Part shown: one piece after another, positions 1-64,000 of the stretch | Layout of the letters: every line of letters begins with the position of its first letter | Position numbering within the stretch: position 1 is the stretch's first letter | Origin: a candidate division WOR-3 bacterium | Lineage (GTDB): Bacteria > Hydrothermota > Hydrothermia > LBFQ01 | Direction: 5' to 3' | Assembly: GCA_039802605.1 (NCBI GenBank) | Contig: JBDRWW010000003.1 | Coordinates: 86,444 to 150,443 of the forward strand | Length of the DNA: 64,000 nucleotides | Made by a program: the position numbers and the translations under genes | Notes under the pieces: generated by a model | The model's database searches: none | What the model saw: the letters and a program-made list of their open reading frames with translations, nothing else | What the model was told of the DNA's origin: nothing

Positions 1-1216
1 TCAAACTCCTCATAAGTAATGTCCTGGAAAAGTAATCCCCGGGAAAGAGCATAAATTCCCTACGCATGACATAGTCGTATGTTCTATTGTTTTGCGAAAA
101 ATCTATGAACCTGACCCTAACCCTCCAATTTTCCGTAATGTTAAAGTTATAACTCATCTTATCGCCTTCTTTTTTCTCTTCGAATCTTAGGTTTGCGTAT
201 ATATATCCCGAATCCGCGTACAACCCCAAAACCTCCCCCCTTGCCATTTCAAACTTTTCCTTTGAATATAACCCCCTTTCTAAGGCCTGGGGGGCCCTAT
301 ACCAAAACCCATACTTCAACCAATCAAATATACTCGGTTTTTTAAAAACTATACTTTTAAACCTCTCTTCTAGGGTTTTGCTATCAAAAACCTCATTCCC
401 CTCAAAGGACACATCTCCAAATTTATACTTTTTGCCCTCTGTTACATAAACAACTATACCCATATAACCGTTTTCTAAGGGATATACGGAAAAGGAATCA
501 ACCTTTGCCTCCGGGTATCCGTGATTGTGATAAAACTCTTCAACCCTTCTTATATCCTCTTCCCATTTATCGTCGTTAAACACATACCAACTCGTCAATC
601 TCAAGTACCACTTGTATTCTTTTGTGTGAAGGATTTTTTTTAATGTCGCGGATGAATACGCATTGTTTCCCTTAAAGTCTATAAAGCCTACCTTGAATTT
701 TTCGCCTTCATATACCTTGAAAATTATAACCGTCTCCCCGTTTTTGTCCGGCTCCTTTATCTCGTAATCAACCCTTGCGTTAAGGTATCCCTTTTTCTTA
801 TAGATGTTTTCAATGGTTTTTTTCATCGCAAAAATGTTTTTCTCTGTGGCGGCTTTGTTCTTAAAAACCTTATTCAAAGTGTCAATTAAAGATTTACTTT
901 TAACATTTTTTGCGCCCTGTATCTCAAACTTTTTTATCCTAGGAGCCTCTTTAAAAACGAAGAGCATATCAATGGTATCCTTACGGAGCATACCGAGGAC
1001 CTTTATATCGTCAAATATGCCCAGATTCCAAACCCTATCAAGGGCCTGCTTGAAATCCATGGCTGTTAATCTTTGTCCCCTTTGTAGCCTCAAAGCGCTC
1101 CTTATAACCTGATGGTTTGTCCATTTAACATCCAAAATCTGTATTTCCCCTATATAAACCTCCTTTGGTATGGGTTTTGCGGTATCGACTTGCAAAACTA
1201 AAATACCTAAGAGCAT
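1..1216 (-). CDS. bamA: Outer membrane protein assembly factor BamA, N-terminal POTRA region (runs off the window edge)
   Basis: Manual translation from ATG 1216: MLLGILVLQVDTAKPIPKEVYIGEIQIL...ALDRVWNLGIFDDIKV...KEAPRIKKFEIQG...YKKKGYLNARV...IYEGEKFKVGFIDFKGNNA...YHNHGYPEAKV...VTEGKKYKFGDVSFEGN. These are repeated POTRA signatures. Confidence 0.9.
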   Translation of the reverse strand, partial: MLLGILVLQVDTAKPIPKEVYIGEIQILDVKWTNHQVIRSALRLQRGQRLTAMDFKQALDRVWNLGIFDDIKVLGMLRKDTIDMLFVFKEAPRIKKFEIQGAKNVKSKSLIDTLNKVFKNKAATEKNIFAMKKTIENIYKKKGYLNARVDYEIKEPDKNGETVIIFKVYEGEKFKVGFIDFKGNNAYSSATLKKILHTKEYKWYLRLTSWYVFNDDKWEEDIRRVEEFYHNHGYPEAKVDSFSVYPLENGYMGIVVYVTEGKKYKFGDVSFEGNEVFDSKTLEERFKSIVFKKPSIFDWLKYGFWYRAPQALERGLYSKEKFEMARGEVLGLYADSGYIYANLRFEEKKEGDKMSYNFNITENWRVRVRFIDFSQNNRTYDYVMRREFMLFPGDYFSRTLLMRSL

Positions 1217-1280
1217 AAGCGGTTATTTTATTGCCGTTTTGTTTTTAGTTAGTACCTTTCCACTTTAAAATATCCGCGCT

Positions 1281-1520
1281 ATGAAAATTACAAAAGAGAC
1301 AACGGTGGAAGAGGTAGTTGTAAGGTATCCGGATGCCGTTGATATATTTTTCAAATACGGGATTCCCGCCATAGCGTGCGGGACACCTATATGGGGCACC
1401 ATAGGGGAAAATGCGGAAAGGTATGGGGTGAAGGATTTAGGTGGTTTGTTAAGGGAGCTGAACGAATTGGTGGAAAAGAAAGGGGAGATGGATATTAAAC
1501 TCAACCCTATAAACGAATAA
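1281..1520 (+). CDS. DUF1858 domain protein (hybrid-cluster-associated redox disulfide-like)
   Basis: KITKETTVEEVVVRYPDAVDIFFKYGIPAIACG...TIGENAERYG pattern. Confidence 0.75.
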   Translation: MKITKETTVEEVVVRYPDAVDIFFKYGIPAIACGTPIWGTIGENAERYGVKDLGGLLRELNELVEKKGEMDIKLNPINE

Positions 1521-1547
1521 AACAAGCTTATAATATCCGCTTCATAA

Positions 1548-1621
1548 GGGCGCGTAGCTCAGGTGGTTAGAGCGCTCGTTTGACATGCGAGAGGTCGGAG
1601 GTTCGACTCCTCCCGCGCCCA
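1548..1621 (+). tRNA. tRNA-Val(GAC), CCA not encoded
   Basis: Acceptor stem GGGCGCG/CGCGCCC, anticodon arm CTCGT-TTGACAT-GCGAG, T-loop TTCGACT; TATAAT at 1529-1534. Confidence 0.95.
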
Positions 1622-1622
1622 T

Positions 1623-2588
1623 TTGAACCTCCCTTTATCCAACGAATACCTTGTTTGGTTCGTTAAAGTTGCGGGTATTCTGTTCGTAATCCTTACGGTA
1701 GCCGCCTATATGGTTTGGGCTGAGAGGAGGGTATCCGCTTGGATGCAGGACAGGATAGGGCCAAACCTCGTGGGACCTTTTGGTTTATTGCAACCCTTGG
1801 CGGATGTCATTAAACTCGCCTTTAAAGAGGACATAACCCCCTTTGTCGCGGACAAGCTCTTGCACTTCATAGCGCCGGGATTAATTATGACGGCCCCCGT
1901 TTTAGCCGTTTCGGTTATACCCTTTGCACCCGGTTTATGGATTGCGAATCCGGATTTCGGCCTCCTCTGGCTTCTCGGTGCCACATCAATCGCGGCCTAC
2001 GGGGTTATACTGGGTGGCATCGCCGGGGGTAGCAAGTATCCCCTTTTGGGGAGTTTGAGGTCAATGTCCCAGATTGTGTCTTATGAACTTCCAATGGGTA
2101 TATCCGCCTTGGGCCCGGCGGTTATGGCCGGTTCGTTATCCTTGGTTGATATAGTTGAAGCGCAAAAAAACCTGTGGTTTATAGTTCCCCAATTTATAGG
2201 TTTTTTGGTCTTTCTCATTACAACATATGCCGAAACCAACAGGCTACCCTTTGACCTGCCGGAAGCCGAAGCGGAATTAACGGGTGGGTATCATACGGAG
2301 TTTTCTTCTTTAAAGTTTGCATGGTTCTTTGCCGGAGAGTACGCCAATATGGTTATAGCATCGTCTTCCGTAAGCATATTGTTCTTGGGGGGATGGTATG
2401 GTCCCTTTGCGCCGGGATTACACTGGACAATACTAAAAATATCCTTCTTTTTGTTCCTATTCCTCTGGGTTAGATGGACCCTACCTAGGTTTAGGTTTGA
2501 CCAGTTGATGTTTTTCAGCTGGAAGGTTTTACTCCCCTTATCTTTGCTTAACTTGGCCATTGCAACCATTTTGAAGGTAATGTGGTAA
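1623..2588 (+). CDS. nuoH: NADH-quinone oxidoreductase subunit H
   Basis: ERRVSAWMQDRIGPN.VGPFGLLQPLADVIKL; ETNRLPFDLPEAEAELTGGYHTEFSS; TLPRFRFDQL. Confidence 0.95.
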   Translation: MNLPLSNEYLVWFVKVAGILFVILTVAAYMVWAERRVSAWMQDRIGPNLVGPFGLLQPLADVIKLAFKEDITPFVADKLLHFIAPGLIMTAPVLAVSVIPFAPGLWIANPDFGLLWLLGATSIAAYGVILGGIAGGSKYPLLGSLRSMSQIVSYELPMGISALGPAVMAGSLSLVDIVEAQKNLWFIVPQFIGFLVFLITTYAETNRLPFDLPEAEAELTGGYHTEFSSLKFAWFFAGEYANMVIASSSVSILFLGGWYGPFAPGLHWTILKISFFLFLFLWVRWTLPRFRFDQLMFFSWKVLLPLSLLNLAIATILKVMW

Positions 2589-2944
2589 AGGGTATAGGGG
2601 TGGATGTTGTTAATCTACGAAGGTTTGAAAGGGTTTTAATCAAGACCCCTAGAATAAAAAACAGATTGTTTACGCAAAGGGAAATAGAGAATTCTTACTC
2701 TTTATGGAATTTGGCCGGAAAGTTTGCCGCGAAAGAAGCGGTTTTAAAGTCCGTGGGTTTGGGTTTGAGTAATGGATTGTGCTGGCACGATGTGGAGATT
2801 ATTGGAAATTTCAATTCCCCACCAAAAGTTATACTAAGCCCTAAGGCGAAAGAAATTATACCCAATGTGGAATTTTTCCTTTCAATATCCCATGAGAGGG
2901 ATTTTGTTGTGGCGGTATGTTTGGCCGTATTATCAAATACCTGA
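2582..2944 (+). CDS. acpS: Holo-[acyl-carrier-protein] synthase
   Basis: [30 protein letters not shown] motifs. Confidence 0.93.
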
Positions 2945-3354
2945 AATCCCAAATTGAGCCTTCACCTTCGGAGTTAAAGGGTTTGTTTGTTTTGTTAATA
3001 TTGGGTTTTATCGGCGTTGGGTACGACTATTACCAAAAACTTAAAACCCCAAAGGGTATTACCTTTACAAAGGTTTCCAAGGACTTAAAGATTTTTGAGG
3101 ATACTTCCTTATTCGTAGTTGAAAGGAGGGAATTTTACCGCAGAAAACCTTTAAGGGGCGGTGAGAAGATAAATATAAATACGGCAAGCGTTGAAGAGCT
3201 CATGAGGATTCCGGGAATTGGCCCCAAGATGGCTCAAAGGATTTACGAATATCGCCGAAAGTTTGGGAAGTTCAAAAGTGCAGACGAACTTATAAATATA
3301 AAGGGTATAGGTCCAAAAAAATTACAAAAGATAAAGCCCTATATTACCCTATGA
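2917..3354 (+). CDS. comEA: ComEA-family helix-hairpin-helix DNA-binding protein
   Basis: N-terminal TM helix; [20 protein letters not shown]...IKGIGPKK. Confidence 0.85.
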
Positions 3355-5341
3355 GGTTTTCGGATATAGCCTCCGATATGTCCCTCACCTTTTCCGGTTC
3401 CAAACCCTTTGATTTTACACCGTCGGTAATCATTGTCATACAGAAAGGACAACCCACAACGATTTCATCCGGGTTTTTACCCAGCAATTCCTCCGTCCTC
3501 TCCAAGTTTATCTTTTTTCCAATCTTTTCTTCCAACCACATCCTACCGCCACCGGCACCACAGCAGAACGAATTATTCCTACTCCTATCCGCTTCCAAAA
3601 CATCCCCCAAAGATTTTAATATATCCCTTGGTTCGTCGTATATTCCGTTATGCCTTCCCAAATAACACGGGTCGTGGAATATGTATTTTTTGTCGGTCTT
3701 TTTTACCTTAATCTTCCCGAGTTTTAAGAGCATGCTAAGATATTCCGAATGGTGATAAACCTTTATGCTTTTGTCCAAACCGAAATCCGGGTATTCGTTT
3801 TTTATGGTATGATAACAGTGAGGACAGGATGCAATTATAGCCTTAGGCTTGTATTTGTTGAGAGTTTCAACATTTTGAACCGCAAGCATTTCAAATAAGT
3901 ACTCGTTTCCCGTCCTCCGCGCGGAATCTCCCGTGCATGTTTCCTCTATACCCAGTATGGCCACATCAACGCCTGCGGATTTTAAAAGACTAACGACCGT
4001 CCTGGCGACTTTTGAATATCTCTGGTCGTAAGAGGCGGCACACCCCGCCCAATACAGTACTTCAAAATTGGGATTTTCATAGGCCCTTTTTACATCCAAT
4101 CCCTCGGCCCACTTTTCCCTGTTTTCTGCCGGCATATTCCAAGGATTTCCCTGATTTTCCATCCCCCTATAAGCATTTGAAAACCCCACCTCTTTACCTT
4201 CCATAAGGATTTGCCCCCTCCTTATTTGGAGTATGGTGTATAACTGCTCATTACCCACGGGACAAATCTCCACACAGGCGCCGCATGTGGTACAGGCCCA
4301 AAGGGCATCCTCGTTTATCGCAAAATCCATTAGCGGCCTTAAACCTTCACCGTTTGCAAATTTTTTAAGGTTTTGGTTGATCTCGTACCGAATGTTTATT
4401 ATTAATGCGGATGGCGAAAGGGGTTTTCCGGTAAAGTTTGCCGGGCATACATCCTGACACCTGTTGCACATTATACAGGCATAAGCATCCATTATTTGTG
4501 CCCACGGTAAATCCTCCAAATTTTTGGCCCCAAAAACCTCTTCCTCTCCCCCCTCCTCTTGAAGTTTTTCCATAAGGTTTAAAGGTTCGACATATCCGTA
4601 TGGCTTATCCCTCCTAACCGACCACCTTACCGGGGCAAAGAATATGTGTATATGCTTTGAGTACGGAAAGTATGGGAAAAAGGCGAGTATTGAACCCAAT
4701 GCCAACCACCAGAATAAATGTTCGAGAATGGTTTTAAACCCCTCGGGTATCCCATTCAAGATTAAAAATATGGATGATGCAAAGGGCTGAAATGTATCAA
4801 ATGAGGAAAGCGATAAAGATTGGTGTAAAACCCTTGAAAACACATGGGTAAAAATGAATACGAGCACTATAAGGGAATCCCTTAATATGCCGCTTAGAGC
4901 CTTTTCATGAAGGGGAACATTTTCGGGAAAGAATAGCCTTTTATCCTTTACAACATATCTGCGGATACCGAAATATATTACGCCAATTAATGCCAAAAGG
5001 CTTAAAATATCCGATACAAGGTTAAAAGCGCTCTGCAAAGGTGTGTTTCCAAAGAGATTAAAACCGTATATATAACCCCTTATCACATCCTGCAAGTTTA
5101 CAAGGGCATATACCAAGAAAGCCCAAAGGATGAATGCGTGGAAAATGGAGGTTATAAACCTCGCTTTAAATATGGGTTTTTGAAGTATTAGGGCCTGAAT
5201 CCCCAACCACAAATTTACCCTTCTTTTCTCGCTTTTCCCCCTCTTTATCGCATTAATTGCGGCTGAAAAGTTTTTATAAGTTAAGTATCCGGAAAGCAAA
5301 AGTAGAACGATAAATAAAACCTTTTCGTATATGGTTAGCAT
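3344..5341 (-). CDS. Membrane-bound Fe-S oxidoreductase (FadF / HdrD-like, CCG domains)
   Basis: TM N-terminus, [12 protein letters not shown] and [12 protein letters not shown] ferredoxin motifs, [21 protein letters not shown]. Confidence 0.9.
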
Positions 5342-5405
5342 AAGTGGGAATTTTACCCTCGGGAAATTTGTTTGGGTTTAAAACACCTTTAAAATTTCCA
5401 AACTC

Positions 5406-5792
5406 ATGTTATTAGCGTTTATACTATCGCAAAACCAAGATACCTTAGAGGATACATTAAAGCGTAAGGATATCTTTATAAAATCACCCGTTAAAGCCGC
5501 TTTGAGGTCGGCGGTTATTCCGGGATGGGGGCAGTTTTACAACGGTAGAGCATTTAAAGGCCTAATACTTGGAGGGTTTTCCTTTGTATCCCTCGGTTGG
5601 ACATTGAAAACTTTTAACGATTACAGGATGAAGGGGGATAATCAAAGCGTATCCAAATTTTTGGGGGCTTTGATAGTTAATATAGCGGTTTGGGGTTATA
5701 CTATTGCCGACGCGTTCGTTGATGCGTATTTATACGGATTTGAGGCCGAGAGGGATACGGTTTTAAAGGATATAGAGGTTAAAAAGCATTAG
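5406..5792 (+). CDS. DUF5683-like membrane protein
   Basis: KSPVKAALRSAVIPGWGQFYN...DAFVDAYL. Confidence 0.75.
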   Translation: MLLAFILSQNQDTLEDTLKRKDIFIKSPVKAALRSAVIPGWGQFYNGRAFKGLILGGFSFVSLGWTLKTFNDYRMKGDNQSVSKFLGALIVNIAVWGYTIADAFVDAYLYGFEAERDTVLKDIEVKKH

Positions 5793-6422
5793 TCAAATCC
5801 TTTCAAAAATGCCTTCAACATTGCCAAAGGGTGTTTCCCTTAAAAATACTTTTCTTATACTCAATTCATCAAACAACTTTTCAACATCTTCCAATGTATA
5901 AAGGCAAACCGGAACATCTATTTTAAACTTTTCCATAACACCTTTGGAAGGAAGGCAAAACCTTTCTTCAACGGGCAAATCCTTATGGGCATATCCCTTA
6001 CCCAAAGGGGAATTCAAACCGGAAAAAGAAATAAACAATCTCCCCCCTTTTTCCATCCTATTTAAAACGATTTTCAAAACCCTTTTTGTGTCCGAAAATC
6101 TTAAAAAGTGCAAAACCCTTTCCGCTACAAAAATCCCTATAATCTCTGGAAGTTCTGAGGGTTTTATTTCTCCAATGTCCTTTAATTTAAGGCCAACCCT
6201 TAAATCCAAATCCTTTAATCGTTCAATAAAAAAGGGTTTAATTCTATCGTAAATAAACACCCTGTATCCCAAAAGTGCCAATATGAGCGATAACCTTCCG
6301 GAGCCAGCCCCAAATTCAACAACACATTTTGTTCCCTTCCAATCCAGAGCAAACTTTATAACCTCCTTATCCAACAAGCTCAACCTTTTTGAAACCACAT
6401 CTATACCGTACATTCCCCACAA
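5793..6422 (-). CDS. Class I SAM-dependent methyltransferase
   Basis: VVEFGAGSGR motif I; VLHFL; GGRLFI. Confidence 0.75.
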   Translation of the reverse strand: MWGMYGIDVVSKRLSLLDKEVIKFALDWKGTKCVVEFGAGSGRLSLILALLGYRVFIYDRIKPFFIERLKDLDLRVGLKLKDIGEIKPSELPEIIGIFVAERVLHFLRFSDTKRVLKIVLNRMEKGGRLFISFSGLNSPLGKGYAHKDLPVEERFCLPSKGVMEKFKIDVPVCLYTLEDVEKLFDELSIRKVFLRETPFGNVEGIFERI

Positions 6423-6468
6423 ATTTTAAAGGCGAAGGGATTAATCCTCCAACAAGCAGTGGAAATAA

Positions 6469-7110
6469 TTAATCCCAACACTTTTCGGCGTAAAAGAGTC
6501 TCGTAGGGCCAAAGGCGAACCTTTTAACCCTTACCCTTTTAAATCCCACGGATATAAGCATATCTCTTAAAGTGTTGTCATCCGGAAAATCAATGATGCT
6601 TTTGAAAAGATAAAGGTAATCCTTAACCGAACCCCCGAATATGGGGGATAAGAAAATCATTAATGTTAAGTATGCCAAATTGGGCAAATCCCAAAAGTTT
6701 AAATCCGCCTTCATTTCAAGTATTAAAAGTCTCCCGGGGCATTTTAAAACCCTATAAAACTCCCTTAAAGCCTTTTCTTTATTGGGAATATTCCTCAAAC
6801 CGAAGGCAATGGTTATGGTATCAAAAGAATCACTCTTAAATGGTAATTCTTCCCCATCCCCCAAAACCAAAACCGCCCTTCTTTTCCCTTTTTTTAACAT
6901 ACTTAAAGAAATATCAAGGCCTACCGAGAAATCCCTTTTGTATATTCCCGGTATTATCCCGGGACCTGTGGCCACATCTAAGAGCTTCCCCCTTGAAAGT
7001 TTTATAACATCCCTCCTCCACAATAGATTTTGACCAAAAGAAAAAACAACATTTCTAAATTCGTAAAGCCTCATCTCGGAAAACATTTTATTTATTTCCC
7101 TTTTAACCAT
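6469..7110 (-). CDS. UbiE/MenG-family C-methyltransferase
   Basis: SFGQNLLWRR, LLDVATGPG, LPFKSDSFDTITIAFGLRN. Confidence 0.85.
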   Translation of the reverse strand: MVKREINKMFSEMRLYEFRNVVFSFGQNLLWRRDVIKLSRGKLLDVATGPGIIPGIYKRDFSVGLDISLSMLKKGKRRAVLVLGDGEELPFKSDSFDTITIAFGLRNIPNKEKALREFYRVLKCPGRLLILEMKADLNFWDLPNLAYLTLMIFLSPIFGGSVKDYLYLFKSIIDFPDDNTLRDMLISVGFKRVRVKRFAFGPTRLFYAEKCWD

Positions 7111-7202
7111 AATCTCTTACAGAATAAAAAACCACACCTTTCACACTTGTAATTCTAAGGTCGGAGACTTATCGGCCTATACTACCGTATAATACTAGCA
7201 TC

Positions 7203-7913
7203 ATGAATGAGGAAGTTCGTAAAATATTGGAAATGCTGGAAAGCGGAAAAATAACCGCGGAGCAAGCCGAAAGGCTGATAAGCGCCATATACGAAGGGGA
7301 AAAACGGGATAAAGGTGAAAGAAAAAAGGGATTTGAGGGTGCCGTAGAAGATGTTGTGGGGAAGCTCGTATTGGATGTAATATCCGCAACTTTCAAGGCC
7401 GTTGGTAAAGGGTTAAAACTTGCACCCTTTGTTCCCTCCGAGATTTCCGAAGCGTTTTCGGAAGCAGGAAGGGGTATAGGCGAGGCTTTTAAAGACTTGG
7501 ACGAAGATTTGTACATTGTAGAAGTCATTTCGGATAATGTTGTGGTTTCCACATCACCCGATTCCCACTTGAAACCCGGAAAATACCGTAAAAATAATTT
7601 AATTATCCCAGAAAACTCAAAGTTGGCATTAAAGGTTGTAGATGGGGATGCCAAATTGAACGGTAAGTTTGATAGGGTTATATGCGTAGTTATAGACGGG
7701 AACTTGGAGTTTGAAGGGTGGTTTAACCTGTTGGACTTACATATTATTGACGGGGATGCAAGGATTAAAACCGATATAAGGGATTTAAAAGAGGGCGTTA
7801 AGGTGCTTCAAGGCGCAAAGGATATACCCGAACTCCCAGGCGGAGGCAGGGAAATAAAAGGAACTATAATTGACGGGAATTTGAAGGTTATTTCTTTGGA
7901 TTCATCCAGATAA
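7203..7913 (+). CDS. SHOCT-like domain protein (YvlB/LiaX-like N-terminus)
   Basis: MNEEVRKILEMLESGKITAEQAERLI; repeated IDG turns at the C-terminus. Confidence 0.6.
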   Translation: MNEEVRKILEMLESGKITAEQAERLISAIYEGEKRDKGERKKGFEGAVEDVVGKLVLDVISATFKAVGKGLKLAPFVPSEISEAFSEAGRGIGEAFKDLDEDLYIVEVISDNVVVSTSPDSHLKPGKYRKNNLIIPENSKLALKVVDGDAKLNGKFDRVICVVIDGNLEFEGWFNLLDLHIIDGDARIKTDIRDLKEGVKVLQGAKDIPELPGGGREIKGTIIDGNLKVISLDSSR

Positions 7914-8826
7914 ACAGAACTCCCGGAAGGGATGCCAATATGTTTGCAAAGTAATACAAAATGGAAATTGAAACCGCACCTTCATAACCCGTATAATAAC
8001 CCAAAAGATAAACAAATCCCCCCTCCCTTATGCCAACCCCACCTATACTAAGCGGTATCATGGTTATGAGATTCACCAGCGATGTATAAACCACGGTTTT
8101 TAATAGCAGCATGTCAAGGGAAAAATTAATAACCCCCAAGGAAACCCCCAAAAAATAAGCCCCCATGCCCAAAAACCCCTGCATGGCAAAGGATATTAAA
8201 AATCCAAGGATTACGAGAAGGGGATTTTCCCTGTAATGGTCAAAGGCTAACAGAAAGTTTGAAATCCTTTCACCAAGACGAAATACTTTAACACTTCCAA
8301 GGATGTTTATTACCAATTTCCTTAACCTTCTGCTGAGTATAACGATAGAGGAAATGAAAGAGGCGATGAAGCCCAAAACTATAAACCACCCTATGGGCTT
8401 CATGGTTTTACTTCCCAAAATCAAGGACATCAATGCTAGTGTTAGTAATGCCAAAAAACCCACCATCCTATCTATGAAAACGGCGGCAAAGCTCTGGGAT
8501 TTTGAACCCGATTTAATACCCACATATAAACCCCTTATTATATCAACTCCCGCCCCCGCTGGCAGAAACATCCCATAAAACAGCGCTCCAAGTGTTACAA
8601 AAATTGCCCCCAAAGGGGTTATAACCTTCGGTTGTAAAAAGATATACCACCTATAACCCGATAATGCCAACCCCAAAAATACGAAAAAAACCCCAAGTAT
8701 TGCGGTGTATATGTTTAAGGATAGTATTAACCCGACAACTTTTGATATATCCGTTTTGGAAAAGACCCAAATGAGGGCCAATACGGTTATCAGGAGCCTT
8801 AAAAATATATTAAGGAGATTACGCAA
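7888..8826 (-). CDS. UPF0104 / lysylphosphatidylglycerol synthase TM-domain protein (putative flippase)
   Basis: RW, FLPAGAGVDIIR, IDRMVG, IPLSIGGVGIREG motifs. Confidence 0.85.
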   Translation of the reverse strand: MRNLLNIFLRLLITVLALIWVFSKTDISKVVGLILSLNIYTAILGVFFVFLGLALSGYRWYIFLQPKVITPLGAIFVTLGALFYGMFLPAGAGVDIIRGLYVGIKSGSKSQSFAAVFIDRMVGFLALLTLALMSLILGSKTMKPIGWFIVLGFIASFISSIVILSRRLRKLVINILGSVKVFRLGERISNFLLAFDHYRENPLLVILGFLISFAMQGFLGMGAYFLGVSLGVINFSLDMLLLKTVVYTSLVNLITMIPLSIGGVGIREGGFVYLLGYYTGYEGAVSISILYYFANILASLPGVLFIWMNPKK

Positions 8827-9643
8827 TTTCGCAAAACCTTTTTATAAAATCCTCAAACTTTAACAGTGCTTGGAGTACATCCCCGCTTACCAAAAACCTG
8901 TTATCCTTTGGCAGCGACCTTTTTAAAGAAACCTCGCCATCACCCGCAAGTAAAAACACCCAGAAACCTCCGGGATATGTGGGCGTAAACGACGCGTAAA
9001 GTTTAACATTCTTAAAGTTTTGCCGTACAATGTTGTATGTTTGCGTTATTTGGTCCTTATAGAACAGGGGATTTCCCAACTGCATACTCAAAAATCCCCA
9101 TTCATTTAAAGATTCCCTTAATCCCTCAATAAATTCCCTGCTAAAAAGAACCTCGGCGGGGCCAACCGGATCCGTTGAATCCACCAGTATAACATCGTAT
9201 TTGTTCCCCTCTTTGACAACCTTAAACCCATCCTCAACCCTTATGAATACCCTTTCGTCCGCAAAAGTTCCTTCCATATTAAGAAAATCCTTTGCCAATC
9301 TCAAAACCTCCACATCGATTTCCGCAATTATAACCTTCTTTACACCGTATTTTAAAACCTCCCTTAAAGTGCCACCATCCCCACCCCCGACGATCAAAAC
9401 CTCGTTTATATCCCCTGATATTACCATAGGGGGATGAGTTAAAGCCTCGTGATAAAAGAACTCATCCCTATCCGTACTCATAACCAAGCCATCCAATACG
9501 AAAACCTTGCCCCAAAACTCGTTTTCAAACAAAAGGATATCCTGGTAATCGCTTTTTGTATGCCTCAAAACCCTATCTATGGAAAAAAATATTCCGGAAG
9601 TGGCCGTATGATACTCCTTAAATTCTAGCTTTGGCTTTCCCAT
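8819..9643 (-). CDS. speE: Polyamine aminopropyltransferase (canonical spermidine-synthase type)
   Basis: KSDYQDI, LDG, YHEAL, GGGDGGTLRE, DVILVDSTDPVGPA, PTYPGG; start taken at ATG 9643. Confidence 0.9.
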   Translation of the reverse strand: MGKPKLEFKEYHTATSGIFFSIDRVLRHTKSDYQDILLFENEFWGKVFVLDGLVMSTDRDEFFYHEALTHPPMVISGDINEVLIVGGGDGGTLREVLKYGVKKVIIAEIDVEVLRLAKDFLNMEGTFADERVFIRVEDGFKVVKEGNKYDVILVDSTDPVGPAEVLFSREFIEGLRESLNEWGFLSMQLGNPLFYKDQITQTYNIVRQNFKNVKLYASFTPTYPGGFWVFLLAGDGEVSLKRSLPKDNRFLVSGDVLQALLKFEDFIKRFCEIA

Positions 9644-10113
9644 ATAGCCACCCCCGAAAAAACGCATGTCCAGTTTTCCCCAACTTCGGCGTCTATTCCG
9701 GATGAAATTATCTCTTTAACCTTTATCCCCCTATCCTCCATGGCCTTTAAACACAGGTCTTCCACCTTTCTTAATAGTATCTCCTTCCTTTGAAAACCCT
9801 TTATTTCCATTATAACACCTATGCTTTCCTCGTCCTCGGGTATGGCTACGGCAACGGCCGTGCCGATGATTTTACCCCTTTCGTTTGAAGATAGCTCCGC
9901 AAATGCTATTGGTAATAAAGAACCTTTTGGTAAAAGAACGCTTTCGGTTTGCCTTGAACCCGCTGGGAGGATGCTTGAAACCTTTAAAAGGTTGTAATCC
10001 GAAAAACCCGCATCCCTCAAAGCCCTATCAAACGCCAAAATATACTCCTCGGCCTTACCCACACCACTACCAACCGTAAAAAACCTATGATTTCCATATT
10101 TCGGGTTGTTCAT
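9625..10113 (-). CDS. pdaD: Pyruvoyl-dependent arginine decarboxylase
   Basis: AFDRALRDAG..DYNLLKV-SS-ILP self-cleavage motif. Confidence 0.88.
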   Translation of the reverse strand: MNNPKYGNHRFFTVGSGVGKAEEYILAFDRALRDAGFSDYNLLKVSSILPAGSRQTESVLLPKGSLLPIAFAELSSNERGKIIGTAVAVAIPEDEESIGVIMEIKGFQRKEILLRKVEDLCLKAMEDRGIKVKEIISSGIDAEVGENWTCVFSGVAIWESQS

Positions 10114-10993
10114 CCCTTATCACCCTCCCGTTTTCTTCAAGGTTTTTTGTAAGGTATTTTGGCAATTTAAACATCGCGTAATGAATATCGGGGGTGTAGA
10201 ATTTTAGATCATTTTCAAAGCCCGAAATCTTTGAAATTATATCCTCACGATTAACGCTTTCGGGGTCTATTCCCTTTGTTGCTATTGTAAACGCCCAATC
10301 CAACTGGAATGAAAACATATAAGCGTGATAAACCTTAACCAAGGGGAAAACCTCCTTTAAGGTTTTATAAACGCTTGAAACAAAACCCGCAAAGTATATA
10401 TCCGCACTTGCGGATTGAACTACAAGGATACCGTTATCCGTTAATTTTTCATATACGGTTTCGTAAAACTCCTTTGTAAATAGCATTACAGAGGGTCCCC
10501 CTTCTATCGGTTCGGTTAAATCGCTTATTATTACATCAAACTTTTCATCCGTTTCTTCAACATACTTCCTCGCATCTGTGAATACCAATTTTGCCCTATC
10601 GTCATAAAAGGCCCCCCTATGCCATTCCGGCATATAGGCTTCGCACAATTTCACGAGTTGCTCGTCTATATCCACCATAACCGCCCTTTCAACCGGATAC
10701 CTCAAAACCTCTCTAAGGGTAGCCCCCTCACCGCCACCCATTATTAAAACTTTCTTGGGATTTGGATGCGATACCATTGCGGGATGGACAAGGGCTTCGT
10801 GGAATACCGCTTCGTCTATCTCCGCGGATTGTATCTTATTGTCAAGAAATAGGGTTTTGCCCATTGCTTCAAGTTCCACAAGACTAACCTTTTGATAGGG
10901 TGTCCTACCGTGATATATATGGTTTTTAATCCTATAAAGGAACAAAATGTGATCCGTATGTTTTTCTATAAACCAATTCCCCTCAATTACCAT
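10085..10993 (-). CDS. speE: Polyamine aminopropyltransferase (GGGEG type; agmatine/long-chain polyamine)
   Basis: TPYQKV, HEALVHPAM, GGGEGATLRE, DVIISDLTEP. Confidence 0.9.
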   Translation of the reverse strand: MVIEGNWFIEKHTDHILFLYRIKNHIYHGRTPYQKVSLVELEAMGKTLFLDNKIQSAEIDEAVFHEALVHPAMVSHPNPKKVLIMGGGEGATLREVLRYPVERAVMVDIDEQLVKLCEAYMPEWHRGAFYDDRAKLVFTDARKYVEETDEKFDVIISDLTEPIEGGPSVMLFTKEFYETVYEKLTDNGILVVQSASADIYFAGFVSSVYKTLKEVFPLVKVYHAYMFSFQLDWAFTIATKGIDPESVNREDIISKISGFENDLKFYTPDIHYAMFKLPKYLTKNLEENGRVIRDEQPEIWKS

Positions 10994-11040
10994 AAGCGGG
11001 GATTGTAAGGGGGAACACCTTTAAAATAACCAACCTCGCA

Positions 11041-12138
11041 ATGAGGCCAAGAGTTTATATTACTATTTTGGCATTGATATGGCTTGTTCTCTGCGGTTTG
11101 CTTTTGCAGTGGAGCGTTATAATGTACAAATCCGTAGTTTATGGGATTTCACCCGCATCTTTTATTATAAACACCGTTATTAGGCTTTTTGTGGGGATAG
11201 TGGCGTTTATACTCGGTATGATACTTTTTAAAAGGAGAATTGAAAGGTATGCGGATGTTATACTGTGGGCATCGGTGGGGTTGTTGGTTATAACATTGGT
11301 TTTCGGTAAAACTTTTGGGGGGGCTACGAGGTGGATAAGCATACTCGGCTTTTCCTTTCAGCCTTCGGAGTTTGTAAAATACGCTTTAATAATTTATATG
11401 GGTAAGGTTTTTGCATACGAAAGCGATAAGAGGATTTATAGGGTGTTTTGGAAACTGCTTTTTATATCCTCCGTAATTGCGGTATTGGTTGCTTTACAGC
11501 CCAACATTTCCACGGCTTCCGTTTTGCTGTTTTCAGTAATAGTCGTTTTGATATTATGGGGGGCCAAACCCTTACAAATAATAACCTCGTTTTTATTGTT
11601 TTTGATTTTAGCCATGGTGTCGTATAACACCTTTCCCCATGTTAGGGATCGTATAAACATATTTCTGGGTAAGGAAGAGAGCGGTATAAGAAAGGCTCAG
11701 GTGGTGCAGGCAAAGGTTGCGCTGGTATCGGGGGGTGTATTTGGGAGGGGTCCGGGAAAGGGATTACAAAAGCTCGGGTATTTACCATCTTCGGATAAGG
11801 ATTTCGCATACTCTTACATCTCGGAAGAATACGGTCTATTGGGTTTTCCGGCCGGTGGTTTTTGGATAATCCTTATGATAATCCTTATAACTTGGAACGG
11901 TGTATGGGCATCGGATAAATTGGCTTTACAAGATGAATACAAATCCTTTGTTTGCTTTGGATTTTCCGTAATTTACTTTATTTTTTCGGCCGTGCATATT
12001 TTGGTTAATATAGGCTTTTTACCTCCAACGGGATTGACCCTACCCTTTGTAAGTTATGGGGGCTCTTCCTTGATGGCGAATGCTTTTGCAATGGGATATA
12101 TTACGAGGGCTATAATTGAGGGTTATAAGGGGTTTTAG
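11041..12138 (+). CDS. ftsW: SEDS family peptidoglycan glycosyltransferase (FtsW/RodA)
   Basis: GATRWI, QPSEFVK, SGGVFGRG, EEYG, PPTGLTLPFVSYGGSS. Confidence 0.85.
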   Translation: MRPRVYITILALIWLVLCGLLLQWSVIMYKSVVYGISPASFIINTVIRLFVGIVAFILGMILFKRRIERYADVILWASVGLLVITLVFGKTFGGATRWISILGFSFQPSEFVKYALIIYMGKVFAYESDKRIYRVFWKLLFISSVIAVLVALQPNISTASVLLFSVIVVLILWGAKPLQIITSFLLFLILAMVSYNTFPHVRDRINIFLGKEESGIRKAQVVQAKVALVSGGVFGRGPGKGLQKLGYLPSSDKDFAYSYISEEYGLLGFPAGGFWIILMIILITWNGVWASDKLALQDEYKSFVCFGFSVIYFIFSAVHILVNIGFLPPTGLTLPFVSYGGSSLMANAFAMGYITRAIIEGYKGF

Positions 12139-12140
12139 TT

Positions 12141-12728
12141 ATGGAGGGCTTTATTCAATCCTCTATAGTGCTCTTTGTCGCCATAGACCCTTTGGGGATT
12201 GTGCCAACATTTATATCATTAACGGAGGGAATTCCGGAAAATGAAAAGAGGAAAATAGCAATATATTCTTCGGTTTATGCATTCTTTGTCGCCCTGTTAT
12301 TTATATTTTTGAGCAAGTGGGTTTTTGAATATTTCGGCATAAACCTATCACATTTCAAGATTGCGGGAGGTTTAATTTTACTAATACTTTCCATCAGGGA
12401 ATTGCTTATATACGGAGAATATTACAAGAGAAGGACCGATGGGTTGGGCGTTGTTCCCATAGGGATCCCTCTAATAGTTGGGCCTGCAACCCTAACGGCC
12501 GGTATAACCCTTGCCTCCGGTTTCGGATATGCGATTACATTCATATCTTTGGCTTTAAACATCGTATTGACGGCAATTGCCCTTATATTTTCCGCAAAGA
12601 TTTCGGCCCTTATAGGCAAAGGGGGAATTACAGCCCTTTCAAAGATCTTCATGCTTATACTCTCCTCTATTGCGGTTAAGATGATATTGGAGGGCATTGA
12701 AGAATTAATAAAAGTCATTCGGATTTAG
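12141..12728 (+). CDS. MarC family membrane protein
   Basis: LFVAIDPLG, FKIAGGLIL, VVPIGIPLIVGP. Confidence 0.9.
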   Translation: MEGFIQSSIVLFVAIDPLGIVPTFISLTEGIPENEKRKIAIYSSVYAFFVALLFIFLSKWVFEYFGINLSHFKIAGGLILLILSIRELLIYGEYYKRRTDGLGVVPIGIPLIVGPATLTAGITLASGFGYAITFISLALNIVLTAIALIFSAKISALIGKGGITALSKIFMLILSSIAVKMILEGIEELIKVIRI

Positions 12729-12738
12729 AATTTGAGCG

Positions 12739-15222
12739 ATGAGTTGGATGACCATATATTCGCAGGGTTTTGAGGGAGGTTTTCCCGTTGATTGGTATAT
12801 TGGAAACGGTGGTAGCACCATTACATGGGAAGTTGTAATTTATGGTTCAAACCCCTTTGAACCCCCCGGATTCGGAGATTATTACGCAATATGCAATGCC
12901 AATTCCGGCATTTATCCCTTCTTTGATACCCTTTTTTCTCCAAAGGTTTATACTTCCGGTTCGTACGATAGTTTAAAGATTGAATACAATTACGCCTTTA
13001 AGAAATACGGTTCAACGGACCTTGGAAAGGTAATACTCAGATACTTTGATGGCACATCTTGGTCCCCTTGGATTGATGAAAAAATCTACACATCTACCCA
13101 AAAAGGAAAAGATAGTATAAAACTTCCCCCTTACGATAGCATCCAGGTGGCTTTTGTTTATATAAGCAATGAATGGTCTTTCTGGTTTTCTTTGGATGAC
13201 TTTTCCGTTAAAGGCGGTAAAACTTACGATTACGATATATCCGCCCTTGGCATCGTAGAACCCCAAAATAGGGGGATATACTTTAAGGGTAATATAATAT
13301 ACCCTTGGGTTGTCATAAGAAACCTCGGTTTAAACGATGTTGGTACTTGGATTATTTTAAAGTTTTACTTGGGTTCGGATTTAGTTTACGCCGACTCAAC
13401 ATATACCATATCTTATTCGGGAAATACGGACACCCTGAGTATGGGAATGTATTATGCGGATACGGTTGGAGAATTCAGGGCGGTTTTGAGGGTCAATCCA
13501 TTAATGGACAGTTTGGACGAAAACGATTCCCTTTCAATCACATTTAAAGTTATGCCAAGGCCCGTAAAGGATATAACCGTTCGCTTTTCCAATAATGCGC
13601 CTTTAATTGATGGTAATTTTAGTACCTACGAATGGGCGGATGCAATAAGCGTTGATATATCAAATTATGCGGGTAAGGGTTCATCCCCAACGGACACCGC
13701 CACATCAAAGGCTTATGTAAAGCACGACGGGAGTTTTGTTTATATGGCGATTCAAACCCCGGATACGATATACAACCCCTTGGATGTTTTAAACATAGTT
13801 ATTAACGATAATGCGAATTCCTCTTGGGATAACGGGGAGGGCGAAAACGCCTTATACCCCTCGCCGGGGATGTGGTGGGCCACGAGGAGGATATACGGTT
13901 CTTCCTTTGGGAATTGGATATATCCTAGGAGGGATAGGAACACATTCTTTGCTTATGGCAGGGGTATCGTTGAGGTTAAAATACCCTTTGGTTTGGTTGA
14001 TTTGAAAGGAGATCCTTCCCACATAAAAACCTTCGTGGGTGGGACATTTTACTTGGGTATGTATTACATGGATGGTAGAAATGGGGGGATTTTGGCCTGG
14101 TGGCCCCAGGATGTTGATACAAACCTGTATTACAATGCCGGAGGCCTTTATAAATCCCACATAACCCTTGAAAGGCCTTCCGGTTGGAGGGATTTGGGAA
14201 TTGCCGGTTTATTAAGTCCTAAAACCGTGGAAACGGGTTATAGCTGTGAGGTTTCCCATCCCTGCGATATAAGGTTTGTAATATACGACAACAATTCGGA
14301 AATCATACGGCCTTGCACCGTTGGGGTTAAAATCCTTGAATATCCAACCCTAAACCTTATATACTCTTGGGATACGACAATAACGCTTTACTCCTTGGCG
14401 TACGATACGCTCGGCTTTACATGGAATCCATATTCTTCGGGTTATTACAAGGTTATAATAGAATTGTCGGATGACCAATCCCGGAAAAACAACTATTACG
14501 AGGTAATTTTTGGGGTTTCAAGGGTTTTTCTCGCCCCTTATGTTGAAAACTTTGAGGGGGAGTTTTTCTTACCCCTTGGGTGGAATAGGGAAGGGGATGG
14601 ATGGGTTTTGGGAAACAACTTTTTGAACCCCAACATTGCCCCCGCTTATGGCGTTTCCGGATATAAATTTGCGGAATTTACAACATACACCACTTTATCG
14701 GGGGATTCATCCGTATTAATATCACCGAAGATAATATCTCCTCCTGATGCCGTTTTAACATTTTGGTGGTGGAACGGCCCCACATTTTCCGGAAGGGGAA
14801 ATTACGATGTATTAAAGGTTTATTACAAAACGCAGTCAACACCTTGGACACTTTTGGCCTGGTTTTATGGAGATGTTTATAATTGGAGAAACCAAATTGT
14901 ACCATTACCCGTTTTGGCCGGTGATACCATTCAGTTGAAGTTTGTGGCAATAAGCGATTATGGGGATACGGATATTTCCTTGGACGATATAGGGGTTATT
15001 AGAAATCCGCTATATGTTTCGGAAAGCGGCAAGAATTTGCAAGGATTTAAGGTTTTTAAAGGGGGCGTAATGCTTCATAAGGGCGAATATTACGAAATAT
15101 ACGATGCAAGGGGTAGGGTTGTATTTAGGGGTTTTGTGGAAAATGATAGGGTTTTAAGGTTGGCGAAAGGGGCTTATTTTGTAAAGGTTAGAGGGGGGAT
15201 TTTTAAGGTTCTGATCGGATAA
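12739..15222 (+). CDS. Large extracellular beta-rich protein (MAM/adhesin-like, CARDB and sugar-binding-like domains) with T9SS-type C-terminal domain
   Basis: FEGGFP..W and ENFEG..LP.GW, LDD strands, PLIDG...EW; C-terminus EIYDARGRVV...LAKGAYFVKV...KVLIG. Confidence 0.65.
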   Translation: MSWMTIYSQGFEGGFPVDWYIGNGGSTITWEVVIYGSNPFEPPGFGDYYAICNANSGIYPFFDTLFSPKVYTSGSYDSLKIEYNYAFKKYGSTDLGKVILRYFDGTSWSPWIDEKIYTSTQKGKDSIKLPPYDSIQVAFVYISNEWSFWFSLDDFSVKGGKTYDYDISALGIVEPQNRGIYFKGNIIYPWVVIRNLGLNDVGTWIILKFYLGSDLVYADSTYTISYSGNTDTLSMGMYYADTVGEFRAVLRVNPLMDSLDENDSLSITFKVMPRPVKDITVRFSNNAPLIDGNFSTYEWADAISVDISNYAGKGSSPTDTATSKAYVKHDGSFVYMAIQTPDTIYNPLDVLNIVINDNANSSWDNGEGENALYPSPGMWWATRRIYGSSFGNWIYPRRDRNTFFAYGRGIVEVKIPFGLVDLKGDPSHIKTFVGGTFYLGMYYMDGRNGGILAWWPQDVDTNLYYNAGGLYKSHITLERPSGWRDLGIAGLLSPKTVETGYSCEVSHPCDIRFVIYDNNSEIIRPCTVGVKILEYPTLNLIYSWDTTITLYSLAYDTLGFTWNPYSSGYYKVIIELSDDQSRKNNYYEVIFGVSRVFLAPYVENFEGEFFLPLGWNREGDGWVLGNNFLNPNIAPAYGVSGYKFAEFTTYTTLSGDSSVLISPKIISPPDAVLTFWWWNGPTFSGRGNYDVLKVYYKTQSTPWTLLAWFYGDVYNWRNQIVPLPVLAGDTIQLKFVAISDYGDTDISLDDIGVIRNPLYVSESGKNLQGFKVFKGGVMLHKGEYYEIYDARGRVVFRGFVENDRVLRLAKGAYFVKVRGGIFKVLIG

Positions 15223-15250
15223 ACCTTACCCCCTTATAATATTATCTTGC

Positions 15251-15323
15251 GGGGCCGTAGCTCAACCGGCAGAGCAGCGGACTCATAATCCGTGGGTTGG
15301 GGGTTCGAGTCCCTCCGGCCCCA
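15251..15323 (+). tRNA. tRNA with CAT anticodon, non-initiator (Ile2-lysidine or elongator Met), CCA not encoded
   Basis: GGGGCCG/CGGCCCC stem with 1-72 paired; anticodon arm GCGGA-CTCATAA-TCCGT; TATAAT at 15235-15240. Confidence 0.92.
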
Positions 15324-15328
15324 TTTTT

Positions 15329-16498
15329 TTATTTCCATTCCGCAACGAATATGTTAAACTCCCTGCGGTTTTTTGCACCCCTGTTTGATGTCCATACGAC
15401 CTTCTTTCCGTCTTTGCTGAACATTGGGAATGCATTAAACCCCTCTGAAAATGTTATCCTTTCAAGGTTTCTACCGTCAACATCAACTTTATAAAGCTCA
15501 AAACTAAAACTCCCGGGCTTGTGTAAGTTTGATGAGAAAATTATAAACTTTTCGGATGGGTGGAAATATGGGGCAAAGTTTGAAACGCCCTTTGGGGAAT
15601 GCGTTAGTTGGGTAAATTTTTTCGTTTTCGTATCGTATAAAAACAGTTCAACATCTTGGGGTTTTACGAGGTCCTTGGAGAGTAATTCTTTAAATTCCTT
15701 TATTTCCGAAGTATCCTTTAAGTGGCGCGCCCTAAATACGATATACCTACCCGAAGGGCTAAACATGGCTCCCCCATCGTATCCCGGAAAATCCGTAATC
15801 CTTTGTATTTCCCTTGTCCTTATGTTTATCGTGTATAACTCCAAGTCCCCATCCTTTGAGGATGTAAAAACAACAACATCCCCGTAATTCCCTTCACCCT
15901 CGGCATCGTATCCATTTGATGAGAACAGCGGATATATGCTATCCCTTTTCAAGTCGTAAATGTAAAGGTCGTAATTAAACAGCCTCCAAACATAGACCCC
16001 TTTCCTCAAATATTCATTTGCATATGGATTTGTAGGGCATTCCAAACCTTGGGAAAATGTACTTGAAAACAGTACGGAATCCGGACTTATAAACCAACCG
16101 CATGTATTTGCACCACCCGGAGAAATCCTCTTTATCGGAAAACCGAATGTATCCATAACAAAAATCTGATCGCACTCAAACCTCCCTTTAACAAAGGAAT
16201 TGAAATACAAGCCTTTAAAATCCGCCGTGTCGTATATTTCGGGGATAAAGAACATCCAACCTTCCGAATGTTTTACTTTAAAGTATTTTAGTTTTTTGGA
16301 TTTTATGAGACTTTCAAGTTTCCTCGGTTCTTTTGTTAAAAGATATACCCCACCTTCTCCCTTTGTTTGAAAAACGATCCTTTCCCCATCGGGTGAGAAA
16401 TATGCTTCGGCGTTTTCCCCGACAAAGGTCAGTTGTTTTATATTCTTCAAAAACCTTTCCTCGCCTTTAAATAGCAATTGGGATACTATGAGAACCAT
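15329..16498 (-). CDS. TolB-like PD40 beta-propeller protein
   Basis: ENAEAYFSPDG, GYDAE, GYDGGAMFSPSG, NFAPYFHP, FPMFSKDGKK. Confidence 0.85.
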   Translation of the reverse strand: MVLIVSQLLFKGEERFLKNIKQLTFVGENAEAYFSPDGERIVFQTKGEGGVYLLTKEPRKLESLIKSKKLKYFKVKHSEGWMFFIPEIYDTADFKGLYFNSFVKGRFECDQIFVMDTFGFPIKRISPGGANTCGWFISPDSVLFSSTFSQGLECPTNPYANEYLRKGVYVWRLFNYDLYIYDLKRDSIYPLFSSNGYDAEGEGNYGDVVVFTSSKDGDLELYTINIRTREIQRITDFPGYDGGAMFSPSGRYIVFRARHLKDTSEIKEFKELLSKDLVKPQDVELFLYDTKTKKFTQLTHSPKGVSNFAPYFHPSEKFIIFSSNLHKPGSFSFELYKVDVDGRNLERITFSEGFNAFPMFSKDGKKVVWTSNRGAKNRREFNIFVAEWK

Positions 16499-16541
16499 AG
16501 GCGTTTATTCTACCCTTGTTAATCGTCCTTAAAATTATCAC

Positions 16542-17414
16542 TTGGTTGATACCCTTACAACCTTTTTGGCCGCTAACATTACATCCTTTGGAACATTTAA
16601 GGCTTTTTGGTCGGAAGGTGGAAAAATCTATGAGGATAACAATGTGTTTTTCAACTTCGTTTTTCTTGATGCGGTTTATGATTTCCGGGAAAAATACCCA
16701 AAAATAAAAGCCTTATCGGATAGCATTTTAAAATGGACATTAAAGTATAGACCAAAGGGGGATATGTGGGTTTATTGGGTGGATAGGGAAATATATCCCG
16801 ATTTTGATGATATTAGCCTTGGTTCTTTGGTTCTGGAAAAATACGGTTTTAAACCCTCACCCAATGTTAGGGATACAATTGATAAATACCGTACAAAAAC
16901 CTGCGTTTTCCTTTTCAAGGCCCCCTATGATGTAAAAAATAAAAGGTGTGATTGTATAGTTAATATAAACGCTTTCAGGTATTTAAAGGATAAGTCCATT
17001 TGCGAATATTTAAGTAGGTGCTGGGGAAAAATTGACAAACTGGCCTCTTACACCTACGAATACGCCGGATATTTCTTTTACTACTTCTATTCAAAGGCTT
17101 TAAAAGGGGGTTTATCGTGCAACTTTGATATTAAAGAGAGAATTCTCTCCGAGCTAAAAAGCGATACATTAAGGGGTTTGCCTTTAATACTTGTATTTAC
17201 ATCGGCTAGTATTTTGGGAATAAGGGATTCCTTGGTTGATAAGGCTTATGAAAAAATTTCCTCAACCCTTATGCGTGATGGGGGATTACCGGAATACAAG
17301 TATTTTTACATATACAATCCCCAAGGAGACAATTTATATTCCTTTTTCGGCAGAACATTTCCAACTATCATATTCCTTGAAGGGGTTTTGCATTATGTTG
17401 GGGGAAATAATTGA
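16542..17414 (+). CDS. Hypothetical protein, possible alpha/alpha-barrel (prenyltransferase/terpene-cyclase-like)
   Basis: 290-aa ORF, TTG start 6 nt after TAAAAT; YPDFDDIS and DCIVNINAFRYL motifs. Confidence 0.45.
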   Translation: MVDTLTTFLAANITSFGTFKAFWSEGGKIYEDNNVFFNFVFLDAVYDFREKYPKIKALSDSILKWTLKYRPKGDMWVYWVDREIYPDFDDISLGSLVLEKYGFKPSPNVRDTIDKYRTKTCVFLFKAPYDVKNKRCDCIVNINAFRYLKDKSICEYLSRCWGKIDKLASYTYEYAGYFFYYFYSKALKGGLSCNFDIKERILSELKSDTLRGLPLILVFTSASILGIRDSLVDKAYEKISSTLMRDGGLPEYKYFYIYNPQGDNLYSFFGRTFPTIIFLEGVLHYVGGNN

Positions 17415-18015
17415 ATTTTTGTTTCCACCCCTGTGTTATGCGTGCACGAAGGTATTATCCGAGGATTTCTTGTGTGAAGATTGCTGGAAGGATATAATGG
17501 AAAATATCGCCTTTGAAAGCGGATATTACTACGGTTTTAAGGTTTATTCCCTATTTTTTTACAACGGTAGGGTTAAGGATGTGGTTCAAAATTTTAAGTA
17601 TGTTGGTTTTAAAAAGATCGCAAATAGGTTTTCCAAACATTTGGCGGAAATGGTCATAGGTGAGGAAATAGATGTAATAGTGCCGATACCTTTGCACCCC
17701 GCAAGGGTTAGGGAAAGGGGGTTTAGCCAGACTTTTGAGCTGGCAAAAGTGCTCTCAAAAGAGCTAAAAAAGCCCTTAAAAGAATACATTTTCAGGCATT
17801 CTTATCGTAAGGCTCAGGCAAATATATCTTCAAGGGATGATAGGATGAGAAATGTGAAGGGGGTTTTTTCCTATTTTGTAAGGATTAACAAAGAAAGGGT
17901 TTTATTGGTTGACGATGTTATAACAACTGGATACACCTTTTACGAGGCCGCAAGGACGCTTATAGAAGCTGGTGCAAGAGATGTAATAGGTATAACCCTT
18001 GCAAAGGGGGGATAA
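17395..18015 (+). CDS. comF: ComF family amidophosphoribosyltransferase-like protein
   Basis: LFPPLCYAC...CEDC, PIPLH..R.RERGFSQ, LLVDDVITTG; start corrected to ATG 17395. Confidence 0.88.
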   Translation: MLGEIIEFLFPPLCYACTKVLSEDFLCEDCWKDIMENIAFESGYYYGFKVYSLFFYNGRVKDVVQNFKYVGFKKIANRFSKHLAEMVIGEEIDVIVPIPLHPARVRERGFSQTFELAKVLSKELKKPLKEYIFRHSYRKAQANISSRDDRMRNVKGVFSYFVRINKERVLLVDDVITTGYTFYEAARTLIEAGARDVIGITLAKGG

Positions 18016-19583
18016 TGATAAAAATATTAAGGGTTAAGGATTTTTTGCTTTTTGATAAGGCAACCCTTGAATTTGATAATGGGTTTAATGTTATAACCGG
18101 CGAAACCGGGGCTGGAAAATCTTTAATAATAGACGCCTTAAATTTACTTATATCCCCAAGGGTTGATTGGGATACTTTAACAAAAAATTCCACGATTGAG
18201 GCCGTAATAGAACCCGATGGGGAAATTTTAGAAATTCTTGAAGATTTGGGGGTTGAATTGGAAAATGATGGGGTAATTATAAGAAAGGGCTTTGATGTAA
18301 AAAACAAAAAAACTAAGTCCTATATAAACGACACCCTCGTCTCTTCAAGAAAGATTGGTGAAATCTTGCAGCCCAAAATATTCATAGGTAAGCAGTTTTC
18401 ACATATGGAAATTTTGGACGAAAAATACCAGACATCGGTTTTTGATAAGGCGGTAGGCATCAAAATTGACGAATACTTAAAGTTTTATACGGATTACAAG
18501 AAAAAAATAACCGATTACGAGAGGATAAAATTGGAATACGAAGGGTTAAAATCTAAGGAGGAGTTTATAAGGTTTCAAATAAAGGAACTTGAAGGTATAG
18601 ATTTTAGCATTGGTGAAGGGGATTTACTGAAAAGGAAAAGGGAATTGGAAGACAGGGTTAAAGAACAGGAATGGGCGAAAGTGTTCGGCGATGTTTATGA
18701 GGATATATACGAAAAGATTTCGCGGATTTTAAAAACCTCACCCGATAAGTTCAAACCCATATTTGAGGAAATTTTGGAAAGGTTGAACGACATAAAGTCT
18801 TATTTGGAATTTCCCGAAGAGGATCTTATATCCGAAATTGACGAAATAAACTCCAAACTCTTTACGATAAATAGGTTAAAGTTAAAGTACGGAGTGGATT
18901 TTGAGGGTTTGAAGGGTATAAGGGATGAGCTTTTGCAAAAGCTGGAAAGGTTAAAGGTTTTGGAAGGGGAATTGGAAAACCTTGGGGTAGAAATTGAAAG
19001 GGTTGAAAAAATTTTAAGGGTGGAGGCTGAAAAGTTAAACGAAGAAAGGGTAAAAAAGAAAAAAAACTTTGAAAGGGATGTTGAGAGCCTGTTAAAGGAG
19101 TTGGGTTTTGATTATGTGAAATGCGAGGTTGCTTTTAAGGATGGTGAATTTTGGGAGAGGGGGAACAAGGTGGTTAATATTTTAATATCAACGATACCCG
19201 ATATAACACCTTCGCATATTTCAAACCTTTCGGGTGGGGAAATTTCAAGGGTTGCTTTGGTCCTTTCATACCTAGGGGGCTCTAATTATAAAACGCTTAT
19301 ATTTGATGAAATAGACATAGGTGTTAGCCCCAAGGTTGCATTAAAAATAGGGAAAATGTTAAGGAACATTTCGGAAAAAACGCAAGTAATAGCAATAACA
19401 CACCAACCTTTTACGGCCATTTTTGGGCATAAACACTTTGTGGTTGAAAAACCAAAACCCGATAGGGCTATATGTACGGAAGTAAGGGGTGAGAAAAGGA
19501 TTAAAGAATTGGCGAGAATGATGGGTGTTAAAGATGAAGGCGTGGTTTTGGAGGTATTAAACACATATGGGATTCATCCGTAG
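18015..19583 (+). CDS. recN: DNA repair protein RecN
   Basis: ITGETGAGKS, coiled coil, LSGGEISR, IFDEID.G, QVIAITHQP. Confidence 0.92.
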   Translation: MIKILRVKDFLLFDKATLEFDNGFNVITGETGAGKSLIIDALNLLISPRVDWDTLTKNSTIEAVIEPDGEILEILEDLGVELENDGVIIRKGFDVKNKKTKSYINDTLVSSRKIGEILQPKIFIGKQFSHMEILDEKYQTSVFDKAVGIKIDEYLKFYTDYKKKITDYERIKLEYEGLKSKEEFIRFQIKELEGIDFSIGEGDLLKRKRELEDRVKEQEWAKVFGDVYEDIYEKISRILKTSPDKFKPIFEEILERLNDIKSYLEFPEEDLISEIDEINSKLFTINRLKLKYGVDFEGLKGIRDELLQKLERLKVLEGELENLGVEIERVEKILRVEAEKLNEERVKKKKNFERDVESLLKELGFDYVKCEVAFKDGEFWERGNKVVNILISTIPDITPSHISNLSGGEISRVALVLSYLGGSNYKTLIFDEIDIGVSPKVALKIGKMLRNISEKTQVIAITHQPFTAIFGHKHFVVEKPKPDRAICTEVRGEKRIKELARMMGVKDEGVVLEVLNTYGIHP

Positions 19584-20241
19584 AATTTTTGGAAATTATA
19601 TGATTTGGGTTTTGGTGGTTTTAGTGGCTTTAAGTCAAATTTATGCGGTTTTTGTTGTTCCACCGGTAAAATGGTTCGGACCAAATGGGCAAGAACTCGG
19701 TTTTGTTCAAAAGATATTTTATGTCCATGTTCCAAGTTCTTGGGCGGGGTTTTTGGGTATGGTTTTATCCGCTCTTTTTGGATTACTTTACATTTACAAA
19801 AGGGATTTAAAATACGATAGGTTATCCCATTCCTTTATGGAGGTTTCCACCCTGTTTATAACCTTAGGGTTAATCACGGGTTCTTTATGGGCAAAGCCCG
19901 CTTGGGGAACTTTCTGGACTTGGGATCCAAGACTCGTTAGTATGGCCATCTTGTGGTTATTGGCCTTGGGTTATATGTTTTTTAGATCGCTTGTAGATGA
20001 TGAGGATTTGAGGGCGAGGTTTTCGTCAATACTTTCGCTAATAATAGCCATAAACATACCCGTCGTATTTTTATCCATAAGACTTTTCCGCACCCTACAC
20101 CCAGCGGTGTTCAAAGGCCTATCAACTTCCGAAACCTACGGTATGGATACTGAGATATTTGCGGGACTAATGGCTAATCTCTTTACAATAACCCTTTTAA
20201 TGCTTTACCTTTCCTACAAAAGGTACAAAAAGATATATTGA
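19567..20241 (+). CDS. ccmC: Heme exporter / cytochrome c biogenesis protein CcmC
   Basis: IFYVHVP, GSLWAKPAWGTFWTWDPRL (WWD motif), RTLHP. Confidence 0.9.
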   Translation: MGFIRRIFGNYMIWVLVVLVALSQIYAVFVVPPVKWFGPNGQELGFVQKIFYVHVPSSWAGFLGMVLSALFGLLYIYKRDLKYDRLSHSFMEVSTLFITLGLITGSLWAKPAWGTFWTWDPRLVSMAILWLLALGYMFFRSLVDDEDLRARFSSILSLIIAINIPVVFLSIRLFRTLHPAVFKGLSTSETYGMDTEIFAGLMANLFTITLLMLYLSYKRYKKIY

Positions 20242-20281
20242 TGCGAAAGAGCCTGGTGAAAACCTTTTTCAATATAAACCC

Positions 20282-21757
20282 TCACCATATCACAAAATTC
20301 CCCTTTGGATAGGTAATAACTATCTTCCTTTTAACCGTAAAACTTTCCCCGGGTTTTAAATTTACCTTCCACATTAGAAGGCCATCACCCAAGTCCTTTT
20401 CCGGTTCGGGTTCAACGCCAAAATCAACAACATTGACATTTCCCAAAGAGAAGGGTTTTCTAACGAACAGGGTTATTTCTACACTTTCCTTTCTATTATT
20501 GGTTATGGTGATTTGGTGTATCCGCTCCTCACGGGTTAAAACCGTCTTGTTTTTACCCCAAATATCCGTCCTCTTCTGTTCCAAAAGTTTTACATCTCCG
20601 GTTATAAACGGGTCAAAACCCAAGAATAGGGTATCCTCTTCATCCCTTTGCGTTCCTTTGTAAAAGTAATCTGCCGAAAGTTCCCCGTTAAAGAAAACTT
20701 TTATATTACCTCCTGGCAAATCCATATCGGGTTTAAAAACAACGCTAATATAAGCCCTCTCGGACAATTCGGGATATATAAAAGCCAACTCCTTAACCTT
20801 ATATGTTTTCTCAAACAATTCCGCAATTGCCGGCTTTAACCTGTCAAAAGTTATCTCTTTGTCTATAACAAACCTCGTTGAAATTGGTGTAAATGTTATT
20901 TCTGGGGTTTCGGGAATTCCTTTTACCGCTTCCGCTGCCATGCGCTCCGCCGATAATGTAGTCCTTTTCTCATAAACCATAGGCGGCCTGTCGGTTATGT
21001 ACCAGGGGGTATGTGATGGTGCGAAGAAAGAAGGGGGAATGTTGGTTATTATAACCCTTTTTGCCGATACTTTTCTAGGCAATTCTGATATAAACCTTGC
21101 CAAAGCGGAAATTCTCATATTTCCCCCACTTTTATACTCAACCGTATATTCCGGTTCCCAACCAAGGTTTCCCGAAGGATAAAATATAACTAATTCAACC
21201 GTTGGATCGTTCGCCTTTTCAATGTAAAGGGTTATAATTCCCTGTTCGGTTAGTAATCTCTGCTTTAAACCGTTTAAACTGTCAAGTTTTGCGTCTAAAT
21301 CCTTTAAAACTTTTAAGAGGGAATCCCTTCTTATATGATAATCCGGAAGTCGTCCTGAAAGGTGTAAATATTCATTTATGTTGTCCCCCTTTCCGTTCTT
21401 TATCCCGTCCAAAAAGGCGTTTAAAAGGTTTATGTAATACTCCACCTCCGAAAGCTTTGCCTTTACATACGATGAAGTTTTCTCCAAGGTACTAATCTTT
21501 TTTTCTAAATCTTTATAGGTTTCCGAATCATAGGGTAATTTTTGCGTTTCAAATCCCATATTTGCCAAGATACCGTTATGAATACCTATCTTTACATTTT
21601 CGCCCACGGGTGTTGGGAGTTTTGATACTTTTACATCCAAAGACCCTTCTGCCTTTAATTTTATTTTAGCAAACAATAACGCCCCATTTGGAGAAATAAC
21701 TGCGGAATCCACGGTTTGCGGGAAATCCAAAGAAATTGCACTTATGAGTATAAACAT
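20282..21757 (-). CDS. DUF4140/DUF4139 domain exported protein
   Basis: Coiled coil, GWEPEY, DLPGG, LFLGFDP, GLLMWKVNLKPGE; start set at ATG 21757, 7 nt after TAAAAT. Confidence 0.75.
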   Translation of the reverse strand: MFILISAISLDFPQTVDSAVISPNGALLFAKIKLKAEGSLDVKVSKLPTPVGENVKIGIHNGILANMGFETQKLPYDSETYKDLEKKISTLEKTSSYVKAKLSEVEYYINLLNAFLDGIKNGKGDNINEYLHLSGRLPDYHIRRDSLLKVLKDLDAKLDSLNGLKQRLLTEQGIITLYIEKANDPTVELVIFYPSGNLGWEPEYTVEYKSGGNMRISALARFISELPRKVSAKRVIITNIPPSFFAPSHTPWYITDRPPMVYEKRTTLSAERMAAEAVKGIPETPEITFTPISTRFVIDKEITFDRLKPAIAELFEKTYKVKELAFIYPELSERAYISVVFKPDMDLPGGNIKVFFNGELSADYFYKGTQRDEEDTLFLGFDPFITGDVKLLEQKRTDIWGKNKTVLTREERIHQITITNNRKESVEITLFVRKPFSLGNVNVVDFGVEPEPEKDLGDGLLMWKVNLKPGESFTVKRKIVITYPKGNFVIW

Positions 21758-21816
21758 AGTGGGAATTTTAAATGCGGGTAATTTTAAATGAAACGACTTT
21801 ATAATACCCACCTAAC

Positions 21817-21889
21817 GGGGCGGTAGCTCAGTTGGGAGAGCGCCGGAATCGCACTCCGGAGGTCGGGGGTTCGAGTCCCCTCCGCTCCA
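21817..21889 (+). tRNA. tRNA-Ala(CGC), CCA not encoded
   Basis: GGGGCGG/CCGCTCC stem with G3:U70; anticodon arm CCGGA-ATCGCAC-TCCGG; TATAAT at 21800-21805. Confidence 0.95.
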
Positions 21890-21892
21890 TTT

Positions 21893-22849
21893 TTGAAGGT
21901 TTTAGTCTCCTTTAACGCAAAGCCAAAGCATAGGGAGATAATTAACCAAATATTAAGCGGATATGCCGAGGTTTTTTATAAAGAAAACGAAATACCCCTT
22001 GAAGGGGTTGATATACTCATAACCTTGGATCCCAAAAGGGAATTAGGAGCGGAGAACATTGGTAGGTTAAAATCCCTCAAATTTTTGCAGTGCGTTTATG
22101 CCGGGGTTGAACACCTGCCCTATAAATGGTTGCCGGAAAGTGTAATTATAGCGGGAAATTTTGGGGCTTATTCCGTTCCAATAGCGGAGCATGTCTTGGC
22201 AATGATTTTGGATTTGGCCAAGAGATTAACCGCAAATCATATAAAGTTATCAAAGGGGATATACGACAGGAAAACATATAGCAAGATGCTTAGGGGGAAA
22301 ACCGTGGGGATATTGGGATTTGGGGGTATAGGGAAAGAGGTTGCGAGGGTTTTAAAACCCTTTGATGTTAGGATTTTGGCCATAAACAGATCCGGAAAAA
22401 CGGATTTCCCCGTGGATTTCATAGGAACATTAAAGGATTTGGATTATATATTGAGGGAATCCGATATTCTCGTTATAAGCCTACCGTTGACAAAGCACAC
22501 ATACAATCTAATAACTTCAAGGGAATTATCCTTGATGAAAAGCGACGCAATTTTAATAAATGTGGCAAGGGCGCATATTGTAAATGAAAGGGATCTATAC
22601 GAACATTTGGTAAAAAATCCCAACTTTCAGGCGGGTTTTGATGTTTGGTGGAGGGAGCCTTTTGGTGGTGAGGAATTCAAGTTGAACTATCCGTTTTTTG
22701 ATTTGGAAAACTTCCTCGGTTCCCCCCACAATTCAAACATAGTTCCCGGTATGTTTGAGGATGCTTTAAAAATGGCAACGGAAAATGTTTTAAGGTTTAT
22801 CAAAGGGGAAGGGGTTAAAAATTTGGTTAATAGGGAGGATTATGTTTAA
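21893..22849 (+). CDS. D-isomer-specific 2-hydroxyacid dehydrogenase
   Basis: AGVEH, IAEH, GILGFGGIG, LPLT, INVARA, DVWWREP, SPHNS. Confidence 0.9.
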   Translation: MKVLVSFNAKPKHREIINQILSGYAEVFYKENEIPLEGVDILITLDPKRELGAENIGRLKSLKFLQCVYAGVEHLPYKWLPESVIIAGNFGAYSVPIAEHVLAMILDLAKRLTANHIKLSKGIYDRKTYSKMLRGKTVGILGFGGIGKEVARVLKPFDVRILAINRSGKTDFPVDFIGTLKDLDYILRESDILVISLPLTKHTYNLITSRELSLMKSDAILINVARAHIVNERDLYEHLVKNPNFQAGFDVWWREPFGGEEFKLNYPFFDLENFLGSPHNSNIVPGMFEDALKMATENVLRFIKGEGVKNLVNREDYV

Positions 22850-22876
22850 TATCAACCAGCCTTATAATACGGGTGT

Positions 22877-24328
22877 ATGAAAATCCTATGGATAGATGAC
22901 GAGATCGAGGAATTGAACTCCGTTATATCCTTTTTGAAGTCGCAGGGCTTGGATGTTGATACCGCAAAGAGCGCCGTTGAGGGGGTTGAAAAACTTTCAA
23001 AAAACACCTATAACCTCGTTTTGTTAGATTATAGGATGCCGGGTGTTAACGGTTTGGATACTTTAAGGATTATAAGGAGGACTTACCCTAACCTCCCAGT
23101 AGTTATGCTAACAATGATAACCGACGAAGAAATAATAAGAAAATCCCTCATTGAAGAGGCATACGATTATATCGTAAAGCCCGTTCAACCCGCCCAACTC
23201 TTGGCATTGGTTTCGAGGTTGAATAGGGAAAGATTCAAAAGGGAAATGTTTGGAGAAGAGGCGGAAAGGCTCAGAGAAGAGGTTAGGAATATACCGGAAA
23301 CATTTGAGGGGTGGCTTTTGAAAGCGGTTAAAATATTCCAAGCAAGGGTAAATTATAGGGCTTACAGGTCAAAGTTTGACGAGATACTAAACGAAGAGAA
23401 CCGGAAGTTTTGCCTTTGGGTTGAGGAGAATTATAAAGACATAATTAATGATGATACCCTCTTGATGTCGCATACCCTTTTAAGGAAAATGATTTTGCCA
23501 TATGTTGAGGTTTCGCCCGTTGTTTTAATAGTTTTGGACAATTTCAGGTTTGACCAGATGTACGAAATAGTTTCCGAAATATCGTCATCCCACAAGATTG
23601 AACAGTATGTTTATATGTCAATATTACCCACCGCCACCCAGTATTCAAGGAATGCCCTGTTTTCCGGAAAATTACCCCTTGAAATGGAAAAACTTATGGA
23701 AGGTGTATTGGCCGATAACCAAAACGAATTAAAACTCCTTTGGAATCTCTTAAACGAGGAAAAATACAGGGTAAAGACTTGGTATTCAAAGATAAAGGAT
23801 TTGGAAACCCTATCGTCTTTAAAACCTTATGGCAGGAGGTTTGAGGTTTATGTTGTGAATTTCGTGGATACGATTTTACACCTAACCGCAAATGTGGAAC
23901 CTTTAAAGGCCTTAGGGGAAGGGGAATCCTCAATAAAGAGGTGGGCAAAGCTTGTTTTGGAGGACGGGAGGTTTGTTAGGGTTATAAACGCTTTCCTTGA
24001 AAGGGGTTATAGGGTCTTTATAACTTCGGATCACGGTTGGATAATAGGTAGAGAACCTTTAAGGGTTTTTGGGGAAAACATAACAAAGGGTTTTAGGTAT
24101 AAGTATGGGGATGGTTTGGAAGTAAAAGGTGATAAAATTGTTAGGGTTAAAAAGCCAAAGGAATGGGGGCTTCCGGAATGGGGCGAATTCGTCTTTGCAA
24201 AGGAGGATGCTTATTTCGTATGGGGGGAAAGGATGGAAGAATATGCGGAAATCTATAAAAACAAAATGTTTCACGGTGGAATATCCCTTGAAGAAATGGT
24301 TTTAAACCTTATACACATTCAACCTTAG
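22877..24328 (+). CDS. porX: PorX-like response regulator with C-terminal PglZ (alkaline phosphatase superfamily) domain
   Basis: Receiver ILWIDDE/LLDYRMPG/KP; PglZ DNFRFDQ, SILPTATQYSRNALFSG, TSDHG, HGGISLEEM. Confidence 0.88.
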   Translation: MKILWIDDEIEELNSVISFLKSQGLDVDTAKSAVEGVEKLSKNTYNLVLLDYRMPGVNGLDTLRIIRRTYPNLPVVMLTMITDEEIIRKSLIEEAYDYIVKPVQPAQLLALVSRLNRERFKREMFGEEAERLREEVRNIPETFEGWLLKAVKIFQARVNYRAYRSKFDEILNEENRKFCLWVEENYKDIINDDTLLMSHTLLRKMILPYVEVSPVVLIVLDNFRFDQMYEIVSEISSSHKIEQYVYMSILPTATQYSRNALFSGKLPLEMEKLMEGVLADNQNELKLLWNLLNEEKYRVKTWYSKIKDLETLSSLKPYGRRFEVYVVNFVDTILHLTANVEPLKALGEGESSIKRWAKLVLEDGRFVRVINAFLERGYRVFITSDHGWIIGREPLRVFGENITKGFRYKYGDGLEVKGDKIVRVKKPKEWGLPEWGEFVFAKEDAYFVWGERMEEYAEIYKNKMFHGGISLEEMVLNLIHIQP

Positions 24329-24340
24329 AATTTCAAATGT

Positions 24341-26044
24341 ATGAAAAGGTTGGGTTTTCTAATTTTAGCCGGTATTCTACCTTTATACGCCGATACCCTT
24401 GCAATAATTCACATAAACGATACCCATCACCACCTATATCCTTATAAGGCTTGGAACGGTGTTTCCTCGGCCGCATATGTCATTAAGCGGTTAAAATCCT
24501 TGTATCCCAACCACCTGTTCTTTCACGCCGGCGATATATTCGTAGGGGATTTCTCCTTTCCGTACGGTTTGGGTAGGGTTGAACTTCGGATATTAAAAAA
24601 CATTTTAAGACCCGATGCCATAACCCTTGGAAATCACGAATTTGATATAACACCGGATTCCTTATACGCGGTTTTAACGGATGTTGGTATGCCCATGCCC
24701 ATACTATCCGCAAACCTAACCCCCGATACATTGCCGATATCATCAATAGTCCAACCTTATGCGACATTTATAAGGTCCGGTAAAAAGATATGCGTTTTGG
24801 GTCTTACCACAAACCAGTTTAACATATTATCACCCGCGCAACAACCCGTACAGTTTGAGAACCCAGTAACGGTGGCGCAGAATTACGAGGATACACTAAC
24901 CGCCCTCGGTTGTGATTACAGGATAATACTATCCCATAGTGGCGTGAATGTTGATAGCGCTATTGCTCGTCAGACGAGATATTATAACCTCATAATCTCC
25001 GGGCACACGCATACCTGCTACGATTCACCGGCAAAAATCGTTAATCTAAGCGGTGATACAACATACTTTGCGGAGGCATGTTCCCATTACCAGGCTGTTG
25101 GTTTTTGGTTAATAGACTTGAACACACTGAGACCGATAAGTTATACCTTAATAAGGTTAAACAATACAACGCCCATAGATGGCGAAACATGGGATACGCT
25201 TATGGCCTATAAACCCTTGATAGAAAGCGGGTTTGGAAATGTTTTTGATGACTTTTGGGGTTATGCCCCAGCTGAGATTCCTAATATTCCCGATATTCCG
25301 GGATATTTGGATACCCCGGCCGGAAACCTTGTTGCGGATGCAATGAGGGTTAAAAGCGGGGCGGACGCGGCCGCTTGGCCCACATTCTTAATAGCAGAGG
25401 AACTCCAAGCCGGAAGAATAACGTCTAACAATGTTTTAATGTTGGTTCCCTATGGCTTGGATGAAACATATATTACCGGCAATAATACCCGTTTGCTTGT
25501 TGCCACATTTACGGGCAAGCAGATATATAACTTGCTTTCAACAACGCAAGCGTTCTTTGGGGAACAACCAATAGCGCAGGTTTCGGGTATGCGTTATAGG
25601 TATGATCCCACATCCTCCCCCGTAATGCTCCCCTCGGATATAGAAATAGGCGGTTTCCCCTTGGATACAAACGCAAACTATACCTTGGCCGTTGATAAAA
25701 ACATAATATATGTTGCCGGGCTTTTGGGAATAACCCCTCTAAGGGTTGATACCACTCCATATACGGTTTTTGAAGCCGTAAGGGAATACATAAGGGATTT
25801 GTGGATAGTTGAATATCACTCGGAGGGCAGGATTACATATAAAAACCTAAGCGCTTATGAAATTCCGACAAAAACCCAAAGGCTAAATGTTTTAAACCGG
25901 TTTGTATATTCCCAAACCCCAATGGATATATACGATATAACGGGTAGGCTAATCGCCAAAGGGGTTTATAGGTTTTTGGCGCCCAAATCGGGCGTTTATT
26001 TTATAAGGTTGGCGGATAAAAGCGTAAAGGTTATTATCAGATAA
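24341..26044 (+). CDS. 5'-nucleotidase/metallophosphoesterase with T9SS-type C-terminal domain
   Basis: HINDTH, AGD, LGNHEFD, LSHSG, SGHTH, GNLVADAMR; C-terminus DIYDITGRLI...SGVYFIR...KVIIR. Confidence 0.88.
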   Translation: MKRLGFLILAGILPLYADTLAIIHINDTHHHLYPYKAWNGVSSAAYVIKRLKSLYPNHLFFHAGDIFVGDFSFPYGLGRVELRILKNILRPDAITLGNHEFDITPDSLYAVLTDVGMPMPILSANLTPDTLPISSIVQPYATFIRSGKKICVLGLTTNQFNILSPAQQPVQFENPVTVAQNYEDTLTALGCDYRIILSHSGVNVDSAIARQTRYYNLIISGHTHTCYDSPAKIVNLSGDTTYFAEACSHYQAVGFWLIDLNTLRPISYTLIRLNNTTPIDGETWDTLMAYKPLIESGFGNVFDDFWGYAPAEIPNIPDIPGYLDTPAGNLVADAMRVKSGADAAAWPTFLIAEELQAGRITSNNVLMLVPYGLDETYITGNNTRLLVATFTGKQIYNLLSTTQAFFGEQPIAQVSGMRYRYDPTSSPVMLPSDIEIGGFPLDTNANYTLAVDKNIIYVAGLLGITPLRVDTTPYTVFEAVREYIRDLWIVEYHSEGRITYKNLSAYEIPTKTQRLNVLNRFVYSQTPMDIYDITGRLIAKGVYRFLAPKSGVYFIRLADKSVKVIIR

Positions 26045-26089
26045 ATTTTCCTTTAAAGGAAATTAAACCGGCGTATAATAGCCGCCAAT

Positions 26090-27232
26090 ATGAAAAGGGG
26101 CATTTTTATGTTTTCCGCACTCCTTTTTATGGCCGGTTGTCAAGCCGCGGAAAGGACGATAAAGGTGGGTATCCTTCTACCAAATAACGCCTCGGGAGAG
26201 ATCGCCACATACTCCAAATACACCTTAGACGGTATAAACCTCGCCGCAAAATCGAAGAATTTCCGCGTTAACGGTAAAAGGATAGAGTTCGTATATCCCG
26301 AAAGGTATTCGGGTGATCCTTCCACCACAGCCGATGCTTTAAGGGAGTTGAAAGAAAAGGGGGCTAAAATAGTGATAGGACCTCTAACAAGTGCCGAGGC
26401 TCAGGCTATACTTCCCGTTATGTCCGAAGTTAAAGTTCCTGTGATATTACCGGCCGCAACACTTAATTCCTTAACGGATAACGAGTGGGTATGGAGGGTT
26501 TGTATAAGTAATAAGCAGATGGCCGTTGCCGCGGCATATGCGGCAAAAGATATATTAAAGGTTAAGGAGGTTGCCATTGTTTCCTTTACAAACAATCCGT
26601 ATTCCCAAGAGTTAGCCGAAAGTTTTAGAAATTGGGCCGATGCCCACGCCCTGAAAGTTGTAAAACTCGTGGAACTGTCGGGGAATTCCCAAAATCTCAT
26701 ATCATCGGTAAATGAAGTTATTTCTTCCTTTTCCGCACCACAGGAGAGCACTGCGGTATTTCTGCCATTCTATTACGATGAGGCCGCGAATGCTATAAAG
26801 GCTTTTAGGGAGAAGGGATACAAAGGGATACTGATAGGAGGGGATGGTTGGGATGTTCCAAAGATTGCGGATCTCGTCGGGAAAAACGCCGGTGAAAACT
26901 ACTTCATAACACACTTTAACCCGTATGACCCGCAATCCAAAGAGTTTTCCGAAGAGTATCGTAAGGAATACGGGGTATTACCCTCATCTTTCTCGGCATT
27001 GGGATATGACGCCTTTGAGGTGGTACATGAAGCCCTTTCAAAGGCCAGGGGATTAACGAGAATAATGGATATAAAGGATGCCCTACAATACTTAACGGTT
27101 GATGGGGTTACGGGCAGGATTGAATATTCGGCTAATAGCCATAACCCGGATACCAAGGGTTCTGTCCTCGTTAAGTTTTCGGATTTCGGATTCCAGTTTG
27201 CCAGAAGATTGGCGGTTTCGCCCGTATTTTAA
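26090..27232 (+). CDS. Branched-chain amino acid ABC transporter substrate-binding lipoprotein (LivJ/K family)
   Basis: Lipobox MAGC; VIGPLTS, GGDGWD, ALGYDA, GVTGRI. Confidence 0.88.
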   Translation: MKRGIFMFSALLFMAGCQAAERTIKVGILLPNNASGEIATYSKYTLDGINLAAKSKNFRVNGKRIEFVYPERYSGDPSTTADALRELKEKGAKIVIGPLTSAEAQAILPVMSEVKVPVILPAATLNSLTDNEWVWRVCISNKQMAVAAAYAAKDILKVKEVAIVSFTNNPYSQELAESFRNWADAHALKVVKLVELSGNSQNLISSVNEVISSFSAPQESTAVFLPFYYDEAANAIKAFREKGYKGILIGGDGWDVPKIADLVGKNAGENYFITHFNPYDPQSKEFSEEYRKEYGVLPSSFSALGYDAFEVVHEALSKARGLTRIMDIKDALQYLTVDGVTGRIEYSANSHNPDTKGSVLVKFSDFGFQFARRLAVSPVF

Positions 27233-28485
27233 TGAAATACCTTGTAAAGAATTGCCTTCTTGAAGGCGGTGAAAAGGTGGATATTCTCGTGGAGGGGGGG
27301 AAGATAGTCTCCCTCTCCACAAAAAGTTTAAAAGTTGATGATGCCCTTGTCATAGATGCGGAGGGCTTATGGGCGATTCCCGGTTTGGTTGATATGCACA
27401 CACACGCAAGGGTTCCGGGGCAAGAACACAAGGAAACCCTTGAAAGCCTTAGCAAAGCCGCTTTAAGGGGGGGTTATACCCACCTTCTAATAATGCCAAA
27501 TACGGAACCCCCAATAGATTCCCCCGAAGTATTTGAATATGTTAAAAGTCTAACCAAAGGCCTTCCGGTAAATGTTTTCATTTCGGCCACAATAACAAAA
27601 GGAAGGATGGGGAAGGAATTGGTGGAAATGGGTATGTTAAAGGAAGGTGGGGCTAAGGCCTTTACGGATGATGGGAATTGGGTTGAGGATGATTTTGTCA
27701 TGTTGAACGCCTGCACATACGCTTCCAATTTTGATGTAATGGTAATTTCGCATTCGGAAAAACCCCAACTATCTAAGGGTTTTGCCAATTACGATGAAAA
27801 AACTTTGAAATACGGGATGAAGTTCAGGCTTCCAATATCCGAAGAACTTGCGGTTTATAGGGATTGCAGGTTGGCGGAAATTTCCGGATGTCATCTACAT
27901 GTGGCGCATATATCCTATTACGGTTCGGTAGAGGTTATAAAAATGTTTAAAGAAAGGGGTGCAAACATAACCTGCGAGGTTACCCCCCATCACCTCATAT
28001 TCTCAACCGATAATATAGAACCCTACAACCCCAACTTTATATGCAATCCACCTATAAGGGATGAGGAGAACAGGAGGAAACTCGTTCGGGCTTTAAAAGA
28101 GGGTTTTATAGATATTGTGGCAACCGATCACGCCCCCCATGCGTACTACGAAAAGGAAATCACGGTTGATGAAACCCTTCCTGGTATAGAGGGGTTGGAA
28201 ACCTCTTTTTCGGCTTTATATACACACCTCGTTTTGCCGGGTGATATGGATATAAAAACCCTTATAGATGTTATGTCCCATAAACCCGCAAAATTATTGG
28301 GTATTGACAACTCCATAAGGGAGGGAAATGAGGCTAACTTTTTCCTCTTCAATCCAAACATAAAATGGGTGGTTAAAGGGAGCGATATACTTTCAAAAGG
28401 CAAGAATAATCCGTTTATTGGGAAGGAGTTGAGGGGTAGGGTTGTATCCGTTTTTTGCAAGGGTAAATACATAAAGGAGGTTTGA
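27232..28485 (+). CDS. pyrC: Dihydroorotase (class I)
   Basis: PGLVDMHTHARVPG, MPNTEP, FTDDG, EVTPHHL, ATDHAPH, SKGKNNPF. Confidence 0.93.
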   Translation: MKYLVKNCLLEGGEKVDILVEGGKIVSLSTKSLKVDDALVIDAEGLWAIPGLVDMHTHARVPGQEHKETLESLSKAALRGGYTHLLIMPNTEPPIDSPEVFEYVKSLTKGLPVNVFISATITKGRMGKELVEMGMLKEGGAKAFTDDGNWVEDDFVMLNACTYASNFDVMVISHSEKPQLSKGFANYDEKTLKYGMKFRLPISEELAVYRDCRLAEISGCHLHVAHISYYGSVEVIKMFKERGANITCEVTPHHLIFSTDNIEPYNPNFICNPPIRDEENRRKLVRALKEGFIDIVATDHAPHAYYEKEITVDETLPGIEGLETSFSALYTHLVLPGDMDIKTLIDVMSHKPAKLLGIDNSIREGNEANFFLFNPNIKWVVKGSDILSKGKNNPFIGKELRGRVVSVFCKGKYIKEV

Positions 28486-29321
28486 AAATGATAACGGTTT
28501 TACTCGCCGGCTCTAATACACCCCCTTGGCTTGGGGGTCCCAACATCCTTTATGCGGGTATATATGGGTATGGTTTTGCGGCGTATGAGAGCAGGACAGT
28601 GGAATCTTATAGCACAAAGGGGGATTATATAACCAGGGGTTTGGGCGGCCAGAGCGCAAATCTCGGCGGGGGCGCATTTATAAGGTGGAATCAATTGGGA
28701 ATCTACTTGGATTTCGTGGAGGGATACTTCTACTCCTGGAACTATCAAAACGAGGAGATAAAGGACACGAGCTTTTATCAGAGAATAGGGGTTGATATAA
28801 CATGGCATATAAACAACGAATCTTGGACGGGAATAGGTGGGGGAATTAGGAATGTTAGGTACGCCCTCGGTTATGGCTTTCCTTTCCCGGATACCTCTAG
28901 CAATGAGGTTAAAGAGGGTAAAAACCTCCCAATACCCAATTCAAATGTTAAGTTTATGGCCATAGGCTTGCAGGGAAAGTATTATTTGGAAGCCGAAAAA
29001 CTTTATTACGAAAGGAAGGGGCTATTGCCTTGGATAGGCGGTTATGTCGGATATGCACAGGCTTCTTTTGAAGCCGGAGAACCCTTTAATACATCTTCGG
29101 ATGCGAGCAGCTTTTATGTTGAGGTTATGCTCGGATTGGACTTTTATGTGCAACCCTGGTTATCTTTCTGGATATCCGGAAAATACACAACATTTGAAAC
29201 CTTCTTTCCGCTGCCGCCTTCCCATAAATACAAGGATTATTACGACAATGTAAGGACCTCGTTGGGAACCACATTAATACAAGGGGGTATAAGGCTAACC
29301 TTTGCGAGGGAAAGGTATTGA
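28482..29321 (+). CDS. Putative outer-membrane beta-barrel protein
   Basis: Alternating aromatic/Gly strands, PWIGGYVG, MLGLDFYV, terminal GGIRLTF. Confidence 0.6.
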   Translation: MKMITVLLAGSNTPPWLGGPNILYAGIYGYGFAAYESRTVESYSTKGDYITRGLGGQSANLGGGAFIRWNQLGIYLDFVEGYFYSWNYQNEEIKDTSFYQRIGVDITWHINNESWTGIGGGIRNVRYALGYGFPFPDTSSNEVKEGKNLPIPNSNVKFMAIGLQGKYYLEAEKLYYERKGLLPWIGGYVGYAQASFEAGEPFNTSSDASSFYVEVMLGLDFYVQPWLSFWISGKYTTFETFFPLPPSHKYKDYYDNVRTSLGTTLIQGGIRLTFARERY

Positions 29322-29863
29322 TAGGTATTTGGTTATCCTATATTGATACGGTTGGGGTTGGGGATGTTTTATCCATTAGCGTTTATGGTAGGGAGGAGTA
29401 TGCCGATGTAAAGGTTATCGTTCCACCTTCTTGTAATGCCTATTTTCCATTGGTGGGGAGGCTAAAAGTTTGTGGTTTAACCTTGGATAAATTGTCCGAT
29501 ACTTTACAAAAACTCTTAAAACCCTATTACGACCTTCCGGTTATAGTATTTTTTCAAGAAATCGCACCCCCTACGGTGGTAGTCCTCGGGGAAGTTGTTA
29601 ATCCGGGATCCGTTAGGTATATTAAGGGTATGAGATTGGCGGATGCCCTGTCCCAGGCCGGAATAAAACCAACATCGGATGTTTCTAATATAAAAATAAA
29701 CGGTAAAAGTGTGGATTTAACCAGGGAAAACCCAATGTTATATCCCGGCGATAGGGTGGAAGTTCCATCAAAATGGTGGAAAGGTTTTATGGATGGCTTC
29801 GGTTTGCTGTTAAACACCGCTACTTTCGGCATACTTTTCTACACCACTTTTATAAAAAAATGA
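29318..29863 (+). CDS. Polysaccharide export (Wza/OPX-like) protein with SLBB domain
   Basis: GVGDVLSISVYG, FPLVGRLKVCGLT, VLGEVVNPG, LADALSQAG, LYPGDRVEVP. Confidence 0.8.
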   Translation: MIGIWLSYIDTVGVGDVLSISVYGREEYADVKVIVPPSCNAYFPLVGRLKVCGLTLDKLSDTLQKLLKPYYDLPVIVFFQEIAPPTVVVLGEVVNPGSVRYIKGMRLADALSQAGIKPTSDVSNIKINGKSVDLTRENPMLYPGDRVEVPSKWWKGFMDGFGLLLNTATFGILFYTTFIKK

Positions 29864-30126
29864 AGGTATTTTTAAAAGAAAACCTCGTATTTCAGGATTT
29901 GGATGATAAAATCGCCATTTGGGATCCAGAAAGGATGGAAACACTGGTTTTAAACAGCACGGCTTGGTATATACTTTCCTTAATTGATGAGGGTTTTAAC
30001 GATTTTGAGGATTTGGTTAAAAGGGTTTCGGAGGATTACGGAATACCGGAAGATGATGCCCGTAAGGATGTTTGGGAATTTATAGAGGAATTAAAGGAGG
30101 TAGGGGTAATATGGGTAAAAGAATAA
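29860..30126 (+). CDS. PqqD family protein (RiPP recognition element fold)
   Basis: LNSTAWYILSLID...EDYGIPEDDARKDVWEFIEELKEVGVI; start ATG 29860 in an ATGA overlap. Confidence 0.8.
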   Translation: MKVFLKENLVFQDLDDKIAIWDPERMETLVLNSTAWYILSLIDEGFNDFEDLVKRVSEDYGIPEDDARKDVWEFIEELKEVGVIWVKE

Positions 30127-30827
30127 TAGCGGGAAATTGGAAGATGAATCCAATAAGTTTAAAGGAGGCCGTTGAACTCGCAAGGGGTGTTGAGGGTTTA
30201 TTAAAGGATTTAAACCAACTTGAAAGGATAATATTCCCGCCCTTTGTGTATTTATACCCCATAAAGTTGGAAGTTAAAAACGTTGAGTTGGGGGCACAAG
30301 ATGTATTTTACGAGGATAAAGGGGCATACACCGGGGAAATTTCCCCGAAGATGTTAAAAGACATAGGTATAAATTGGGTTATCGTTGGGCATTCCGAAAG
30401 GAGGCATATAATTGGAGAAGATAACAAAACGGTAATAAAAAAAACAAAAAAGGCTTTGGAAGAGGGCTTTAATGTAATACTATGCGTGGGGGAAACTTTA
30501 AACGAAAGGGAACTGTATAGACATAAGGAGGTTGTTAAAAGGCAACTTGATGGGGTTCCCGATAGTGAAAACCTAATAATAGCATATGAACCCGTTTGGG
30601 CTATAGGGACGGGGAGGAATGCAAAACCCGAACAGATAGAGGAAATGCATACACTTATAAAGGATTTGACGGGTAAAAGGGTTTTGTATGGGGGTAGCGT
30701 AAAACCCGAAAATTCGGATGAATTGGCATCCGTAAGAAATGTTGATGGCTTCTTAGTGGGTGGTGCGAGCTTGGATTCGGAAAAATTTCACAAAATAGCC
30801 CTATCCCTTATAAGTTTTCAACCGTAA
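30111..30827 (+). CDS. tpiA: Triosephosphate isomerase
   Basis: AGNWKMN, GHSERR, AYEPVWAIGTG, LYGGSVKP, LVGGASL; start ATG 30111. Confidence 0.97.
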   Translation: MGKRIIAGNWKMNPISLKEAVELARGVEGLLKDLNQLERIIFPPFVYLYPIKLEVKNVELGAQDVFYEDKGAYTGEISPKMLKDIGINWVIVGHSERRHIIGEDNKTVIKKTKKALEEGFNVILCVGETLNERELYRHKEVVKRQLDGVPDSENLIIAYEPVWAIGTGRNAKPEQIEEMHTLIKDLTGKRVLYGGSVKPENSDELASVRNVDGFLVGGASLDSEKFHKIALSLISFQP

Positions 30828-30838
30828 AATATCCGGAA

Positions 30839-31939
30839 ATGGCTATTAGATACATTTACATGCACACATATTTAAAGAAGGGTTTTATTCCTTGGGAGGA
30901 GGCTACAATACATGTCCTATCGCATGTAATACACTACGCAAGCGGCGTATTTGAGGGTATAAGGGGGTATAGAACGGACAGGGGTATAGCAATATTCCGC
31001 GGGAAGGATCACTATAAGCGCCTTATTAAATCCGCAAAAATTTACCGTATGGAATTGGATATAAAAGAGGACGGATTTATGGAAATAACCAAAGAACTCA
31101 TAAAGAAAAACGACTTACAGAACGCCTTGGACGAGGCTAAGAGAACCGGTAAAATGAAAAACCCCTTCGTGTATATAAGGCCCGTTGTTTTTAGGGGATA
31201 TATATCTCGGGATTACGATGACCCCATAATACAACCCCCATTAGGGGTTAATCCCCTAAAAAACCCTACGGAATTCTTTATAGCCGCCTTCCTTTGGGAT
31301 GACTATTTGGGTGAAAAGGCGATAAAAGAGGGTGCGGATGTTATAACATCCTCGTGGTCAAGGATTGCGCCGAATACTATACCCGCATTTGCCAAGGGCG
31401 TGGCCAATTACGCAAACGCCCAACTCGCGAAGATGGAAGCGGAATTAACCGTAGTTTTGGATAATTATTATGACAAGTTATCTTTAAAAGACGCCTATGA
31501 AAGGGGCGAAGCCGTCAAACTCAAAAATATGAGGTTTCCCGTGGAGAGCATACAGTTAAACGCCGAAGGTTATGTGTCCGAAGGTGCGGGCGAAAATGTT
31601 TTTGTGGTAAGATATGAGGGGAGTAAGGCAAAGATATATACACCACCCATATATGCCTCAATACTACCCGGAATAACGAGGGATTCAATAATTACGATTG
31701 CCCGCGATTTGGGATATGAGGTTATAGAAACACAAATTCCGAGGGATATGCTTTACGCGGCCGACGAGGTCTTCTTTACCGGTACGGCCGCGGAGGTAAC
31801 ACCGATAAGGAGCATTGACGGAATAATCATAGGTGATGGAAAACCCGGTGAGGTAACTTTAAAGATAAGGGAGGAATATGTCGGTATAGCCACGGGAAAT
31901 AAGGAGGATAGATACGGCTGGCTTGAATATGTGGATTAG
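30839..31939 (+). CDS. ilvE: Branched-chain amino acid aminotransferase (with insertions)
   Basis: HYASGVFEGIR, YIRP, AKGVANY, SEGAGEN, ILPGITR, ADEVFFTGTAAE. Confidence 0.93.
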   Translation: MAIRYIYMHTYLKKGFIPWEEATIHVLSHVIHYASGVFEGIRGYRTDRGIAIFRGKDHYKRLIKSAKIYRMELDIKEDGFMEITKELIKKNDLQNALDEAKRTGKMKNPFVYIRPVVFRGYISRDYDDPIIQPPLGVNPLKNPTEFFIAAFLWDDYLGEKAIKEGADVITSSWSRIAPNTIPAFAKGVANYANAQLAKMEAELTVVLDNYYDKLSLKDAYERGEAVKLKNMRFPVESIQLNAEGYVSEGAGENVFVVRYEGSKAKIYTPPIYASILPGITRDSIITIARDLGYEVIETQIPRDMLYAADEVFFTGTAAEVTPIRSIDGIIIGDGKPGEVTLKIREEYVGIATGNKEDRYGWLEYVD

Positions 31940-32199
31940 AGTATGGAGAAGCCGCTAAATTCCCCCTGGGCTCCGGTTATTTTGTAATCAACCCTATCAA
32001 CCCTCCCGGGTCCGTTCTTTATATGCTCCAAAAGTTTTAAAAGGTTTTCTTCCTCCCCCTCCGCGACTATATATACCGTTCCGTCGGGTTCGTTCTTGGC
32101 AAATCCCCGCAAATTCAAGGAGAGGGCGCGCATTCTGGTGTATGCCCTAAAACCTACCCCTTGCACCCATCCGTATACCCTAGCCTCTAATCTCTTCAT
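31936..32199 (-). CDS. acyP: Acylphosphatase
   Basis: VYGWVQGVGFR...GFAKNEPDGTV. Confidence 0.93.
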   Translation of the reverse strand: MKRLEARVYGWVQGVGFRAYTRMRALSLNLRGFAKNEPDGTVYIVAEGEEENLLKLLEHIKNGPGRVDRVDYKITGAQGEFSGFSIL

Positions 32200-32437
32200 C
32201 CTTTAATATATTTGCCACCTTTTTCATATACCTCCTTATATCCGCGTCTATTTTTTTGGCTTCAACCATGGATAAAACCCATTTGGAATAAAACCTAACC
32301 TTTTCGTTATCCGAGTTTTCCGAAAGATTCTTTAATATTTCCAACGCGGGCTGAACATCTTTTGGTAAAACGTTGACCCCCTCCTTAACCTTTTCCGCAC
32401 ATTCTTCCAAAACCTTTATAATTTCTCGCCTTTCCAT
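32180..32437 (-). CDS. Small helical hypothetical protein
   Basis: ORF with GGAGGTG SD, packed between pepA and acyP. Confidence 0.6.
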   Translation of the reverse strand: MERREIIKVLEECAEKVKEGVNVLPKDVQPALEILKNLSENSDNEKVRFYSKWVLSMVEAKKIDADIRRYMKKVANILKDEEIRG

Positions 32438-32440
32438 GCC

Positions 32441-33757
32441 TCACCTCCCGGTTATTATCCTTAGAATGGTTCTAACCCCAAAGCCCGTTGCCCCTACGGG
32501 GTTGTACGCCCACCTTTTATTGTTGAAAACCGGACCCGCAAGGTCTATGTGCGCCCATTTTATACCTTCCCCTACAAACTCCCGTAAGAACTGGGCGGCG
32601 TATATCGCCCCTCCCCAGCGGTCAAGGGCCGAATTTCTTAAATCCGCATCGTAGGTTTTTAACTTCTCATAAATAAACGGATCTTCCAAAGGCATCCTCC
32701 AAAACCTTTCCGCGGATAAATATCCGGCTTTTAAAATCTTGTTTGCCAAATCCTCATCGTTTGAAAACAGGGCGGCCGTGAATTCTCCCAAGGCTACAAC
32801 CGCCGCACCCGTTAGCGTTGCCATGTCTATTATGTAATCGGGTTTCAATTCCGAAGCGTAGGATAGGGCATCCGCCAATGTTAGCCTACCCTCCGCGTCC
32901 GTATTTAATATTTCAACCGTTTTTCCGGAATAGGTTTTGACTATATCCCCAGGCCTTACCGCATTTCCATCGGGCATGTTTTCCGTTGCGGCAAATATCC
33001 CATGAACTTCGTATTCCGAACCCAACTCGCCTAAACCTTTAAATACGCCCAAAACCGCACACGCACCGCTCTTGTCAATCTTCATGGTCATCATACCTTC
33101 TGCGGATTTTATTGATAACCCCCCGCTATCAAATGTTAAGGCCTTTCCAACAAGGGCAACCTTTCCCTTTGGATTTTTTGGCCTATATGTTAAATGTACG
33201 AAATACGGTTCTTTTGAACTTCCCCAATTCACGGCCAAAAAGGCGTTCATCCCCATCTTTTCCAATTCGGGCTTTGTATATACCCTAATTTCAAAGCCGT
33301 ATTCCTTTGAAATTTCATAAGCCTTATCCGCCAAAAACTTCGGTGTGGCTATATTGGGTGGGGTATTAACGAGATCCCTCGTAAAGTTGGTGGAATCGGA
33401 AAATATCTTTGACACCCTTAAATCTTCGGAATCCTCCCCTTGGAAATAAACATCAACATCCTTTTCCTTTTGGGTCTTGTATTCCGAGAATTTATAAGAT
33501 GAGAGTAATAAACCTTCATAAAAGAAACCGTACCACTCCTTTTTGCCGATAAATCCGGGTTTCTTGAAAAATACGGATTTTACCCCCAAAGATTTTACCA
33601 GCTCATAAACATCCGCTATGCTCCACCTGTAATCCAAAGGCTTATTACCGGTATCCCTTAGGGGAAAGTAAAGGGTTTTACCCCTTACCCTTATATCCCC
33701 TTCCTTGACAAACCTTACATTTATTTCCGCATCCGCATCCTTTACAACCTTTACCAT
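32441..33757 (-). CDS. pepA: Leucyl aminopeptidase (M17)
   Basis: GKALTFDSGG, MKIDKSG, ENMP, NTDAEGRL, DMATLTGA, WAHIDLAG. Confidence 0.93.
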   Translation of the reverse strand: MVKVVKDADAEINVRFVKEGDIRVRGKTLYFPLRDTGNKPLDYRWSIADVYELVKSLGVKSVFFKKPGFIGKKEWYGFFYEGLLLSSYKFSEYKTQKEKDVDVYFQGEDSEDLRVSKIFSDSTNFTRDLVNTPPNIATPKFLADKAYEISKEYGFEIRVYTKPELEKMGMNAFLAVNWGSSKEPYFVHLTYRPKNPKGKVALVGKALTFDSGGLSIKSAEGMMTMKIDKSGACAVLGVFKGLGELGSEYEVHGIFAATENMPDGNAVRPGDIVKTYSGKTVEILNTDAEGRLTLADALSYASELKPDYIIDMATLTGAAVVALGEFTAALFSNDEDLANKILKAGYLSAERFWRMPLEDPFIYEKLKTYDADLRNSALDRWGGAIYAAQFLREFVGEGIKWAHIDLAGPVFNNKRWAYNPVGATGFGVRTILRIITGR

Positions 33758-33769
33758 CAACCGTTTATT

Positions 33770-34414
33770 CTACGGTAGGTCTAATATTAACTCGTATGCA
33801 CCGTATATAACGGGGTATGCCAATTTTTTGGAATTGGGTATATGATAGGGGAAATCGTTGGATACATAAACATCCTTTATTCCGAATTCCCTTTTTATGT
33901 CTTTTAAAGCGTGTATCAAACCACCCTTAAAAGTATAATCAACGGCCCTATTGATGGCGATTAAGGTGTCCCCCTTTATACTCCTTGCCATAGAAAGTAT
34001 CCCATAAGATGCCATTACGCCTTTATAAGGTGGAAATATGGGGCCCCCATAAAAAACCCCACCCTTTACAATGTTCAGGGTTATAGATGTTCCCGAAAGT
34101 AGAATAATGGCATCTTTTCCCCTTTTTATAAAGGGATAGCTCGCCGCTATTCTATCGGCCCCTACAACCGAAAGGGAGTAATTGCTCTTTATGTGCAACC
34201 TTTCGGGCTCCAAAAGATACACATTGGGAAATACCCTTAAAATGGTTTCGTTTAAGGGTTTTACCGTAGAAACGAGAATCCCCTTATCGTAGTCGTTATA
34301 CCTTAAGCCTTCGGCCAGTTGGTATGAGGATGAAATAAACCTTTTTAACCTCCCATTGTCAAATATCGCCAACTTTAAATTTGTATTACCGGCATCTATA
34401 ACGAGAATCCTCAC
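33770..34414 (-). CDS. coaX: Type III pantothenate kinase
   Basis: VIDAGNTNLK, VGADR, SGTSIT, GGPIFP. Confidence 0.8.
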   Translation of the reverse strand: MRILVIDAGNTNLKLAIFDNGRLKRFISSSYQLAEGLRYNDYDKGILVSTVKPLNETILRVFPNVYLLEPERLHIKSNYSLSVVGADRIAASYPFIKRGKDAIILLSGTSITLNIVKGGVFYGGPIFPPYKGVMASYGILSMARSIKGDTLIAINRAVDYTFKGGLIHALKDIKREFGIKDVYVSNDFPYHIPNSKKLAYPVIYGAYELILDLP

Positions 34415-37410
34415 ACCAAAATCTTAAACTCCTCCCCATCAGAGGTAATTCTTATGATTCCTTCCTTAACCTTTCCCGATATAATCAACTCGGATAACCT
34501 GTTCTCTATCTCCCTCTGGATTACCCTACGAAGAGGTCTTGCACCCAATAAGGGATCAAAACCTTTCCTTACCAACAATTCCAGAGCCCTATCGTCAAAT
34601 TCAACCCTTAAATTCCTCTCTTTCAGCCTTTCATTAAGCCTATTTATTAGCAGTGTTGCTATTCTCTTTACATCATCCCAGCGTAGGGGGTTGAAAACTA
34701 TTATCTCGTCAATCCTGTTTAAAAACTCCGGCCTGAAATAGGACCTTACCACATCCAAAACCCTTTCCTTAGCCCTTTCAAACTGCCTCCAAAATTCCCC
34801 TTCCAATTCCTCCCTCTTCTTATCAAAGTCTGGTGAAGACTTATCAAGGTTTTTATAAGCGTTGTTAAAGTTGTTTGCCACTTCCCTTAAATATTCCGCG
34901 CCTAGGTTGCTCGTCATTATTATTACCGTATTCCTAAAACTAACCGTTCTACCCTGACTGTCGGTTAAACGCCCGTCATCCAGAACCTGTAAGAACAGGT
35001 CAAAAACCCTCGGGTGCGCCTTTTCAATTTCATCAAGGAGTATTACCGAATAGGGTTTCCTCCTTACCGCTTCCGTTAATTTTCCACCCTCTTCATAACC
35101 CACATATCCGGGAGGCGCTCCTATGAGCTTTGCAACGCTGTGCTCCTCCTTAAACTCCGACATATCAAGCCTTATCATAGCATCCTCATCCCCGAATAAC
35201 ACCTCCGCCAAAGCCTTTGCGAGTTCCGTTTTACCAACACCCGTTGGACCCAAAAATAGAAATGAACCCAATGGCCTTTTTGGGTCGCTTATTCCAGCCC
35301 TCGCCCTCCTTATGGCCTCCGCAACCCTTTTAACCGCCTCCTCCTGATCCACTATCCTTTTGTGTATTTCCTCTTCAAGTTTCAAAAGTTTCTCCCTCTC
35401 CTCCTCAACCAACCTTGAAACGGGTATTCCCGTTAAATTCGCCACAACTTCCGCGATATCCTCTTCGGTTATAACTAGTTTATGATCACTTTTCTCCCTT
35501 TGGAGTTCAAGGTATTTCCTTTTTAGTTTTACCAGTTCGGCGTTTTTCTTTTCCCATTCTTCTATTTTGCCCTCTTCTTCAAGTTTTTTAACCTCTTTTT
35601 CCAGAGATTCTATTTTGGCCTTTAAAACGGACAAGTCCTCCGCTTTCTCTTTTGATATTTGCCCTTTAAGGGTTTCTATGTGCTTTTCTATTTGCAGGGC
35701 GGCGGCCTCATCCCCCCTATTTTTCGCCCTTTCAAGTTCGGCTTGCAATTCCGCAATCTTTTCCGATATTTCCCTTTCAAACATATCCGGGGACATGGTT
35801 TTTAATTTCTTCCTCGCACATGCCTGATCCAGTATATCAACGGCCTTATCCGGTAATCTCCTGTTTTGGATATACCTATGGGAAAGTTTTACGGCAGCCT
35901 CTATTGCCTTGTCGTCTATTATTACATTGTGATGTTTTTCAAGTTTCGGCCTCAAAGCCTTCAACATTAATATTGCCTTATCAACATCCGGTTCATCGAC
36001 CCAAATGGGTTGTAATCTCCTCTCCAAAGCGGCATCCTTTTCTATGTATTTTCTGTATTCATCTGTCGTAGTTGCGCCTATTACTTGAATCTCTCCCCTT
36101 GCTAATGCGGGTTTTAATAAATTGGCCGCATCCGCCGGAGCACCTTCCGCCCTTCCCGCCCCCATAATGTTGTGTATCTCGTCTATGAAAAGTATAACAT
36201 CTTTTCTGGATTTCAATTCCTCTACCAACCTTTTTAGTCTTTCCTCAAAGTCTCCCCTATACCTCGTACCCGCTATTAACCCCCCCATATCCAAGGATAG
36301 TATCCTTTTACCCTTTAAGGGTTCGGGTACATCTCCCTTAATTATTCTCTGTGCCAAACCCTCAACTATAGCCGTCTTACCAACACCTGCATCCCCTATT
36401 AGAACCGGATTATTCTTCGTTCTCCTCGTTAAAACCTCTATCACCTGTTCTATTTCTTTATCCCTACCCACGATGGGGTCAAGCTTCCCCTCCTCTGCTA
36501 ACTTTGTTAAATCTATGGTAAATCTCTCCAAAGCGCTCTTTTCCTCCTCTTTTAAATCCTGCAAGTTCCCGTTCATTTTCATACCCCCGGTTTTATAACC
36601 CAAAATTTGCGATAAGATTTTACCGGCAAAACTCCCATTGCTTATAAGGGATTGTATAAAATCCGCCGTATCTATATTGCTGGCGGAAGATGATGCAACG
36701 CTATCCAAAGCGTTTTCTATAAAGTAAGACCAAACGGGTTCCGCATCCCCTTCAATGTTTAACTTCCTCAAAACCCTCCTCGCTATTCTCCTCGGGTCAA
36801 AACCCGATAAACGCAAGTTTTCAAAAGAGGCGGCTAGTTTATCGTATATATCGGCGAGCTCGTATATAACATCCTCCGAAACCTTGTTTTTTAAGCTGTT
36901 GTAAACCTCTTGCGGAATACTAACCACATCCTCCCTATAAAACCATTTAGGCCTCCCAAATGTCTCACCAAAAAACTCGCTCAAAATCCTCTCCCATTCC
37001 CCAAAAAATTCCTCCTCTATACTCGGCGCCCACCTTTTAACCCTCAAAGTTATGGTTTTGCCCTTTACGGGACTTGCGGCCCTTTTTACCAATTCCCCGA
37101 ACTCCTCCGATATACCGAGGTTTCTAAACCTATCGTAAACCCTTTCAAGGTATTCGGTATAACTTTTTTCAAAGTTATCCAATTGAGACCACACCCCTTC
37201 AAGAACCCTATTTACTTCCGATTTTGCGGCTTCAAAGGGTACCCCATTCCTTTCAAGGTATTTTGCGAATGGATCATCCTTATTTTCAAACAATGCCAAA
37301 AGGAAGTGGTCGCTATCCACATAAAAATCTCCCCTCCTCCTCGCCGTTTCCTTCGCAGATTTTAAGTAGTTTTCCAGAGCCTGTGAAACCGGCTTACCCT
37401 TCCAATCCAT
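34411..37410 (-). CDS. clpB: ClpB-like Hsp100 AAA+ ATPase with expanded N-terminal domain
   Basis: Walker A motifs GDAGVGKT and GPTGVGKT, RRLPDKAVD, long coiled-coil M domain, no IGF/LGF loop; ~290-aa N-region. Confidence 0.85.
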   Translation of the reverse strand: MDWKGKPVSQALENYLKSAKETARRRGDFYVDSDHFLLALFENKDDPFAKYLERNGVPFEAAKSEVNRVLEGVWSQLDNFEKSYTEYLERVYDRFRNLGISEEFGELVKRAASPVKGKTITLRVKRWAPSIEEEFFGEWERILSEFFGETFGRPKWFYREDVVSIPQEVYNSLKNKVSEDVIYELADIYDKLAASFENLRLSGFDPRRIARRVLRKLNIEGDAEPVWSYFIENALDSVASSSASNIDTADFIQSLISNGSFAGKILSQILGYKTGGMKMNGNLQDLKEEEKSALERFTIDLTKLAEEGKLDPIVGRDKEIEQVIEVLTRRTKNNPVLIGDAGVGKTAIVEGLAQRIIKGDVPEPLKGKRILSLDMGGLIAGTRYRGDFEERLKRLVEELKSRKDVILFIDEIHNIMGAGRAEGAPADAANLLKPALARGEIQVIGATTTDEYRKYIEKDAALERRLQPIWVDEPDVDKAILMLKALRPKLEKHHNVIIDDKAIEAAVKLSHRYIQNRRLPDKAVDILDQACARKKLKTMSPDMFEREISEKIAELQAELERAKNRGDEAAALQIEKHIETLKGQISKEKAEDLSVLKAKIESLEKEVKKLEEEGKIEEWEKKNAELVKLKRKYLELQREKSDHKLVITEEDIAEVVANLTGIPVSRLVEEEREKLLKLEEEIHKRIVDQEEAVKRVAEAIRRARAGISDPKRPLGSFLFLGPTGVGKTELAKALAEVLFGDEDAMIRLDMSEFKEEHSVAKLIGAPPGYVGYEEGGKLTEAVRRKPYSVILLDEIEKAHPRVFDLFLQVLDDGRLTDSQGRTVSFRNTVIIMTSNLGAEYLREVANNFNNAYKNLDKSSPDFDKKREELEGEFWRQFERAKERVLDVVRSYFRPEFLNRIDEIIVFNPLRWDDVKRIATLLINRLNERLKERNLRVEFDDRALELLVRKGFDPLLGARPLRRVIQREIENRLSELIISGKVKEGIIRITSDGEEFKILV

Positions 37411-37492
37411 AAGTGCGAAATTCTAAGGCCGTTAAATTTTTGGTAAATTATAAACCTCCCAACCTTATAATACTTGGAAAAGGAGGTGAATT

Positions 37493-37753
37493 ATGGCATA
37501 TGTAATAACGGAACCTTGCAAAGGTACTAAAGCTACGGAATGCGTTAATGTATGTCCCGTAAACTGCATACATCCCACACCGGATGAGCCGGATTTCCCA
37601 AATGTGGAACAACTCTACATAAATCCCGATGAGTGCATAGAGTGCGGGGCATGCGCATCCGTTTGCCCCGTAAACGCCATATTCCACGAGAACGATGTTC
37701 CCGAGCAGTGGAAGGAATACATTGAGATAAACGCCCGGTATTTCCGCGGTTAA
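37493..37753 (+). CDS. Ferredoxin (7Fe/8Fe type)
   Basis: CVNVCPVNCI and CIECGACASVCP; GGAGGTG SD. Confidence 0.93.
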   Translation: MAYVITEPCKGTKATECVNVCPVNCIHPTPDEPDFPNVEQLYINPDECIECGACASVCPVNAIFHENDVPEQWKEYIEINARYFRG

Positions 37754-37769
37754 GGGTATTACGATCTGG

Positions 37770-37801
37770 GGGTGGGGATTATTATTTCCCCACCCTTTTT
37801 T
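37770..37801 (+). terminator. Intrinsic terminator after ferredoxin
   Basis: GGGTGGGGA-loop-TCCCCACCC followed by TTTTTT. Confidence 0.85.
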
Positions 37802-37824
37802 ATTTCGGTTTTATAATACCCGCA

Positions 37825-38334
37825 ATGGGAATATTCGTTATACTCCTTATAAGCCAAGGAAAAGGGGAAACTATAAAGAACGCCTATGGCCTTTTTGGAA
37901 GTGGGTACTACGGGTATCCTATGGGGAGTTATGCGGCGGGTGGTGGGGGAATGGTAGCCATAGGAAACTGGTTTGAACCCTTAGCCTTCTTGGTCACCGC
38001 GCATGGTATATATTCCCCGGACAGTTCCATAGGGGCGGCCATTGATTTTTCCATAAGGGGGGCTATACTGGGACAGAGGAAGTTCAGGCAAACAAACGGG
38101 AATTTTGCATATTTATCCTTTGGCTTGGGTGTTTTCGCCTTACCGGGCACTTTTGTTGAAGGGCTTAACTTCTCCAAGGTAAAACCCGATATAATTTTGG
38201 GTTTGGGGTTTGAGTGGGCTTTAAGCCCGGAAATATCCATATTGGGTCAGGTTAGATATGATGTTTTGAGTGTAATAACTTACAAGGAAAATGTTGCAAC
38301 GGGCCAGTTGGGATTTTTGATATATGGTAGATAA
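37825..38334 (+). CDS. Small outer-membrane beta-barrel-like protein
   Basis: Gly/aromatic alternating strands, AYLSFGLG, LGLGFEW, GQVRY, GQLGFLIY. Confidence 0.55.
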   Translation: MGIFVILLISQGKGETIKNAYGLFGSGYYGYPMGSYAAGGGGMVAIGNWFEPLAFLVTAHGIYSPDSSIGAAIDFSIRGAILGQRKFRQTNGNFAYLSFGLGVFALPGTFVEGLNFSKVKPDIILGLGFEWALSPEISILGQVRYDVLSVITYKENVATGQLGFLIYGR

Positions 38335-39694
38335 AAAGGATATAAATCCCCCCTACTCCTTAGAAGCCGAAATGGCGGTATTAGGCGCATGCCTTTATTA
38401 CCCAAAACTTTTAAACAAGGCTGTAATGGAATTATCCGAGGAAGACTTCTACGATGAGAGGAATAAAAATATCTTTTCCGCGCTAAAAACCCTTAGCGAC
38501 GAAAATCCAACGGTTGATTTTACCCTGTTTATTGATTACATTTCAAAGAGGGATTTGATTGAAAAGTGTGGTGGGGAAGAATACCTCGGTAGGATTATAG
38601 ACATTGTAAACGTTGCAACCGGTGAAGTTTTGTTTGATAAGTATATTTCAATAATCAAGGATAAATCCATAAAGCGCTCCATTATCAACGCTTTTAACGA
38701 GGCGGTTAGGATGGCCTATGATGATAATGAGGATGCCGAAAAGATACTCGATAAGGTTGAATCCATAATATTTGATATAAGAACTAGGGGTTTAAGGGTT
38801 TCGGATTGGAAAAGCGTATCCGATATAGTTAGGAATATACACGGTATTATAGATGCCAAAATGGAAGGTAAAATCACATCGGGGGCGATACACACGGGAT
38901 TTTCGGAGATTGATAATATAATCGGTGGATTTCAACCGGGTGAATGGGTTATTTTGGCGGCCAGACCCTCGGTTGGCAAAACCGCATTTGTTCTAAATAT
39001 ACATAGAAACTTGGCCCTTGAAGGGATACCAACGGCTATGTTTTCCTTAGAAATGTCGGCGGAATTAATAGTTATGAGGCTTTTGGCAATGGAAAGCGGG
39101 ATTCCCATGAGGAATTTAAAAGAGGGTATAATTACAAGGGAACATCTTACGAATCTAACCCGTGCCGTAGAAAACATCATGGAAATGCCTATATACATTG
39201 ACGATACGGGAAATATGGATATATTTGAACTCAGGAGTAAGGCCAGAATAGCCGTAAAGGAATTCGGCGTAAGGATGATTTCCATAGATTACTTGCAGTT
39301 GTTATCCTTGGGGGCGGCCGCCTCTTCAAGAAAAATGTCAAGGGCCGAGGAATTGGCAAAAATATCAAGGAGTATTAAAAGCCTTGCCAAGGAATTGAAC
39401 ATAACTATAATAGGTTTATCTCAGGTTACGAGGGAGGTTGAAAAAAGGGCGGAGAAAAAACCCCTTCTATCCGACCTAAGGGAATCCGGGGCATTGGAAC
39501 AGGATGCGGATATAGTTATATTCCTTTATAGGCCCGATAAAGATGATAAAAACATAGTTGCCGTAGATGTTGCTAAAAACAGGAACGGGGCACAAGGTGA
39601 GGCGAAACTCTTCTTCCAAAAGGAATATATGAGGTTTGAAAACCTATCAACTGGTGAGGATTATATAGAGGAGGATGACGAAATCCCAATATGA
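38324..39694 (+). CDS. dnaB: Replicative DNA helicase
   Basis: PPYSLEAEMAVLG, AARPSVGKT, FSLEM, IDYLQL, SDLRESGALEQDAD, AKNRNG. Confidence 0.97.
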   Translation: MVDKKDINPPYSLEAEMAVLGACLYYPKLLNKAVMELSEEDFYDERNKNIFSALKTLSDENPTVDFTLFIDYISKRDLIEKCGGEEYLGRIIDIVNVATGEVLFDKYISIIKDKSIKRSIINAFNEAVRMAYDDNEDAEKILDKVESIIFDIRTRGLRVSDWKSVSDIVRNIHGIIDAKMEGKITSGAIHTGFSEIDNIIGGFQPGEWVILAARPSVGKTAFVLNIHRNLALEGIPTAMFSLEMSAELIVMRLLAMESGIPMRNLKEGIITREHLTNLTRAVENIMEMPIYIDDTGNMDIFELRSKARIAVKEFGVRMISIDYLQLLSLGAAASSRKMSRAEELAKISRSIKSLAKELNITIIGLSQVTREVEKRAEKKPLLSDLRESGALEQDADIVIFLYRPDKDDKNIVAVDVAKNRNGAQGEAKLFFQKEYMRFENLSTGEDYIEEDDEIPI

Positions 39695-40623
39695 GGAAGT
39701 TCTTGGACTTTATATTTTTGGCAAGGCCGACGCTGATTTTGCCGGGTTGGGGGTTTTTTCTGTTGGGATACCTTCATTCTTTAAACCTAATGGAGGACTT
39801 AAAACCGGCCATTTTTATACCTTTAAATTCAAAGTTTTGGATGGGTTTTTTATCCGCAACATTAATAAGCGCTTACATATATGTTATAAACCAGATGTTT
39901 GATGTGGAAAGCGACAGAAAGAATTCCAAGTTGTTTATACTCCCAAAGGGCTATATATCCATACCGGAGGCAAAGATATATTCCGTAATCCTACTTTTGG
40001 GTTCCCTTATTTCCGGTTTTCCCGTGGGAATAAATTATTTAATCCTTTTACTTTTCGGCTTTTTGATAGGCACATTGTACTCTCTACCCCCTTTTAGGTT
40101 TAAGGGTAGGCCCTTTTTGGATATGTTTTCAAACGCCGTTGGGTATTCCCTTCTCAATCTTGGGGCTGGAATAGTTGCCGGAGGTGGGGATTTTATGCAA
40201 ATCTTGAAAACTTTCCCACCCTATTTTTTTGCCGTTTGTGCCTTATACCTAAACACAACAATACCGGATATTCCTGGTGATAAATCGGAAAATTTAATAA
40301 CCACAGGGGTATTCTTGGGGGAGTTTAAAACTTCCGTATTGGCATCGTTTATGGTTTTAATAACTCTAATGCTTTCCCGGGATAACACCTTTATGTTCTG
40401 GGTTTCGTTGGTCTCCTTACCGTTTTATGTATTATCCGCGTTAAAAAAGGGAGAGGAGTTCTACGCAAAGGTTTCGTATAGGATTTCCGGATTGGCATTC
40501 ACACTGCTGCTAATAATAAAGTATCCCCTTTTCCTCATTCCATCCATAATAACGCTCTTATCCCTAAGGCTTTATTACGGTTTGAGGTTTGGGATAAAGT
40601 ACCCGTCCCTCCTTGGGAGATGA
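39691..40623 (+). CDS. UbiA family prenyltransferase
   Basis: NQMFDVESD, YSLPPFRFK, DIPGD; multi-TM. Confidence 0.85.
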   Translation: MRKFLDFIFLARPTLILPGWGFFLLGYLHSLNLMEDLKPAIFIPLNSKFWMGFLSATLISAYIYVINQMFDVESDRKNSKLFILPKGYISIPEAKIYSVILLLGSLISGFPVGINYLILLLFGFLIGTLYSLPPFRFKGRPFLDMFSNAVGYSLLNLGAGIVAGGGDFMQILKTFPPYFFAVCALYLNTTIPDIPGDKSENLITTGVFLGEFKTSVLASFMVLITLMLSRDNTFMFWVSLVSLPFYVLSALKKGEEFYAKVSYRISGLAFTLLLIIKYPLFLIPSIITLLSLRLYYGLRFGIKYPSLLGR

Positions 40624-41549
40624 ATATTGCTTTATCCTTTATATTCTCCCAATACGAGATTTCCGTTATTGATACCCTAACGAATATGCTTTATAACGAA
40701 AGGTTTGATGAATTTGAGAATTCTTTAAAAAGGTTTTATGGTGAGGTGGATACAAACATCTTACGATGTATAAAGTTGGGTTTTTTGGAGTTGTATATGA
40801 CGGACAACTCTACGGATTACAGATATGGGGAATTCGTAGCCCTAATGGATACATTGGTGAATCTCCCGCAAAATAACACCCGAAACAAACTTTATGTGGC
40901 CGTATCCTCCGCAATAGGTGCGGTTTTTTACGGTAGGAGGGGAGATATAACCAAAGCCATATCACTTGGGAATATATCGTTTAGTCTTTTCAGCGAGATA
41001 TACTCCGAAAATCCGGATGTTTATGATTCGTATTTGCCTCTGGGCATTTACCATTTTGCAATGGGATATCTCAGTAGGTCTTCTTCAAGGAAGAAAAGGG
41101 GAATTGAAATGGTAAAAGAGTCCGCAAAAAGGGGGGTATTGGTAAAACCCCTAGCCTATGCGGCCCTAGTTTATATTTATGTTTTTGATAAAAAGCCCGG
41201 TTATGCCGTGGATTACGGGATTAAGGCCCTGGAATTGTATCCCAAAAGCAGAACTTTCAGGTGGATATTGGCATATGCTTATAAAGAGGCCGGTATGTAT
41301 AAGGATGCCATAAGGGTATATATGGAAATTTTAATGGATTTAAATAGGAGAAACCCAAACTGTAATGTGTGCTTGGCGGAGGTATATTTCCATTTGGGGG
41401 AGAGTTATAAGGCTTTGGGAGATGATGAAAAGGCGAAAAAGAGTTTTTGGTCGTCATACTACTATGCAAGTTCCGAGGAAGATCCTTACAGACGGAGAAA
41501 GGTAAAGGAGATTTTAAGAAAACTCGCCAAGTATGGGATCGGAGGCTAA
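40620..41549 (+). CDS. Tetratricopeptide repeat protein, probably exported
   Basis: KALELYP, LAYAYKEAGMYKDA, LGESYKALGDDEKA. Confidence 0.7.
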   Translation: MNIALSFIFSQYEISVIDTLTNMLYNERFDEFENSLKRFYGEVDTNILRCIKLGFLELYMTDNSTDYRYGEFVALMDTLVNLPQNNTRNKLYVAVSSAIGAVFYGRRGDITKAISLGNISFSLFSEIYSENPDVYDSYLPLGIYHFAMGYLSRSSSRKKRGIEMVKESAKRGVLVKPLAYAALVYIYVFDKKPGYAVDYGIKALELYPKSRTFRWILAYAYKEAGMYKDAIRVYMEILMDLNRRNPNCNVCLAEVYFHLGESYKALGDDEKAKKSFWSSYYYASSEEDPYRRRKVKEILRKLAKYGIGG

Positions 41550-42612
41550 AATCCTTTTCGTATGCGATTTTTATCCTAACAAATATAAACCTTATGAGGG
41601 TGTATTTTTTAGATATCACGCATTATCCCTATCAAAAAAGTTCAAGGTTAGGGTACAAACCCTTATAAGGTTAAACAGGTTTGGATATGAAAGGTGGGAG
41701 GATGGGGGTGTGGAGGTTGAGGCGTTTATAATGCCTTATAAGGTGGGGTTCGGGTTTATATTTTTACCTATTGCGGTAACACTTCAATTTTTGCTTGGTT
41801 TAAAAAACCTTTTATTGTTTAGACCCAATAGGGTATTACTCCATATGGGTTTGCCCCAAGGATTGGCTTTTCTTTGGATGTTTAAGGGCTTTTATGTGGT
41901 AGAACATTCGGATCATATATGGGAGGGGTTTAACAAATTTTTAAGTTTCGTAGTTTTTGCTTTTGCGAAAAGGGTTGGGGCCGTAAGTTCCTGGCAAGCG
42001 GAAATGATGGAAAGGGTATTCTCAATAAAGCCCTTTGTTTTGGGAAATCCATTACCAGATATACCTTTTAAACCTTCTTCCCAAAAAAACGCTATTTTAT
42101 TTGTGGGCACTATTACTCCCAAAAAAAACCCAATTGTGGTTCTGGATGTTGCGAGGGTTTTAGAAAATTTAGAATTTTATTTTGTGGGTAGAAACTTTAA
42201 CGATGATTACTTTGAAAGTTTCTTAAAAAAACTGGGAAAAACCGTTAATGCCAAATACTTGGGGGCATTGGCGCATGAAGAAGTGTTGAATATTTTAAGG
42301 GAAGCCGCCCTTTTGGTTTCAACAAGTGATAGTGAAACCTTTGGTTATGCCATAGCAGAGGCTTTGGCCCTCGGAAAACCTGTTGTTTGGTTTGATAGCG
42401 GTGGTCCAAGGGACTTTTTAAACGAGGAAAATTCCGTATTGGTAAGGAGGAAAACACCCCTTGCCTTGGCATGTGGGATATTGGGATGTTTGGGGAAAAT
42501 CAAAAATGGGGAATTTAATCCCGAGGGGATAAGGGTGGGGATATACAAAAATTATTCCTTTGATGCGGTTTTAAATAGGTACATTGAGTTTTTAAATTTA
42601 ACGGATTTTTAG
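41533..42612 (+). CDS. GT4 glycosyltransferase
   Basis: ILFVG...KN; SETFGYAIAEALALGKPVV (EX7E). Confidence 0.88.
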   Translation: MGSEAKILFVCDFYPNKYKPYEGVFFRYHALSLSKKFKVRVQTLIRLNRFGYERWEDGGVEVEAFIMPYKVGFGFIFLPIAVTLQFLLGLKNLLLFRPNRVLLHMGLPQGLAFLWMFKGFYVVEHSDHIWEGFNKFLSFVVFAFAKRVGAVSSWQAEMMERVFSIKPFVLGNPLPDIPFKPSSQKNAILFVGTITPKKNPIVVLDVARVLENLEFYFVGRNFNDDYFESFLKKLGKTVNAKYLGALAHEEVLNILREAALLVSTSDSETFGYAIAEALALGKPVVWFDSGGPRDFLNEENSVLVRRKTPLALACGILGCLGKIKNGEFNPEGIRVGIYKNYSFDAVLNRYIEFLNLTDF

Positions 42613-43677
42613 GGTCGAAAGGGCAAGGAGGGAAAATAGTAGGGATGCTATCCAAAACCTGACCACTATTTTACCCTCTTCCCAACCCAATTCCTCAAAG
42701 TGGTGATGTAAGGGCGCCCTCTTAAAAAACCTTTTCCCCCCTGTAAGTTTAAAATATCCTATTTGGATTGCCACCGATAGGGTTTCGGCAACCAAAACAC
42801 CCCCCGCAATCGCCAAAAGTATTTCCTGCTTTGTTAGGACCGCCAATGAGGCCAAGGCACCCCCTAAGGCCTGCGAACCCGTATCCCCCATAAACACCTC
42901 TGCTGGGTGCGCGTTATACCACAAAAAGGCCACCAGGGAACCTAAAAATGATGACGCGAAAATGGCGAGGTGGCCGGCATTTTGAATATAAAGCAGGTTT
43001 AAGTGGTTCGCGAATTTAAAGTTCCCTTCAATATATGCCACTATTCCCAATACAGCCATAGGGAATATAACTACACCCGCTGCGAGTCCATCAAGCCCAT
43101 CCGTTAAATTTACACCGTTAGAAGTTCCCGCTATTACAAAGGCTACGAACAAGAAGTATAAAATCCCTAGGTTTATAAAAAAGTTCTTAAAGAACAAAAA
43201 TTGAGTTAAAAACGCCTTATCGCCGAAGATATATACCGCCCCAAAGGAAAATAAAACGCCTAAGCCCAACTGAAATAACAACTTGTAAGTTTTCCTTAAA
43301 CCCCCTTTCTTGTCTTTTCTTTTCAGTTTTGATATATCGTCCCAAAATCCCATTAATCCCATAACAAATGTCGCGGTAATTGCCAAAAGGACCTCTAAAA
43401 CCGGTTTGGCCCATAAAAGGGTGGATATTAGTGCGACGGGAACAAATATTAAACCACCCGATGAAGGTGTCCCCTCTTTCTTTCTGTGCCTTTCCGGGAC
43501 ATCTTCCGAAATCCTTTCATAAAATTTATTTCTAAACGACTTTATATACCATCCCAAAAGGAAGTATGTTAAAAGGAAGGAGAATATGAAAGCGATTGCC
43601 GAACGGAAGGTTAGGTAGTTGAATAGGTTAAAGATTATATGTATATCCCTAAAACTTGCGAGAAATTCTGCTAGCAA
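42598..43677 (-). CDS. mraY: Phospho-N-acetylmuramoyl-pentapeptide transferase
   Basis: KKEGTPSSGG, DD, SNGVNLTDGLDGL, FMGDTGS, APLHHHFE. Confidence 0.96.
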   Translation of the reverse strand: MLAEFLASFRDIHIIFNLFNYLTFRSAIAFIFSFLLTYFLLGWYIKSFRNKFYERISEDVPERHRKKEGTPSSGGLIFVPVALISTLLWAKPVLEVLLAITATFVMGLMGFWDDISKLKRKDKKGGLRKTYKLLFQLGLGVLFSFGAVYIFGDKAFLTQFLFFKNFFINLGILYFLFVAFVIAGTSNGVNLTDGLDGLAAGVVIFPMAVLGIVAYIEGNFKFANHLNLLYIQNAGHLAIFASSFLGSLVAFLWYNAHPAEVFMGDTGSQALGGALASLAVLTKQEILLAIAGGVLVAETLSVAIQIGYFKLTGGKRFFKRAPLHHHFEELGWEEGKIVVRFWIASLLFSLLALSTLKIR

Positions 43678-43700
43678 GTGGGTATAATAAGGCCGCTTTT

Positions 43701-43730
43701 AAAATAAAAAAGGGCCCCCGAAGGGGCCCC
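43701..43730 (-). terminator. Intrinsic terminator after S8 protease
   Basis: Minus strand GGGGCCCC-TTCG-GGGGCCC-TTTTTTATTTT (cUUCGg tetraloop). Confidence 0.9.
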
Positions 43731-43753
43731 GTATATTAAACCGTATTAAAGCG

Positions 43754-46522
43754 TTATTTTACGATGAAGCGGTTTATAGTTGTCCTGTTCCCCGCCTTTA
43801 CCCTAACCATATAAGCACCCTTACTCAGATCGGACAGGTCAAACCGCAGGTTCCCATAATAATAACCCTTATATAGATTCTTAACCAACCTTCCGGATGG
43901 TGAGAATATTTCAACGCTAACATCGGATTTATAAGGTATATTCACTATTAGCTCAACACCATTGTCTTTGCGGGAAATGCTCAAACTCGGGGGAATTACA
44001 TCTTTAAATGTTTCGGATATATCCGTTGAGGCGTCAAACCCCACTATGGCGAATGTTACGACTTGTGAACCCCCGGAAGGTATGTTGAAAGGTCCGGCGG
44101 AAGCAACAACCGACCAGTCATTGGCCGAAGAACCGGATGGGAACGAAAGTGTCCCGTTCAAGAACTTCCACTTTATTGTATCGGGTGTTCCGGAATATAC
44201 ATATATTGAGTTGTCTATGGCGCTCAGGTTTGCCAAGGATGAAACGGGATCAACAAGGGCAACACCCGCACGGTAAGGATAGGAGGAATGATATATATAT
44301 GCCAGTTTCAAAGATGTGTCTGTTGCTGCATAGTTTTGGTTATATGTGCTTACATCAAAGTCGGCAAATACACCTATATACACATTGTTCAGAGGTGAAG
44401 TTGAGCGGTTTACCAACTCGTACCTCAGGAATACCCAGTTCGGCCTGTAAGACCGGTATCCGTACGCCTCAAGCCTTAGTTCAACGCCAAAAGGTGTTGA
44501 ATGCCCCGAATCGTCATACCCAGCGGCACCGTTTTCATCCCCAAACATAGGTGTTGATCTAATAAATCCACCGTAATATCTTGATATATCTCCCCCGTCA
44601 TACCAGCCATCCGGGACATATGTCTGGGAATTTCCAAAGGCCACGCCGGCGTAATACAATAGATTTGCCCCCGTCTTGGGATATTTGAACCCTTTTGCGG
44701 TTGTCGTATCCCCGTAATGGGTTCCTATTCCACCGGGCTGGTTTACGGGTATCCATAGGGCCGCCGTACCGGTATCTATTACGAATACATCAACCGGGTT
44801 TCCTATGGTCAGCGTGAAGTTTAGTGTATCGTTATAACCACCGCTATTTGCGGATACATACATGTCAAACCTCACGGATAAACCAATTGGCGCACTCGGG
44901 GACACGCTTATTGTGAATACATCCGATGTGTTGGTCGCGGAATCGGAAGGCGCGATATTACCGTATACCGCGGAGTTATCAATTATCGTTATATACGGGT
45001 TTGAGGTGTATATGGTTGCCTGCGTATTGTTCGCCGCACCACCACCCGAATTTCTCAGCGTTATTATGAGGTTAACGGTTTCGCCGGGATCGGCTATGTT
45101 ATTGTTATTACCAGCCGCGTCATCAACAAACACCCTGGATAAGGCGATATAAGGTACGCTTGAAGAAGGGGTATTTTCAACCGCCCTTAGGGCATTTAAT
45201 CTACCCCAACCGCAGTTGTTGTTGGGTATTGAGTTGCAATCCGGAGCGGGTCTATCGGCATAATCCAAAAGTATGTTATACACCTGCGTAAAATCAAGCG
45301 TTGCGTTCTTCTGAAACATGAGGGCTATCGTTCCCGTAACATGCGGGGCCGCCATTGAAGTGCCGCTCATATTGGTGTAGGAGCTTGAACCATAAGAGGA
45401 ATACACATTTACACCTGGTGCGGATATGTTGGGTTTGTAAAAGTTCCAATCACTCCTTGGCCAATAAGATGTATTATTCCATGGGCTTGAGTTTGGTGCG
45501 GGACCCCTTGAAGAGAAGGAAGCAATACGGTCGCTATTATCCGTGGCGCCAACGCCTATAACGGTCGGGAAATTGCCCGGAGTACCGGCTGTCCCGGAAC
45601 CCGGACCGCTGTTTCCTATGGAAAATACGGGTATTATGTTGGCAGTCCTCCAAGCCAAAACATCGTTCCAGAAAGTCAAATCCGTTGTTGCGGTGCTACC
45701 CCAAGAGTTATTAACCGCCACAATATTTATACCGCTATCAACCTTCCAATCAACTATCCTCTGGAACCCATTCCTTATAATCGTCGTCGTCGTTGAACAG
45801 AAACTTCCTCCGAATATCCTAACCATGGCCAATCGTGCCCCGGGTGCAACACCTATATCGTTTGAAAACGATCCAAGACCATCACCGCCTACCATCGTTC
45901 CGGATGTGTGCGTGCCGTGATAGGAACAAGCCGATTCATCCGTAGGCGTTGAGGAACCACCATAGGGATCGTACCACTTTATAACCTTACCGTTTAGTGC
46001 CGGGTGCGAAGCCATAACGCCCGAGTCCATTGAAGCTATTATAACTCCCGTTCCGTCTATGCCATAGTAAGCCCATACGGAATCCGCCTTTATCTTATCA
46101 ACACCCCAGGCCACGGCGTCGGGCTTTATATCACCGCCATCCGATGGTTTTGCGAATAGATATATAACTTCCTCTTCGTAAATGTATGTTATGTCATTCC
46201 TTGCGGCCAGGGATCTTATCTGTTGAGGCGTTGCCTCTACGAATATCTCGTTGCTTATCCAAAATCCTTGGTAGTTGGTTATACCGAGCGACTTTATGTG
46301 TTCTATTACGGGTTCTTGTGTTCTTTTTGCTAAGTCTTTCACATATGTGAATATGCTTTTTAGTGTTTGGGTGTTGCGTTTGGGGTATTGCCTCATGAAT
46401 TCCTCGTAATCCGGTTGGTCTTTTAGCACGAGGAACACCCTGAACTTTTGCTCCGGAGGCGCTGAATTTAACTTCGCCTCCAACTCCGGCTGTAACTTCG
46501 CAAGTGATATTACCCAAAGCAT
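43754..46522 (-). CDS. Subtilisin-like S8 serine protease with propeptide and T9SS-type C-terminal domain
   Basis: Triad DSG, HGTH, GTSMAAPH; C-terminus IFSPSGRLVK...LSKGAYMVRV; start corrected to ATG 46522 from the promoter. Confidence 0.92.
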   Translation of the reverse strand: MLWVISLAKLQPELEAKLNSAPPEQKFRVFLVLKDQPDYEEFMRQYPKRNTQTLKSIFTYVKDLAKRTQEPVIEHIKSLGITNYQGFWISNEIFVEATPQQIRSLAARNDITYIYEEEVIYLFAKPSDGGDIKPDAVAWGVDKIKADSVWAYYGIDGTGVIIASMDSGVMASHPALNGKVIKWYDPYGGSSTPTDESACSYHGTHTSGTMVGGDGLGSFSNDIGVAPGARLAMVRIFGGSFCSTTTTIIRNGFQRIVDWKVDSGINIVAVNNSWGSTATTDLTFWNDVLAWRTANIIPVFSIGNSGPGSGTAGTPGNFPTVIGVGATDNSDRIASFSSRGPAPNSSPWNNTSYWPRSDWNFYKPNISAPGVNVYSSYGSSSYTNMSGTSMAAPHVTGTIALMFQKNATLDFTQVYNILLDYADRPAPDCNSIPNNNCGWGRLNALRAVENTPSSSVPYIALSRVFVDDAAGNNNNIADPGETVNLIITLRNSGGGAANNTQATIYTSNPYITIIDNSAVYGNIAPSDSATNTSDVFTISVSPSAPIGLSVRFDMYVSANSGGYNDTLNFTLTIGNPVDVFVIDTGTAALWIPVNQPGGIGTHYGDTTTAKGFKYPKTGANLLYYAGVAFGNSQTYVPDGWYDGGDISRYYGGFIRSTPMFGDENGAAGYDDSGHSTPFGVELRLEAYGYRSYRPNWVFLRYELVNRSTSPLNNVYIGVFADFDVSTYNQNYAATDTSLKLAYIYHSSYPYRAGVALVDPVSSLANLSAIDNSIYVYSGTPDTIKWKFLNGTLSFPSGSSANDWSVVASAGPFNIPSGGSQVVTFAIVGFDASTDISETFKDVIPPSLSISRKDNGVELIVNIPYKSDVSVEIFSPSGRLVKNLYKGYYYGNLRFDLSDLSKGAYMVRVKAGNRTTINRFIVK

Positions 46523-46532
46523 GGTACTTGGT

Positions 46533-46561
46533 ATTCTATGGAAGAATTTTTTCTCTGTCAA
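46533..46561 (-). promoter_or_regulatory. Sigma70 promoter of the S8 protease gene
   Basis: TTGACA (46561-46556), 17 nt, TAGAAT (46538-46533), 10 nt, ATG. Confidence 0.85.
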
Positions 46562-46594
46562 GTCGCCTTTTTCCTGCGTTATAATACGCGCTTT

Positions 46595-46939
46595 ATGAAA
46601 CCCTAGAAAATCCACAAGGATTATCGCAATCTGATAGAGAATTTGCTTCAAGAGTACAATCTATTGGATGTAATGCAACTATCCCTTGAAGATGTTCAGG
46701 ATATAAAGGTAGCGGAAGATTTGGTTCTTGATGAAAGTGAAAGATCAAGTTTGGAGGCTTTGATAAAAACCTTTCGCATACCCGATAAAAGGGTAAAGGG
46801 GATATATTCCTTTACATACAAAGGGCTACACAAGAAGGAGATGCTGGAAAGACTCAGATTTGTTTGGGAAATAGAAAGTGTCTTAGCCAGCCAGCCCTTT
46901 GATAACACTTTTAATTGTGCCAGCACTAATACTCGCTAG
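46595..46939 (+). pseudogene. Interrupted hypothetical ORF (ATG AAA CCC TAG, then a ~110-codon open frame)
   Basis: TATAAT 46580-46585, 9 nt, ATG 46595 in frame with ORF 46643-46939 but with TAG at 46604. Confidence 0.45.
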
Positions 46940-47220
46940 TATATATCTTTTTTAACAGGTTCCTCAAAGAGGTATTCAAACAACGCTCTGCCCAGCCTCT
47001 TCATCTTTATCCTTTCCATCTCCATTTTCTCCCTTTCCATTTCTTCCCTAACTTCCTGCTCTATGGCCTCAATTATGCTCTTCTCCTTATGGATACGGAA
47101 TAGGGGCAAAGTATTCCATGGGTATGCCACCTCTATCTTATGGTGCATATAAGCCTCAGGGTGAAATAAAGGAGGTTTATGAGAAAGTGGAAAACCCCTT
47201 ATATACAACAATTTGAGATA
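46936..47220 (-). other. Charged hypothetical ORF or fragment of unknown origin
   Basis: E/K/M-rich coiled segment (EQEVREEMEREKMEMERIK); start uncertain; stop shares CTAG with the convergent ORF. Confidence 0.35.
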
Positions 47221-47245
47221 CGGCTCTATAATATCCACCTTAAAA

Positions 47246-47962
47246 ATGTCGGCAAATAACGAATTGGATATACTTTCCGGGCGTTTAAGGGAAATTTTCA
47301 TTAAAGAAGTTTTTCCAAACTTGAAAGGTAAAAACCTAACGGATCGAAACTTGGACGAAGAAGTTTATAAATTCTTAAAAGATTACCACATATTTGAAAG
47401 GGGTTTGGAAATTAATTTCTCTGAGCCTAAGGATACCATTTATAAGACCGAAGGCGGAAGAACACCTTATGACCTACTATGCTACGGCAAGGTCAAGGGA
47501 AAAGATTTTAATGTGTTTATAAACAACAAATTGGGTGATTTAAAAAGTAGTACCCGTAACGATGTAACAACATATAACAACCTTTTGAGATTGTATTTAG
47601 GCGTTTCCGAGCAAAGGTTGACTTCAAAGGTGGTTATTAATAGAAATTTAATTTATAAGCGGGTTTCCGGTGAAGAAATAGTATCGTATGGCATATTTGT
47701 TGTGGATAAATATAAGAATGGGGCAAATTTTTTCCTATTGGAAGAAATTCAAGACGAGTTTTATGTAAATCCGAGGAATACTATGTTTCAGGTGAGGTAT
47801 AACCCCTCAATCGGAAAACCCATTGACTACTATTCCTTTTGCATTAAGTTGATTGACGCGATTTTGGAATCCCTAAACAAGAGTTTAAAAGCGATAGAAA
47901 CCGAACGCCTTGTTATAAGTAGTTTAAAGAAACAATTGATGGAAATTAAGAGCCATGAATAG
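47246..47962 (+). CDS. Putative type II restriction endonuclease
   Basis: Overlaps the downstream MTase; PD-(D/E)xK-like PYD...INNK; YVNP.N..Q; start ATG 47246. Confidence 0.65.
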   Translation: MSANNELDILSGRLREIFIKEVFPNLKGKNLTDRNLDEEVYKFLKDYHIFERGLEINFSEPKDTIYKTEGGRTPYDLLCYGKVKGKDFNVFINNKLGDLKSSTRNDVTTYNNLLRLYLGVSEQRLTSKVVINRNLIYKRVSGEEIVSYGIFVVDKYKNGANFFLLEEIQDEFYVNPRNTMFQVRYNPSIGKPIDYYSFCIKLIDAILESLNKSLKAIETERLVISSLKKQLMEIKSHE

Positions 47963-49496
47963 AATAGGGTTTGTTGAAACCCCTATTGAACTGGCGAGAC
48001 TAATGGTTGAATTATCCACAGTTCCAAAGGATGCCCCCGTCCTTGATACCGGTTGTGGTAGGGGAGTTTTTCTCCAAGCGCTGAGGGAAAAGGGGTATAA
48101 AAATGTCTACGGAATAGAGTTAGACAAAGGGTTGTACGACTACTGCCGACAAAGGTTTGGTGAGGATTTTACAATTATAGCGGGAGATTTCTTAACATAC
48201 GATTTTGGTCAAAGGTTTGACCTGATTATTGGAAACCCCCCTTATGTTCATTTCAACCGATTACCTATAAAAATGGCAAATGTGGTTAGGGATATAATAA
48301 AAACCGCCGAGGGGGATATATACTACGCCTTCATTATCCGTGCTATTTCCTTACTCAACTGGGGTGGGGAACTCATATACATCGTTCCATACCACTTTTT
48401 CTACAACACATATGCCAAAAGTGTCCGCGAGGCGTTGTTGAGGTACGGAAAAATTGAAATAATAATAGACTTGGATGAGGTAAGGTTGTTTGATAAGGAA
48501 AACCCCGAAACGGTTATATTTAAGTTTAAGAAAGGAAAGTTTTTGCCAAGTAGCGAAAGGATTAAACTTTTAAAGGTAAAAACGAGAAAAACCAATGCTT
48601 CGGAAATATATCAAAAGGCGATTGATTCATTAAAAAAAGGAAAATCCAACGAACTCTTCGATTTTCACGAGATACCGCATTTTTTGAACCCCGAACCTTG
48701 GTCATCCTTCGCCTTTGATATTCCCGAATTTCCATCGGTAAAATTAAAGGATATTGCAAAGGTTGGGGTTGGTTTGGTTTCCGGATTTGATGAAGCCTTT
48801 ATTATAAAAGGCGATGTTAAATTGAACCCGGAAGAATTAGAACTCGTAAAAAGGTTTGTAAAGGCAAAGAATTGTAAAAGGTTCATAGTTGATGGGTATG
48901 AAAACTATATCCTCATTGACGATACCATAAGGGATGAAAACGAATTTAAGTCAAAATACCCAAACGTATATCGCAAAATTTTACCCTTCAAGGAAAAAAT
49001 GTTAAAACGATATTTGCCAAAGGGAAAGAAATGGTTTCAATGGCAGGCTTTGAGGAATTATGGCTTTTTAAGGGGAAACCCGAACAAAAAAAGGATATAT
49101 GTTCCAACATTGGATAGGAAACCCTATAATAGGTTTAGTTTGGGTGATGAAAACCTTTTACCGGCCGGTGATGTACTTTTTATACAACCTTATAATGAGG
49201 AAGATTTGTACTTTTTACTTGGCTACCTTAACGGCGAATTTTTTAGGATGTATTACCTTTCAAGGGGTGGTAGGAGGGGGGGAAGGGTGTCCTTTACCCA
49301 AAAACTCCTTGAAAATTCGGAAATCCCGTTGTTCTCACCGGATGTGAAAGGAAAAATCACCCAACTAACCATTGAAATCTTATCGGGATTAAGGGAAAAC
49401 AAGAATGTTTCCGGCTTTGAACGGGAGTTGGATGGGATAATAAACTCGGCAATTATGGAAGAAAGATTCTCCCCCCTTAGAATTCACAACCTATGA
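47955..49496 (+). CDS. N6-adenine DNA methyltransferase, gamma class (TaqI/Eco57I-like)
   Basis: TP..LA, motif I LDTGCGRGVF before motif IV IIGNPPY, DIYYAFI, C-terminal TRD. Confidence 0.9.
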   Translation: MNRIGFVETPIELARLMVELSTVPKDAPVLDTGCGRGVFLQALREKGYKNVYGIELDKGLYDYCRQRFGEDFTIIAGDFLTYDFGQRFDLIIGNPPYVHFNRLPIKMANVVRDIIKTAEGDIYYAFIIRAISLLNWGGELIYIVPYHFFYNTYAKSVREALLRYGKIEIIIDLDEVRLFDKENPETVIFKFKKGKFLPSSERIKLLKVKTRKTNASEIYQKAIDSLKKGKSNELFDFHEIPHFLNPEPWSSFAFDIPEFPSVKLKDIAKVGVGLVSGFDEAFIIKGDVKLNPEELELVKRFVKAKNCKRFIVDGYENYILIDDTIRDENEFKSKYPNVYRKILPFKEKMLKRYLPKGKKWFQWQALRNYGFLRGNPNKKRIYVPTLDRKPYNRFSLGDENLLPAGDVLFIQPYNEEDLYFLLGYLNGEFFRMYYLSRGGRRGGRVSFTQKLLENSEIPLFSPDVKGKITQLTIEILSGLRENKNVSGFERELDGIINSAIMEERFSPLRIHNL

Positions 49497-50653
49497 AAAT
49501 AGTTATAGCGCACGCTTACAGGCTTCCGGTGGGGGGTTTGGGAGGGCAATTATCCCATATGGAGGCTTACGACCTTTTTAAAGCCGTTGCCGAATATGTT
49601 TTAAAAAAATCGGGAATTGATAGAAAACTCGTTGATGGTGTTGTTGTCGGAAACATAGGGCAACCTTCGGATCATCCAAATGTTGGCAGGAAAATTGCAA
49701 GGGAACTCTTAGGTGATGACAAGTGGGGTTTTGTTGTACAGAGGAATTGCGCCTCGGGAATACAAGCGATAACAACGGGTTATGAAATTATAAAAAACGG
49801 GGATGCGCACATCCTTTTGGTTGGGGGAACGGAAAGCATGTCAAGGGCACCTTATATACTCAAAAAGGCGAGGTGGGGTTATAGGTTGAGGCACGATACC
49901 CTATACGACGGTTTATGGGAGGGTTTAACGGATCCCGTTGTTGGCCAACTTATGGGTAGGACGGCCGAAAACCTCGTTGAAAAGTACAACCTGAGTAGGG
50001 AGGAAATGGATGAGTTTGCCGTAAGAAGCCATCAAAAGGCCTATAATGCCCAAAAAGAGGGTTTATTTTCCCCAAGGATAGCGCCCGTTGAGGTGGATGG
50101 AAAGGTTATTGACAAGGATGAGGGTATAAACCCAAACCTTACCCTACAAATAGCCGCAATGTATCCCGCTATATTTAAAGAAAACGGAAAGGTTACCCCC
50201 GCTTCAAGTTCATCAATAAACGACGGGGCAGCGGCAATGCTCCTTATGACCGAGGAGAAGGCGGAGGAGCTGGGTATAAAACCCGATGCGGTTATACTCT
50301 CTTATGGTTATGGTGCCGTACATCCCGCTTATATGGGTGAGGGGCCAACATGCTCAACACCGATAGCACTACAAAGGGCAAACTTAAAGATAACGGATAT
50401 AGATTATTTTGAGGTAAATGAGGCCTTTGCGGCCGTCGCAATAGTTGATAGGAACATTTTGGGAATACCGGACGATAGGATGAATATTTGGGGAGGGGCA
50501 ATAGCCCATGGGCATCCCGTAGGGGCCACCGGTGCCATACTAACCGTCAAAATGATCGGTATCCTTGAAACATACAAGGCAAAAAGGGGACTTATAACCC
50601 TTTGCGTTGGAGGAGGTCAGGGGGGAACCCTGATAATCGAAAGGTACGAATAG
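49493..50653 (+). CDS. Thiolase (acetyl-CoA C-acyltransferase)
   Basis: NCASG, GGTESMS, NEAFA, GGAIAHGHPVGATG, LCVGGGQG. Confidence 0.95.
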   Translation: MKIVIAHAYRLPVGGLGGQLSHMEAYDLFKAVAEYVLKKSGIDRKLVDGVVVGNIGQPSDHPNVGRKIARELLGDDKWGFVVQRNCASGIQAITTGYEIIKNGDAHILLVGGTESMSRAPYILKKARWGYRLRHDTLYDGLWEGLTDPVVGQLMGRTAENLVEKYNLSREEMDEFAVRSHQKAYNAQKEGLFSPRIAPVEVDGKVIDKDEGINPNLTLQIAAMYPAIFKENGKVTPASSSSINDGAAAMLLMTEEKAEELGIKPDAVILSYGYGAVHPAYMGEGPTCSTPIALQRANLKITDIDYFEVNEAFAAVAIVDRNILGIPDDRMNIWGGAIAHGHPVGATGAILTVKMIGILETYKAKRGLITLCVGGGQGGTLIIERYE

Positions 50654-51294
50654 TGTCGGATACCCTGTTGGTATTAACACTTTTAAGGTTGGGTGATGGA
50701 GATATGGCCCTTTTGGAAGCGAAAAGGATAAAAAACAACCTATACATGGCAAAGGCTTTGGCTTTAAAAGGCGATACAAACGAGGCAATAATGCTTCTGA
50801 CGGGCGAGAACTGCAATGAGAAAAGGTATAAACTCGTTTTGGCGGTTGCCAAGTTTATGCAAAACACGGCATACGAACTTCTAAACGATAGTACTTGCTT
50901 TTCCGAAGAGGATAGAGTCCTGACAGATGCGCACTTTTTAAGGTTTAGCGAACATCCCCTGTCGGATACTTTAAGGGGTATGCTTCCAAAACTTTTAAAT
51001 CCATCCTTGGCTTTGGTTATCTCATTGATTCCCGGTATGGGCATGGTTTATGCCGGAAGGCCTTGGCAAGGTATAAAAACATTTCTGGCAAATGTTGTGG
51101 GTATAGGGGGCATAGTCTATTCAATAAAGAACAAGCATTATGTTGATGCGGCAATATGGTACATCTTTTGGGAAAACAGATTTTACTTTGGCAGTTTCCA
51201 AAATACATTGAACGCGGTTTGGGAGGGGAATACGGAGAGGTTAAGGGCGTATTTTGAGTATATACAAAAGAGGCTTGAAGGAGGTGTTAGGTGA
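50653..51294 (+). CDS. Hypothetical membrane protein (helical N-region plus IPG.G..Y hairpin)
   Basis: ALVISLIPGMGMVYAG; probable GTG start overlapping the thiolase stop. Confidence 0.55.
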   Translation: MSDTLLVLTLLRLGDGDMALLEAKRIKNNLYMAKALALKGDTNEAIMLLTGENCNEKRYKLVLAVAKFMQNTAYELLNDSTCFSEEDRVLTDAHFLRFSEHPLSDTLRGMLPKLLNPSLALVISLIPGMGMVYAGRPWQGIKTFLANVVGIGGIVYSIKNKHYVDAAIWYIFWENRFYFGSFQNTLNAVWEGNTERLRAYFEYIQKRLEGGVR

Positions 51295-53099
51295 TATACG
51301 AATTTGCGGAATTCCTTTTAAGGCTTGGTATTTTGTCTTCTTTGATCGGTTTGGTTTTTTCGTTTTTAAGCATACGCATTTCTAAGTTTTTGATCGTCGT
51401 TTTGTCCCTTTCCATATTCCTGGCAAACGCGGTTCTACTTTATGCCCTCATTTCATCCGATTTCTCCTTGATTTATGTTATAAACTACACATCCAAAGAC
51501 TTGCCAACCTTTTATAAATTCACCGCTTGGTGGGGTGGTCAGGCGGGTTCTTTAATGTTCTGGCTTTTTATTTTAGGCGTTTATTCCCTATGGTTTTTAA
51601 GGCATATGGAAAGCAAATACTCATCATTTTTAGTCTTTATGACCTTTGCCTTTTTCCTTATAACCACAACATATTCCGCAAATCCCTTTGAAAGATTACC
51701 AATAAAAATGCCGGATGGTAGGGGATTAAACCCTTTACTGCAAAACATTTGGATGGCCGTACATCCCCCGTTGTTATACTTGGGTTATGTTGGGACCACA
51801 TTCCCGGCCGCCCTATCCCTTGAATCGGCGTTTAAAGGTTTTAGCCGCATTGGTATAGACAGAACGAGGTTTTGGGCTATAATCTCTTGGATGTTTTTAA
51901 CATTGGGTATTCTCTTGGGCGGTAGGTGGGCTTATCTTGAACTGGGTTGGGGGGGATATTGGGCCTGGGATCCCGTTGAAAATGCCTCCTTTTTCCCATG
52001 GATAACGTTAACCGCTTTAATCCATACATACTATTTAACACGCATGGGTTCCCATAAACTTTGGTTTTTCAATTTGGCATTTTTGAGTTATTCCCTTTCA
52101 ATAATCGGAACATTTTTAACGAGGAGTGGCATAGTTGAATCCGTCCACGCCTTTGCCTTTTCCGGTATAGGCCATTATTTCTTGGCATACATATCAATTA
52201 TCCTTATCATATTGCTTGTTGCAAACTTTGGCCTTTTCCGCTTTCGCACGTATAAAAATTACAAAACATTTTCAAGGGGTTGGTATTTAAGGGTTTCAAA
52301 CTACGTTTGGGTTATTATTCTCTTTGCGGTACTTTTCGGAACATTTTACCCCCTGATAACCGAAATGTTAGTCGGTGTTCAGATGAGTTTGGGAAAGGAT
52401 TATTATACATTTGCTACATCGCCGTTATTTGCCTTGATCTTATTGCTTTCCGTATTGGCCCTTGATTCCCCTTGGGACAAAACCAAACTATCCATAAAGA
52501 CTCTATATCTTATAACCTCCGCAATGCTATCCTTAATTCCCATATTCTTTACGAAAAACCCATACCTTTCCGTCGGCCTCTTTGTGGTCGTATATGCCTT
52601 ATTGCATATAGTGGATATAATTAAGAAAACATCCTTATCCCTTCCCTCAAACTTGGCGCATCTCGGTTTGATAATCACATCCCTTGGTATAGTTTTATCT
52701 TGGAACCTGGGGAAAAAGCACGAAATACCCTTTAAGGTAAATGAAAGCAAAAGGTTTTATTTGTTTGAACTAAAACACTTGGGATGGCAGGAATACAAGG
52801 GTAAAAACTACGAGGGGGTTTATGCGGTTTTAAATGTAAAAATGTTTGGAAGGGAACTCGGCGATATAATGGCCGAGAGGAGACTATACAACCCATCGGG
52901 TGAGGTGACATCGGAGGCGGGAATCCTTCCAATGCCACCATTTGGGGATTTGTATGCGGTTATACAGGGGGCGGAAGATGATGGAACTTTTTATTACGAG
53001 ATTTATTTTAATCCCGGGATACAGTTGGTGTGGATAGGACCTTTGATAATAGCATTTGCCGGGTTGATGGGGATTATCAGGAGAAATTCATCCGTATAA
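51291..53099 (+). CDS. ccmF: Cytochrome c heme lyase CcmF
   Basis: WGGQAGS, GLNPLLQ, HPP, WAYLELGWGGYWAWDPVENAS, SVHAF. Confidence 0.95.
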   Translation: MIYEFAEFLLRLGILSSLIGLVFSFLSIRISKFLIVVLSLSIFLANAVLLYALISSDFSLIYVINYTSKDLPTFYKFTAWWGGQAGSLMFWLFILGVYSLWFLRHMESKYSSFLVFMTFAFFLITTTYSANPFERLPIKMPDGRGLNPLLQNIWMAVHPPLLYLGYVGTTFPAALSLESAFKGFSRIGIDRTRFWAIISWMFLTLGILLGGRWAYLELGWGGYWAWDPVENASFFPWITLTALIHTYYLTRMGSHKLWFFNLAFLSYSLSIIGTFLTRSGIVESVHAFAFSGIGHYFLAYISIILIILLVANFGLFRFRTYKNYKTFSRGWYLRVSNYVWVIILFAVLFGTFYPLITEMLVGVQMSLGKDYYTFATSPLFALILLLSVLALDSPWDKTKLSIKTLYLITSAMLSLIPIFFTKNPYLSVGLFVVVYALLHIVDIIKKTSLSLPSNLAHLGLIITSLGIVLSWNLGKKHEIPFKVNESKRFYLFELKHLGWQEYKGKNYEGVYAVLNVKMFGRELGDIMAERRLYNPSGEVTSEAGILPMPPFGDLYAVIQGAEDDGTFYYEIYFNPGIQLVWIGPLIIAFAGLMGIIRRNSSV

Positions 53100-53107
53100 T
53101 ATTCTCC

Positions 53108-53542
53108 GTGTTTTTGAATAACGAGTTTTGGAGCATAGTTTTCTTGATAGTGGGGACAATTTTAATCATTTTGGAATTCGGTCTTCCCACAAACTTTGAA
53201 ATGTTTGCCTTTGGTTTGGGATTTTATACGCTTTCCGCCTTAACATTTTTTGGCGTAAATATCTGGATACAGATACTATGTTTTACGCTTGTGGTGGGTT
53301 TAACGATTTTCTTCGCTTATAAATTTGTCCGCAAGAGTACCGAAAGTGCGCAAGACTTTTCACCTTTTGCCTTGCGGGGTAGGGAAGGAAAAGTTGTTTT
53401 AATAGAAAACGATAAGGTTATAGTTAAGGTTGATGGGGAGGAGTGGTTGGCGGAAAGCAATGATATATTGGAAGTTGGAGATGTTGTGGTCGTCGTGGAT
53501 ATAAAAGGGGTTAAACTCATAGTTGAGAAAAAAAGGAGGTGA
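53108..53542 (+). CDS. NfeD-like membrane protein with C-terminal OB fold (YbbJ-like)
   Basis: TM helices, GREGKV, VDGEEWLA, VVVVDIKGVKLIV; GTG 53108 is 7 nt after TATAAT. Confidence 0.85.
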   Translation: MFLNNEFWSIVFLIVGTILIILEFGLPTNFEMFAFGLGFYTLSALTFFGVNIWIQILCFTLVVGLTIFFAYKFVRKSTESAQDFSPFALRGREGKVVLIENDKVIVKVDGEEWLAESNDILEVGDVVVVVDIKGVKLIVEKKRR

Positions 53543-53544
53543 GC

Positions 53545-54498
53545 ATGGGTGCCATAATTGGAATAATAGTAGCAATATTCTTGCTTTGGCTCGTTGTATC
53601 TTTTATTACGAGCACCGTAATAATCATAAGACCCTATGAAGCGGGTGTTGTTGAAAGGCTCGGAAGATACCATAGAACGCTCTATCAGGGTTTGCACTTT
53701 GTAATACCGTTCCTCGATAGGGTTATAAAAATTGATCTCAGGGAAAGGGTTGTTGATGTTCCACCACAAGAGGTTATAACCAAGGATAATGTTGTCGTAA
53801 CGGTTGATGGCATAATTTATTACAAGATTTTAAAACCGGAGGATGTGGTTTATAAGGTGCAAAACTTTCAGGCGGCGGCTATTGCCTTGGCGCAAACCAA
53901 CCTAAGGAATATAATAGGTGAGCTTACCCTTGACGAAACCCTAACGAGTAGGGAGATAATAAACACAAAGCTCAGGACGGTCTTGGATGAAGCCACGGAC
54001 GCTTGGGGTGTTAAGGTTACAAGGGTAGAATTAAAGAGGATAGACCCACCAAAGGATGTTATGGATGCCATGCACAAGCAGATGAAGGCGGAAAGGGAAA
54101 AGAGGGCGATGATTTTGGAAGCGGAAGGTTTTAGGGAATCCCAAGTAAAGAAGGCGGAAGGTGAAAAGCAGGCGAGGATATTGCAGGCGGAAGGTGTAAG
54201 GGAATCTCAAATATTGGAAGCGGAAGGTAAGGCAAAATCAATACAATTGGTTGCGGATGCCGAAAAGTACAGCATAATAGCGAGGGCACAGGGTGAGGCG
54301 GAGGCTATAAGGACCGTATTCGGTGCGATAAAGGATATTCAGCCCACAAAGGATATTTTGATGATACAATATTTCGAGACTTTAAAGAGGATAGCCGAAG
54401 GGCAAGCCTCAAAGATCTTTTTCCCCGTTGAACTTTCTTCCTTGGCCTCCGCCATTGGAATAATTGGCGAAAGCTTAAAGGAGAAAAAGGGAGAATAA
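53545..54498 (+). CDS. SPFH/stomatin family protein (QmcA-like)
   Basis: VVERLGRY, PPQEVITKDNV, WGVKVTRVE, QMKAEREKRA. Confidence 0.93.
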   Translation: MGAIIGIIVAIFLLWLVVSFITSTVIIIRPYEAGVVERLGRYHRTLYQGLHFVIPFLDRVIKIDLRERVVDVPPQEVITKDNVVVTVDGIIYYKILKPEDVVYKVQNFQAAAIALAQTNLRNIIGELTLDETLTSREIINTKLRTVLDEATDAWGVKVTRVELKRIDPPKDVMDAMHKQMKAEREKRAMILEAEGFRESQVKKAEGEKQARILQAEGVRESQILEAEGKAKSIQLVADAEKYSIIARAQGEAEAIRTVFGAIKDIQPTKDILMIQYFETLKRIAEGQASKIFFPVELSSLASAIGIIGESLKEKKGE

Positions 54499-54547
54499 AA
54501 ACAACCTTATAATACCCATTACGGGATAAGGAGCAAAGGAGGTAGTG

Positions 54548-54763
54548 ATGTCCCAGATGTACAAAGGTCAGGTGCGCTGGTTCAATCCCAAAAAAGGGTA
54601 CGGCTTCATAGATATGGATAGCGGCGAGTCGGTTTTCGTACACTTCTCCGACATAGAGGGTGAAGGTTATAAAACCCTTTATGAAGGGGAAGTGGTAGAA
54701 TTTGAAATAGTGGAAACCGACAAGGGAAAGAAAGCCGTACGTGTAAAAAGACAGCGCAGATAG
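54548..54763 (+). CDS. cspA: Cold-shock protein
   Basis: [30 protein letters not shown]. Confidence 0.95.
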
Positions 54764-54777
54764 GGGATTGAACCTAT

Positions 54778-54808
54778 TGGGGTGGGTTGAAACACACCCA
54801 CCCCATTT
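54778..54808 (+). terminator. Hairpin / probable terminator after csp
   Basis: TGGGGTGGGT-loop-ACCCACCCCA, then only TTT before the next ATG. Confidence 0.65.
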
Positions 54809-55633
54809 ATGAGAAACATTGTAATAACTTCTACCGTAATAGGGGTTATTTTAATTGCGTGTGGTCAAAGTATAGACTATACAAAGGCTAAGTTTGAGGA
54901 TATTTTCAGGCCTTATGAGGTTAAAAGTGGGTATATAAAATACAAGGTTTCTGGGGATGAAGAGGGGTACGAAGAGCTGTGGTGGGATGGATACGGACTT
55001 TATACGCACAAACATCGAAGTGTGGTAAACGTAAAATACGGAAATGTACCCGTAGAAGGCTGGGATATTTCAACCCCGGAATACATATACTCATACGGGC
55101 GGAGGTATGAAAAGAAGTTTATTAGGGAAAAATTAACATATGAATACACTCCCGATTCGATAGTAGGCTCAATGAGGCCAAACAACCTAATAATGATCTT
55201 GAAGAGCAAATGGGAGCGTATGACACCGGAACAAAGGAAAAAGTTGGGCCCGGCTATAAGTAAGTTTGCACGGGATTTGCAGTTGGGTATAGTTTATAAG
55301 GGGAAAATAACAAAACCCAACGAGTTATTTACAAAGAAGATAGCGGGTAGAAAGACGGATGTGTATAAGGTTAGGGGACAGGACATAAGGCTTTTCATAT
55401 GGAAAGGTATTCCTTTGGGTTGGGAGGTTGTAACCCAAGGGGGGTCATATACCCTAACCGAGGCCGAGGAGGTTAAAGAAAATATCAATGTTCCCGCCGA
55501 CAAATTCACCGCCTTACAGGGCCCAAAGGTTTTAACAAAGGTATATACCCAGGATTCCGTTGCGGTTCAACAGGAGAGGATATTGATAAACGAGTTGCTG
55601 AAAACTTACCTTCCTGAACTGTTTGAGGAATAA
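54809..55633 (+). CDS. Hypothetical lipoprotein
   Basis: Lipobox LIAC; KIAGRKT..Y and IWKGIPL. Confidence 0.65.
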   Translation: MRNIVITSTVIGVILIACGQSIDYTKAKFEDIFRPYEVKSGYIKYKVSGDEEGYEELWWDGYGLYTHKHRSVVNVKYGNVPVEGWDISTPEYIYSYGRRYEKKFIREKLTYEYTPDSIVGSMRPNNLIMILKSKWERMTPEQRKKLGPAISKFARDLQLGIVYKGKITKPNELFTKKIAGRKTDVYKVRGQDIRLFIWKGIPLGWEVVTQGGSYTLTEAEEVKENINVPADKFTALQGPKVLTKVYTQDSVAVQQERILINELLKTYLPELFEE

Positions 55634-56036
55634 ATTTTTAACGGGTTCCGAAGGGGAAACCCATCTACTCGGTTATTACATCGCTTGTAGGTTTAAAGGG
55701 ATTAAAACCTTTTTGCTCGTAGGGGATTTAGGGGTGGGTAAAACGGTCTTTGTTAGGGGGTTTTGTTCCTTTTATGGCATAGAATACATAAGAAGCCCCT
55801 CATTCTTAGTAATAAACAGGTATAACGGCATAAACCACGCCGATCTTTACAGGATTGATAGTTGGGAAGATATATACACTTCTGGGATTATGGAGATCCT
55901 TGATAGGGAGATTTTGTTGGTTGAGTGGGGGGAAAAGTTATTACCTTTTATAAAGGGTATCCCCTACATTTTGATAAGATTTAAGTCCATCAATGAGAAT
56001 ACCCGTGAGATTACGGTTGACCGAGTGCCCTCTTAA
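55623..56036 (+). CDS. tsaE: tRNA t6A biosynthesis ATPase TsaE
   Basis: GDLGVGKT, SPSF, HADLYRI, VEWG. Confidence 0.92.
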   Translation: MRNKFLTGSEGETHLLGYYIACRFKGIKTFLLVGDLGVGKTVFVRGFCSFYGIEYIRSPSFLVINRYNGINHADLYRIDSWEDIYTSGIMEILDREILLVEWGEKLLPFIKGIPYILIRFKSINENTREITVDRVPS

Positions 56037-56919
56037 CCCTCTCCAAGGCCTCTTTGGCCTTTTGGTGCTTGGGATCCACCTTTAAAGCCCTTTCAAAATA
56101 TATCCTTGCGCTGTAATAGTCCCCTTTGGAAAAGTAATCAAGTCCCCTCCTGTAAAAAGCCTCGGCCAAGGGGTCTGAATCGGTTTTTAAGGCTATTTCA
56201 AGTTTCCTTTGAACCAAATCCTTTTTTAAGGAAAGTTCCTTTAACCTTTTTTCGGCGTATTGTTTTAGAGGGACTTTTGGGGACTCAACGGTTTTTGAGA
56301 ATGCGTTCTCCGCCAATATAAACCTTCCCTTATCAATGCAAGAATACCCCCCCGAATTCCTCTTTTGAAAGAAATCCAAAAATTTTTTATTAACCCTAGC
56401 GTCTTTTATGGAATTCCAGAATTGCATTTCCCTTTCAATGCAAAACTTTTCAAGGTATAAGCTGTCCCCTTGCGAATAGTTCCTCATTTGACCGGCACAT
56501 ACCTGTAAAGCATCGTAATAGGACATTTGAGAAATCTTTGACTTCCAATCGGGTAGGGTTTTTGCCTTTTGTAATAATCCCCGCGATGTATCCCTTAAAT
56601 AAACCTCCCCCTCTATCTTTATGGACGACGGAAAAACCTCTATGGGTATGGGTGCAAAGTTTTCGCAATATAAAACCTTTTCTTCAATTGAGCAGTTTAA
56701 GTTTGTTTTACCCAAAAGGGAATTTAAAAACAACACCTCCTCAAACCTTTCATAGTTTATCACAAAATCTTTATAACCTTCAAAATTCCCCAGTTTCCAC
56801 CTTTCCAGGTTTTTTGAGATGATATTTCCCGTTTCCCCTTCCCTGAGGAAAAACCACCAAAACATCCCACCGGCTACCAAAAGCAAAGTAAAAACCAAGA
56901 TTATAAGGGATTTTTTCAT
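56011..56919 (-). CDS. Membrane-anchored protein with C-terminal TPR
   Basis: N-terminal TM; YRRGLDYFSKGDYYSARIYFERALKVDP. Confidence 0.65.
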   Translation of the reverse strand: MKKSLIILVFTLLLVAGGMFWWFFLREGETGNIISKNLERWKLGNFEGYKDFVINYERFEEVLFLNSLLGKTNLNCSIEEKVLYCENFAPIPIEVFPSSIKIEGEVYLRDTSRGLLQKAKTLPDWKSKISQMSYYDALQVCAGQMRNYSQGDSLYLEKFCIEREMQFWNSIKDARVNKKFLDFFQKRNSGGYSCIDKGRFILAENAFSKTVESPKVPLKQYAEKRLKELSLKKDLVQRKLEIALKTDSDPLAEAFYRRGLDYFSKGDYYSARIYFERALKVDPKHQKAKEALERVKRALGQP

Positions 56920-57881
56920 TACACTATCTGCAACATCCTTTCAACGGCCAACCTGGCCCTTTCCGCAATCTCTGGGGGAACCTTTACTTCATATACCTCT
57001 TCTTCCAAAGTTCTCAAAAGTTTATCTATGGTTATCATCTTCATATATTCGCATATCATATCCTCCCGTAAAGGCCTTATTTCCTTACCTTCCCCTTTGG
57101 TTTCCTTTTTTAACCTGTAAATTATCCCGGTTTCGGTGGCCACTATGAACTTTCTCTTATCCGATTCCTTTATGTGTTTAACCATTCCCCCCGTTGATAA
57201 AATGTGTAGGTCTATCTTCTGCTTTTCCCTCATATACATACAACTTGTAGTACATCCACACTCGGGATGAACCAAAAAGTCCGCATCCGGATTTTCCTTT
57301 ATGGCCTTTACTATATCGGATGGTTTTACCTTTGCATGCACATGGCATTCCCCCGGCCATACATGTATATTCTCCCTTTTGGTCACCTCCTTAACATACA
57401 TTCCGAGGTACATATCTGGTAGAAAGAGGATTTCTTTATCCTCGGGTATTGATTGAACAACCTTTACGGCATTTGATGATGTACAACAGTAATCCGAAAG
57501 GGCTTTAACCTCCGCTGTTGTATTAACATAAGATACCACTACCGCATCCGGATGTTTGGATTTCCATTCCTTTAACCGTTCGGCCGTTATGCTGTCGGCC
57601 AAGGAACAGCCCGCATTCGGATCCGGTATTAATACCTTTCTATCGGGTAAAAGTATTGCCGCCGTCTCCGCCATAAAATGAACCCCGCATACCACCACTA
57701 TCGGGTAATCGGTTTTTCTGGCTTCAAGGGCCATACCCAAAGAATCCCCAACATAATCCGCAACATCTTGAATTTCCGGCAATTGATAGTTATGGGCTAT
57801 TATATAAGCATTTTTTACCTTCTTTAACTCCAAAATCCTCTTTTGCATATCCTTTACGGTTTGCAGGTCAAGTTGCGTCAT
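56919..57881 (-). CDS. nadA: Quinolinate synthase
   Basis: AHNYQ, GDS, CGVHFMAETA, AGCSLA, CTSSNA, CHVH, HPEC, CEYMK. Confidence 0.96.
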   Translation of the reverse strand: MTQLDLQTVKDMQKRILELKKVKNAYIIAHNYQLPEIQDVADYVGDSLGMALEARKTDYPIVVVCGVHFMAETAAILLPDRKVLIPDPNAGCSLADSITAERLKEWKSKHPDAVVVSYVNTTAEVKALSDYCCTSSNAVKVVQSIPEDKEILFLPDMYLGMYVKEVTKRENIHVWPGECHVHAKVKPSDIVKAIKENPDADFLVHPECGCTTSCMYMREKQKIDLHILSTGGMVKHIKESDKRKFIVATETGIIYRLKKETKGEGKEIRPLREDMICEYMKMITIDKLLRTLEEEVYEVKVPPEIAERARLAVERMLQIV

Positions 57882-58014
57882 AAAGTATGTATTTTAAGGT
57901 TGAAAGTTTTGTATTAATTCCCGCAAACACAAAATAAAACCCTCTAAGCGGTTAAGTTATCTTATTTTTACACTTCTACAACGAAAGCCTTAAACAATGG
58001 GAAATTGAAGGCAC

Positions 58015-58044
58015 TTGAAATAAAACCCCATTCACCCTCATAAT
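58015..58044 (+). promoter_or_regulatory. Putative sigma70 promoter of nrdJ
   Basis: TTGAAA, 18 nt, CATAAT, 9 nt, ATG. Confidence 0.55.
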
Positions 58045-58053
58045 ATCAAACTT

Positions 58054-60399
58054 ATGATAAAGAGGGGTTATACGGATGAGCAATTTGAAGAGGCAAAGAG
58101 GTTTTTTGAAGGGGATGAGTTGAGAACAAAGGTTTTTTTGGATAAGTACGCCCTAAGGGATTATGACGGCAATGTGGTTGAAACTTCGCCCGAACAGATG
58201 TGGAGAAGGGTTGCAAGGGAAATAGCATCCGTTGAAAGGGATGAAGAGAATAGGAGGGTTTGGGAGGAAAGGTTTTACTGGATGTTAAAGGATTTTAAGG
58301 TTATTCCCGGTGGAAGGATAATGTTCGGGGCGGGCAATCCGAGAAAAGTCACATTAAAAAATTGCTATGTTATACCCATAAAGGAAGACTCAATTGAGGG
58401 TATATTTGAAGCCGCAAAGGAAATGGCAAAAACATATTCAAGGGGCGGTGGGGTTGGTATAGACATTTCGGTATTAAGACCCGCGGGTTCTCCCGTTAGG
58501 AATGCCGCCATTTTCTCAACGGGTGCGGTTAGTTTTATGGATTTGTTTTCACATGTGACGGGTACCATAGGGCAGCAGGGTAGGAGGGGGGCATTGATGA
58601 TAACCATAAACGACAACCACCCCGATCTACCCGAATTCATAACAATAAAAAACGACCCGGAGAGGAGAAGGGTTAGGTATGCAAACATATCCATTAAAAT
58701 AACAGAAGAGTTTATAAAGGCGGTTGAGAACGACGGGGAATGGGTTATGTGGTTTGAGAGCCCCGAGGTTAAAAGGGTGGAGAGGAGAATGCCTGCAAGG
58801 GAAATATGGGATATGATAATAAAGAACGCCTGGGCATCGGCCGAGCCCGGTATAATCCTTTGGAGTAATGTAAAGAAATACGATACCGGTTGGTATTGTG
58901 CCCCCGTTATAAGCACAAATCCATGCTCAGAAATTCCCCTTGAACCTTATGGGGCGTGTAATCTATCAAACATAAACCTCTCATATTTTGTCTTAGACCC
59001 CTTTACCGATAACGCCCGCATAGATTACGAAAACCTAGAAAGGGCATTGAGGTATAATGTAAGGTTTTTGGACAACATAAACGATTACAACCTAGAAAGG
59101 GAACCGTTGCCCGGCCAAAGGGAGGCATCAATTAGGAGGAGGAGAATAGGTGTAGGGTTTACGGGCTTGGGGGATATGCTCGCAAAATTGAGGTTGAAGT
59201 ACGATACGGACGAGGCCGTTGATTTTGTTGATAAACTTTTCAGGTGGATAAAGCACATAGTTTATGATGAGGGGGTTAATTTGGCGAAAGAAAAGGGCAG
59301 TTTTCCGGACTTTGACCCGGATAAGCACCTTGAAAACCCATACTTTAACGATTTTGATGATGAACTTTTGGAAAAGATAAGGAAATACGGTTTGAGAAAT
59401 GTGGCGTATTTAACCGTTCCACCCGTGGGTTCGGGATCGGCTTTGGCGGGAGTATCTTCCGGAATAGAGCCTATATTTGCACTATATTATATAAGGAGGA
59501 GTGAAAGCCTTTCTCAGGAGTATTTTAGGGTTTATCACCCTCTGGCAAAGGAATATATGGAGATTTTTGGATTAAAGGATTTGGAAGAGGACGAGTTCCC
59601 CGATTACTTTATAACGGCGCACAAAATAAATCCCGAAAAGAGGGTTGAAATGCAGGCGGTTATACAAAAGCATATTGATCAATCGATTTCCTCAACCATA
59701 AACCTTCCAGAAGATACCAAACCCGAGGAAATAGGCAAGATTTATTTCTTGGCGGCAAAGAAGGGTTTGAAAGGCGTTACCGTATATAGGGAGGGTTCAA
59801 GGGAAGGCGTTCTCATCACGGAAAAGAAGGCCAAAGAAAGGAAAGTTATACGGGTTGAAGGGAAAATCTTGCCCAAACCCAGGCCATATGTTATGGTGGG
59901 GAAGACTTATAGGTTTAAGACGGATATGGGAACGGTTTATATAACGGTTAATGCCGAAAACGGAAACGGTCCAAGGGAAGTGTTTATACATCTCGGTAAA
60001 TCGGGTTCTTCAATAATGGCAATGTCTGAGGCGATAGGTAGGCTTATATCCTTGGCTTTGAGGAGTGATATATCCCCCGATGCCATTATACACCAGTTGA
60101 AAGGGATAAAATCCTCATCACCCGTTAGGCAACCCGATGGCACGCTAATATGGTCCGTACCCGATGCTATAGCGAGGGCTTTGGAAGAGTTCATAAAAGG
60201 TGGGAATGAAAGGGAGGGGGTGAAGGTTTTTATAACAACGAAGGCGGTAAGTGGGGAGGGAGTAAAGTTTGAACCCGAGGTTATTACAGAAGACGGGGAT
60301 ATTTTGGAGGTTGCCGTATGTCCGGAATGCGGTGATAAGCTTGTAAATGAAAACGGATGTTGGATGTGTAAAAACTGCGGATATACAAAGTGCGATTAA
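58054..60399 (+). CDS. nrdJ: Class II (adenosylcobalamin-dependent) ribonucleotide reductase with C-terminal TSCPD/Zn-ribbon region
   Basis: NCYV, GGGVG, QQGRRGALM, TNPCSE, ACNL, SSGIEP, ISSTIN, KGVTVYREGSR; C-terminus CPECG...GCWMCKNCGYTKC. Confidence 0.93.
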   Translation: MIKRGYTDEQFEEAKRFFEGDELRTKVFLDKYALRDYDGNVVETSPEQMWRRVAREIASVERDEENRRVWEERFYWMLKDFKVIPGGRIMFGAGNPRKVTLKNCYVIPIKEDSIEGIFEAAKEMAKTYSRGGGVGIDISVLRPAGSPVRNAAIFSTGAVSFMDLFSHVTGTIGQQGRRGALMITINDNHPDLPEFITIKNDPERRRVRYANISIKITEEFIKAVENDGEWVMWFESPEVKRVERRMPAREIWDMIIKNAWASAEPGIILWSNVKKYDTGWYCAPVISTNPCSEIPLEPYGACNLSNINLSYFVLDPFTDNARIDYENLERALRYNVRFLDNINDYNLEREPLPGQREASIRRRRIGVGFTGLGDMLAKLRLKYDTDEAVDFVDKLFRWIKHIVYDEGVNLAKEKGSFPDFDPDKHLENPYFNDFDDELLEKIRKYGLRNVAYLTVPPVGSGSALAGVSSGIEPIFALYYIRRSESLSQEYFRVYHPLAKEYMEIFGLKDLEEDEFPDYFITAHKINPEKRVEMQAVIQKHIDQSISSTINLPEDTKPEEIGKIYFLAAKKGLKGVTVYREGSREGVLITEKKAKERKVIRVEGKILPKPRPYVMVGKTYRFKTDMGTVYITVNAENGNGPREVFIHLGKSGSSIMAMSEAIGRLISLALRSDISPDAIIHQLKGIKSSSPVRQPDGTLIWSVPDAIARALEEFIKGGNEREGVKVFITTKAVSGEGVKFEPEVITEDGDILEVAVCPECGDKLVNENGCWMCKNCGYTKCD

Positions 60400-60425
60400 A
60401 TCTTTCGGCATTATAATATCCGGTT

Positions 60426-60635
60426 ATGGCACATGTAGGAGTTAAGTTGCAGGAAGGGGAAAACTTTGACCAACTTTTGAGAAGGTTTAAAAAGGTTGTA
60501 GGTAGGGAAAACATACTAAACGAGTACAGGAAACATTTGGTTTATGAAAAGCCATCCGAGATTAGGAAGAAGCGCGAAGCCCAGAGGTTAAGGAAAATCC
60601 GTAGGAAACTCCAAAAGATGTTGGAGGAGGAGTAA
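60426..60635 (+). CDS. rpsU: 30S ribosomal protein bS21
   Basis: ENFDQLLRRFKK...YEKPSEIRKK. Confidence 0.92.
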   Translation: MAHVGVKLQEGENFDQLLRRFKKVVGRENILNEYRKHLVYEKPSEIRKKREAQRLRKIRRKLQKMLEEE

Positions 60636-61003
60636 TGCGGAGTGGAAGGGTTTGGTTTTTACATATGATGGCCGGGGCGGTATTGTTTATACTTTTAACG
60701 GGACATATAGCCCTAATGCACTTTTCACCCGGCACGGCAGCACCCTGGTACAGCCCCGAAAACCCTTTGAGTTGGCAAAACGTTTTGGCGAGGACAAAGG
60801 ATCTGTTTAACGCTATAATATACACACTTTTTATAGGTTTTGGCCTTTTTCACGGTTTTTACGGCCTTTTTGGGGTTTTAGCCGAAACCAACACCCTAAG
60901 GCCTTATAGGAGGTTAATAGGGGGGTTCCTTTTGGTTTTTGGGATTTTACTCTTCCTTTACGGAACCATTACCACATGGTATGCCTTCTTCTATCTCAAA
61001 TAA
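60635..61003 (+). CDS. Succinate dehydrogenase/fumarate reductase membrane anchor (SdhD-like)
   Basis: WFLHMMAG, H...MH, FHGFYGL; 3 TM helices. Confidence 0.75.
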   Translation: MRSGRVWFLHMMAGAVLFILLTGHIALMHFSPGTAAPWYSPENPLSWQNVLARTKDLFNAIIYTLFIGFGLFHGFYGLFGVLAETNTLRPYRRLIGGFLLVFGILLFLYGTITTWYAFFYLK

Positions 61004-61311
61004 CCATAGACAGTGTAAATTTGTTAATATCGTCCGGTTATAAAGTTTTATTCGTTGATGTCCGAAGTGAGAGCTTTTATAAAAATTTTCCCATAATACC
61101 CAATGCGATGAACCTCCCCTATGACAGGATTTTGGAAGGTTATAACCCGCCTGGGGGATACGATTTTTATATTACCGTTTGTGGTTGCACGAGGGGGGGT
61201 ATAGGTTTAAAGGCGGCGGAATTGTTAAACAAGAGGGGATTTAAGGCGTTATGGTTAAAGAGGGATGGAAAGGAGATTGAAAATAAAGAGGATAATGTTT
61301 CTGGCGGGTAG
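60976..61311 (+). CDS. Rhodanese-like domain protein
   Basis: FVDVR, IPNAMNLP, ITVCGCTRGG, AAELLNKRGF. Confidence 0.7.
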   Translation: MVCLLLSQITIDSVNLLISSGYKVLFVDVRSESFYKNFPIIPNAMNLPYDRILEGYNPPGGYDFYITVCGCTRGGIGLKAAELLNKRGFKALWLKRDGKEIENKEDNVSGG

Positions 61312-61516
61312 GAGGGCATCAAACGAGATGGAGGTTTTACTTTCAAAGGTCTTAAATAATTTGGATTTGGAAAATTTGGATGATGAAGGGCTTGATAGGG
61401 TTTTAAATTTGGTTTCCATGAACGATATGGAATTGAGGGATATACTCTACGGGTTTAAGGAACCACCCGAAGGTTTGAAGGATTTGGTTGATAAAATCAA
61501 AGGGGTTATCGCTTAG
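61265..61516 (+). CDS. SdhE/Sdh5-like flavinylation assembly factor
   Basis: KRIMFLAGRRASNEMEVLL...NDMELRDIL.G resembles the RGxxExD family; near the SdhD-like gene. Confidence 0.6.
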   Translation: MERRLKIKRIMFLAGRRASNEMEVLLSKVLNNLDLENLDDEGLDRVLNLVSMNDMELRDILYGFKEPPEGLKDLVDKIKGVIA

Positions 61517-63131
61517 GTTTTACCTTTCTCCAAAAAACGAAAAATGTCAATACCAAAAGCCCTAAGGTTATAATAGTTGTCCAATTTGGCGCCTCCGGAA
61601 ACTTCCAACCCAAAAAACCTATTCCAATAGCAAACAAAACGCTAACTATTCCGTCTCCCGCTATAATTCCCGAAGGTAAAATGTTTTCACCTTCCCCCCT
61701 CATCAACTTGGAAATTATGCCCCCCAGCAACAAACCACCCGACAGGTGTAATGGTAAATACAAACCAACCGCAAAGGGTAAAACCGGAACCCCAAGCATA
61801 TATGCGGCCAAGGCTATCATGCCGCCTATGTTTATCAAATTCCAATCTATTGAACCCTCAAAAATACCCTGAGTAATCGTACCTATTAGGACACCCTGAG
61901 GGGATGGCAACTTTTCGCTCCCAAAACCGTATATGCTCCCCAATAACGAGATAACCCATGTAATTAGCGCAAAGGAAACGGCTATACCTATGAATTCCCC
62001 TATGAACTGATATTTTGGTGTTGCACCCACGATATAACCCGTTTTTAAATCCTGAATTATATCGCCCGCTATTGAGGCGGCCGAGGCTACAAAACTCGCA
62101 AAGGCCAAAACCGAAACTATGCTGTTAAGCCCCAAGAGTTTAAAGATTAGGGCTACTATAACCAAGGATGCTATTGTCATACCGGATATTGGATTTGAGG
62201 ATGAACCCACTATTGCCGTTGTGCTTGCGGACACATAAGCAAAAATTACACCGAATAAAGAACCCAATACTCCACCCATTAATCCGAGTTCGGGTATTAT
62301 TAAACCCGCCAATGCCCCCAAAACCACACCGGCAAGCAGCACGATGAAAGTCCTCAAATTCCTTAAATGCGAGTATATTTTAAAGATTACCTTAATAAAC
62401 TCAATGATACCCCCCACCAAAACGGCCCCGGCACCTATAAACCTTATATACTTACTCCAAATTTCCAATGATTCTCCGTTGAAGAAAGGCATCAAGGCCC
62501 ACCAACCCATAACACCACCCGCGGCCACCATAAGGGATGTCCTAAAACCTATTATAGCGCCGGCACCCACAACCGCGGGAGAAAGCTCAAGTGCAAGGGG
62601 TTTGTTAAAAATACTTGAAAAGTACGAAGAAGCCAATAACCCCAAAGATTGTAATACCCTTATTAATCCACCCGATAATGCCCCCGCTATAACCAATTTC
62701 CCGCCCTCTATTTCCCTACTCTTTAAAACAACCGCACAGGCTCTCCCTTCGGGAAAGGGCAAACTTTCATCTTCAACGAGTTCCCTTCTGAAAACCATAC
62801 CGGCCAATATCCCCACACCTCCACCTATTAAAACCAAAAACCCTATGCTATAAGGGTGAAAACCCAAAGATAGTATAAAAAAAGGGGGTAAAGTAAATGA
62901 CAAAGCCGCCGCCAAGGATTCACCGGCCGATGCAATGGTCTGAACTATGTTTGCTTCTAGGATTGTACCCCTTTTGTAAAACATCGAAAATATTGCCAAG
63001 GCGCCAACCGCCGCGGGTATTGACGCGGATACGGTCATTCCAGCCTTCAAGGCCAAATAGGCGTTTGATACGCCAAAAAGGATGCTCAAAAAGGCACCGA
63101 TTATTACGGCGTTTGGAGAAAATTCCCTCAC
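61506..63131 (-). CDS. OPT family oligopeptide transporter
   Basis: YLALKAGMTVSASIP, NIVQT, LPFPEG, GSSSNPISGMTI, QDLKTGYIVGATP. Confidence 0.92.
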   Translation of the reverse strand: MREFSPNAVIIGAFLSILFGVSNAYLALKAGMTVSASIPAAVGALAIFSMFYKRGTILEANIVQTIASAGESLAAALSFTLPPFFILSLGFHPYSIGFLVLIGGGVGILAGMVFRRELVEDESLPFPEGRACAVVLKSREIEGGKLVIAGALSGGLIRVLQSLGLLASSYFSSIFNKPLALELSPAVVGAGAIIGFRTSLMVAAGGVMGWWALMPFFNGESLEIWSKYIRFIGAGAVLVGGIIEFIKVIFKIYSHLRNLRTFIVLLAGVVLGALAGLIIPELGLMGGVLGSLFGVIFAYVSASTTAIVGSSSNPISGMTIASLVIVALIFKLLGLNSIVSVLAFASFVASAASIAGDIIQDLKTGYIVGATPKYQFIGEFIGIAVSFALITWVISLLGSIYGFGSEKLPSPQGVLIGTITQGIFEGSIDWNLINIGGMIALAAYMLGVPVLPFAVGLYLPLHLSGGLLLGGIISKLMRGEGENILPSGIIAGDGIVSVLFAIGIGFLGWKFPEAPNWTTIITLGLLVLTFFVFWRKVKPKR

Positions 63132-63766
63132 TTTTTGAGAGGTTTTATAATATAAACCAATTCCCCCGTTTTGGATTTTATACCTTTATCCTTTATCCTG
63201 AGCCTTTCCAAGGTATAACCGAGATTTTTTAGGTATTTCTTTACGTAATTCACCTCTTCTACCATAATAGGGGCATCGTATACGATTTCATCTTTGCCCT
63301 GCTGTTTCATTATTTGTAGCAATGCCTTAGCCTTGTTTATAGCCCTTCCTATCCTCCTCCTCCTGTAATGCGCTATATCAAAATTAACCCTTATCGTGGG
63401 CTTTCTCTTATTCACTATGGCCTTTAATATGTAGTTTAGTTCCCGGAGTATCCTACCCCTGTTCCCTATCAGGGTGCTATCCAGTTCCTGTATGTTAAAA
63501 TTCACATAATATCTGCCCTCTTCGTCTATGTCTATATCCACGCTTCCCTTTACCCCAAGGCGGTGTAAAAATTCCCTCGCTATCTCATCCAAAATATCAA
63601 AATCTTCGGTATCAAGGAATATCCTAACCTTTGCCTTTTGGCTGCCCGGGGGCAACCTAAGAACCTTATACCTTATTTCGGAAATATCTTTGGCGTTTTC
63701 TTTGAGGAATTTTTCCAAGGCCTCTTCAACACTATTACCCTCTACATCCACATAACGGGCTCTCAT
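63128..63766 (-). CDS. jag: Jag/KhpB (EloR)-like RNA-binding protein
   Basis: Jag_N EGNSVEEAL; KH LIGNRGRILREL; DIAHYRRRR. Confidence 0.75.
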   Translation of the reverse strand: MRARYVDVEGNSVEEALEKFLKENAKDISEIRYKVLRLPPGSQKAKVRIFLDTEDFDILDEIAREFLHRLGVKGSVDIDIDEEGRYYVNFNIQELDSTLIGNRGRILRELNYILKAIVNKRKPTIRVNFDIAHYRRRRIGRAINKAKALLQIMKQQGKDEIVYDAPIMVEEVNYVKKYLKNLGYTLERLRIKDKGIKSKTGELVYIIKPLKK

Positions 63767-63820
63767 TGGTGGGAATAATAAGGCTGAAAAGTTTGATGTT
63801 GAGGGGTGTTCTGATACCCC

Positions 63821-63848
63821 TTGACAAAAAACTTTTTAACCTTAAAAT
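63821..63848 (+). promoter_or_regulatory. Sigma70 promoter
   Basis: TTGACA, 16 nt, TAAAAT, 9 nt, ATG 63858. Confidence 0.8.
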
Positions 63849-63857
63849 ACTTTTCTT

Positions 63858-64000
63858 ATGGCAATGGTAGCATTAATAACATCCTTGCCGCTGGGAGGCA
63901 TAACCCCAAAGCCCGACAAAAGGGCTGGGGAGATATACGAGGAAGGTATAAGTATGCTCTTCACACAGAATGTAGGGCAAATACCAAACCACGAGGTAGT
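63858..64000 (+). CDS. Start of a probable exported protein (FxxNxGQ motif seen at the N-terminus of SBBP-repeat proteins); truncated by the window
   Basis: MAMVALITSLPLGGITPKPDKRAGEIYEEGISMLFTQNVGQIPNHEV. Confidence 0.55.
   Translation, partial: MAMVALITSLPLGGITPKPDKRAGEIYEEGISMLFTQNVGQIPNHEV

Follow-up and report, generated by a model that had tools for sequence, protein, structure and literature searches.

Most exported proteins of a candidate division WOR-3 bacterium (GCA_039802605.1) and of its close relatives start with an ultrashort, uncharged hydrophobic leader, export being predicted from sequence. Our favoured reading, at a probability of roughly 60 %, is that exported proteins truly start with these short hydrophobic stretches, which act as stripped-down Sec signals of the SPase I type and would direct export and be cleaved off. 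The basic n-region would have been lost and the h-region cut down to about 5–9 residues, with a typical leader of the form M-[L/I/M]-[W/L]-[I/L/V]-[I/L], and the trait appears to be lineage-wide within a Caldipriscus-like order that belongs to the Hydrothermia, a class of the phylum WOR-3. The original prediction concerned a 64,000 nt stretch (the window; contig JBDRWW010000003.1, forward strand, positions 86,444–150,443) of this hot-spring dweller. The observation is much larger than the window, with the pattern occurring genome-wide and being common to relatives of the order.

Start codons of twelve short N-termini

The twelve N-termini in the window and three controls, all of which translate as originally predicted, are as follows (a slash marks the putative junction):

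1193–1216, minus strand: BamA, MLLGILVL/Q, with a stop two codons upstream and the first POTRA domain directly after
1225–1230, minus strand: -10-like box TAAAAT of the BamA gene, 8 nt before its ATG
5406–5429, plus strand: DUF5683 protein, MLLAFILS/Q, with TAAAAT at 5390–5395 and a stop eight codons upstream
12739–12762, plus strand: 827-aa protein, MSWMTIYS/Q, with TAGAAT at 12726–12731 and a stop one codon upstream
16481–16498, minus strand: PD40/TolB-like protein, MVLIVS/Q, with TAGAAT at 16507–16512 and a stop two codons upstream
21728–21757, minus strand: DUF4139 protein, MFILISAISL/D, with TAAAAT at 21765–21770
28482–28514, plus strand: 279-aa protein, M-K-MITVLLAGS/N, with a TTG start preceded by AAGGAGG and a stop five codons upstream
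29318–29344, plus strand: Poly_export (Wza-like) protein, MIGIWLSYI/D, with a TTG start and the domain from residue 11
37825–37854, plus strand: 169-aa Gly/Tyr-rich protein, MGIFVILLIS/Q, with TATAAT at 37812–37817
40620–40649, plus strand: TPR protein, MNIALSFIFS/Q, its ATG overlapping the stop of the preceding gene
46499–46522, minus strand: subtilase with a T9SS C-terminal domain, MLWVISLA/K, with TAGAAT at 46533–46538 and TTGACA 17 nt further up
60976–60996, plus strand: rhodanese-like 111-aa protein, MVCLLLS/Q, without a start signal and the weakest of the twelve
63858–63887, plus strand: ORF leaving the window, MAMVALITSL/PLGG, with TAAAAT at 63843–63848, TTGACA upstream and a stop four codons upstream
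24341–24391, plus strand: control, 5'-nucleotidase with a conventional signal, MKRLGFLILAGILPLYA/D, also with TAGAAT upstream (24326–24331)
26090–26140, plus strand: control, lipoprotein (periplasmic binding protein), MKRGIFMFSALLFMAGC, with TATAAT at 26074–26079
54809–54862, plus strand: control, lipoprotein-like, MRNIVITSTVIGVILIAC

A recount agreed that seven of the twelve end at (S/L)Q, and the protein at 28482 is the sole case with a Lys in the leader. Pfam matches bear out the names given to BamA (4 POTRA stretches), DUF5683, PD40 (TolB-like), DUF4139, Poly_export (Wza-like), TPR and the S8 protease at 46522 (Peptidase_S8 plus a T9SS tail), while the rhodanese at 60976 is marginal (22.0 bits; cut-off 22.2). 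The label of T9SS cargo at 12739 could not be upheld, with neither a Pfam family nor a match to PF18962 (T9SS tail), and the two proteins called OMPs (28482 and 37825) likewise matched no Pfam family.

An in-frame stop lies 1–8 codons upstream of six window genes (12739, 1216 on the minus strand, 16498 on the minus strand, 63858, 28482 and 5406), making a longer N-terminus impossible there under translation table 11, and 18–46 codons upstream in the remaining six. Eight of the twelve carry TAnAAT 7–10 nt before the ATG, which suggests leaderless mRNAs; two (28482 and 29318) combine a Shine-Dalgarno-like site with a TTG start and two (40620 and 60976) have neither signal. Genome-wide, TAnAAT peaks sharply 6–10 nt before the first start codon (451/1620 genes; 28 %), with other spacings found in 1–17 genes each and the start codons after the box being mostly ATG. 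The -35 element is weak, TTGACA being matched at at least five of six positions in 28/496, against 6 in the control window. Transcription would start at, or 1–3 nt before, the ATG; the host organism is nearly absent from raw-read RNA runs, whose mapped reads showed no starts. A -10 box just before the start codon of leaderless mRNAs is described for Deinococcus deserti (PMC4007540), which the box observed here resembles in sequence and position, although the available part of that account reports no link to short export signals.

Among 107 ultrashort proteins with confident starts, 72 have a TAnAAT box and 35 a Shine-Dalgarno-like site. For 57 of them an in-frame stop lies no more than 4 codons upstream, for 83 no more than 10; in 43 the hydrophobic run ends at most 12 codons past the stop. 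It is very unlikely that the starts are wrong, with translation beginning upstream through non-canonical codons, stop recoding or frameshifting to yield normal signal peptides. The frames left open for 18–46 codons in half of the window genes would allow this, as would a T9SS protein (contig C4, start near 111004, minus strand) lacking ATG, GTG and TTG for 66 codons. Against it, the stops 1–4 codons upstream in the 57 proteins are of all three kinds, promoter-like boxes lie between upstream stops and the ATG, and the open upstream stretches examined encode no basic-plus-hydrophobic signal. Such short starts also recur in independent assemblies, all eight leader residues being shared with the BamA of a MAG whose BamA is 93 % identical. 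Lastly, a gene-calling artefact would hit lipoproteins too, yet under the same calling rules these have normal signals: 31/35 lipobox N-termini retain K/R (normal MKR n-regions), with the Cys mostly at residues 13–21.

Frequency and carriers of the leaders

With the longest-ORF rule, a conservative start choice for counts across genomes, 151/1549 genes (9.7 %) begin with an uncharged hydrophobic stretch that goes no further than residue 10, compared with 9/72 in a relative of the same family, 11/102 in a relative of the same order (samples from relatives comprising 46–102 genes each) and 0/82 in E. coli. The frequency is far above chance, as the pattern follows 118/911 confident N-terminal Met residues (13.0 %) but 90/4426 internal ones (2.0 %), a 6.5-fold excess. 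Trp occupies position 3 in 30/107 ultrashort proteins against 17/804 other confident starts (proteome Trp 1.3 %), and the net charge over the ten residues after the hydrophobic run is -0.56, the proteome-wide figure being +0.03 per ten residues.

Ultrashort leaders are found on SurA, LolA, TolC, SodC, PCuAC and BamA, and on sixteen of nineteen proteins with a T9SS C-terminal domain (two are canonical and one is unassigned). Contigs C1–C3 carry 55 ultrashort proteins with confident starts: 17 clearly belong to envelope or secreted families and 7 likely do, 9 are ambiguous, one (a ferredoxin) is cytoplasmic and 21 match no family. Domains begin at residues 6–27 of the ultrashort proteins (PCuAC 10, SurA_N 12, OEP 13, AhpC-TSA 10). 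That the hydrophobic N-termini arise by chance or composition, unrelated to export, is extremely improbable: a few cytoplasmic proteins do have such starts (e.g. PurF, MCGIVGVIS, and the ferredoxin), but the excess over internal Met, the 24 envelope-type proteins to one cytoplasmic among the classifiable, the T9SS cargo and the zero count in E. coli all speak against it. About a dozen proteins of this genome, counted by eye, bear full-form signals of the MKR...PLFA/Q type.

Leader ends and orthologue series

The leaders resemble classical Sec/SPase I signals in being N-terminal on envelope or secreted proteins, with a core of hydrophobic residues and, in many cases, a small residue ahead of the junction, and in co-occurring with SecYEG-type machinery and one LepB. 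They differ in having no basic n-region, in a hydrophobic run of 5–9 residues that begins at residue 2, in a total length of about 7–15 rather than about 18–25 residues, and in favouring Trp at position 3. To our knowledge, every working bacterial signal is longer than an h-region of 5–9 residues that lacks a basic n-region (von Heijne-type limits), so that standard Sec recognition is here an assumption. A small residue would often close the leader, with Gln, Asp, Glu or Asn next to it, or a short P-x-x-small c-region would come after the leader. At the naive boundary the -1 residue is small (S, A, T or G) in 45/107, L in 21 and I in 14; Gln is at +1 in 28/107, and Pro directly follows the run in 21/107. 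As SPase I is not known to accept Pro at +1, any cut by it must lie further downstream in the latter. The true cut, if any, would hence often be elsewhere and many signals are probably 11–15 rather than 6–10 residues long. The claim that this lineage exports proteins using minimal signals appears to hold, given the bounded starts, envelope carriers and orthologue series, while the predicted length of 6–10 residues is often probably too short. Sec/SPase I signals of Bacteroidota have Gln at +1, the 'Q-rule', in the account of PMC5837995; a search of this genome for a plant-type glutaminyl cyclase (PF05096) came up empty.

The comparison with homologues called for by the original prediction yielded the same [A/S]/Q junction behind progressively shorter leaders, BamA and SurA leaders of relatives declining from 16–22 residues (other families within the class) to 7–8 (the window's order). 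The SurA leader is of the MKK...A/Q type with 16–22 residues in families f3, f6 and f32–35, has 11 residues in f5, and reads MTWMLALLS/Q in f4, MIFLILFS/D in an order relative (its ATG being the first codon past a stop), MLLLLAV/Q in a family relative and MILMLLS/QLDTLDK here. BamA leaders form a parallel shortening series that includes named MAGs, such as Ca. Caldipriscus (MLILIS/Q, TAnAAT 8 nt upstream). Ordinary 16–22-residue signals may have been shortened from the N-terminal side, with the cleavage junction and mature protein unmoved.

It is possible, though rather unlikely, that SPase I does not take these real, export-directing N-termini off at the junction; they would then stay on (e.g. 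as an interfacial anchor) or be cleaved at another site or by a different protease. The uneven -1 residues and the Pro after the run are in keeping with this, and the leader would be too short for a bilayer-spanning helix. This reading sits poorly with the small residue and Gln conserved in the orthologue series despite varying leader length, with soluble periplasmic carriers (SodC, LolA, SurA and PCuAC) and with one ordinary LepB in the genome.

Export machinery and the SRP pathway

Modified recognition by SecA, SecY or SPase I, as originally proposed, found no support. SecY aligns end to end with its E. coli and Aquifex counterparts and, at what we take to be the pore-ring and prlA positions, those examined are conserved except for one change common to Aquifex. 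LepB is single-copy, with the usual single TM anchor and SSSM catalytic box; SecA and YidC are present and unremarkable, the one YidC being without a long basic C-terminal tail, and a peptide deformylase is encoded. In the favoured reading of a shortened Sec signal, the leader would enter the SecY lateral gate, its orientation set not by a basic n-region but by the N-terminus (free or formylated), Trp3 and the acidic early mature region, and LepB would cleave at the small-residue junction. That lipoproteins keep the full-length basic signal likely reflects, at least in part, a need for anchoring across the membrane for Lgt and LspA.

The shortest eukaryotic signal peptides are reportedly, in von Heijne's surveys, ones whose n-region may be the initiator Met alone, as in the leaders here; in both, orientation would presumably follow from the amino terminus and the charges beside it. 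Those signals have an h-region of at least 7 and a c-region of 5–6 residues (about 13 residues or more), an unformylated Met and use SRP, whereas the leaders here belong to a bacterium whose genome yielded no SRP. E. coli prlA (SecY) suppressors export proteins whose signal sequence is defective or missing, indicating that Sec can move proteins bearing minimal signals, but they need a mutated SecY.

Searches of this genome for Ffh, FtsY and SRP RNA found none, and the Ffh M domain was found in 0/31 genomes of the Hydrothermia, while all three components are present in most other WOR-3 families. The supposedly universal SRP thus seems to be missing from the whole lineage, which the original prediction had missed. 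Neither ultrashort export leaders nor a class-wide absence of SRP was found in the literature searched. SRP loss is tolerated by Streptococcus mutans with YidC2 (PMC8546722) and by E. coli suppressor strains (PMC7844537; 10.1101/2021.01.06.425660). Those cells too are without Ffh and FtsY, but are laboratory deletions in SRP-keeping species, unlike natural genomes of a whole class.

It is quite doubtful that a lineage-specific targeting route, whose reader is either SecA, acting on nascent polypeptides, or some unknown factor, recognises an M-hydrophobic-W-hydrophobic tag and in this class replaces the SRP and n-region logic, which would mean a re-written export code beyond mere signal shortening. 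The missing SRP components, the strong Trp enrichment at position 3 and the sharp division between lipoproteins and SPase I-type proteins would fit such a route; the ordinary-looking SecY, SecA, YidC and LepB do not, and no candidate factor came up in passing. The lack of SRP across the class may have freed very hydrophobic N-termini from a constraint, though this does not suffice for the shortening. The SRP-less families f3, f6 and f22 retain ordinary signals, and the link between SRP loss and short leaders is a loose one, because uncharged leaders of 11–13 residues are also present in some SRP-positive families.

Start sites and extent of the ultrashort leaders

Ultrashort leaders, hydrophobic and mostly uncharged stretches of 6-10 residues at the start of predicted exported proteins, had been proposed for twelve genes of the window, with two lipoproteins and a nucleotidase as controls. 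Translation of the window confirmed the twelve N-termini, as well as those of the three controls, as originally written. An in-frame stop codon is located one to eight codons upstream of the start in six of the twelve genes, so that a longer N-terminus is impossible under translation table 11:

1216, minus strand, BamA: in-frame stop 2 codons upstream of the start
5406, gene: in-frame stop 8 codons upstream of the start
12739, gene: in-frame stop 1 codon upstream of the start
16498, minus strand, PD40 protein: in-frame stop 2 codons upstream of the start
28482, gene: in-frame stop 5 codons upstream of the start
63858, gene: in-frame stop 4 codons upstream of the start

Reassignment of a stop codon was considered and rejected, as TAA, TAG and TGA are all found just upstream of starts. 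A TAnAAT hexamer lies 7-10 nt before the ATG in 8/12 genes, with TTGACA a further 16-17 nt upstream of this box in the genes at 46522 and 63858, while two genes combine a Shine-Dalgarno (SD)-like site with a TTG start and two show neither signal. Pfam matches bear out most of the gene names originally assigned, including BamA (POTRA), DUF5683, PD40, DUF4139, Poly_export, TPR and an S8 protease with a T9SS tail. The match for the rhodanese label is marginal, and the labels T9SS cargo (12739) and OMP (28482 and 37825) found no family backing in the Pfam and T9SS-tail searches. The rhodanese-like gene (60976-61311), which lacks a start signal, shares 28 nt with the end of the 122-aa ORF before it (60635-61003).

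The TAnAAT box recurs throughout the genome (1.65 Mb in 23 contigs, 41 % G+C, 90 % complete). It is sharply concentrated 6-10 nt ahead of the first start codon, in 451/1620 ORFs (28 %; other spacings 1-17 each), with the consensus CCT-TAnAAT-ACCC, and a peak of SD-like sites at 6-9 nt belongs to other genes. Examples of the box in the window occur at 1225-1230 (minus strand), 12726-12731, 24326-24331 and 37812-37817. Among the 496 box-bearing genes with confident starts, which are backed by a box or SD-like site and a near upstream stop, the most frequent spacer is 8-9 nt and ATG is the start codon in 390. Their -35 element is weak, with TTGACA matched at five or more of its six positions in 28 of the 496 genes versus 6 in a control window. 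The position of the box suggests widespread leaderless or near-leaderless mRNAs, and the same box-to-start layout is described for the leaderless mRNAs of Deinococcus deserti (PMC4007540). Three raw-read hot-spring metatranscriptomes yielded 4, 0 and 58 reads on window positions 11000-30999, the organism being nearly absent from these runs, which is too little coverage to place transcription starts; a fourth run comprised contigs only. The reads fall mostly on a tRNA-like spot near 15257-15317, between an 827-aa gene and the PD40 gene, where RNA reads and contigs of several runs pile up. This stretch is probably a tRNA gene, since the loose ends of the mapped RNA look like tRNA.

At 107 of the 911 confident starts, Met is followed by a run without K, R, D, E, Q, N, H or P; the run ends between residues 6 and 13, and no transmembrane-like stretch comes after it. 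An in-frame stop lies within four codons upstream in 57/107 and within ten in 83/107. Position 2 is L, I or M in 79/107, and position 3 is Trp in 30/107, versus 17/804 of the other confident starts, in a proteome with 1.3 % Trp. The run is followed most often by Gln (28), then by Pro and Asp (21 each), Asn and Glu (12 each), Arg (6), Lys (5) and His (2). The same pattern follows 13.0 % of N-terminal Met residues (118/911) versus 2.0 % of internal ones (90/4426). The start caller sometimes chose internal starts. The longest-ORF rule, which is the most conservative and favours long leaders, gave an uncharged run ending by residue 10 in 151/1549 genes, compared with 0/82 in two 50-kb stretches of Escherichia coli K-12. 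The median end of signal-like runs is residue 20 in the E. coli stretches versus 11 here. This rule and baseline supersede an earlier start-agnostic "hard-bound" count in relatives, which carried a 3-4 % background of Rossmann-type N-termini.

The proteins with ultrashort leaders begin at their assigned starts and are the envelope proteome. A Pfam scan of 96 proteins with M-hydrophobic N-termini, covering contigs C1-C3 (about half of the genome), matched 55/96 to a family. When T9SS-tail matches are also counted, 26 are clearly and 10 likely envelope or secreted proteins, 11 are ambiguous, one is an inner-membrane protein, 10 are cytoplasmic and 38 have no family. Low-confidence starts account for nine of the ten cytoplasmic-type proteins. 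The 55 proteins with confident starts on these contigs comprise 17 clear, seven likely and nine ambiguous cases, one cytoplasmic protein (a ferredoxin) and 21 without a family, and 24/25 confident-start carriers with a classifiable Pfam family are thus of envelope type. The families represented include Peptidase_S8 (five proteins), SurA, LolA, OEP/TolC, Sod_Cu, PCuAC, DsbA-like, TlpA-like and PD40, as well as Poly_export, NlpC/P60, SPOR, Amidase_2, CarbopepD_reg, BNR, FG-GAP and LVIVD. In several of these the domain sets in directly after the run (PCuAC and AhpC-TSA at residue 10, SurA_N at 12, OEP at 13).

Nineteen proteins matched T9SS C-terminal domains. Their starts were read by hand, and 16 have ultrashort uncharged N-termini, two have long basic signals and one is ambiguous. 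Upstream of 111004 (minus strand) on contig C4, a T9SS-domain protein has an open frame directly after a stop, beginning IAFTLFRVYGGGG; this protein may start at a non-canonical codon, because no ATG, GTG or TTG occurs for 66 codons.

Orthologous leaders in related genomes

BamA searches matched 118 of 121 genomes of the phylum, and 30 loci were compared. In the family and order of the window, the Caldipriscus-like order of the class Hydrothermia, the BamA leader consists of 7-8 uncharged residues (MLLGILVL/Q, MVLLLIG/Q, MWLFLTA/Q, MLIIILG/Q and MLIILLS/E, with a slash marking the presumed cleavage junction). It spans 7-17 residues in other families of the class, and some distant families have a leader of the usual kind, such as MKKFLIIILLFVSSLYS/Q. 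Throughout, about ten residues separate the junction from the first POTRA strand. Candidatus Caldipriscus sp. BamA begins MLILIS/Q with a box 8 nt upstream, and the ATG of Ca. Hydrothermus pacificus BamA (MFKILLLIFIS/Q) directly follows a stop. The BamA leaders of metagenome-assembled genomes (MAGs) labelled Hydrothermia or Thermotogota agree with the series. Two MAGs titled Thermotogota (loci L186-L188) encode BamA proteins 64-65 % identical to that of the window, with the same ultrashort leaders, and one of the two, L_MaxBin.031, has a further BamA, 41 % identical, on a different contig; the Thermotogota labels or the bins of these MAGs may be off.

SurA was matched in 31/31 genomes of the class, with 27 N-termini inspected and 24 readable. 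Before the conserved D-K-V-V-A, the leader comprises 7-8 residues in the window's family and order (f1 and f2) and 9 in f4. Family f5 has 11 residues, one of which is Lys or Arg, and f8 has 15, while leaders of 16-22 residues starting MKK or MRR occur in f3, f6 and f32-35. In all but four readable SurA leaders, a small last residue precedes Gln, the exceptions being S/D (three, in f2) and S/Y (one, in f5). These graded leaders point to shortening from the N-terminal side with the junction kept, and the kept junction is the best sequence evidence for a processing site. LolA orthologues, matched in 9/46 genomes of a phylum-wide sample without close relatives, were left out of the series. Growth-temperature estimates from IVYWREL content are too rough to be related to leader length.

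Genes with an uncharged run ending by residue 10 in relatives; gene samples are small (46-102 genes per genome)
Genome (family or class); genes
G078 (f1, window's family); 9/72
G112 (f2, same order); 11/102
G032 (f4); 3/58
G063, G026, G006 and G058 (rest of class); 6/275
Six genomes of other classes; 0-9 % each (G008, 8/88; G039 and G096, 0)

Relation to known signal types and the Sec machinery

Signals of the Sec/SPase I type have a basic n-region, an h-region of about 7-15 residues, small residues at -1 and -3, and no Pro at +1. The ultrashort leaders share the N-terminal placement on proteins acting outside the cytoplasm, and lack the basic n-region, as the class by definition excludes K, R, D and E before the end of the run. 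The run after Met averages 7.5 residues, with a Kyte-Doolittle mean of 2.5, compared with 11.7 residues in the canonical signals of the same genome; part of it would have to double as the c-region. If the boundary is naively placed where the run ends, a small residue (S, A, T or G) occupies -1 in 45/107 proteins, and Pro is next in 21/107. Gln is the next residue after 28/107 ultrashort leaders, as it is after most of the canonical and orthologous ones in the class. This habit resembles the Q-rule of the Bacteroidota, in which Gln at +1 of most SPase I substrates is converted to pyroglutamate, and occurs here outside that phylum. A search of the 90 % complete genome for a plant-type glutaminyl cyclase (PF05096) gave no match.

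The 35 lipobox N-termini form a separate class, with Lys or Arg in the n-region in 31 and the Cys mostly at residue 13-21; three of the four without K/R have low-confidence starts. The ultrashort leaders lack the lipobox Cys at +1 that marks SPase II signals, and sharpen the contrast with the lipoprotein signals. No twin-arginine Tat motif precedes the h-region in the ultrashort set, from which Arg before the run is excluded by definition. A count by eye gave another dozen or so proteins with complete signals of SPase I type, which follow the pattern MKR-h-P-L-[FWY]-A/Q. The occurrence of normal and ultrashort leaders in one genome, read by the same rules, argues against an artefact.

The ultrashort leaders are most likely minimal Sec signals, which would depend on SecYEG/SecA and be cut by LepB. 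The core of the original interpretation, minimal export signals, appears to be right, while its corollary of altered Sec components finds no support in the sequences. SecY is present in one copy (443 aa) and aligns over its full length with the Aquifex and E. coli proteins. At the positions of E. coli I82, I86, I187, I191, I278, I408, F67, S282 and F286, which we take to be the pore ring and prlA sites, all residues are identical except for I187 to Ala, a change common to Aquifex SecY. The single SPase I has one transmembrane anchor and an SSSM box. Altered SecY or LepB was rejected as the cause, since both sequences look canonical and lend this explanation no support. SecA (978 aa), YidC (449 aa) and peptide deformylase are also present. 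By eye, the C-terminal end of SecA (C3:24679-27615) is without a Cys-rich zinc-finger tail and YidC (C2:68440-69789) has no long basic C-terminal tail, and neither protein thus carries a known kind of SRP- or SecB-related extension.

Searches for the SRP pathway and a proposed export route

Searches of this 90 % complete genome found no Ffh M domain (PF02978) and no small or large SRP RNA (RF00169, RF01854), while the SRP GTPase domain of Ffh and FtsY (PF00448) gave only a 20.8-bit match, on a KaiC/RadA-like ATPase. The same searches on 14 model genomes recovered PF02978 in 14, PF00448 in 14, the small SRP RNA in 12 and the large in 9. Four Ffh proteins of other WOR-3 genomes, all of full N-G-M architecture (M domains 112-121 bits), served as tblastn queries and gave a best E value of 0.098 in this genome. 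PF02978 was found in 0/31 genomes of the class, 26 of which are at least 90 % complete, and PF00448 in none of the five genomes that, besides this one, represent the window's family and order. Strong PF00448 matches occur in 44 of 71 genomes sampled across the phylum (at least two matches in 39, one strong match in five), on ORFs of FtsY size (about 290 aa) and Ffh size (about 440 aa), and 43 of these 44 also have an SRP RNA. All 13 genomes of the window's class in this sample have neither, barring a 27-28-bit PF00448 match in two f5 genomes, which in one of them (G048) is an AAA_22 ATPase. Both are also absent from the nine genomes of families f9, f21, f22 and f24 in the sample. The joint absence of three unlinked SRP genes from many high-quality assemblies is hard to explain by incompleteness, although samples of genomes do not prove that the pathway is absent.

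The link between SRP absence and leader length is loose: families f3, f6 and f22 combine ordinary leaders with a lack of SRP, and SRP-positive genomes include uncharged BamA leaders of 11-13 residues (MSSLFLALLLAT/Q, MIWILALFPYG/E and MLGLLLLFAFPYG/E). The leaders are a variant of a known signal type, and the missing SRP is an unexpected and possibly more important companion finding. We give about even odds to the joint reading that the Hydrothermia have truly lost SRP and that the Caldipriscus-like order has cut its Sec signal to an uncharged tag of 6-10 residues, with SecYEG, SecA and LepB otherwise ordinary. The tag takes the form M-hydrophobic-W-hydrophobic-hydrophobic, and the hosts are free-living, thermophilic and double-membraned.

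In the proposed mechanism, the ultrashort leader would insert, in the form of a very short hairpin, into the lateral gate of SecY, its orientation being set by the amino terminus, the interfacial Trp3 and an acidic early mature region rather than by Lys or Arg; the early mature region after the run has a net charge of -0.56 per 10 residues. LepB would bind the last leader residues in extended form and cut either behind a small residue or behind a short P-x-x-small segment. The likely reason why lipoproteins keep full signals is that membrane anchoring is needed for lipid modification. High growth temperature and SRP absence may both have relaxed the usual limits.

If the joint reading is true, two textbook rules fail together in nature: that SRP is universal, and that bacterial signal peptides are tripartite and basic-headed. 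The SRP pathway is described as conserved in all organisms (PMC7844537); a confirmed joint lack of Ffh, FtsY and SRP RNA in many high-quality genomes would be a natural exception, and SRP-free targeting of membrane proteins would become testable in nature. No report of ultrashort bacterial Sec signals or of natural SRP-less free-living bacteria was found in a full-text search of the openly accessible literature. Term searches of WOR-3 papers found signal peptides unmentioned in PMC4791363, PMC11696919, PMC12285271 and PMC12542636, and SRP, ffh and ftsY unmentioned in PMC4791363, PMC12285271 and PMC12542636.

Standard predictors are trained on signal features which the ultrashort leaders lack. 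More than 100 predicted exported proteins per 1.65-Mb genome carry leaders without these features, and secretome and envelope predictions for these lineages are probably badly incomplete. The leaders provide a natural experiment on the minimal information that Sec needs, including the roles of the n-region and of h-region length, and such very short, heat-proof secretion tags could have practical use. A thermophilic WOR-3 isolate, sy37, is in culture, and its EM3 lineage is placed as a class within WOR-3 (PMC12285271).

Follow-up and report, generated by a model that had tools for sequence, protein, structure and literature searches.

The short start of BamA in this bacterium, MLLGILVLQ read from the ATG at 1216-1214, is confirmed as real. 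We assign a probability of roughly 60% to the reading which best explains the findings jointly, namely that this start is correct, that a promoter consisting of a -10 element only abuts the ATG, and that the precursor bears a minimal Sec signal which is cut before Gln9. On this reading, bamA of Candidatus Caldipriscus (WOR-3, class Hydrothermia) would be transcribed from the adjoining promoter, and Met together with seven hydrophobic residues would constitute the sole export signal of the BamA precursor, with no charged n-region and a c-region of one residue at most. Such a signal would represent the tripartite Sec signal stripped to its hydrophobic core, and it would be the standard form for the family's non-lipoprotein exports. 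It would most likely bind SecA/SecYEG directly, and a single, ordinary-looking signal peptidase I probably cuts before Gln9. The reading draws on features evident from sequence and comparison, namely the conserved start and stop codons, the motif next to the ATG, the Sec components of the genome and the occurrence of such starts on proteins of the envelope.

The window, i.e. the whole stretch of 64,000 nucleotides that was analyzed, contains the first 405 codons of bamA on the minus strand (1..1216; listed ORF 2..1216), the gene being open at the window edge; in the contig it comprises 776 codons. On the minus strand, the hexamer TAAAAT (1230-1225) is followed by the eight nucleotides AACCGCTT and then by the ATG (1214..1216). 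The last T of the hexamer and the following AA form an in-frame TAA (1223..1225) three codons 5' of the ATG, which is the first ATG, GTG or TTG past this stop; only the codons CCG and CTT separate the two, and the frame reads TAA, CCG, CTT, ATG, CTC, TTA, GGT, ATT, TTA, GTT, TTG, CAA. Codons 1-8 (MLLGILVL, 1193..1216, minus strand) encode the entire hydrophobic N-terminus and thus the putative signal, the CAA codon of Gln9 (1190..1192, minus strand) specifies the candidate +1 residue of mature BamA, and the first POTRA1 beta-strand, residues 21-28 in the AlphaFold2 model, is encoded at 1133..1156 on the same strand. A spacer of 64 nt lies between the ATG and a divergent 79-codon gene on the plus strand (1281..1520), which matches DUF1858 weakly (25.9 bits; cut-off 32.2). 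The first-pass annotation had described the ATG as boxed in by the in-frame stop, TAAAAT as lying 8 nt upstream and the hydrophobic N-terminus as just eight residues long. All three statements hold on re-reading the DNA; in addition, the hexamer matches a start-abutting promoter motif found genome-wide (see below), and the gene product, at 776 amino acids, is a complete BamA.

The identity of the protein is well supported. It scores 439.9 bits against the NCBIfam equivalog TIGR03303 (cut-off 297.15), residues 23-773 corresponding to profile positions 4-738 of 741, and Pfam identifies POTRA domains (3.2e-47, four stretches) and Omp85 (1.9e-39, residues 467-776). The AlphaFold2 model (mean pLDDT 81) displays alpha/beta units followed by a long series of strands, with residues 1-17 devoid of secondary structure at a pLDDT below 50, and alignments of solved BamA chains to this protein begin at residues 16-23. 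A mature protein starting with QVDTAKPIPK would probably begin about 10 residues before POTRA1. Textbook signal peptides consist of a basic n-region, a hydrophobic core and a c-region, and prediction tools are built on this layout. The signal of E. coli BamA (locus L257), for example, has 20 residues and a Lys-Lys n-region. The N-terminus described here resembles it in being N-terminal and hydrophobic and in residing on the same protein directly before POTRA1, but it lacks a basic n-region, the first Lys or Arg not occurring before residue 14, and totals 8 residues instead of about 20. With the 7 residues LLGILVL following Met, its core just reaches the classical range of about 7-15. A cut before Gln9 would leave a c-region of one residue at most, place Leu, an uncommon residue in signal peptidase I substrates, at -1 and release a signal of 8 residues (classically about 16-30); the next candidate cut, after VDTA, would have Asp at -3. 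No Cys that could form part of a lipobox occurs among the first 40 residues, and no Arg of a Tat motif precedes the hydrophobic run.

BamA was found in 41 of 41 Hydrothermia genomes. In family f1, all 11 bamA genes that reach the start encode Met and a short hydrophobic run in the layout seen here, the equivalent ATG being present at each of these loci. An in-frame stop lies 2-4 codons 5' of the ATG in nine of the 11 genomes, with TAA, TAG and TGA all represented, and a TAnAAT hexamer precedes the ATG by 7-9 nt in all 11 (by exactly 8 nt in nine). The recurrence of stop and hexamer places this layout beyond chance. More widely, the Hydrothermia BamA N-termini that were examined begin with Met or a TTG start, continue with 6-12 hydrophobic residues and usually have Gln next, and no normal signal was present among these or the family-f1 proteins. 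Several genomes have POTRA1 directly after the Gln (e.g. MWLFLTAQ followed by VIGDVQVEGLKY), leaving no space for a longer signal. Across genera with 41% and 58% GC the N-termini vary in sequence while retaining hydrophobicity and length. Other WOR-3 families possess orthologous BamA proteins with classical signals at the same position. As most BamA proteins of the Desulfobacterales have an additional N-terminal region of about 150 residues, this outgroup was largely unusable, with classical signals readable at loci L055, L066 and L096 only, and E. coli was taken as control.

These data bear directly on two alternative explanations. A normal BamA signal peptide might have been removed by an assembly or sequencing indel or by mis-binning of the contig, as the genome is metagenome-assembled, with 23 contigs and a completeness of 90%. 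We consider this highly improbable. Contigs from three independent runs of three studies span 1190-1240 without gaps and are identical over the site: that of run X8 covers the entire stretch with a single substitution at 987, while record 5 of run X13 (1109-1577) and record 10 of run X14 (929-1428) show 0 differences. The first-pass annotation had named an indel at the start and a normal signal in close relatives as refuting its reading; these contigs reveal no such indel and the relatives no such signal, so that both checks favor it. Its claim that no longer signal can be encoded without a frameshift is even strengthened: each of the three frames of the 64-nt spacer contains stops and none a hydrophobic or basic stretch, so even a frameshift would not lengthen the signal. 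On the agreement of the three runs and the spacer frames an indel was rejected, and the layout shared by 11 of 11 family genomes equally speaks against it. Equally improbable is a longer signal translated from an upstream position through recoding, read-through or a non-canonical start. We found no point in favor of this; since relatives use TAA, TAG and TGA at the -3 codon, recoding of a single stop codon is excluded, the peptide encoded in frame upstream, SGKVLTKNKTAIK, is not signal-like and has another stop 5' of it, and the upstream DNA bears the promoter motif. An upstream start or stop recoding was rejected on the relatives' stops and the stops in frame.

Short starts are not restricted to BamA. 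We considered 1218 ORFs as start-constrained, i.e. no more than 12 codons separate their first start codon from an in-frame stop. Among them were 76 short, 73 classical and 35 lipobox starts, counts that are approximate as the ORF calling and the signal classifier are crude; the short and the classical form are thus about equally common in this genome. In 47 of the 76 short-signal starts the in-frame stop is at most 4 codons away. Control short starts amounted to 1/162 in E. coli and 0/204 in another WOR-3 family. The ratio of short to classical signals was 13/4 in genus g2 of family f1 (180 kb, 57-58% GC), 6/18 in the Hydrothermia family f4, 0/32 and 2/24 in the WOR-3 families f17 and f14, and 1/16 in E. 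coli using the same pipeline. Low GC as a cause of short signals was rejected, genus g2 having the same trait. A Pfam family was assigned to 57 of the 76 short-start proteins, 31 of these families being extracytoplasmic, and none to the other 19. The extracytoplasmic set includes BamA, two OEP/TolC proteins, SurA, two LolA-like proteins, TonB-dependent receptors, YfiO-like TPR, TolB-like PD40, DsbA-like, cytochrome c and PCuAC proteins as well as subtilases, C25, M14, M23 and SLT; the domains of the extracytoplasmic proteins start at residues 9-13. Roughly eight of the 76 short starts reflect either mis-called start codons or cytoplasmic proteins picked up falsely (AsnB, PurF, IspDF, Mdh, a glycosyltransferase, cytidine deaminase, BFN and YidD). 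Cargo of the type IX secretion system (T9SS) must cross the inner membrane, and among 22 cargo frames judged by eye 17 had short and three classical signals, with two unclear. In the window, further short-signal genes encode a TolB-like PD40 protein (15332..16498, minus strand; start MVLIVSQ, TAGAAT 8 nt before the ATG) and a DUF5683 protein (5406..5789, plus strand; start MLLAFILSQ). A T9SS cargo protein with a C-terminal Por_Secre_tail (43757..46522, minus strand; start MLWVISLAK) has TAGAAT 10 nt before its ATG, but its start is less tightly fixed because TTG and GTG codons occur upstream in the open frame.

The hexamer upstream of bamA belongs to a promoter-like motif, CggCaaTAAAAT (1225..1236, minus strand), that ends 8 nt before the ATG and has C at -6 (1236) and at -3 (1233). 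In a logo derived from 377 aligned sites of the same genome, C occupies -6 in 80% and -3 in 55% of the sites and no -35 element appears. The C at -6 is also present in the DNA upstream of bamA in relatives. Hexamers ending 6-9 nt before a start were observed 403 times, with 80 expected, and occur at 31% of the start-constrained ORFs; 85 of the 377 motif-bearing sites have TTG or GTG as start codon. The 8 nt AACCGCTT contain no GGAG, GAGG or AGGA that might serve as a Shine-Dalgarno sequence, and a sigma-70 consensus scan of 1100-1700 returned 0 promoters with a -35 box and 0 terminators. RNA contigs matched only 1548-1600, which is the neighboring tRNA-Val gene. As the bamA hexamer fits the start-abutting motif, a leaderless or almost leaderless mRNA is probable, whose transcription start would fall at or close to the ATG. 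Leaderless mRNAs are common in Actinobacteria, Deinococcus-Thermus and archaea, and the genes described here share with them a -10 element 6-9 nt before the start and the lack of a Shine-Dalgarno sequence. They differ in the conserved C at -6 and -3, the absence of a -35 element and the use of TTG and GTG starts as well. The hexamer is present at 34/76 short and 30/73 classical starts. On these numbers, we rejected gene by gene the notion that leaderless genes produce short signals as a by-product. By lineage, short signals and the leaderless layout both peak in family f1.

With regard to export, the genome encodes SecA, SecY, YidC and signal peptidase I, and SecA, SecY and the peptidase look ordinary. 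Signal peptidase I is encoded by a single gene (223 aa, TIGR02227 at 149 bits) and has the usual Ser and Lys boxes. Removal of the BamA signal by this enzyme probably occurs before Gln9. The uncharged run at the N-terminus is closed by Gln in 22 of the 76 short and 13 of the 73 classical signals, compared with an expected 4.8%; of the 22 short signals with Gln, however, only 14 have A, S, G, C or T at -1. The excess of Gln after the hydrophobic run recalls the Q-rule of Bacteroidetes, in which, according to PMC5837995, cleavage by signal peptidase I bares a Gln that is cyclised to pyroglutamate; there, the rule is described as confined to Bacteroidetes and not shared by the FCB group as a whole. 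T9SS cargo occurs in the present lineage, too. However, the Q-rule signals of Bacteroidetes are of normal length, whereas those described here are ultrashort, and a search of the genome (90% complete) for the plant-type cyclase PF05096 gave no match. Any pyroglutamate on mature BamA would be conjectural.

Searches for Ffh, FtsY and SRP RNA gave no match in all 64 Hydrothermia genomes covered or in seven further WOR-3 families. Weak PF00448 matches in the class reach 28.6 bits at most, and the two inspected represent RadA and a MeaB/ArgK-like GTPase instead of Ffh or FtsY. A strict rule by which loss of SRP leads to short signals is unsupported: in family f14, Ffh and SRP RNA occur alongside a fairly short, charge-free BamA signal (MTSLLLALLLATQ), and families f22, f26 and f27 lack Ffh and SRP RNA and have classical BamA signals. 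The literature searched contained no report of ultrashort signals or of missing SRP in this lineage. The main texts of the WOR-3 papers PMC12285271, PMC12542636 and PMC11696919 mention neither 'signal peptide' nor 'leaderless', 'signal peptide' is also absent from that of PMC4791363, and SRP, ffh, ftsY and signal recognition go unmentioned in the main texts of PMC4791363 and PMC12285271.

The short N-terminus might be real without being a cleaved, self-sufficient Sec signal, with targeting provided mainly by the mature domains or by an undescribed SRP-less route; the eight residues would then remain on BamA or act only as an accessory. Several findings lend weight to this idea. A stretch of 7-8 residues cannot span the bilayer as a helix, and peptidase access to a site so near the N-terminus is unexplained; a cut before Gln would leave Leu at -1, and Gln follows just 22 of the 76 short signals. 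Moreover, the searches of the class for SRP components gave no match, so that targeting in this lineage is out of the ordinary anyway. We nevertheless consider this reading unlikely, as the N-termini vary yet keep hydrophobicity and length at 41% and 58% GC in a signal-peptide-like manner, are nearly confined to envelope and secreted families, and occur in genomes with ordinary-looking SecA, SecY and signal peptidase I. The classical signals found at the same place on BamA of other WOR-3 families suggest shortening, not replacement. Only tentatively, it might be speculated that Hydrothermia lost the whole SRP pathway and that the Caldipriscus family replaced the tripartite signal by an uncharged tag of 7-9 residues that is read by Sec in an as yet undescribed manner, which we regard as possible but doubtful. 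The tag would be carried by most non-lipoprotein exported proteins, often followed by Gln, and SecA or SecYEG, for example, might directly capture the first residues at the ribosome exit. These would then be, to our knowledge, the shortest natural Sec signals, and a free-living diderm lineage would target all of its membrane and exported proteins without SRP.

For the preferred reading, a minimal Sec signal cut before Gln9, a precedent exists in E. coli signals engineered in the 1990s, in which a short poly-Leu core reportedly works and increased hydrophobicity is said to offset a missing positive charge. Sec export can thus, in principle, be driven by a purely hydrophobic core about 8 residues long. 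However, those were laboratory constructs that kept their n- and c-regions, whereas here a natural, core-only signal would serve much of the exported proteome. In a family living at about 80 °C (hot spring), a core of 6-8 residues after Met is found on envelope proteins and on most T9SS cargo. If the reading is true, exported proteins in these genomes are probably under-called by secretome and envelope predictions, ideas on how short a natural Sec signal can be and on the cleavage geometry of signal peptidase I would need revision, and a very small thermostable export tag would be open to testing. As far as we know, SRP has long been viewed as universal. Should its absence be confirmed in a cultured isolate, this would bear on that universality, and SRP-independent targeting of membrane proteins would become testable in a natural system.

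The bamA gene lies on the minus strand, its ATG (1216-1214) being preceded by the in-frame codons TAA (1225-1223), CCG and CTT, and by the hexamer TAAAAT (1230-1225) followed by AACCGCTT. The open reading frame leaves the window and comprises 776 codons on the contig, in a genome of 23 contigs and 1.65 Mb with 90% completeness. The product is a true BamA: the NCBIfam equivalog TIGR03303 matches at 439.9 bits (cut-off 297) from residue 23 on, Pfam POTRA and Omp85 domains are present, and alignments to solved BamA chains begin at residues 16-23. In an AlphaFold2 model (mean pLDDT 81), residues 21-28 form the first strand of the POTRA region and residues 1-17 lack secondary structure (pLDDT <50). 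The translated N-terminus is MLLGILVLQVDTAKPIPKEVYIGEIQI. This minus-strand reading bears out the in-frame stop, the TAAAAT and the eight-residue hydrophobic start described in the first-pass annotation, which had also claimed that no longer signal peptide can be encoded without a frameshift. The latter holds as well: a spacer of 64 nt separates bamA from a divergent 79-codon gene on the plus strand (1281-1520; sub-threshold DUF1858 match only, 25.9 bits vs a cut-off of 32.2), and all three of its bamA-strand frames contain stops and none a basic or hydrophobic stretch, so that even an indel could not restore a classical signal. The observation is thus confirmed, and its interpretation is supported.

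The same annotation had considered that an assembly indel might conceal a normal signal. Among 20 public sequencing runs that contain the whole stretch or part of it, DNA contigs of three runs from three studies, none of them marked as a possible source of this assembly, span 1190-1240 with zero inserted or deleted letters, which rules out an assembly artefact at the bamA start. Run X8 covers 900-1600 fully with one substitution, at 987, and X13 (record 5, 1109-1577) and X14 (record 10, 929-1428) show no differences. Within 900-1600, metatranscriptome contigs match only 1548-1600, inside the plus-strand tRNA-Val (GAC) gene (1548-1621).

BamA was matched in all 41 sampled genomes of the class Hydrothermia. 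In the Caldipriscus family, 11 loci extend to the BamA start, a twelfth being broken by a contig end, and none possesses a normal signal, which had been the other conceivable objection. All 11 start with Met and 6-8 hydrophobic residues, namely MLLGILVLQ (twice), MILFLLVQ, MLILISQ, MFVLFLAQ, MITFFVLQ, MLLIFLSQ, MLLWITVLS, MILLLIGQ (twice) and MVLLLIGQ. An in-frame stop, with TAA, TAG and TGA all represented, occurs 2-4 codons before the start in 9 of the 11, and TAGAAT or TAAAAT lies 7-9 nt ahead of the ATG in every case (exactly 8 nt in nine). The encoded BamA N-terminus consists of 8 hydrophobic residues whose character, not sequence, is conserved. Other Hydrothermia families have the same short start with ATG or TTG, some after a clear AGGAGG; examples are MWLFLTAQ followed by VIGDVQVEGLKY, (TTG)LIIILGQ followed by FIGKIEVQGLKY, MFKILLLIFISQ and (TTG)LKAVIFLLLAGQ. 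In several of these, POTRA1 directly follows the Gln, making a longer signal impossible there. In the rest of the phylum, BamA mostly carries classical signals of 20-25 residues containing Lys or Arg (loci L120, L121, L122, L125, L127, L128, L130 and L132-L136), and charge-free signals of 8-13 residues occur in the WOR-3 family f14 and two other families (loci L118, L123, L124, L126, L129 and L131). Desulfobacterales BamA loci (L056-L113) mostly have 140-260 open codons before the POTRA1 match, which suggests homologues with an extra N-terminal domain.

Across the own proteome, a crude ORF calling, which kept the longest frames without overlap down to 100 codons, yielded 1573 ORFs. In 1218 of them an in-frame stop lies no more than 12 codons from the first ATG, GTG or TTG, which under normal initiation leaves little room for a longer N-terminus. 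A simple classifier assigned 76 of these as short (6-12 uncharged residues in a row beginning at residue 1, at least four of V/I/L/M/F/W, no later membrane segment), 73 as classical (Lys or Arg, then 9 or more hydrophobic residues in a row) and 35 as lipobox proteins, the last count being biased as the pattern itself demands Lys or Arg; lipobox proteins in the scans retain MKR-type classical signals of 15-20 residues. Among the 76 short calls, about eight of which are cytoplasmic false positives or wrongly called starts, the stop lies within 4 codons of the start in 47, the uncharged run reaches its end between residues 8 and 10 in 60, Trp occupies position 3 in 15, and Gln ends the run in 22 (4.8% expected from composition). 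Pfam assigned at least one family to 57 and none to 19; 31 of the 57 belong to families acting outside the cytoplasm. These include BamA, two OEP/TolC, SurA, two LolA-like, three TonB-dependent-receptor-like and one YfiO-like TPR protein, TolB-like PD40, DsbA-like, dihaem cytochrome c, PCuAC, SLT and SLBB proteins, peptidases (three subtilases, two C25, M14, M23) and others. Their Pfam domains begin as early as residues 9-13 (PCuAC 10, CarbopepD_reg 9-10, DUF4159 9, OEP 13). Judged by predicted starts and domains, a short hydrophobic N-terminus marks envelope proteins.

An independent test is provided by proteins whose C-terminus carries a T9SS sorting domain, for which crossing of the inner membrane is obligatory. 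From 19 Por_Secre_tail and 8 FlgD_ig matches, 22 distinct frames were judged by eye, leaving out two duplicates and three weak FlgD_ig matches (E about 0.006, two in short frames); 17 starts were short, three classical and two unclear. The identical pipeline gave short/classical counts among start-constrained ORFs of 1/16 of 162 in 250 kb of E. coli K-12, where the single short call is a mis-started frame, and, in 280 kb each, 0/32 of 204 in WOR-3 family f17, 2/24 of 185 in f14 and 6/18 of 187 in the Hydrothermia family f4. Many of the f4 classical signals are no longer than 12-14 residues, with Gln after M-K/R-x and about 8 hydrophobic ones. Two genomes of genus g2 in the Caldipriscus family (180 kb, 57-58% GC) gave 13/4 of 119, and the ultrashort form is independent of base composition. 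By a looser, length-free definition, the uncharged N-terminal run has its median end at residue 11 in both Caldipriscus family samples and 12 in f4; E. coli has it at residue 20, and f14 and f17 at 17-18. Run lengths and control counts together show the ultrashort form to be characteristic of the Caldipriscus family, the rest of the class having intermediate forms.

The hexamer upstream of bamA is likewise widespread. In the own genome, 403 TANN[AT]T hexamers end 6-9 nt before start codons, vs 80 expected from positions 20-39, and 377 of 1218 genes (31%) have one at that distance. When the 377 sites are aligned on the hexamer, position -6 is C in 80%, -3 is C in 55% and -1 is T in 56%, and a -35 element is missing; a consensus scan found no -35/-10 promoter near the bamA start. 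The promoter-like motif C-N2-C-N2-TAnAAT occurs on the minus strand of the window at 1225-1236, where the bamA upstream sequence CggCaaTAAAAT fits it, and at 16507-16518; C at -6 recurs upstream of BamA in relatives. Genus g2 shows the same hexamer excess (43 vs 3), f4 a weaker one (34 vs 13), and the f17, f14 and E. coli samples none. This implies that leaderless or near-leaderless mRNAs may be widespread in the Caldipriscus family. As the hexamer's final T and two purines make up the in-frame stop, the latter is largely a by-product of this layout. Short signals are not restricted to hexamer genes, the hexamer being present at 34/76 short vs 30/73 classical starts.

Searches for the export machinery did not detect SRP (Ffh, FtsY and its RNA) in the own genome or the Hydrothermia genomes searched, an observation outside the window. 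The Ffh M domain (PF02978) had no match in the own genome, nor in the 41 class genomes sampled, 31 of which have 90% completeness or more (100% is listed for some, in 3-4 contigs), and was detected in 14 of 14 positive controls. PF00448, the SRP54 GTPase domain common to Ffh and FtsY, reached at best 28.6 bits in the own genome and class, and two weak matches proved on reading to be RadA and a MeaB-like GTPase. Searching the own genome with six WOR-3 Ffh proteins by tblastn gave a single 58-residue P-loop match (E 0.008). A profile of these six, run without filters, reached 16.4 bits at most when the full set of 11,161 open frames from the own genome was searched (positive control 611 bits) and 25.4 bits in all 64 class genomes. 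A search of the own genome for SRP RNA (RF00169) was negative. Of 71 genomes sampled across the phylum, 40 have Ffh and 43 have SRP RNA, in the same groups family by family; neither search (Ffh M domain, SRP RNA) gave a match in the 13 Hydrothermia genomes of the sample or in seven other families (f12, f18, f22 and f24-f27; 14 genomes), and both Ffh and SRP RNA are present in the remaining WOR-3 families sampled. BamA signal type does not strictly follow these SRP results, which are therefore given as context, not as the cause of short signals.

SecA (978 aa), SecY and YidC are encoded, as is a single, ordinary signal peptidase I of 223 aa, which matches TIGR02227 at 149 bits, has one N-terminal membrane segment and carries the Ser and Lys boxes of this enzyme. 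In E. coli, a core of about 8 residues with strong hydrophobicity is close to the optimum for an export signal, and higher hydrophobicity compensates for absent positive charge. A cultured WOR-3 isolate is described as having inner and outer membranes by electron microscopy (PMC12285271). By the loose definition, Gln follows the uncharged run in 15% of cases in the own genome, and in 29%, 14% and 15% in genomes G032, G074 and G066, vs 3% in E. coli. This frequent Gln after WOR-3 signals resembles the Q-rule, described as Bacteroidetes-specific (PMC5837995); a search of the own genome (90% complete) for the plant-type glutaminyl cyclase gave no match. A literature search, including term searches in the main texts of WOR-3 papers, found no report of either ultrashort export signals or missing SRP. 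The eight-residue stretch of BamA is probably a Sec signal pared down to its hydrophobic core and would be removed before Gln9, a cut that would lie very close to the N-terminus and put Leu at -1. On this reading, a natural export signal of Sec type, probably consisting of the hydrophobic core alone (7-9 residues) and with putative cleavage, is used family-wide.
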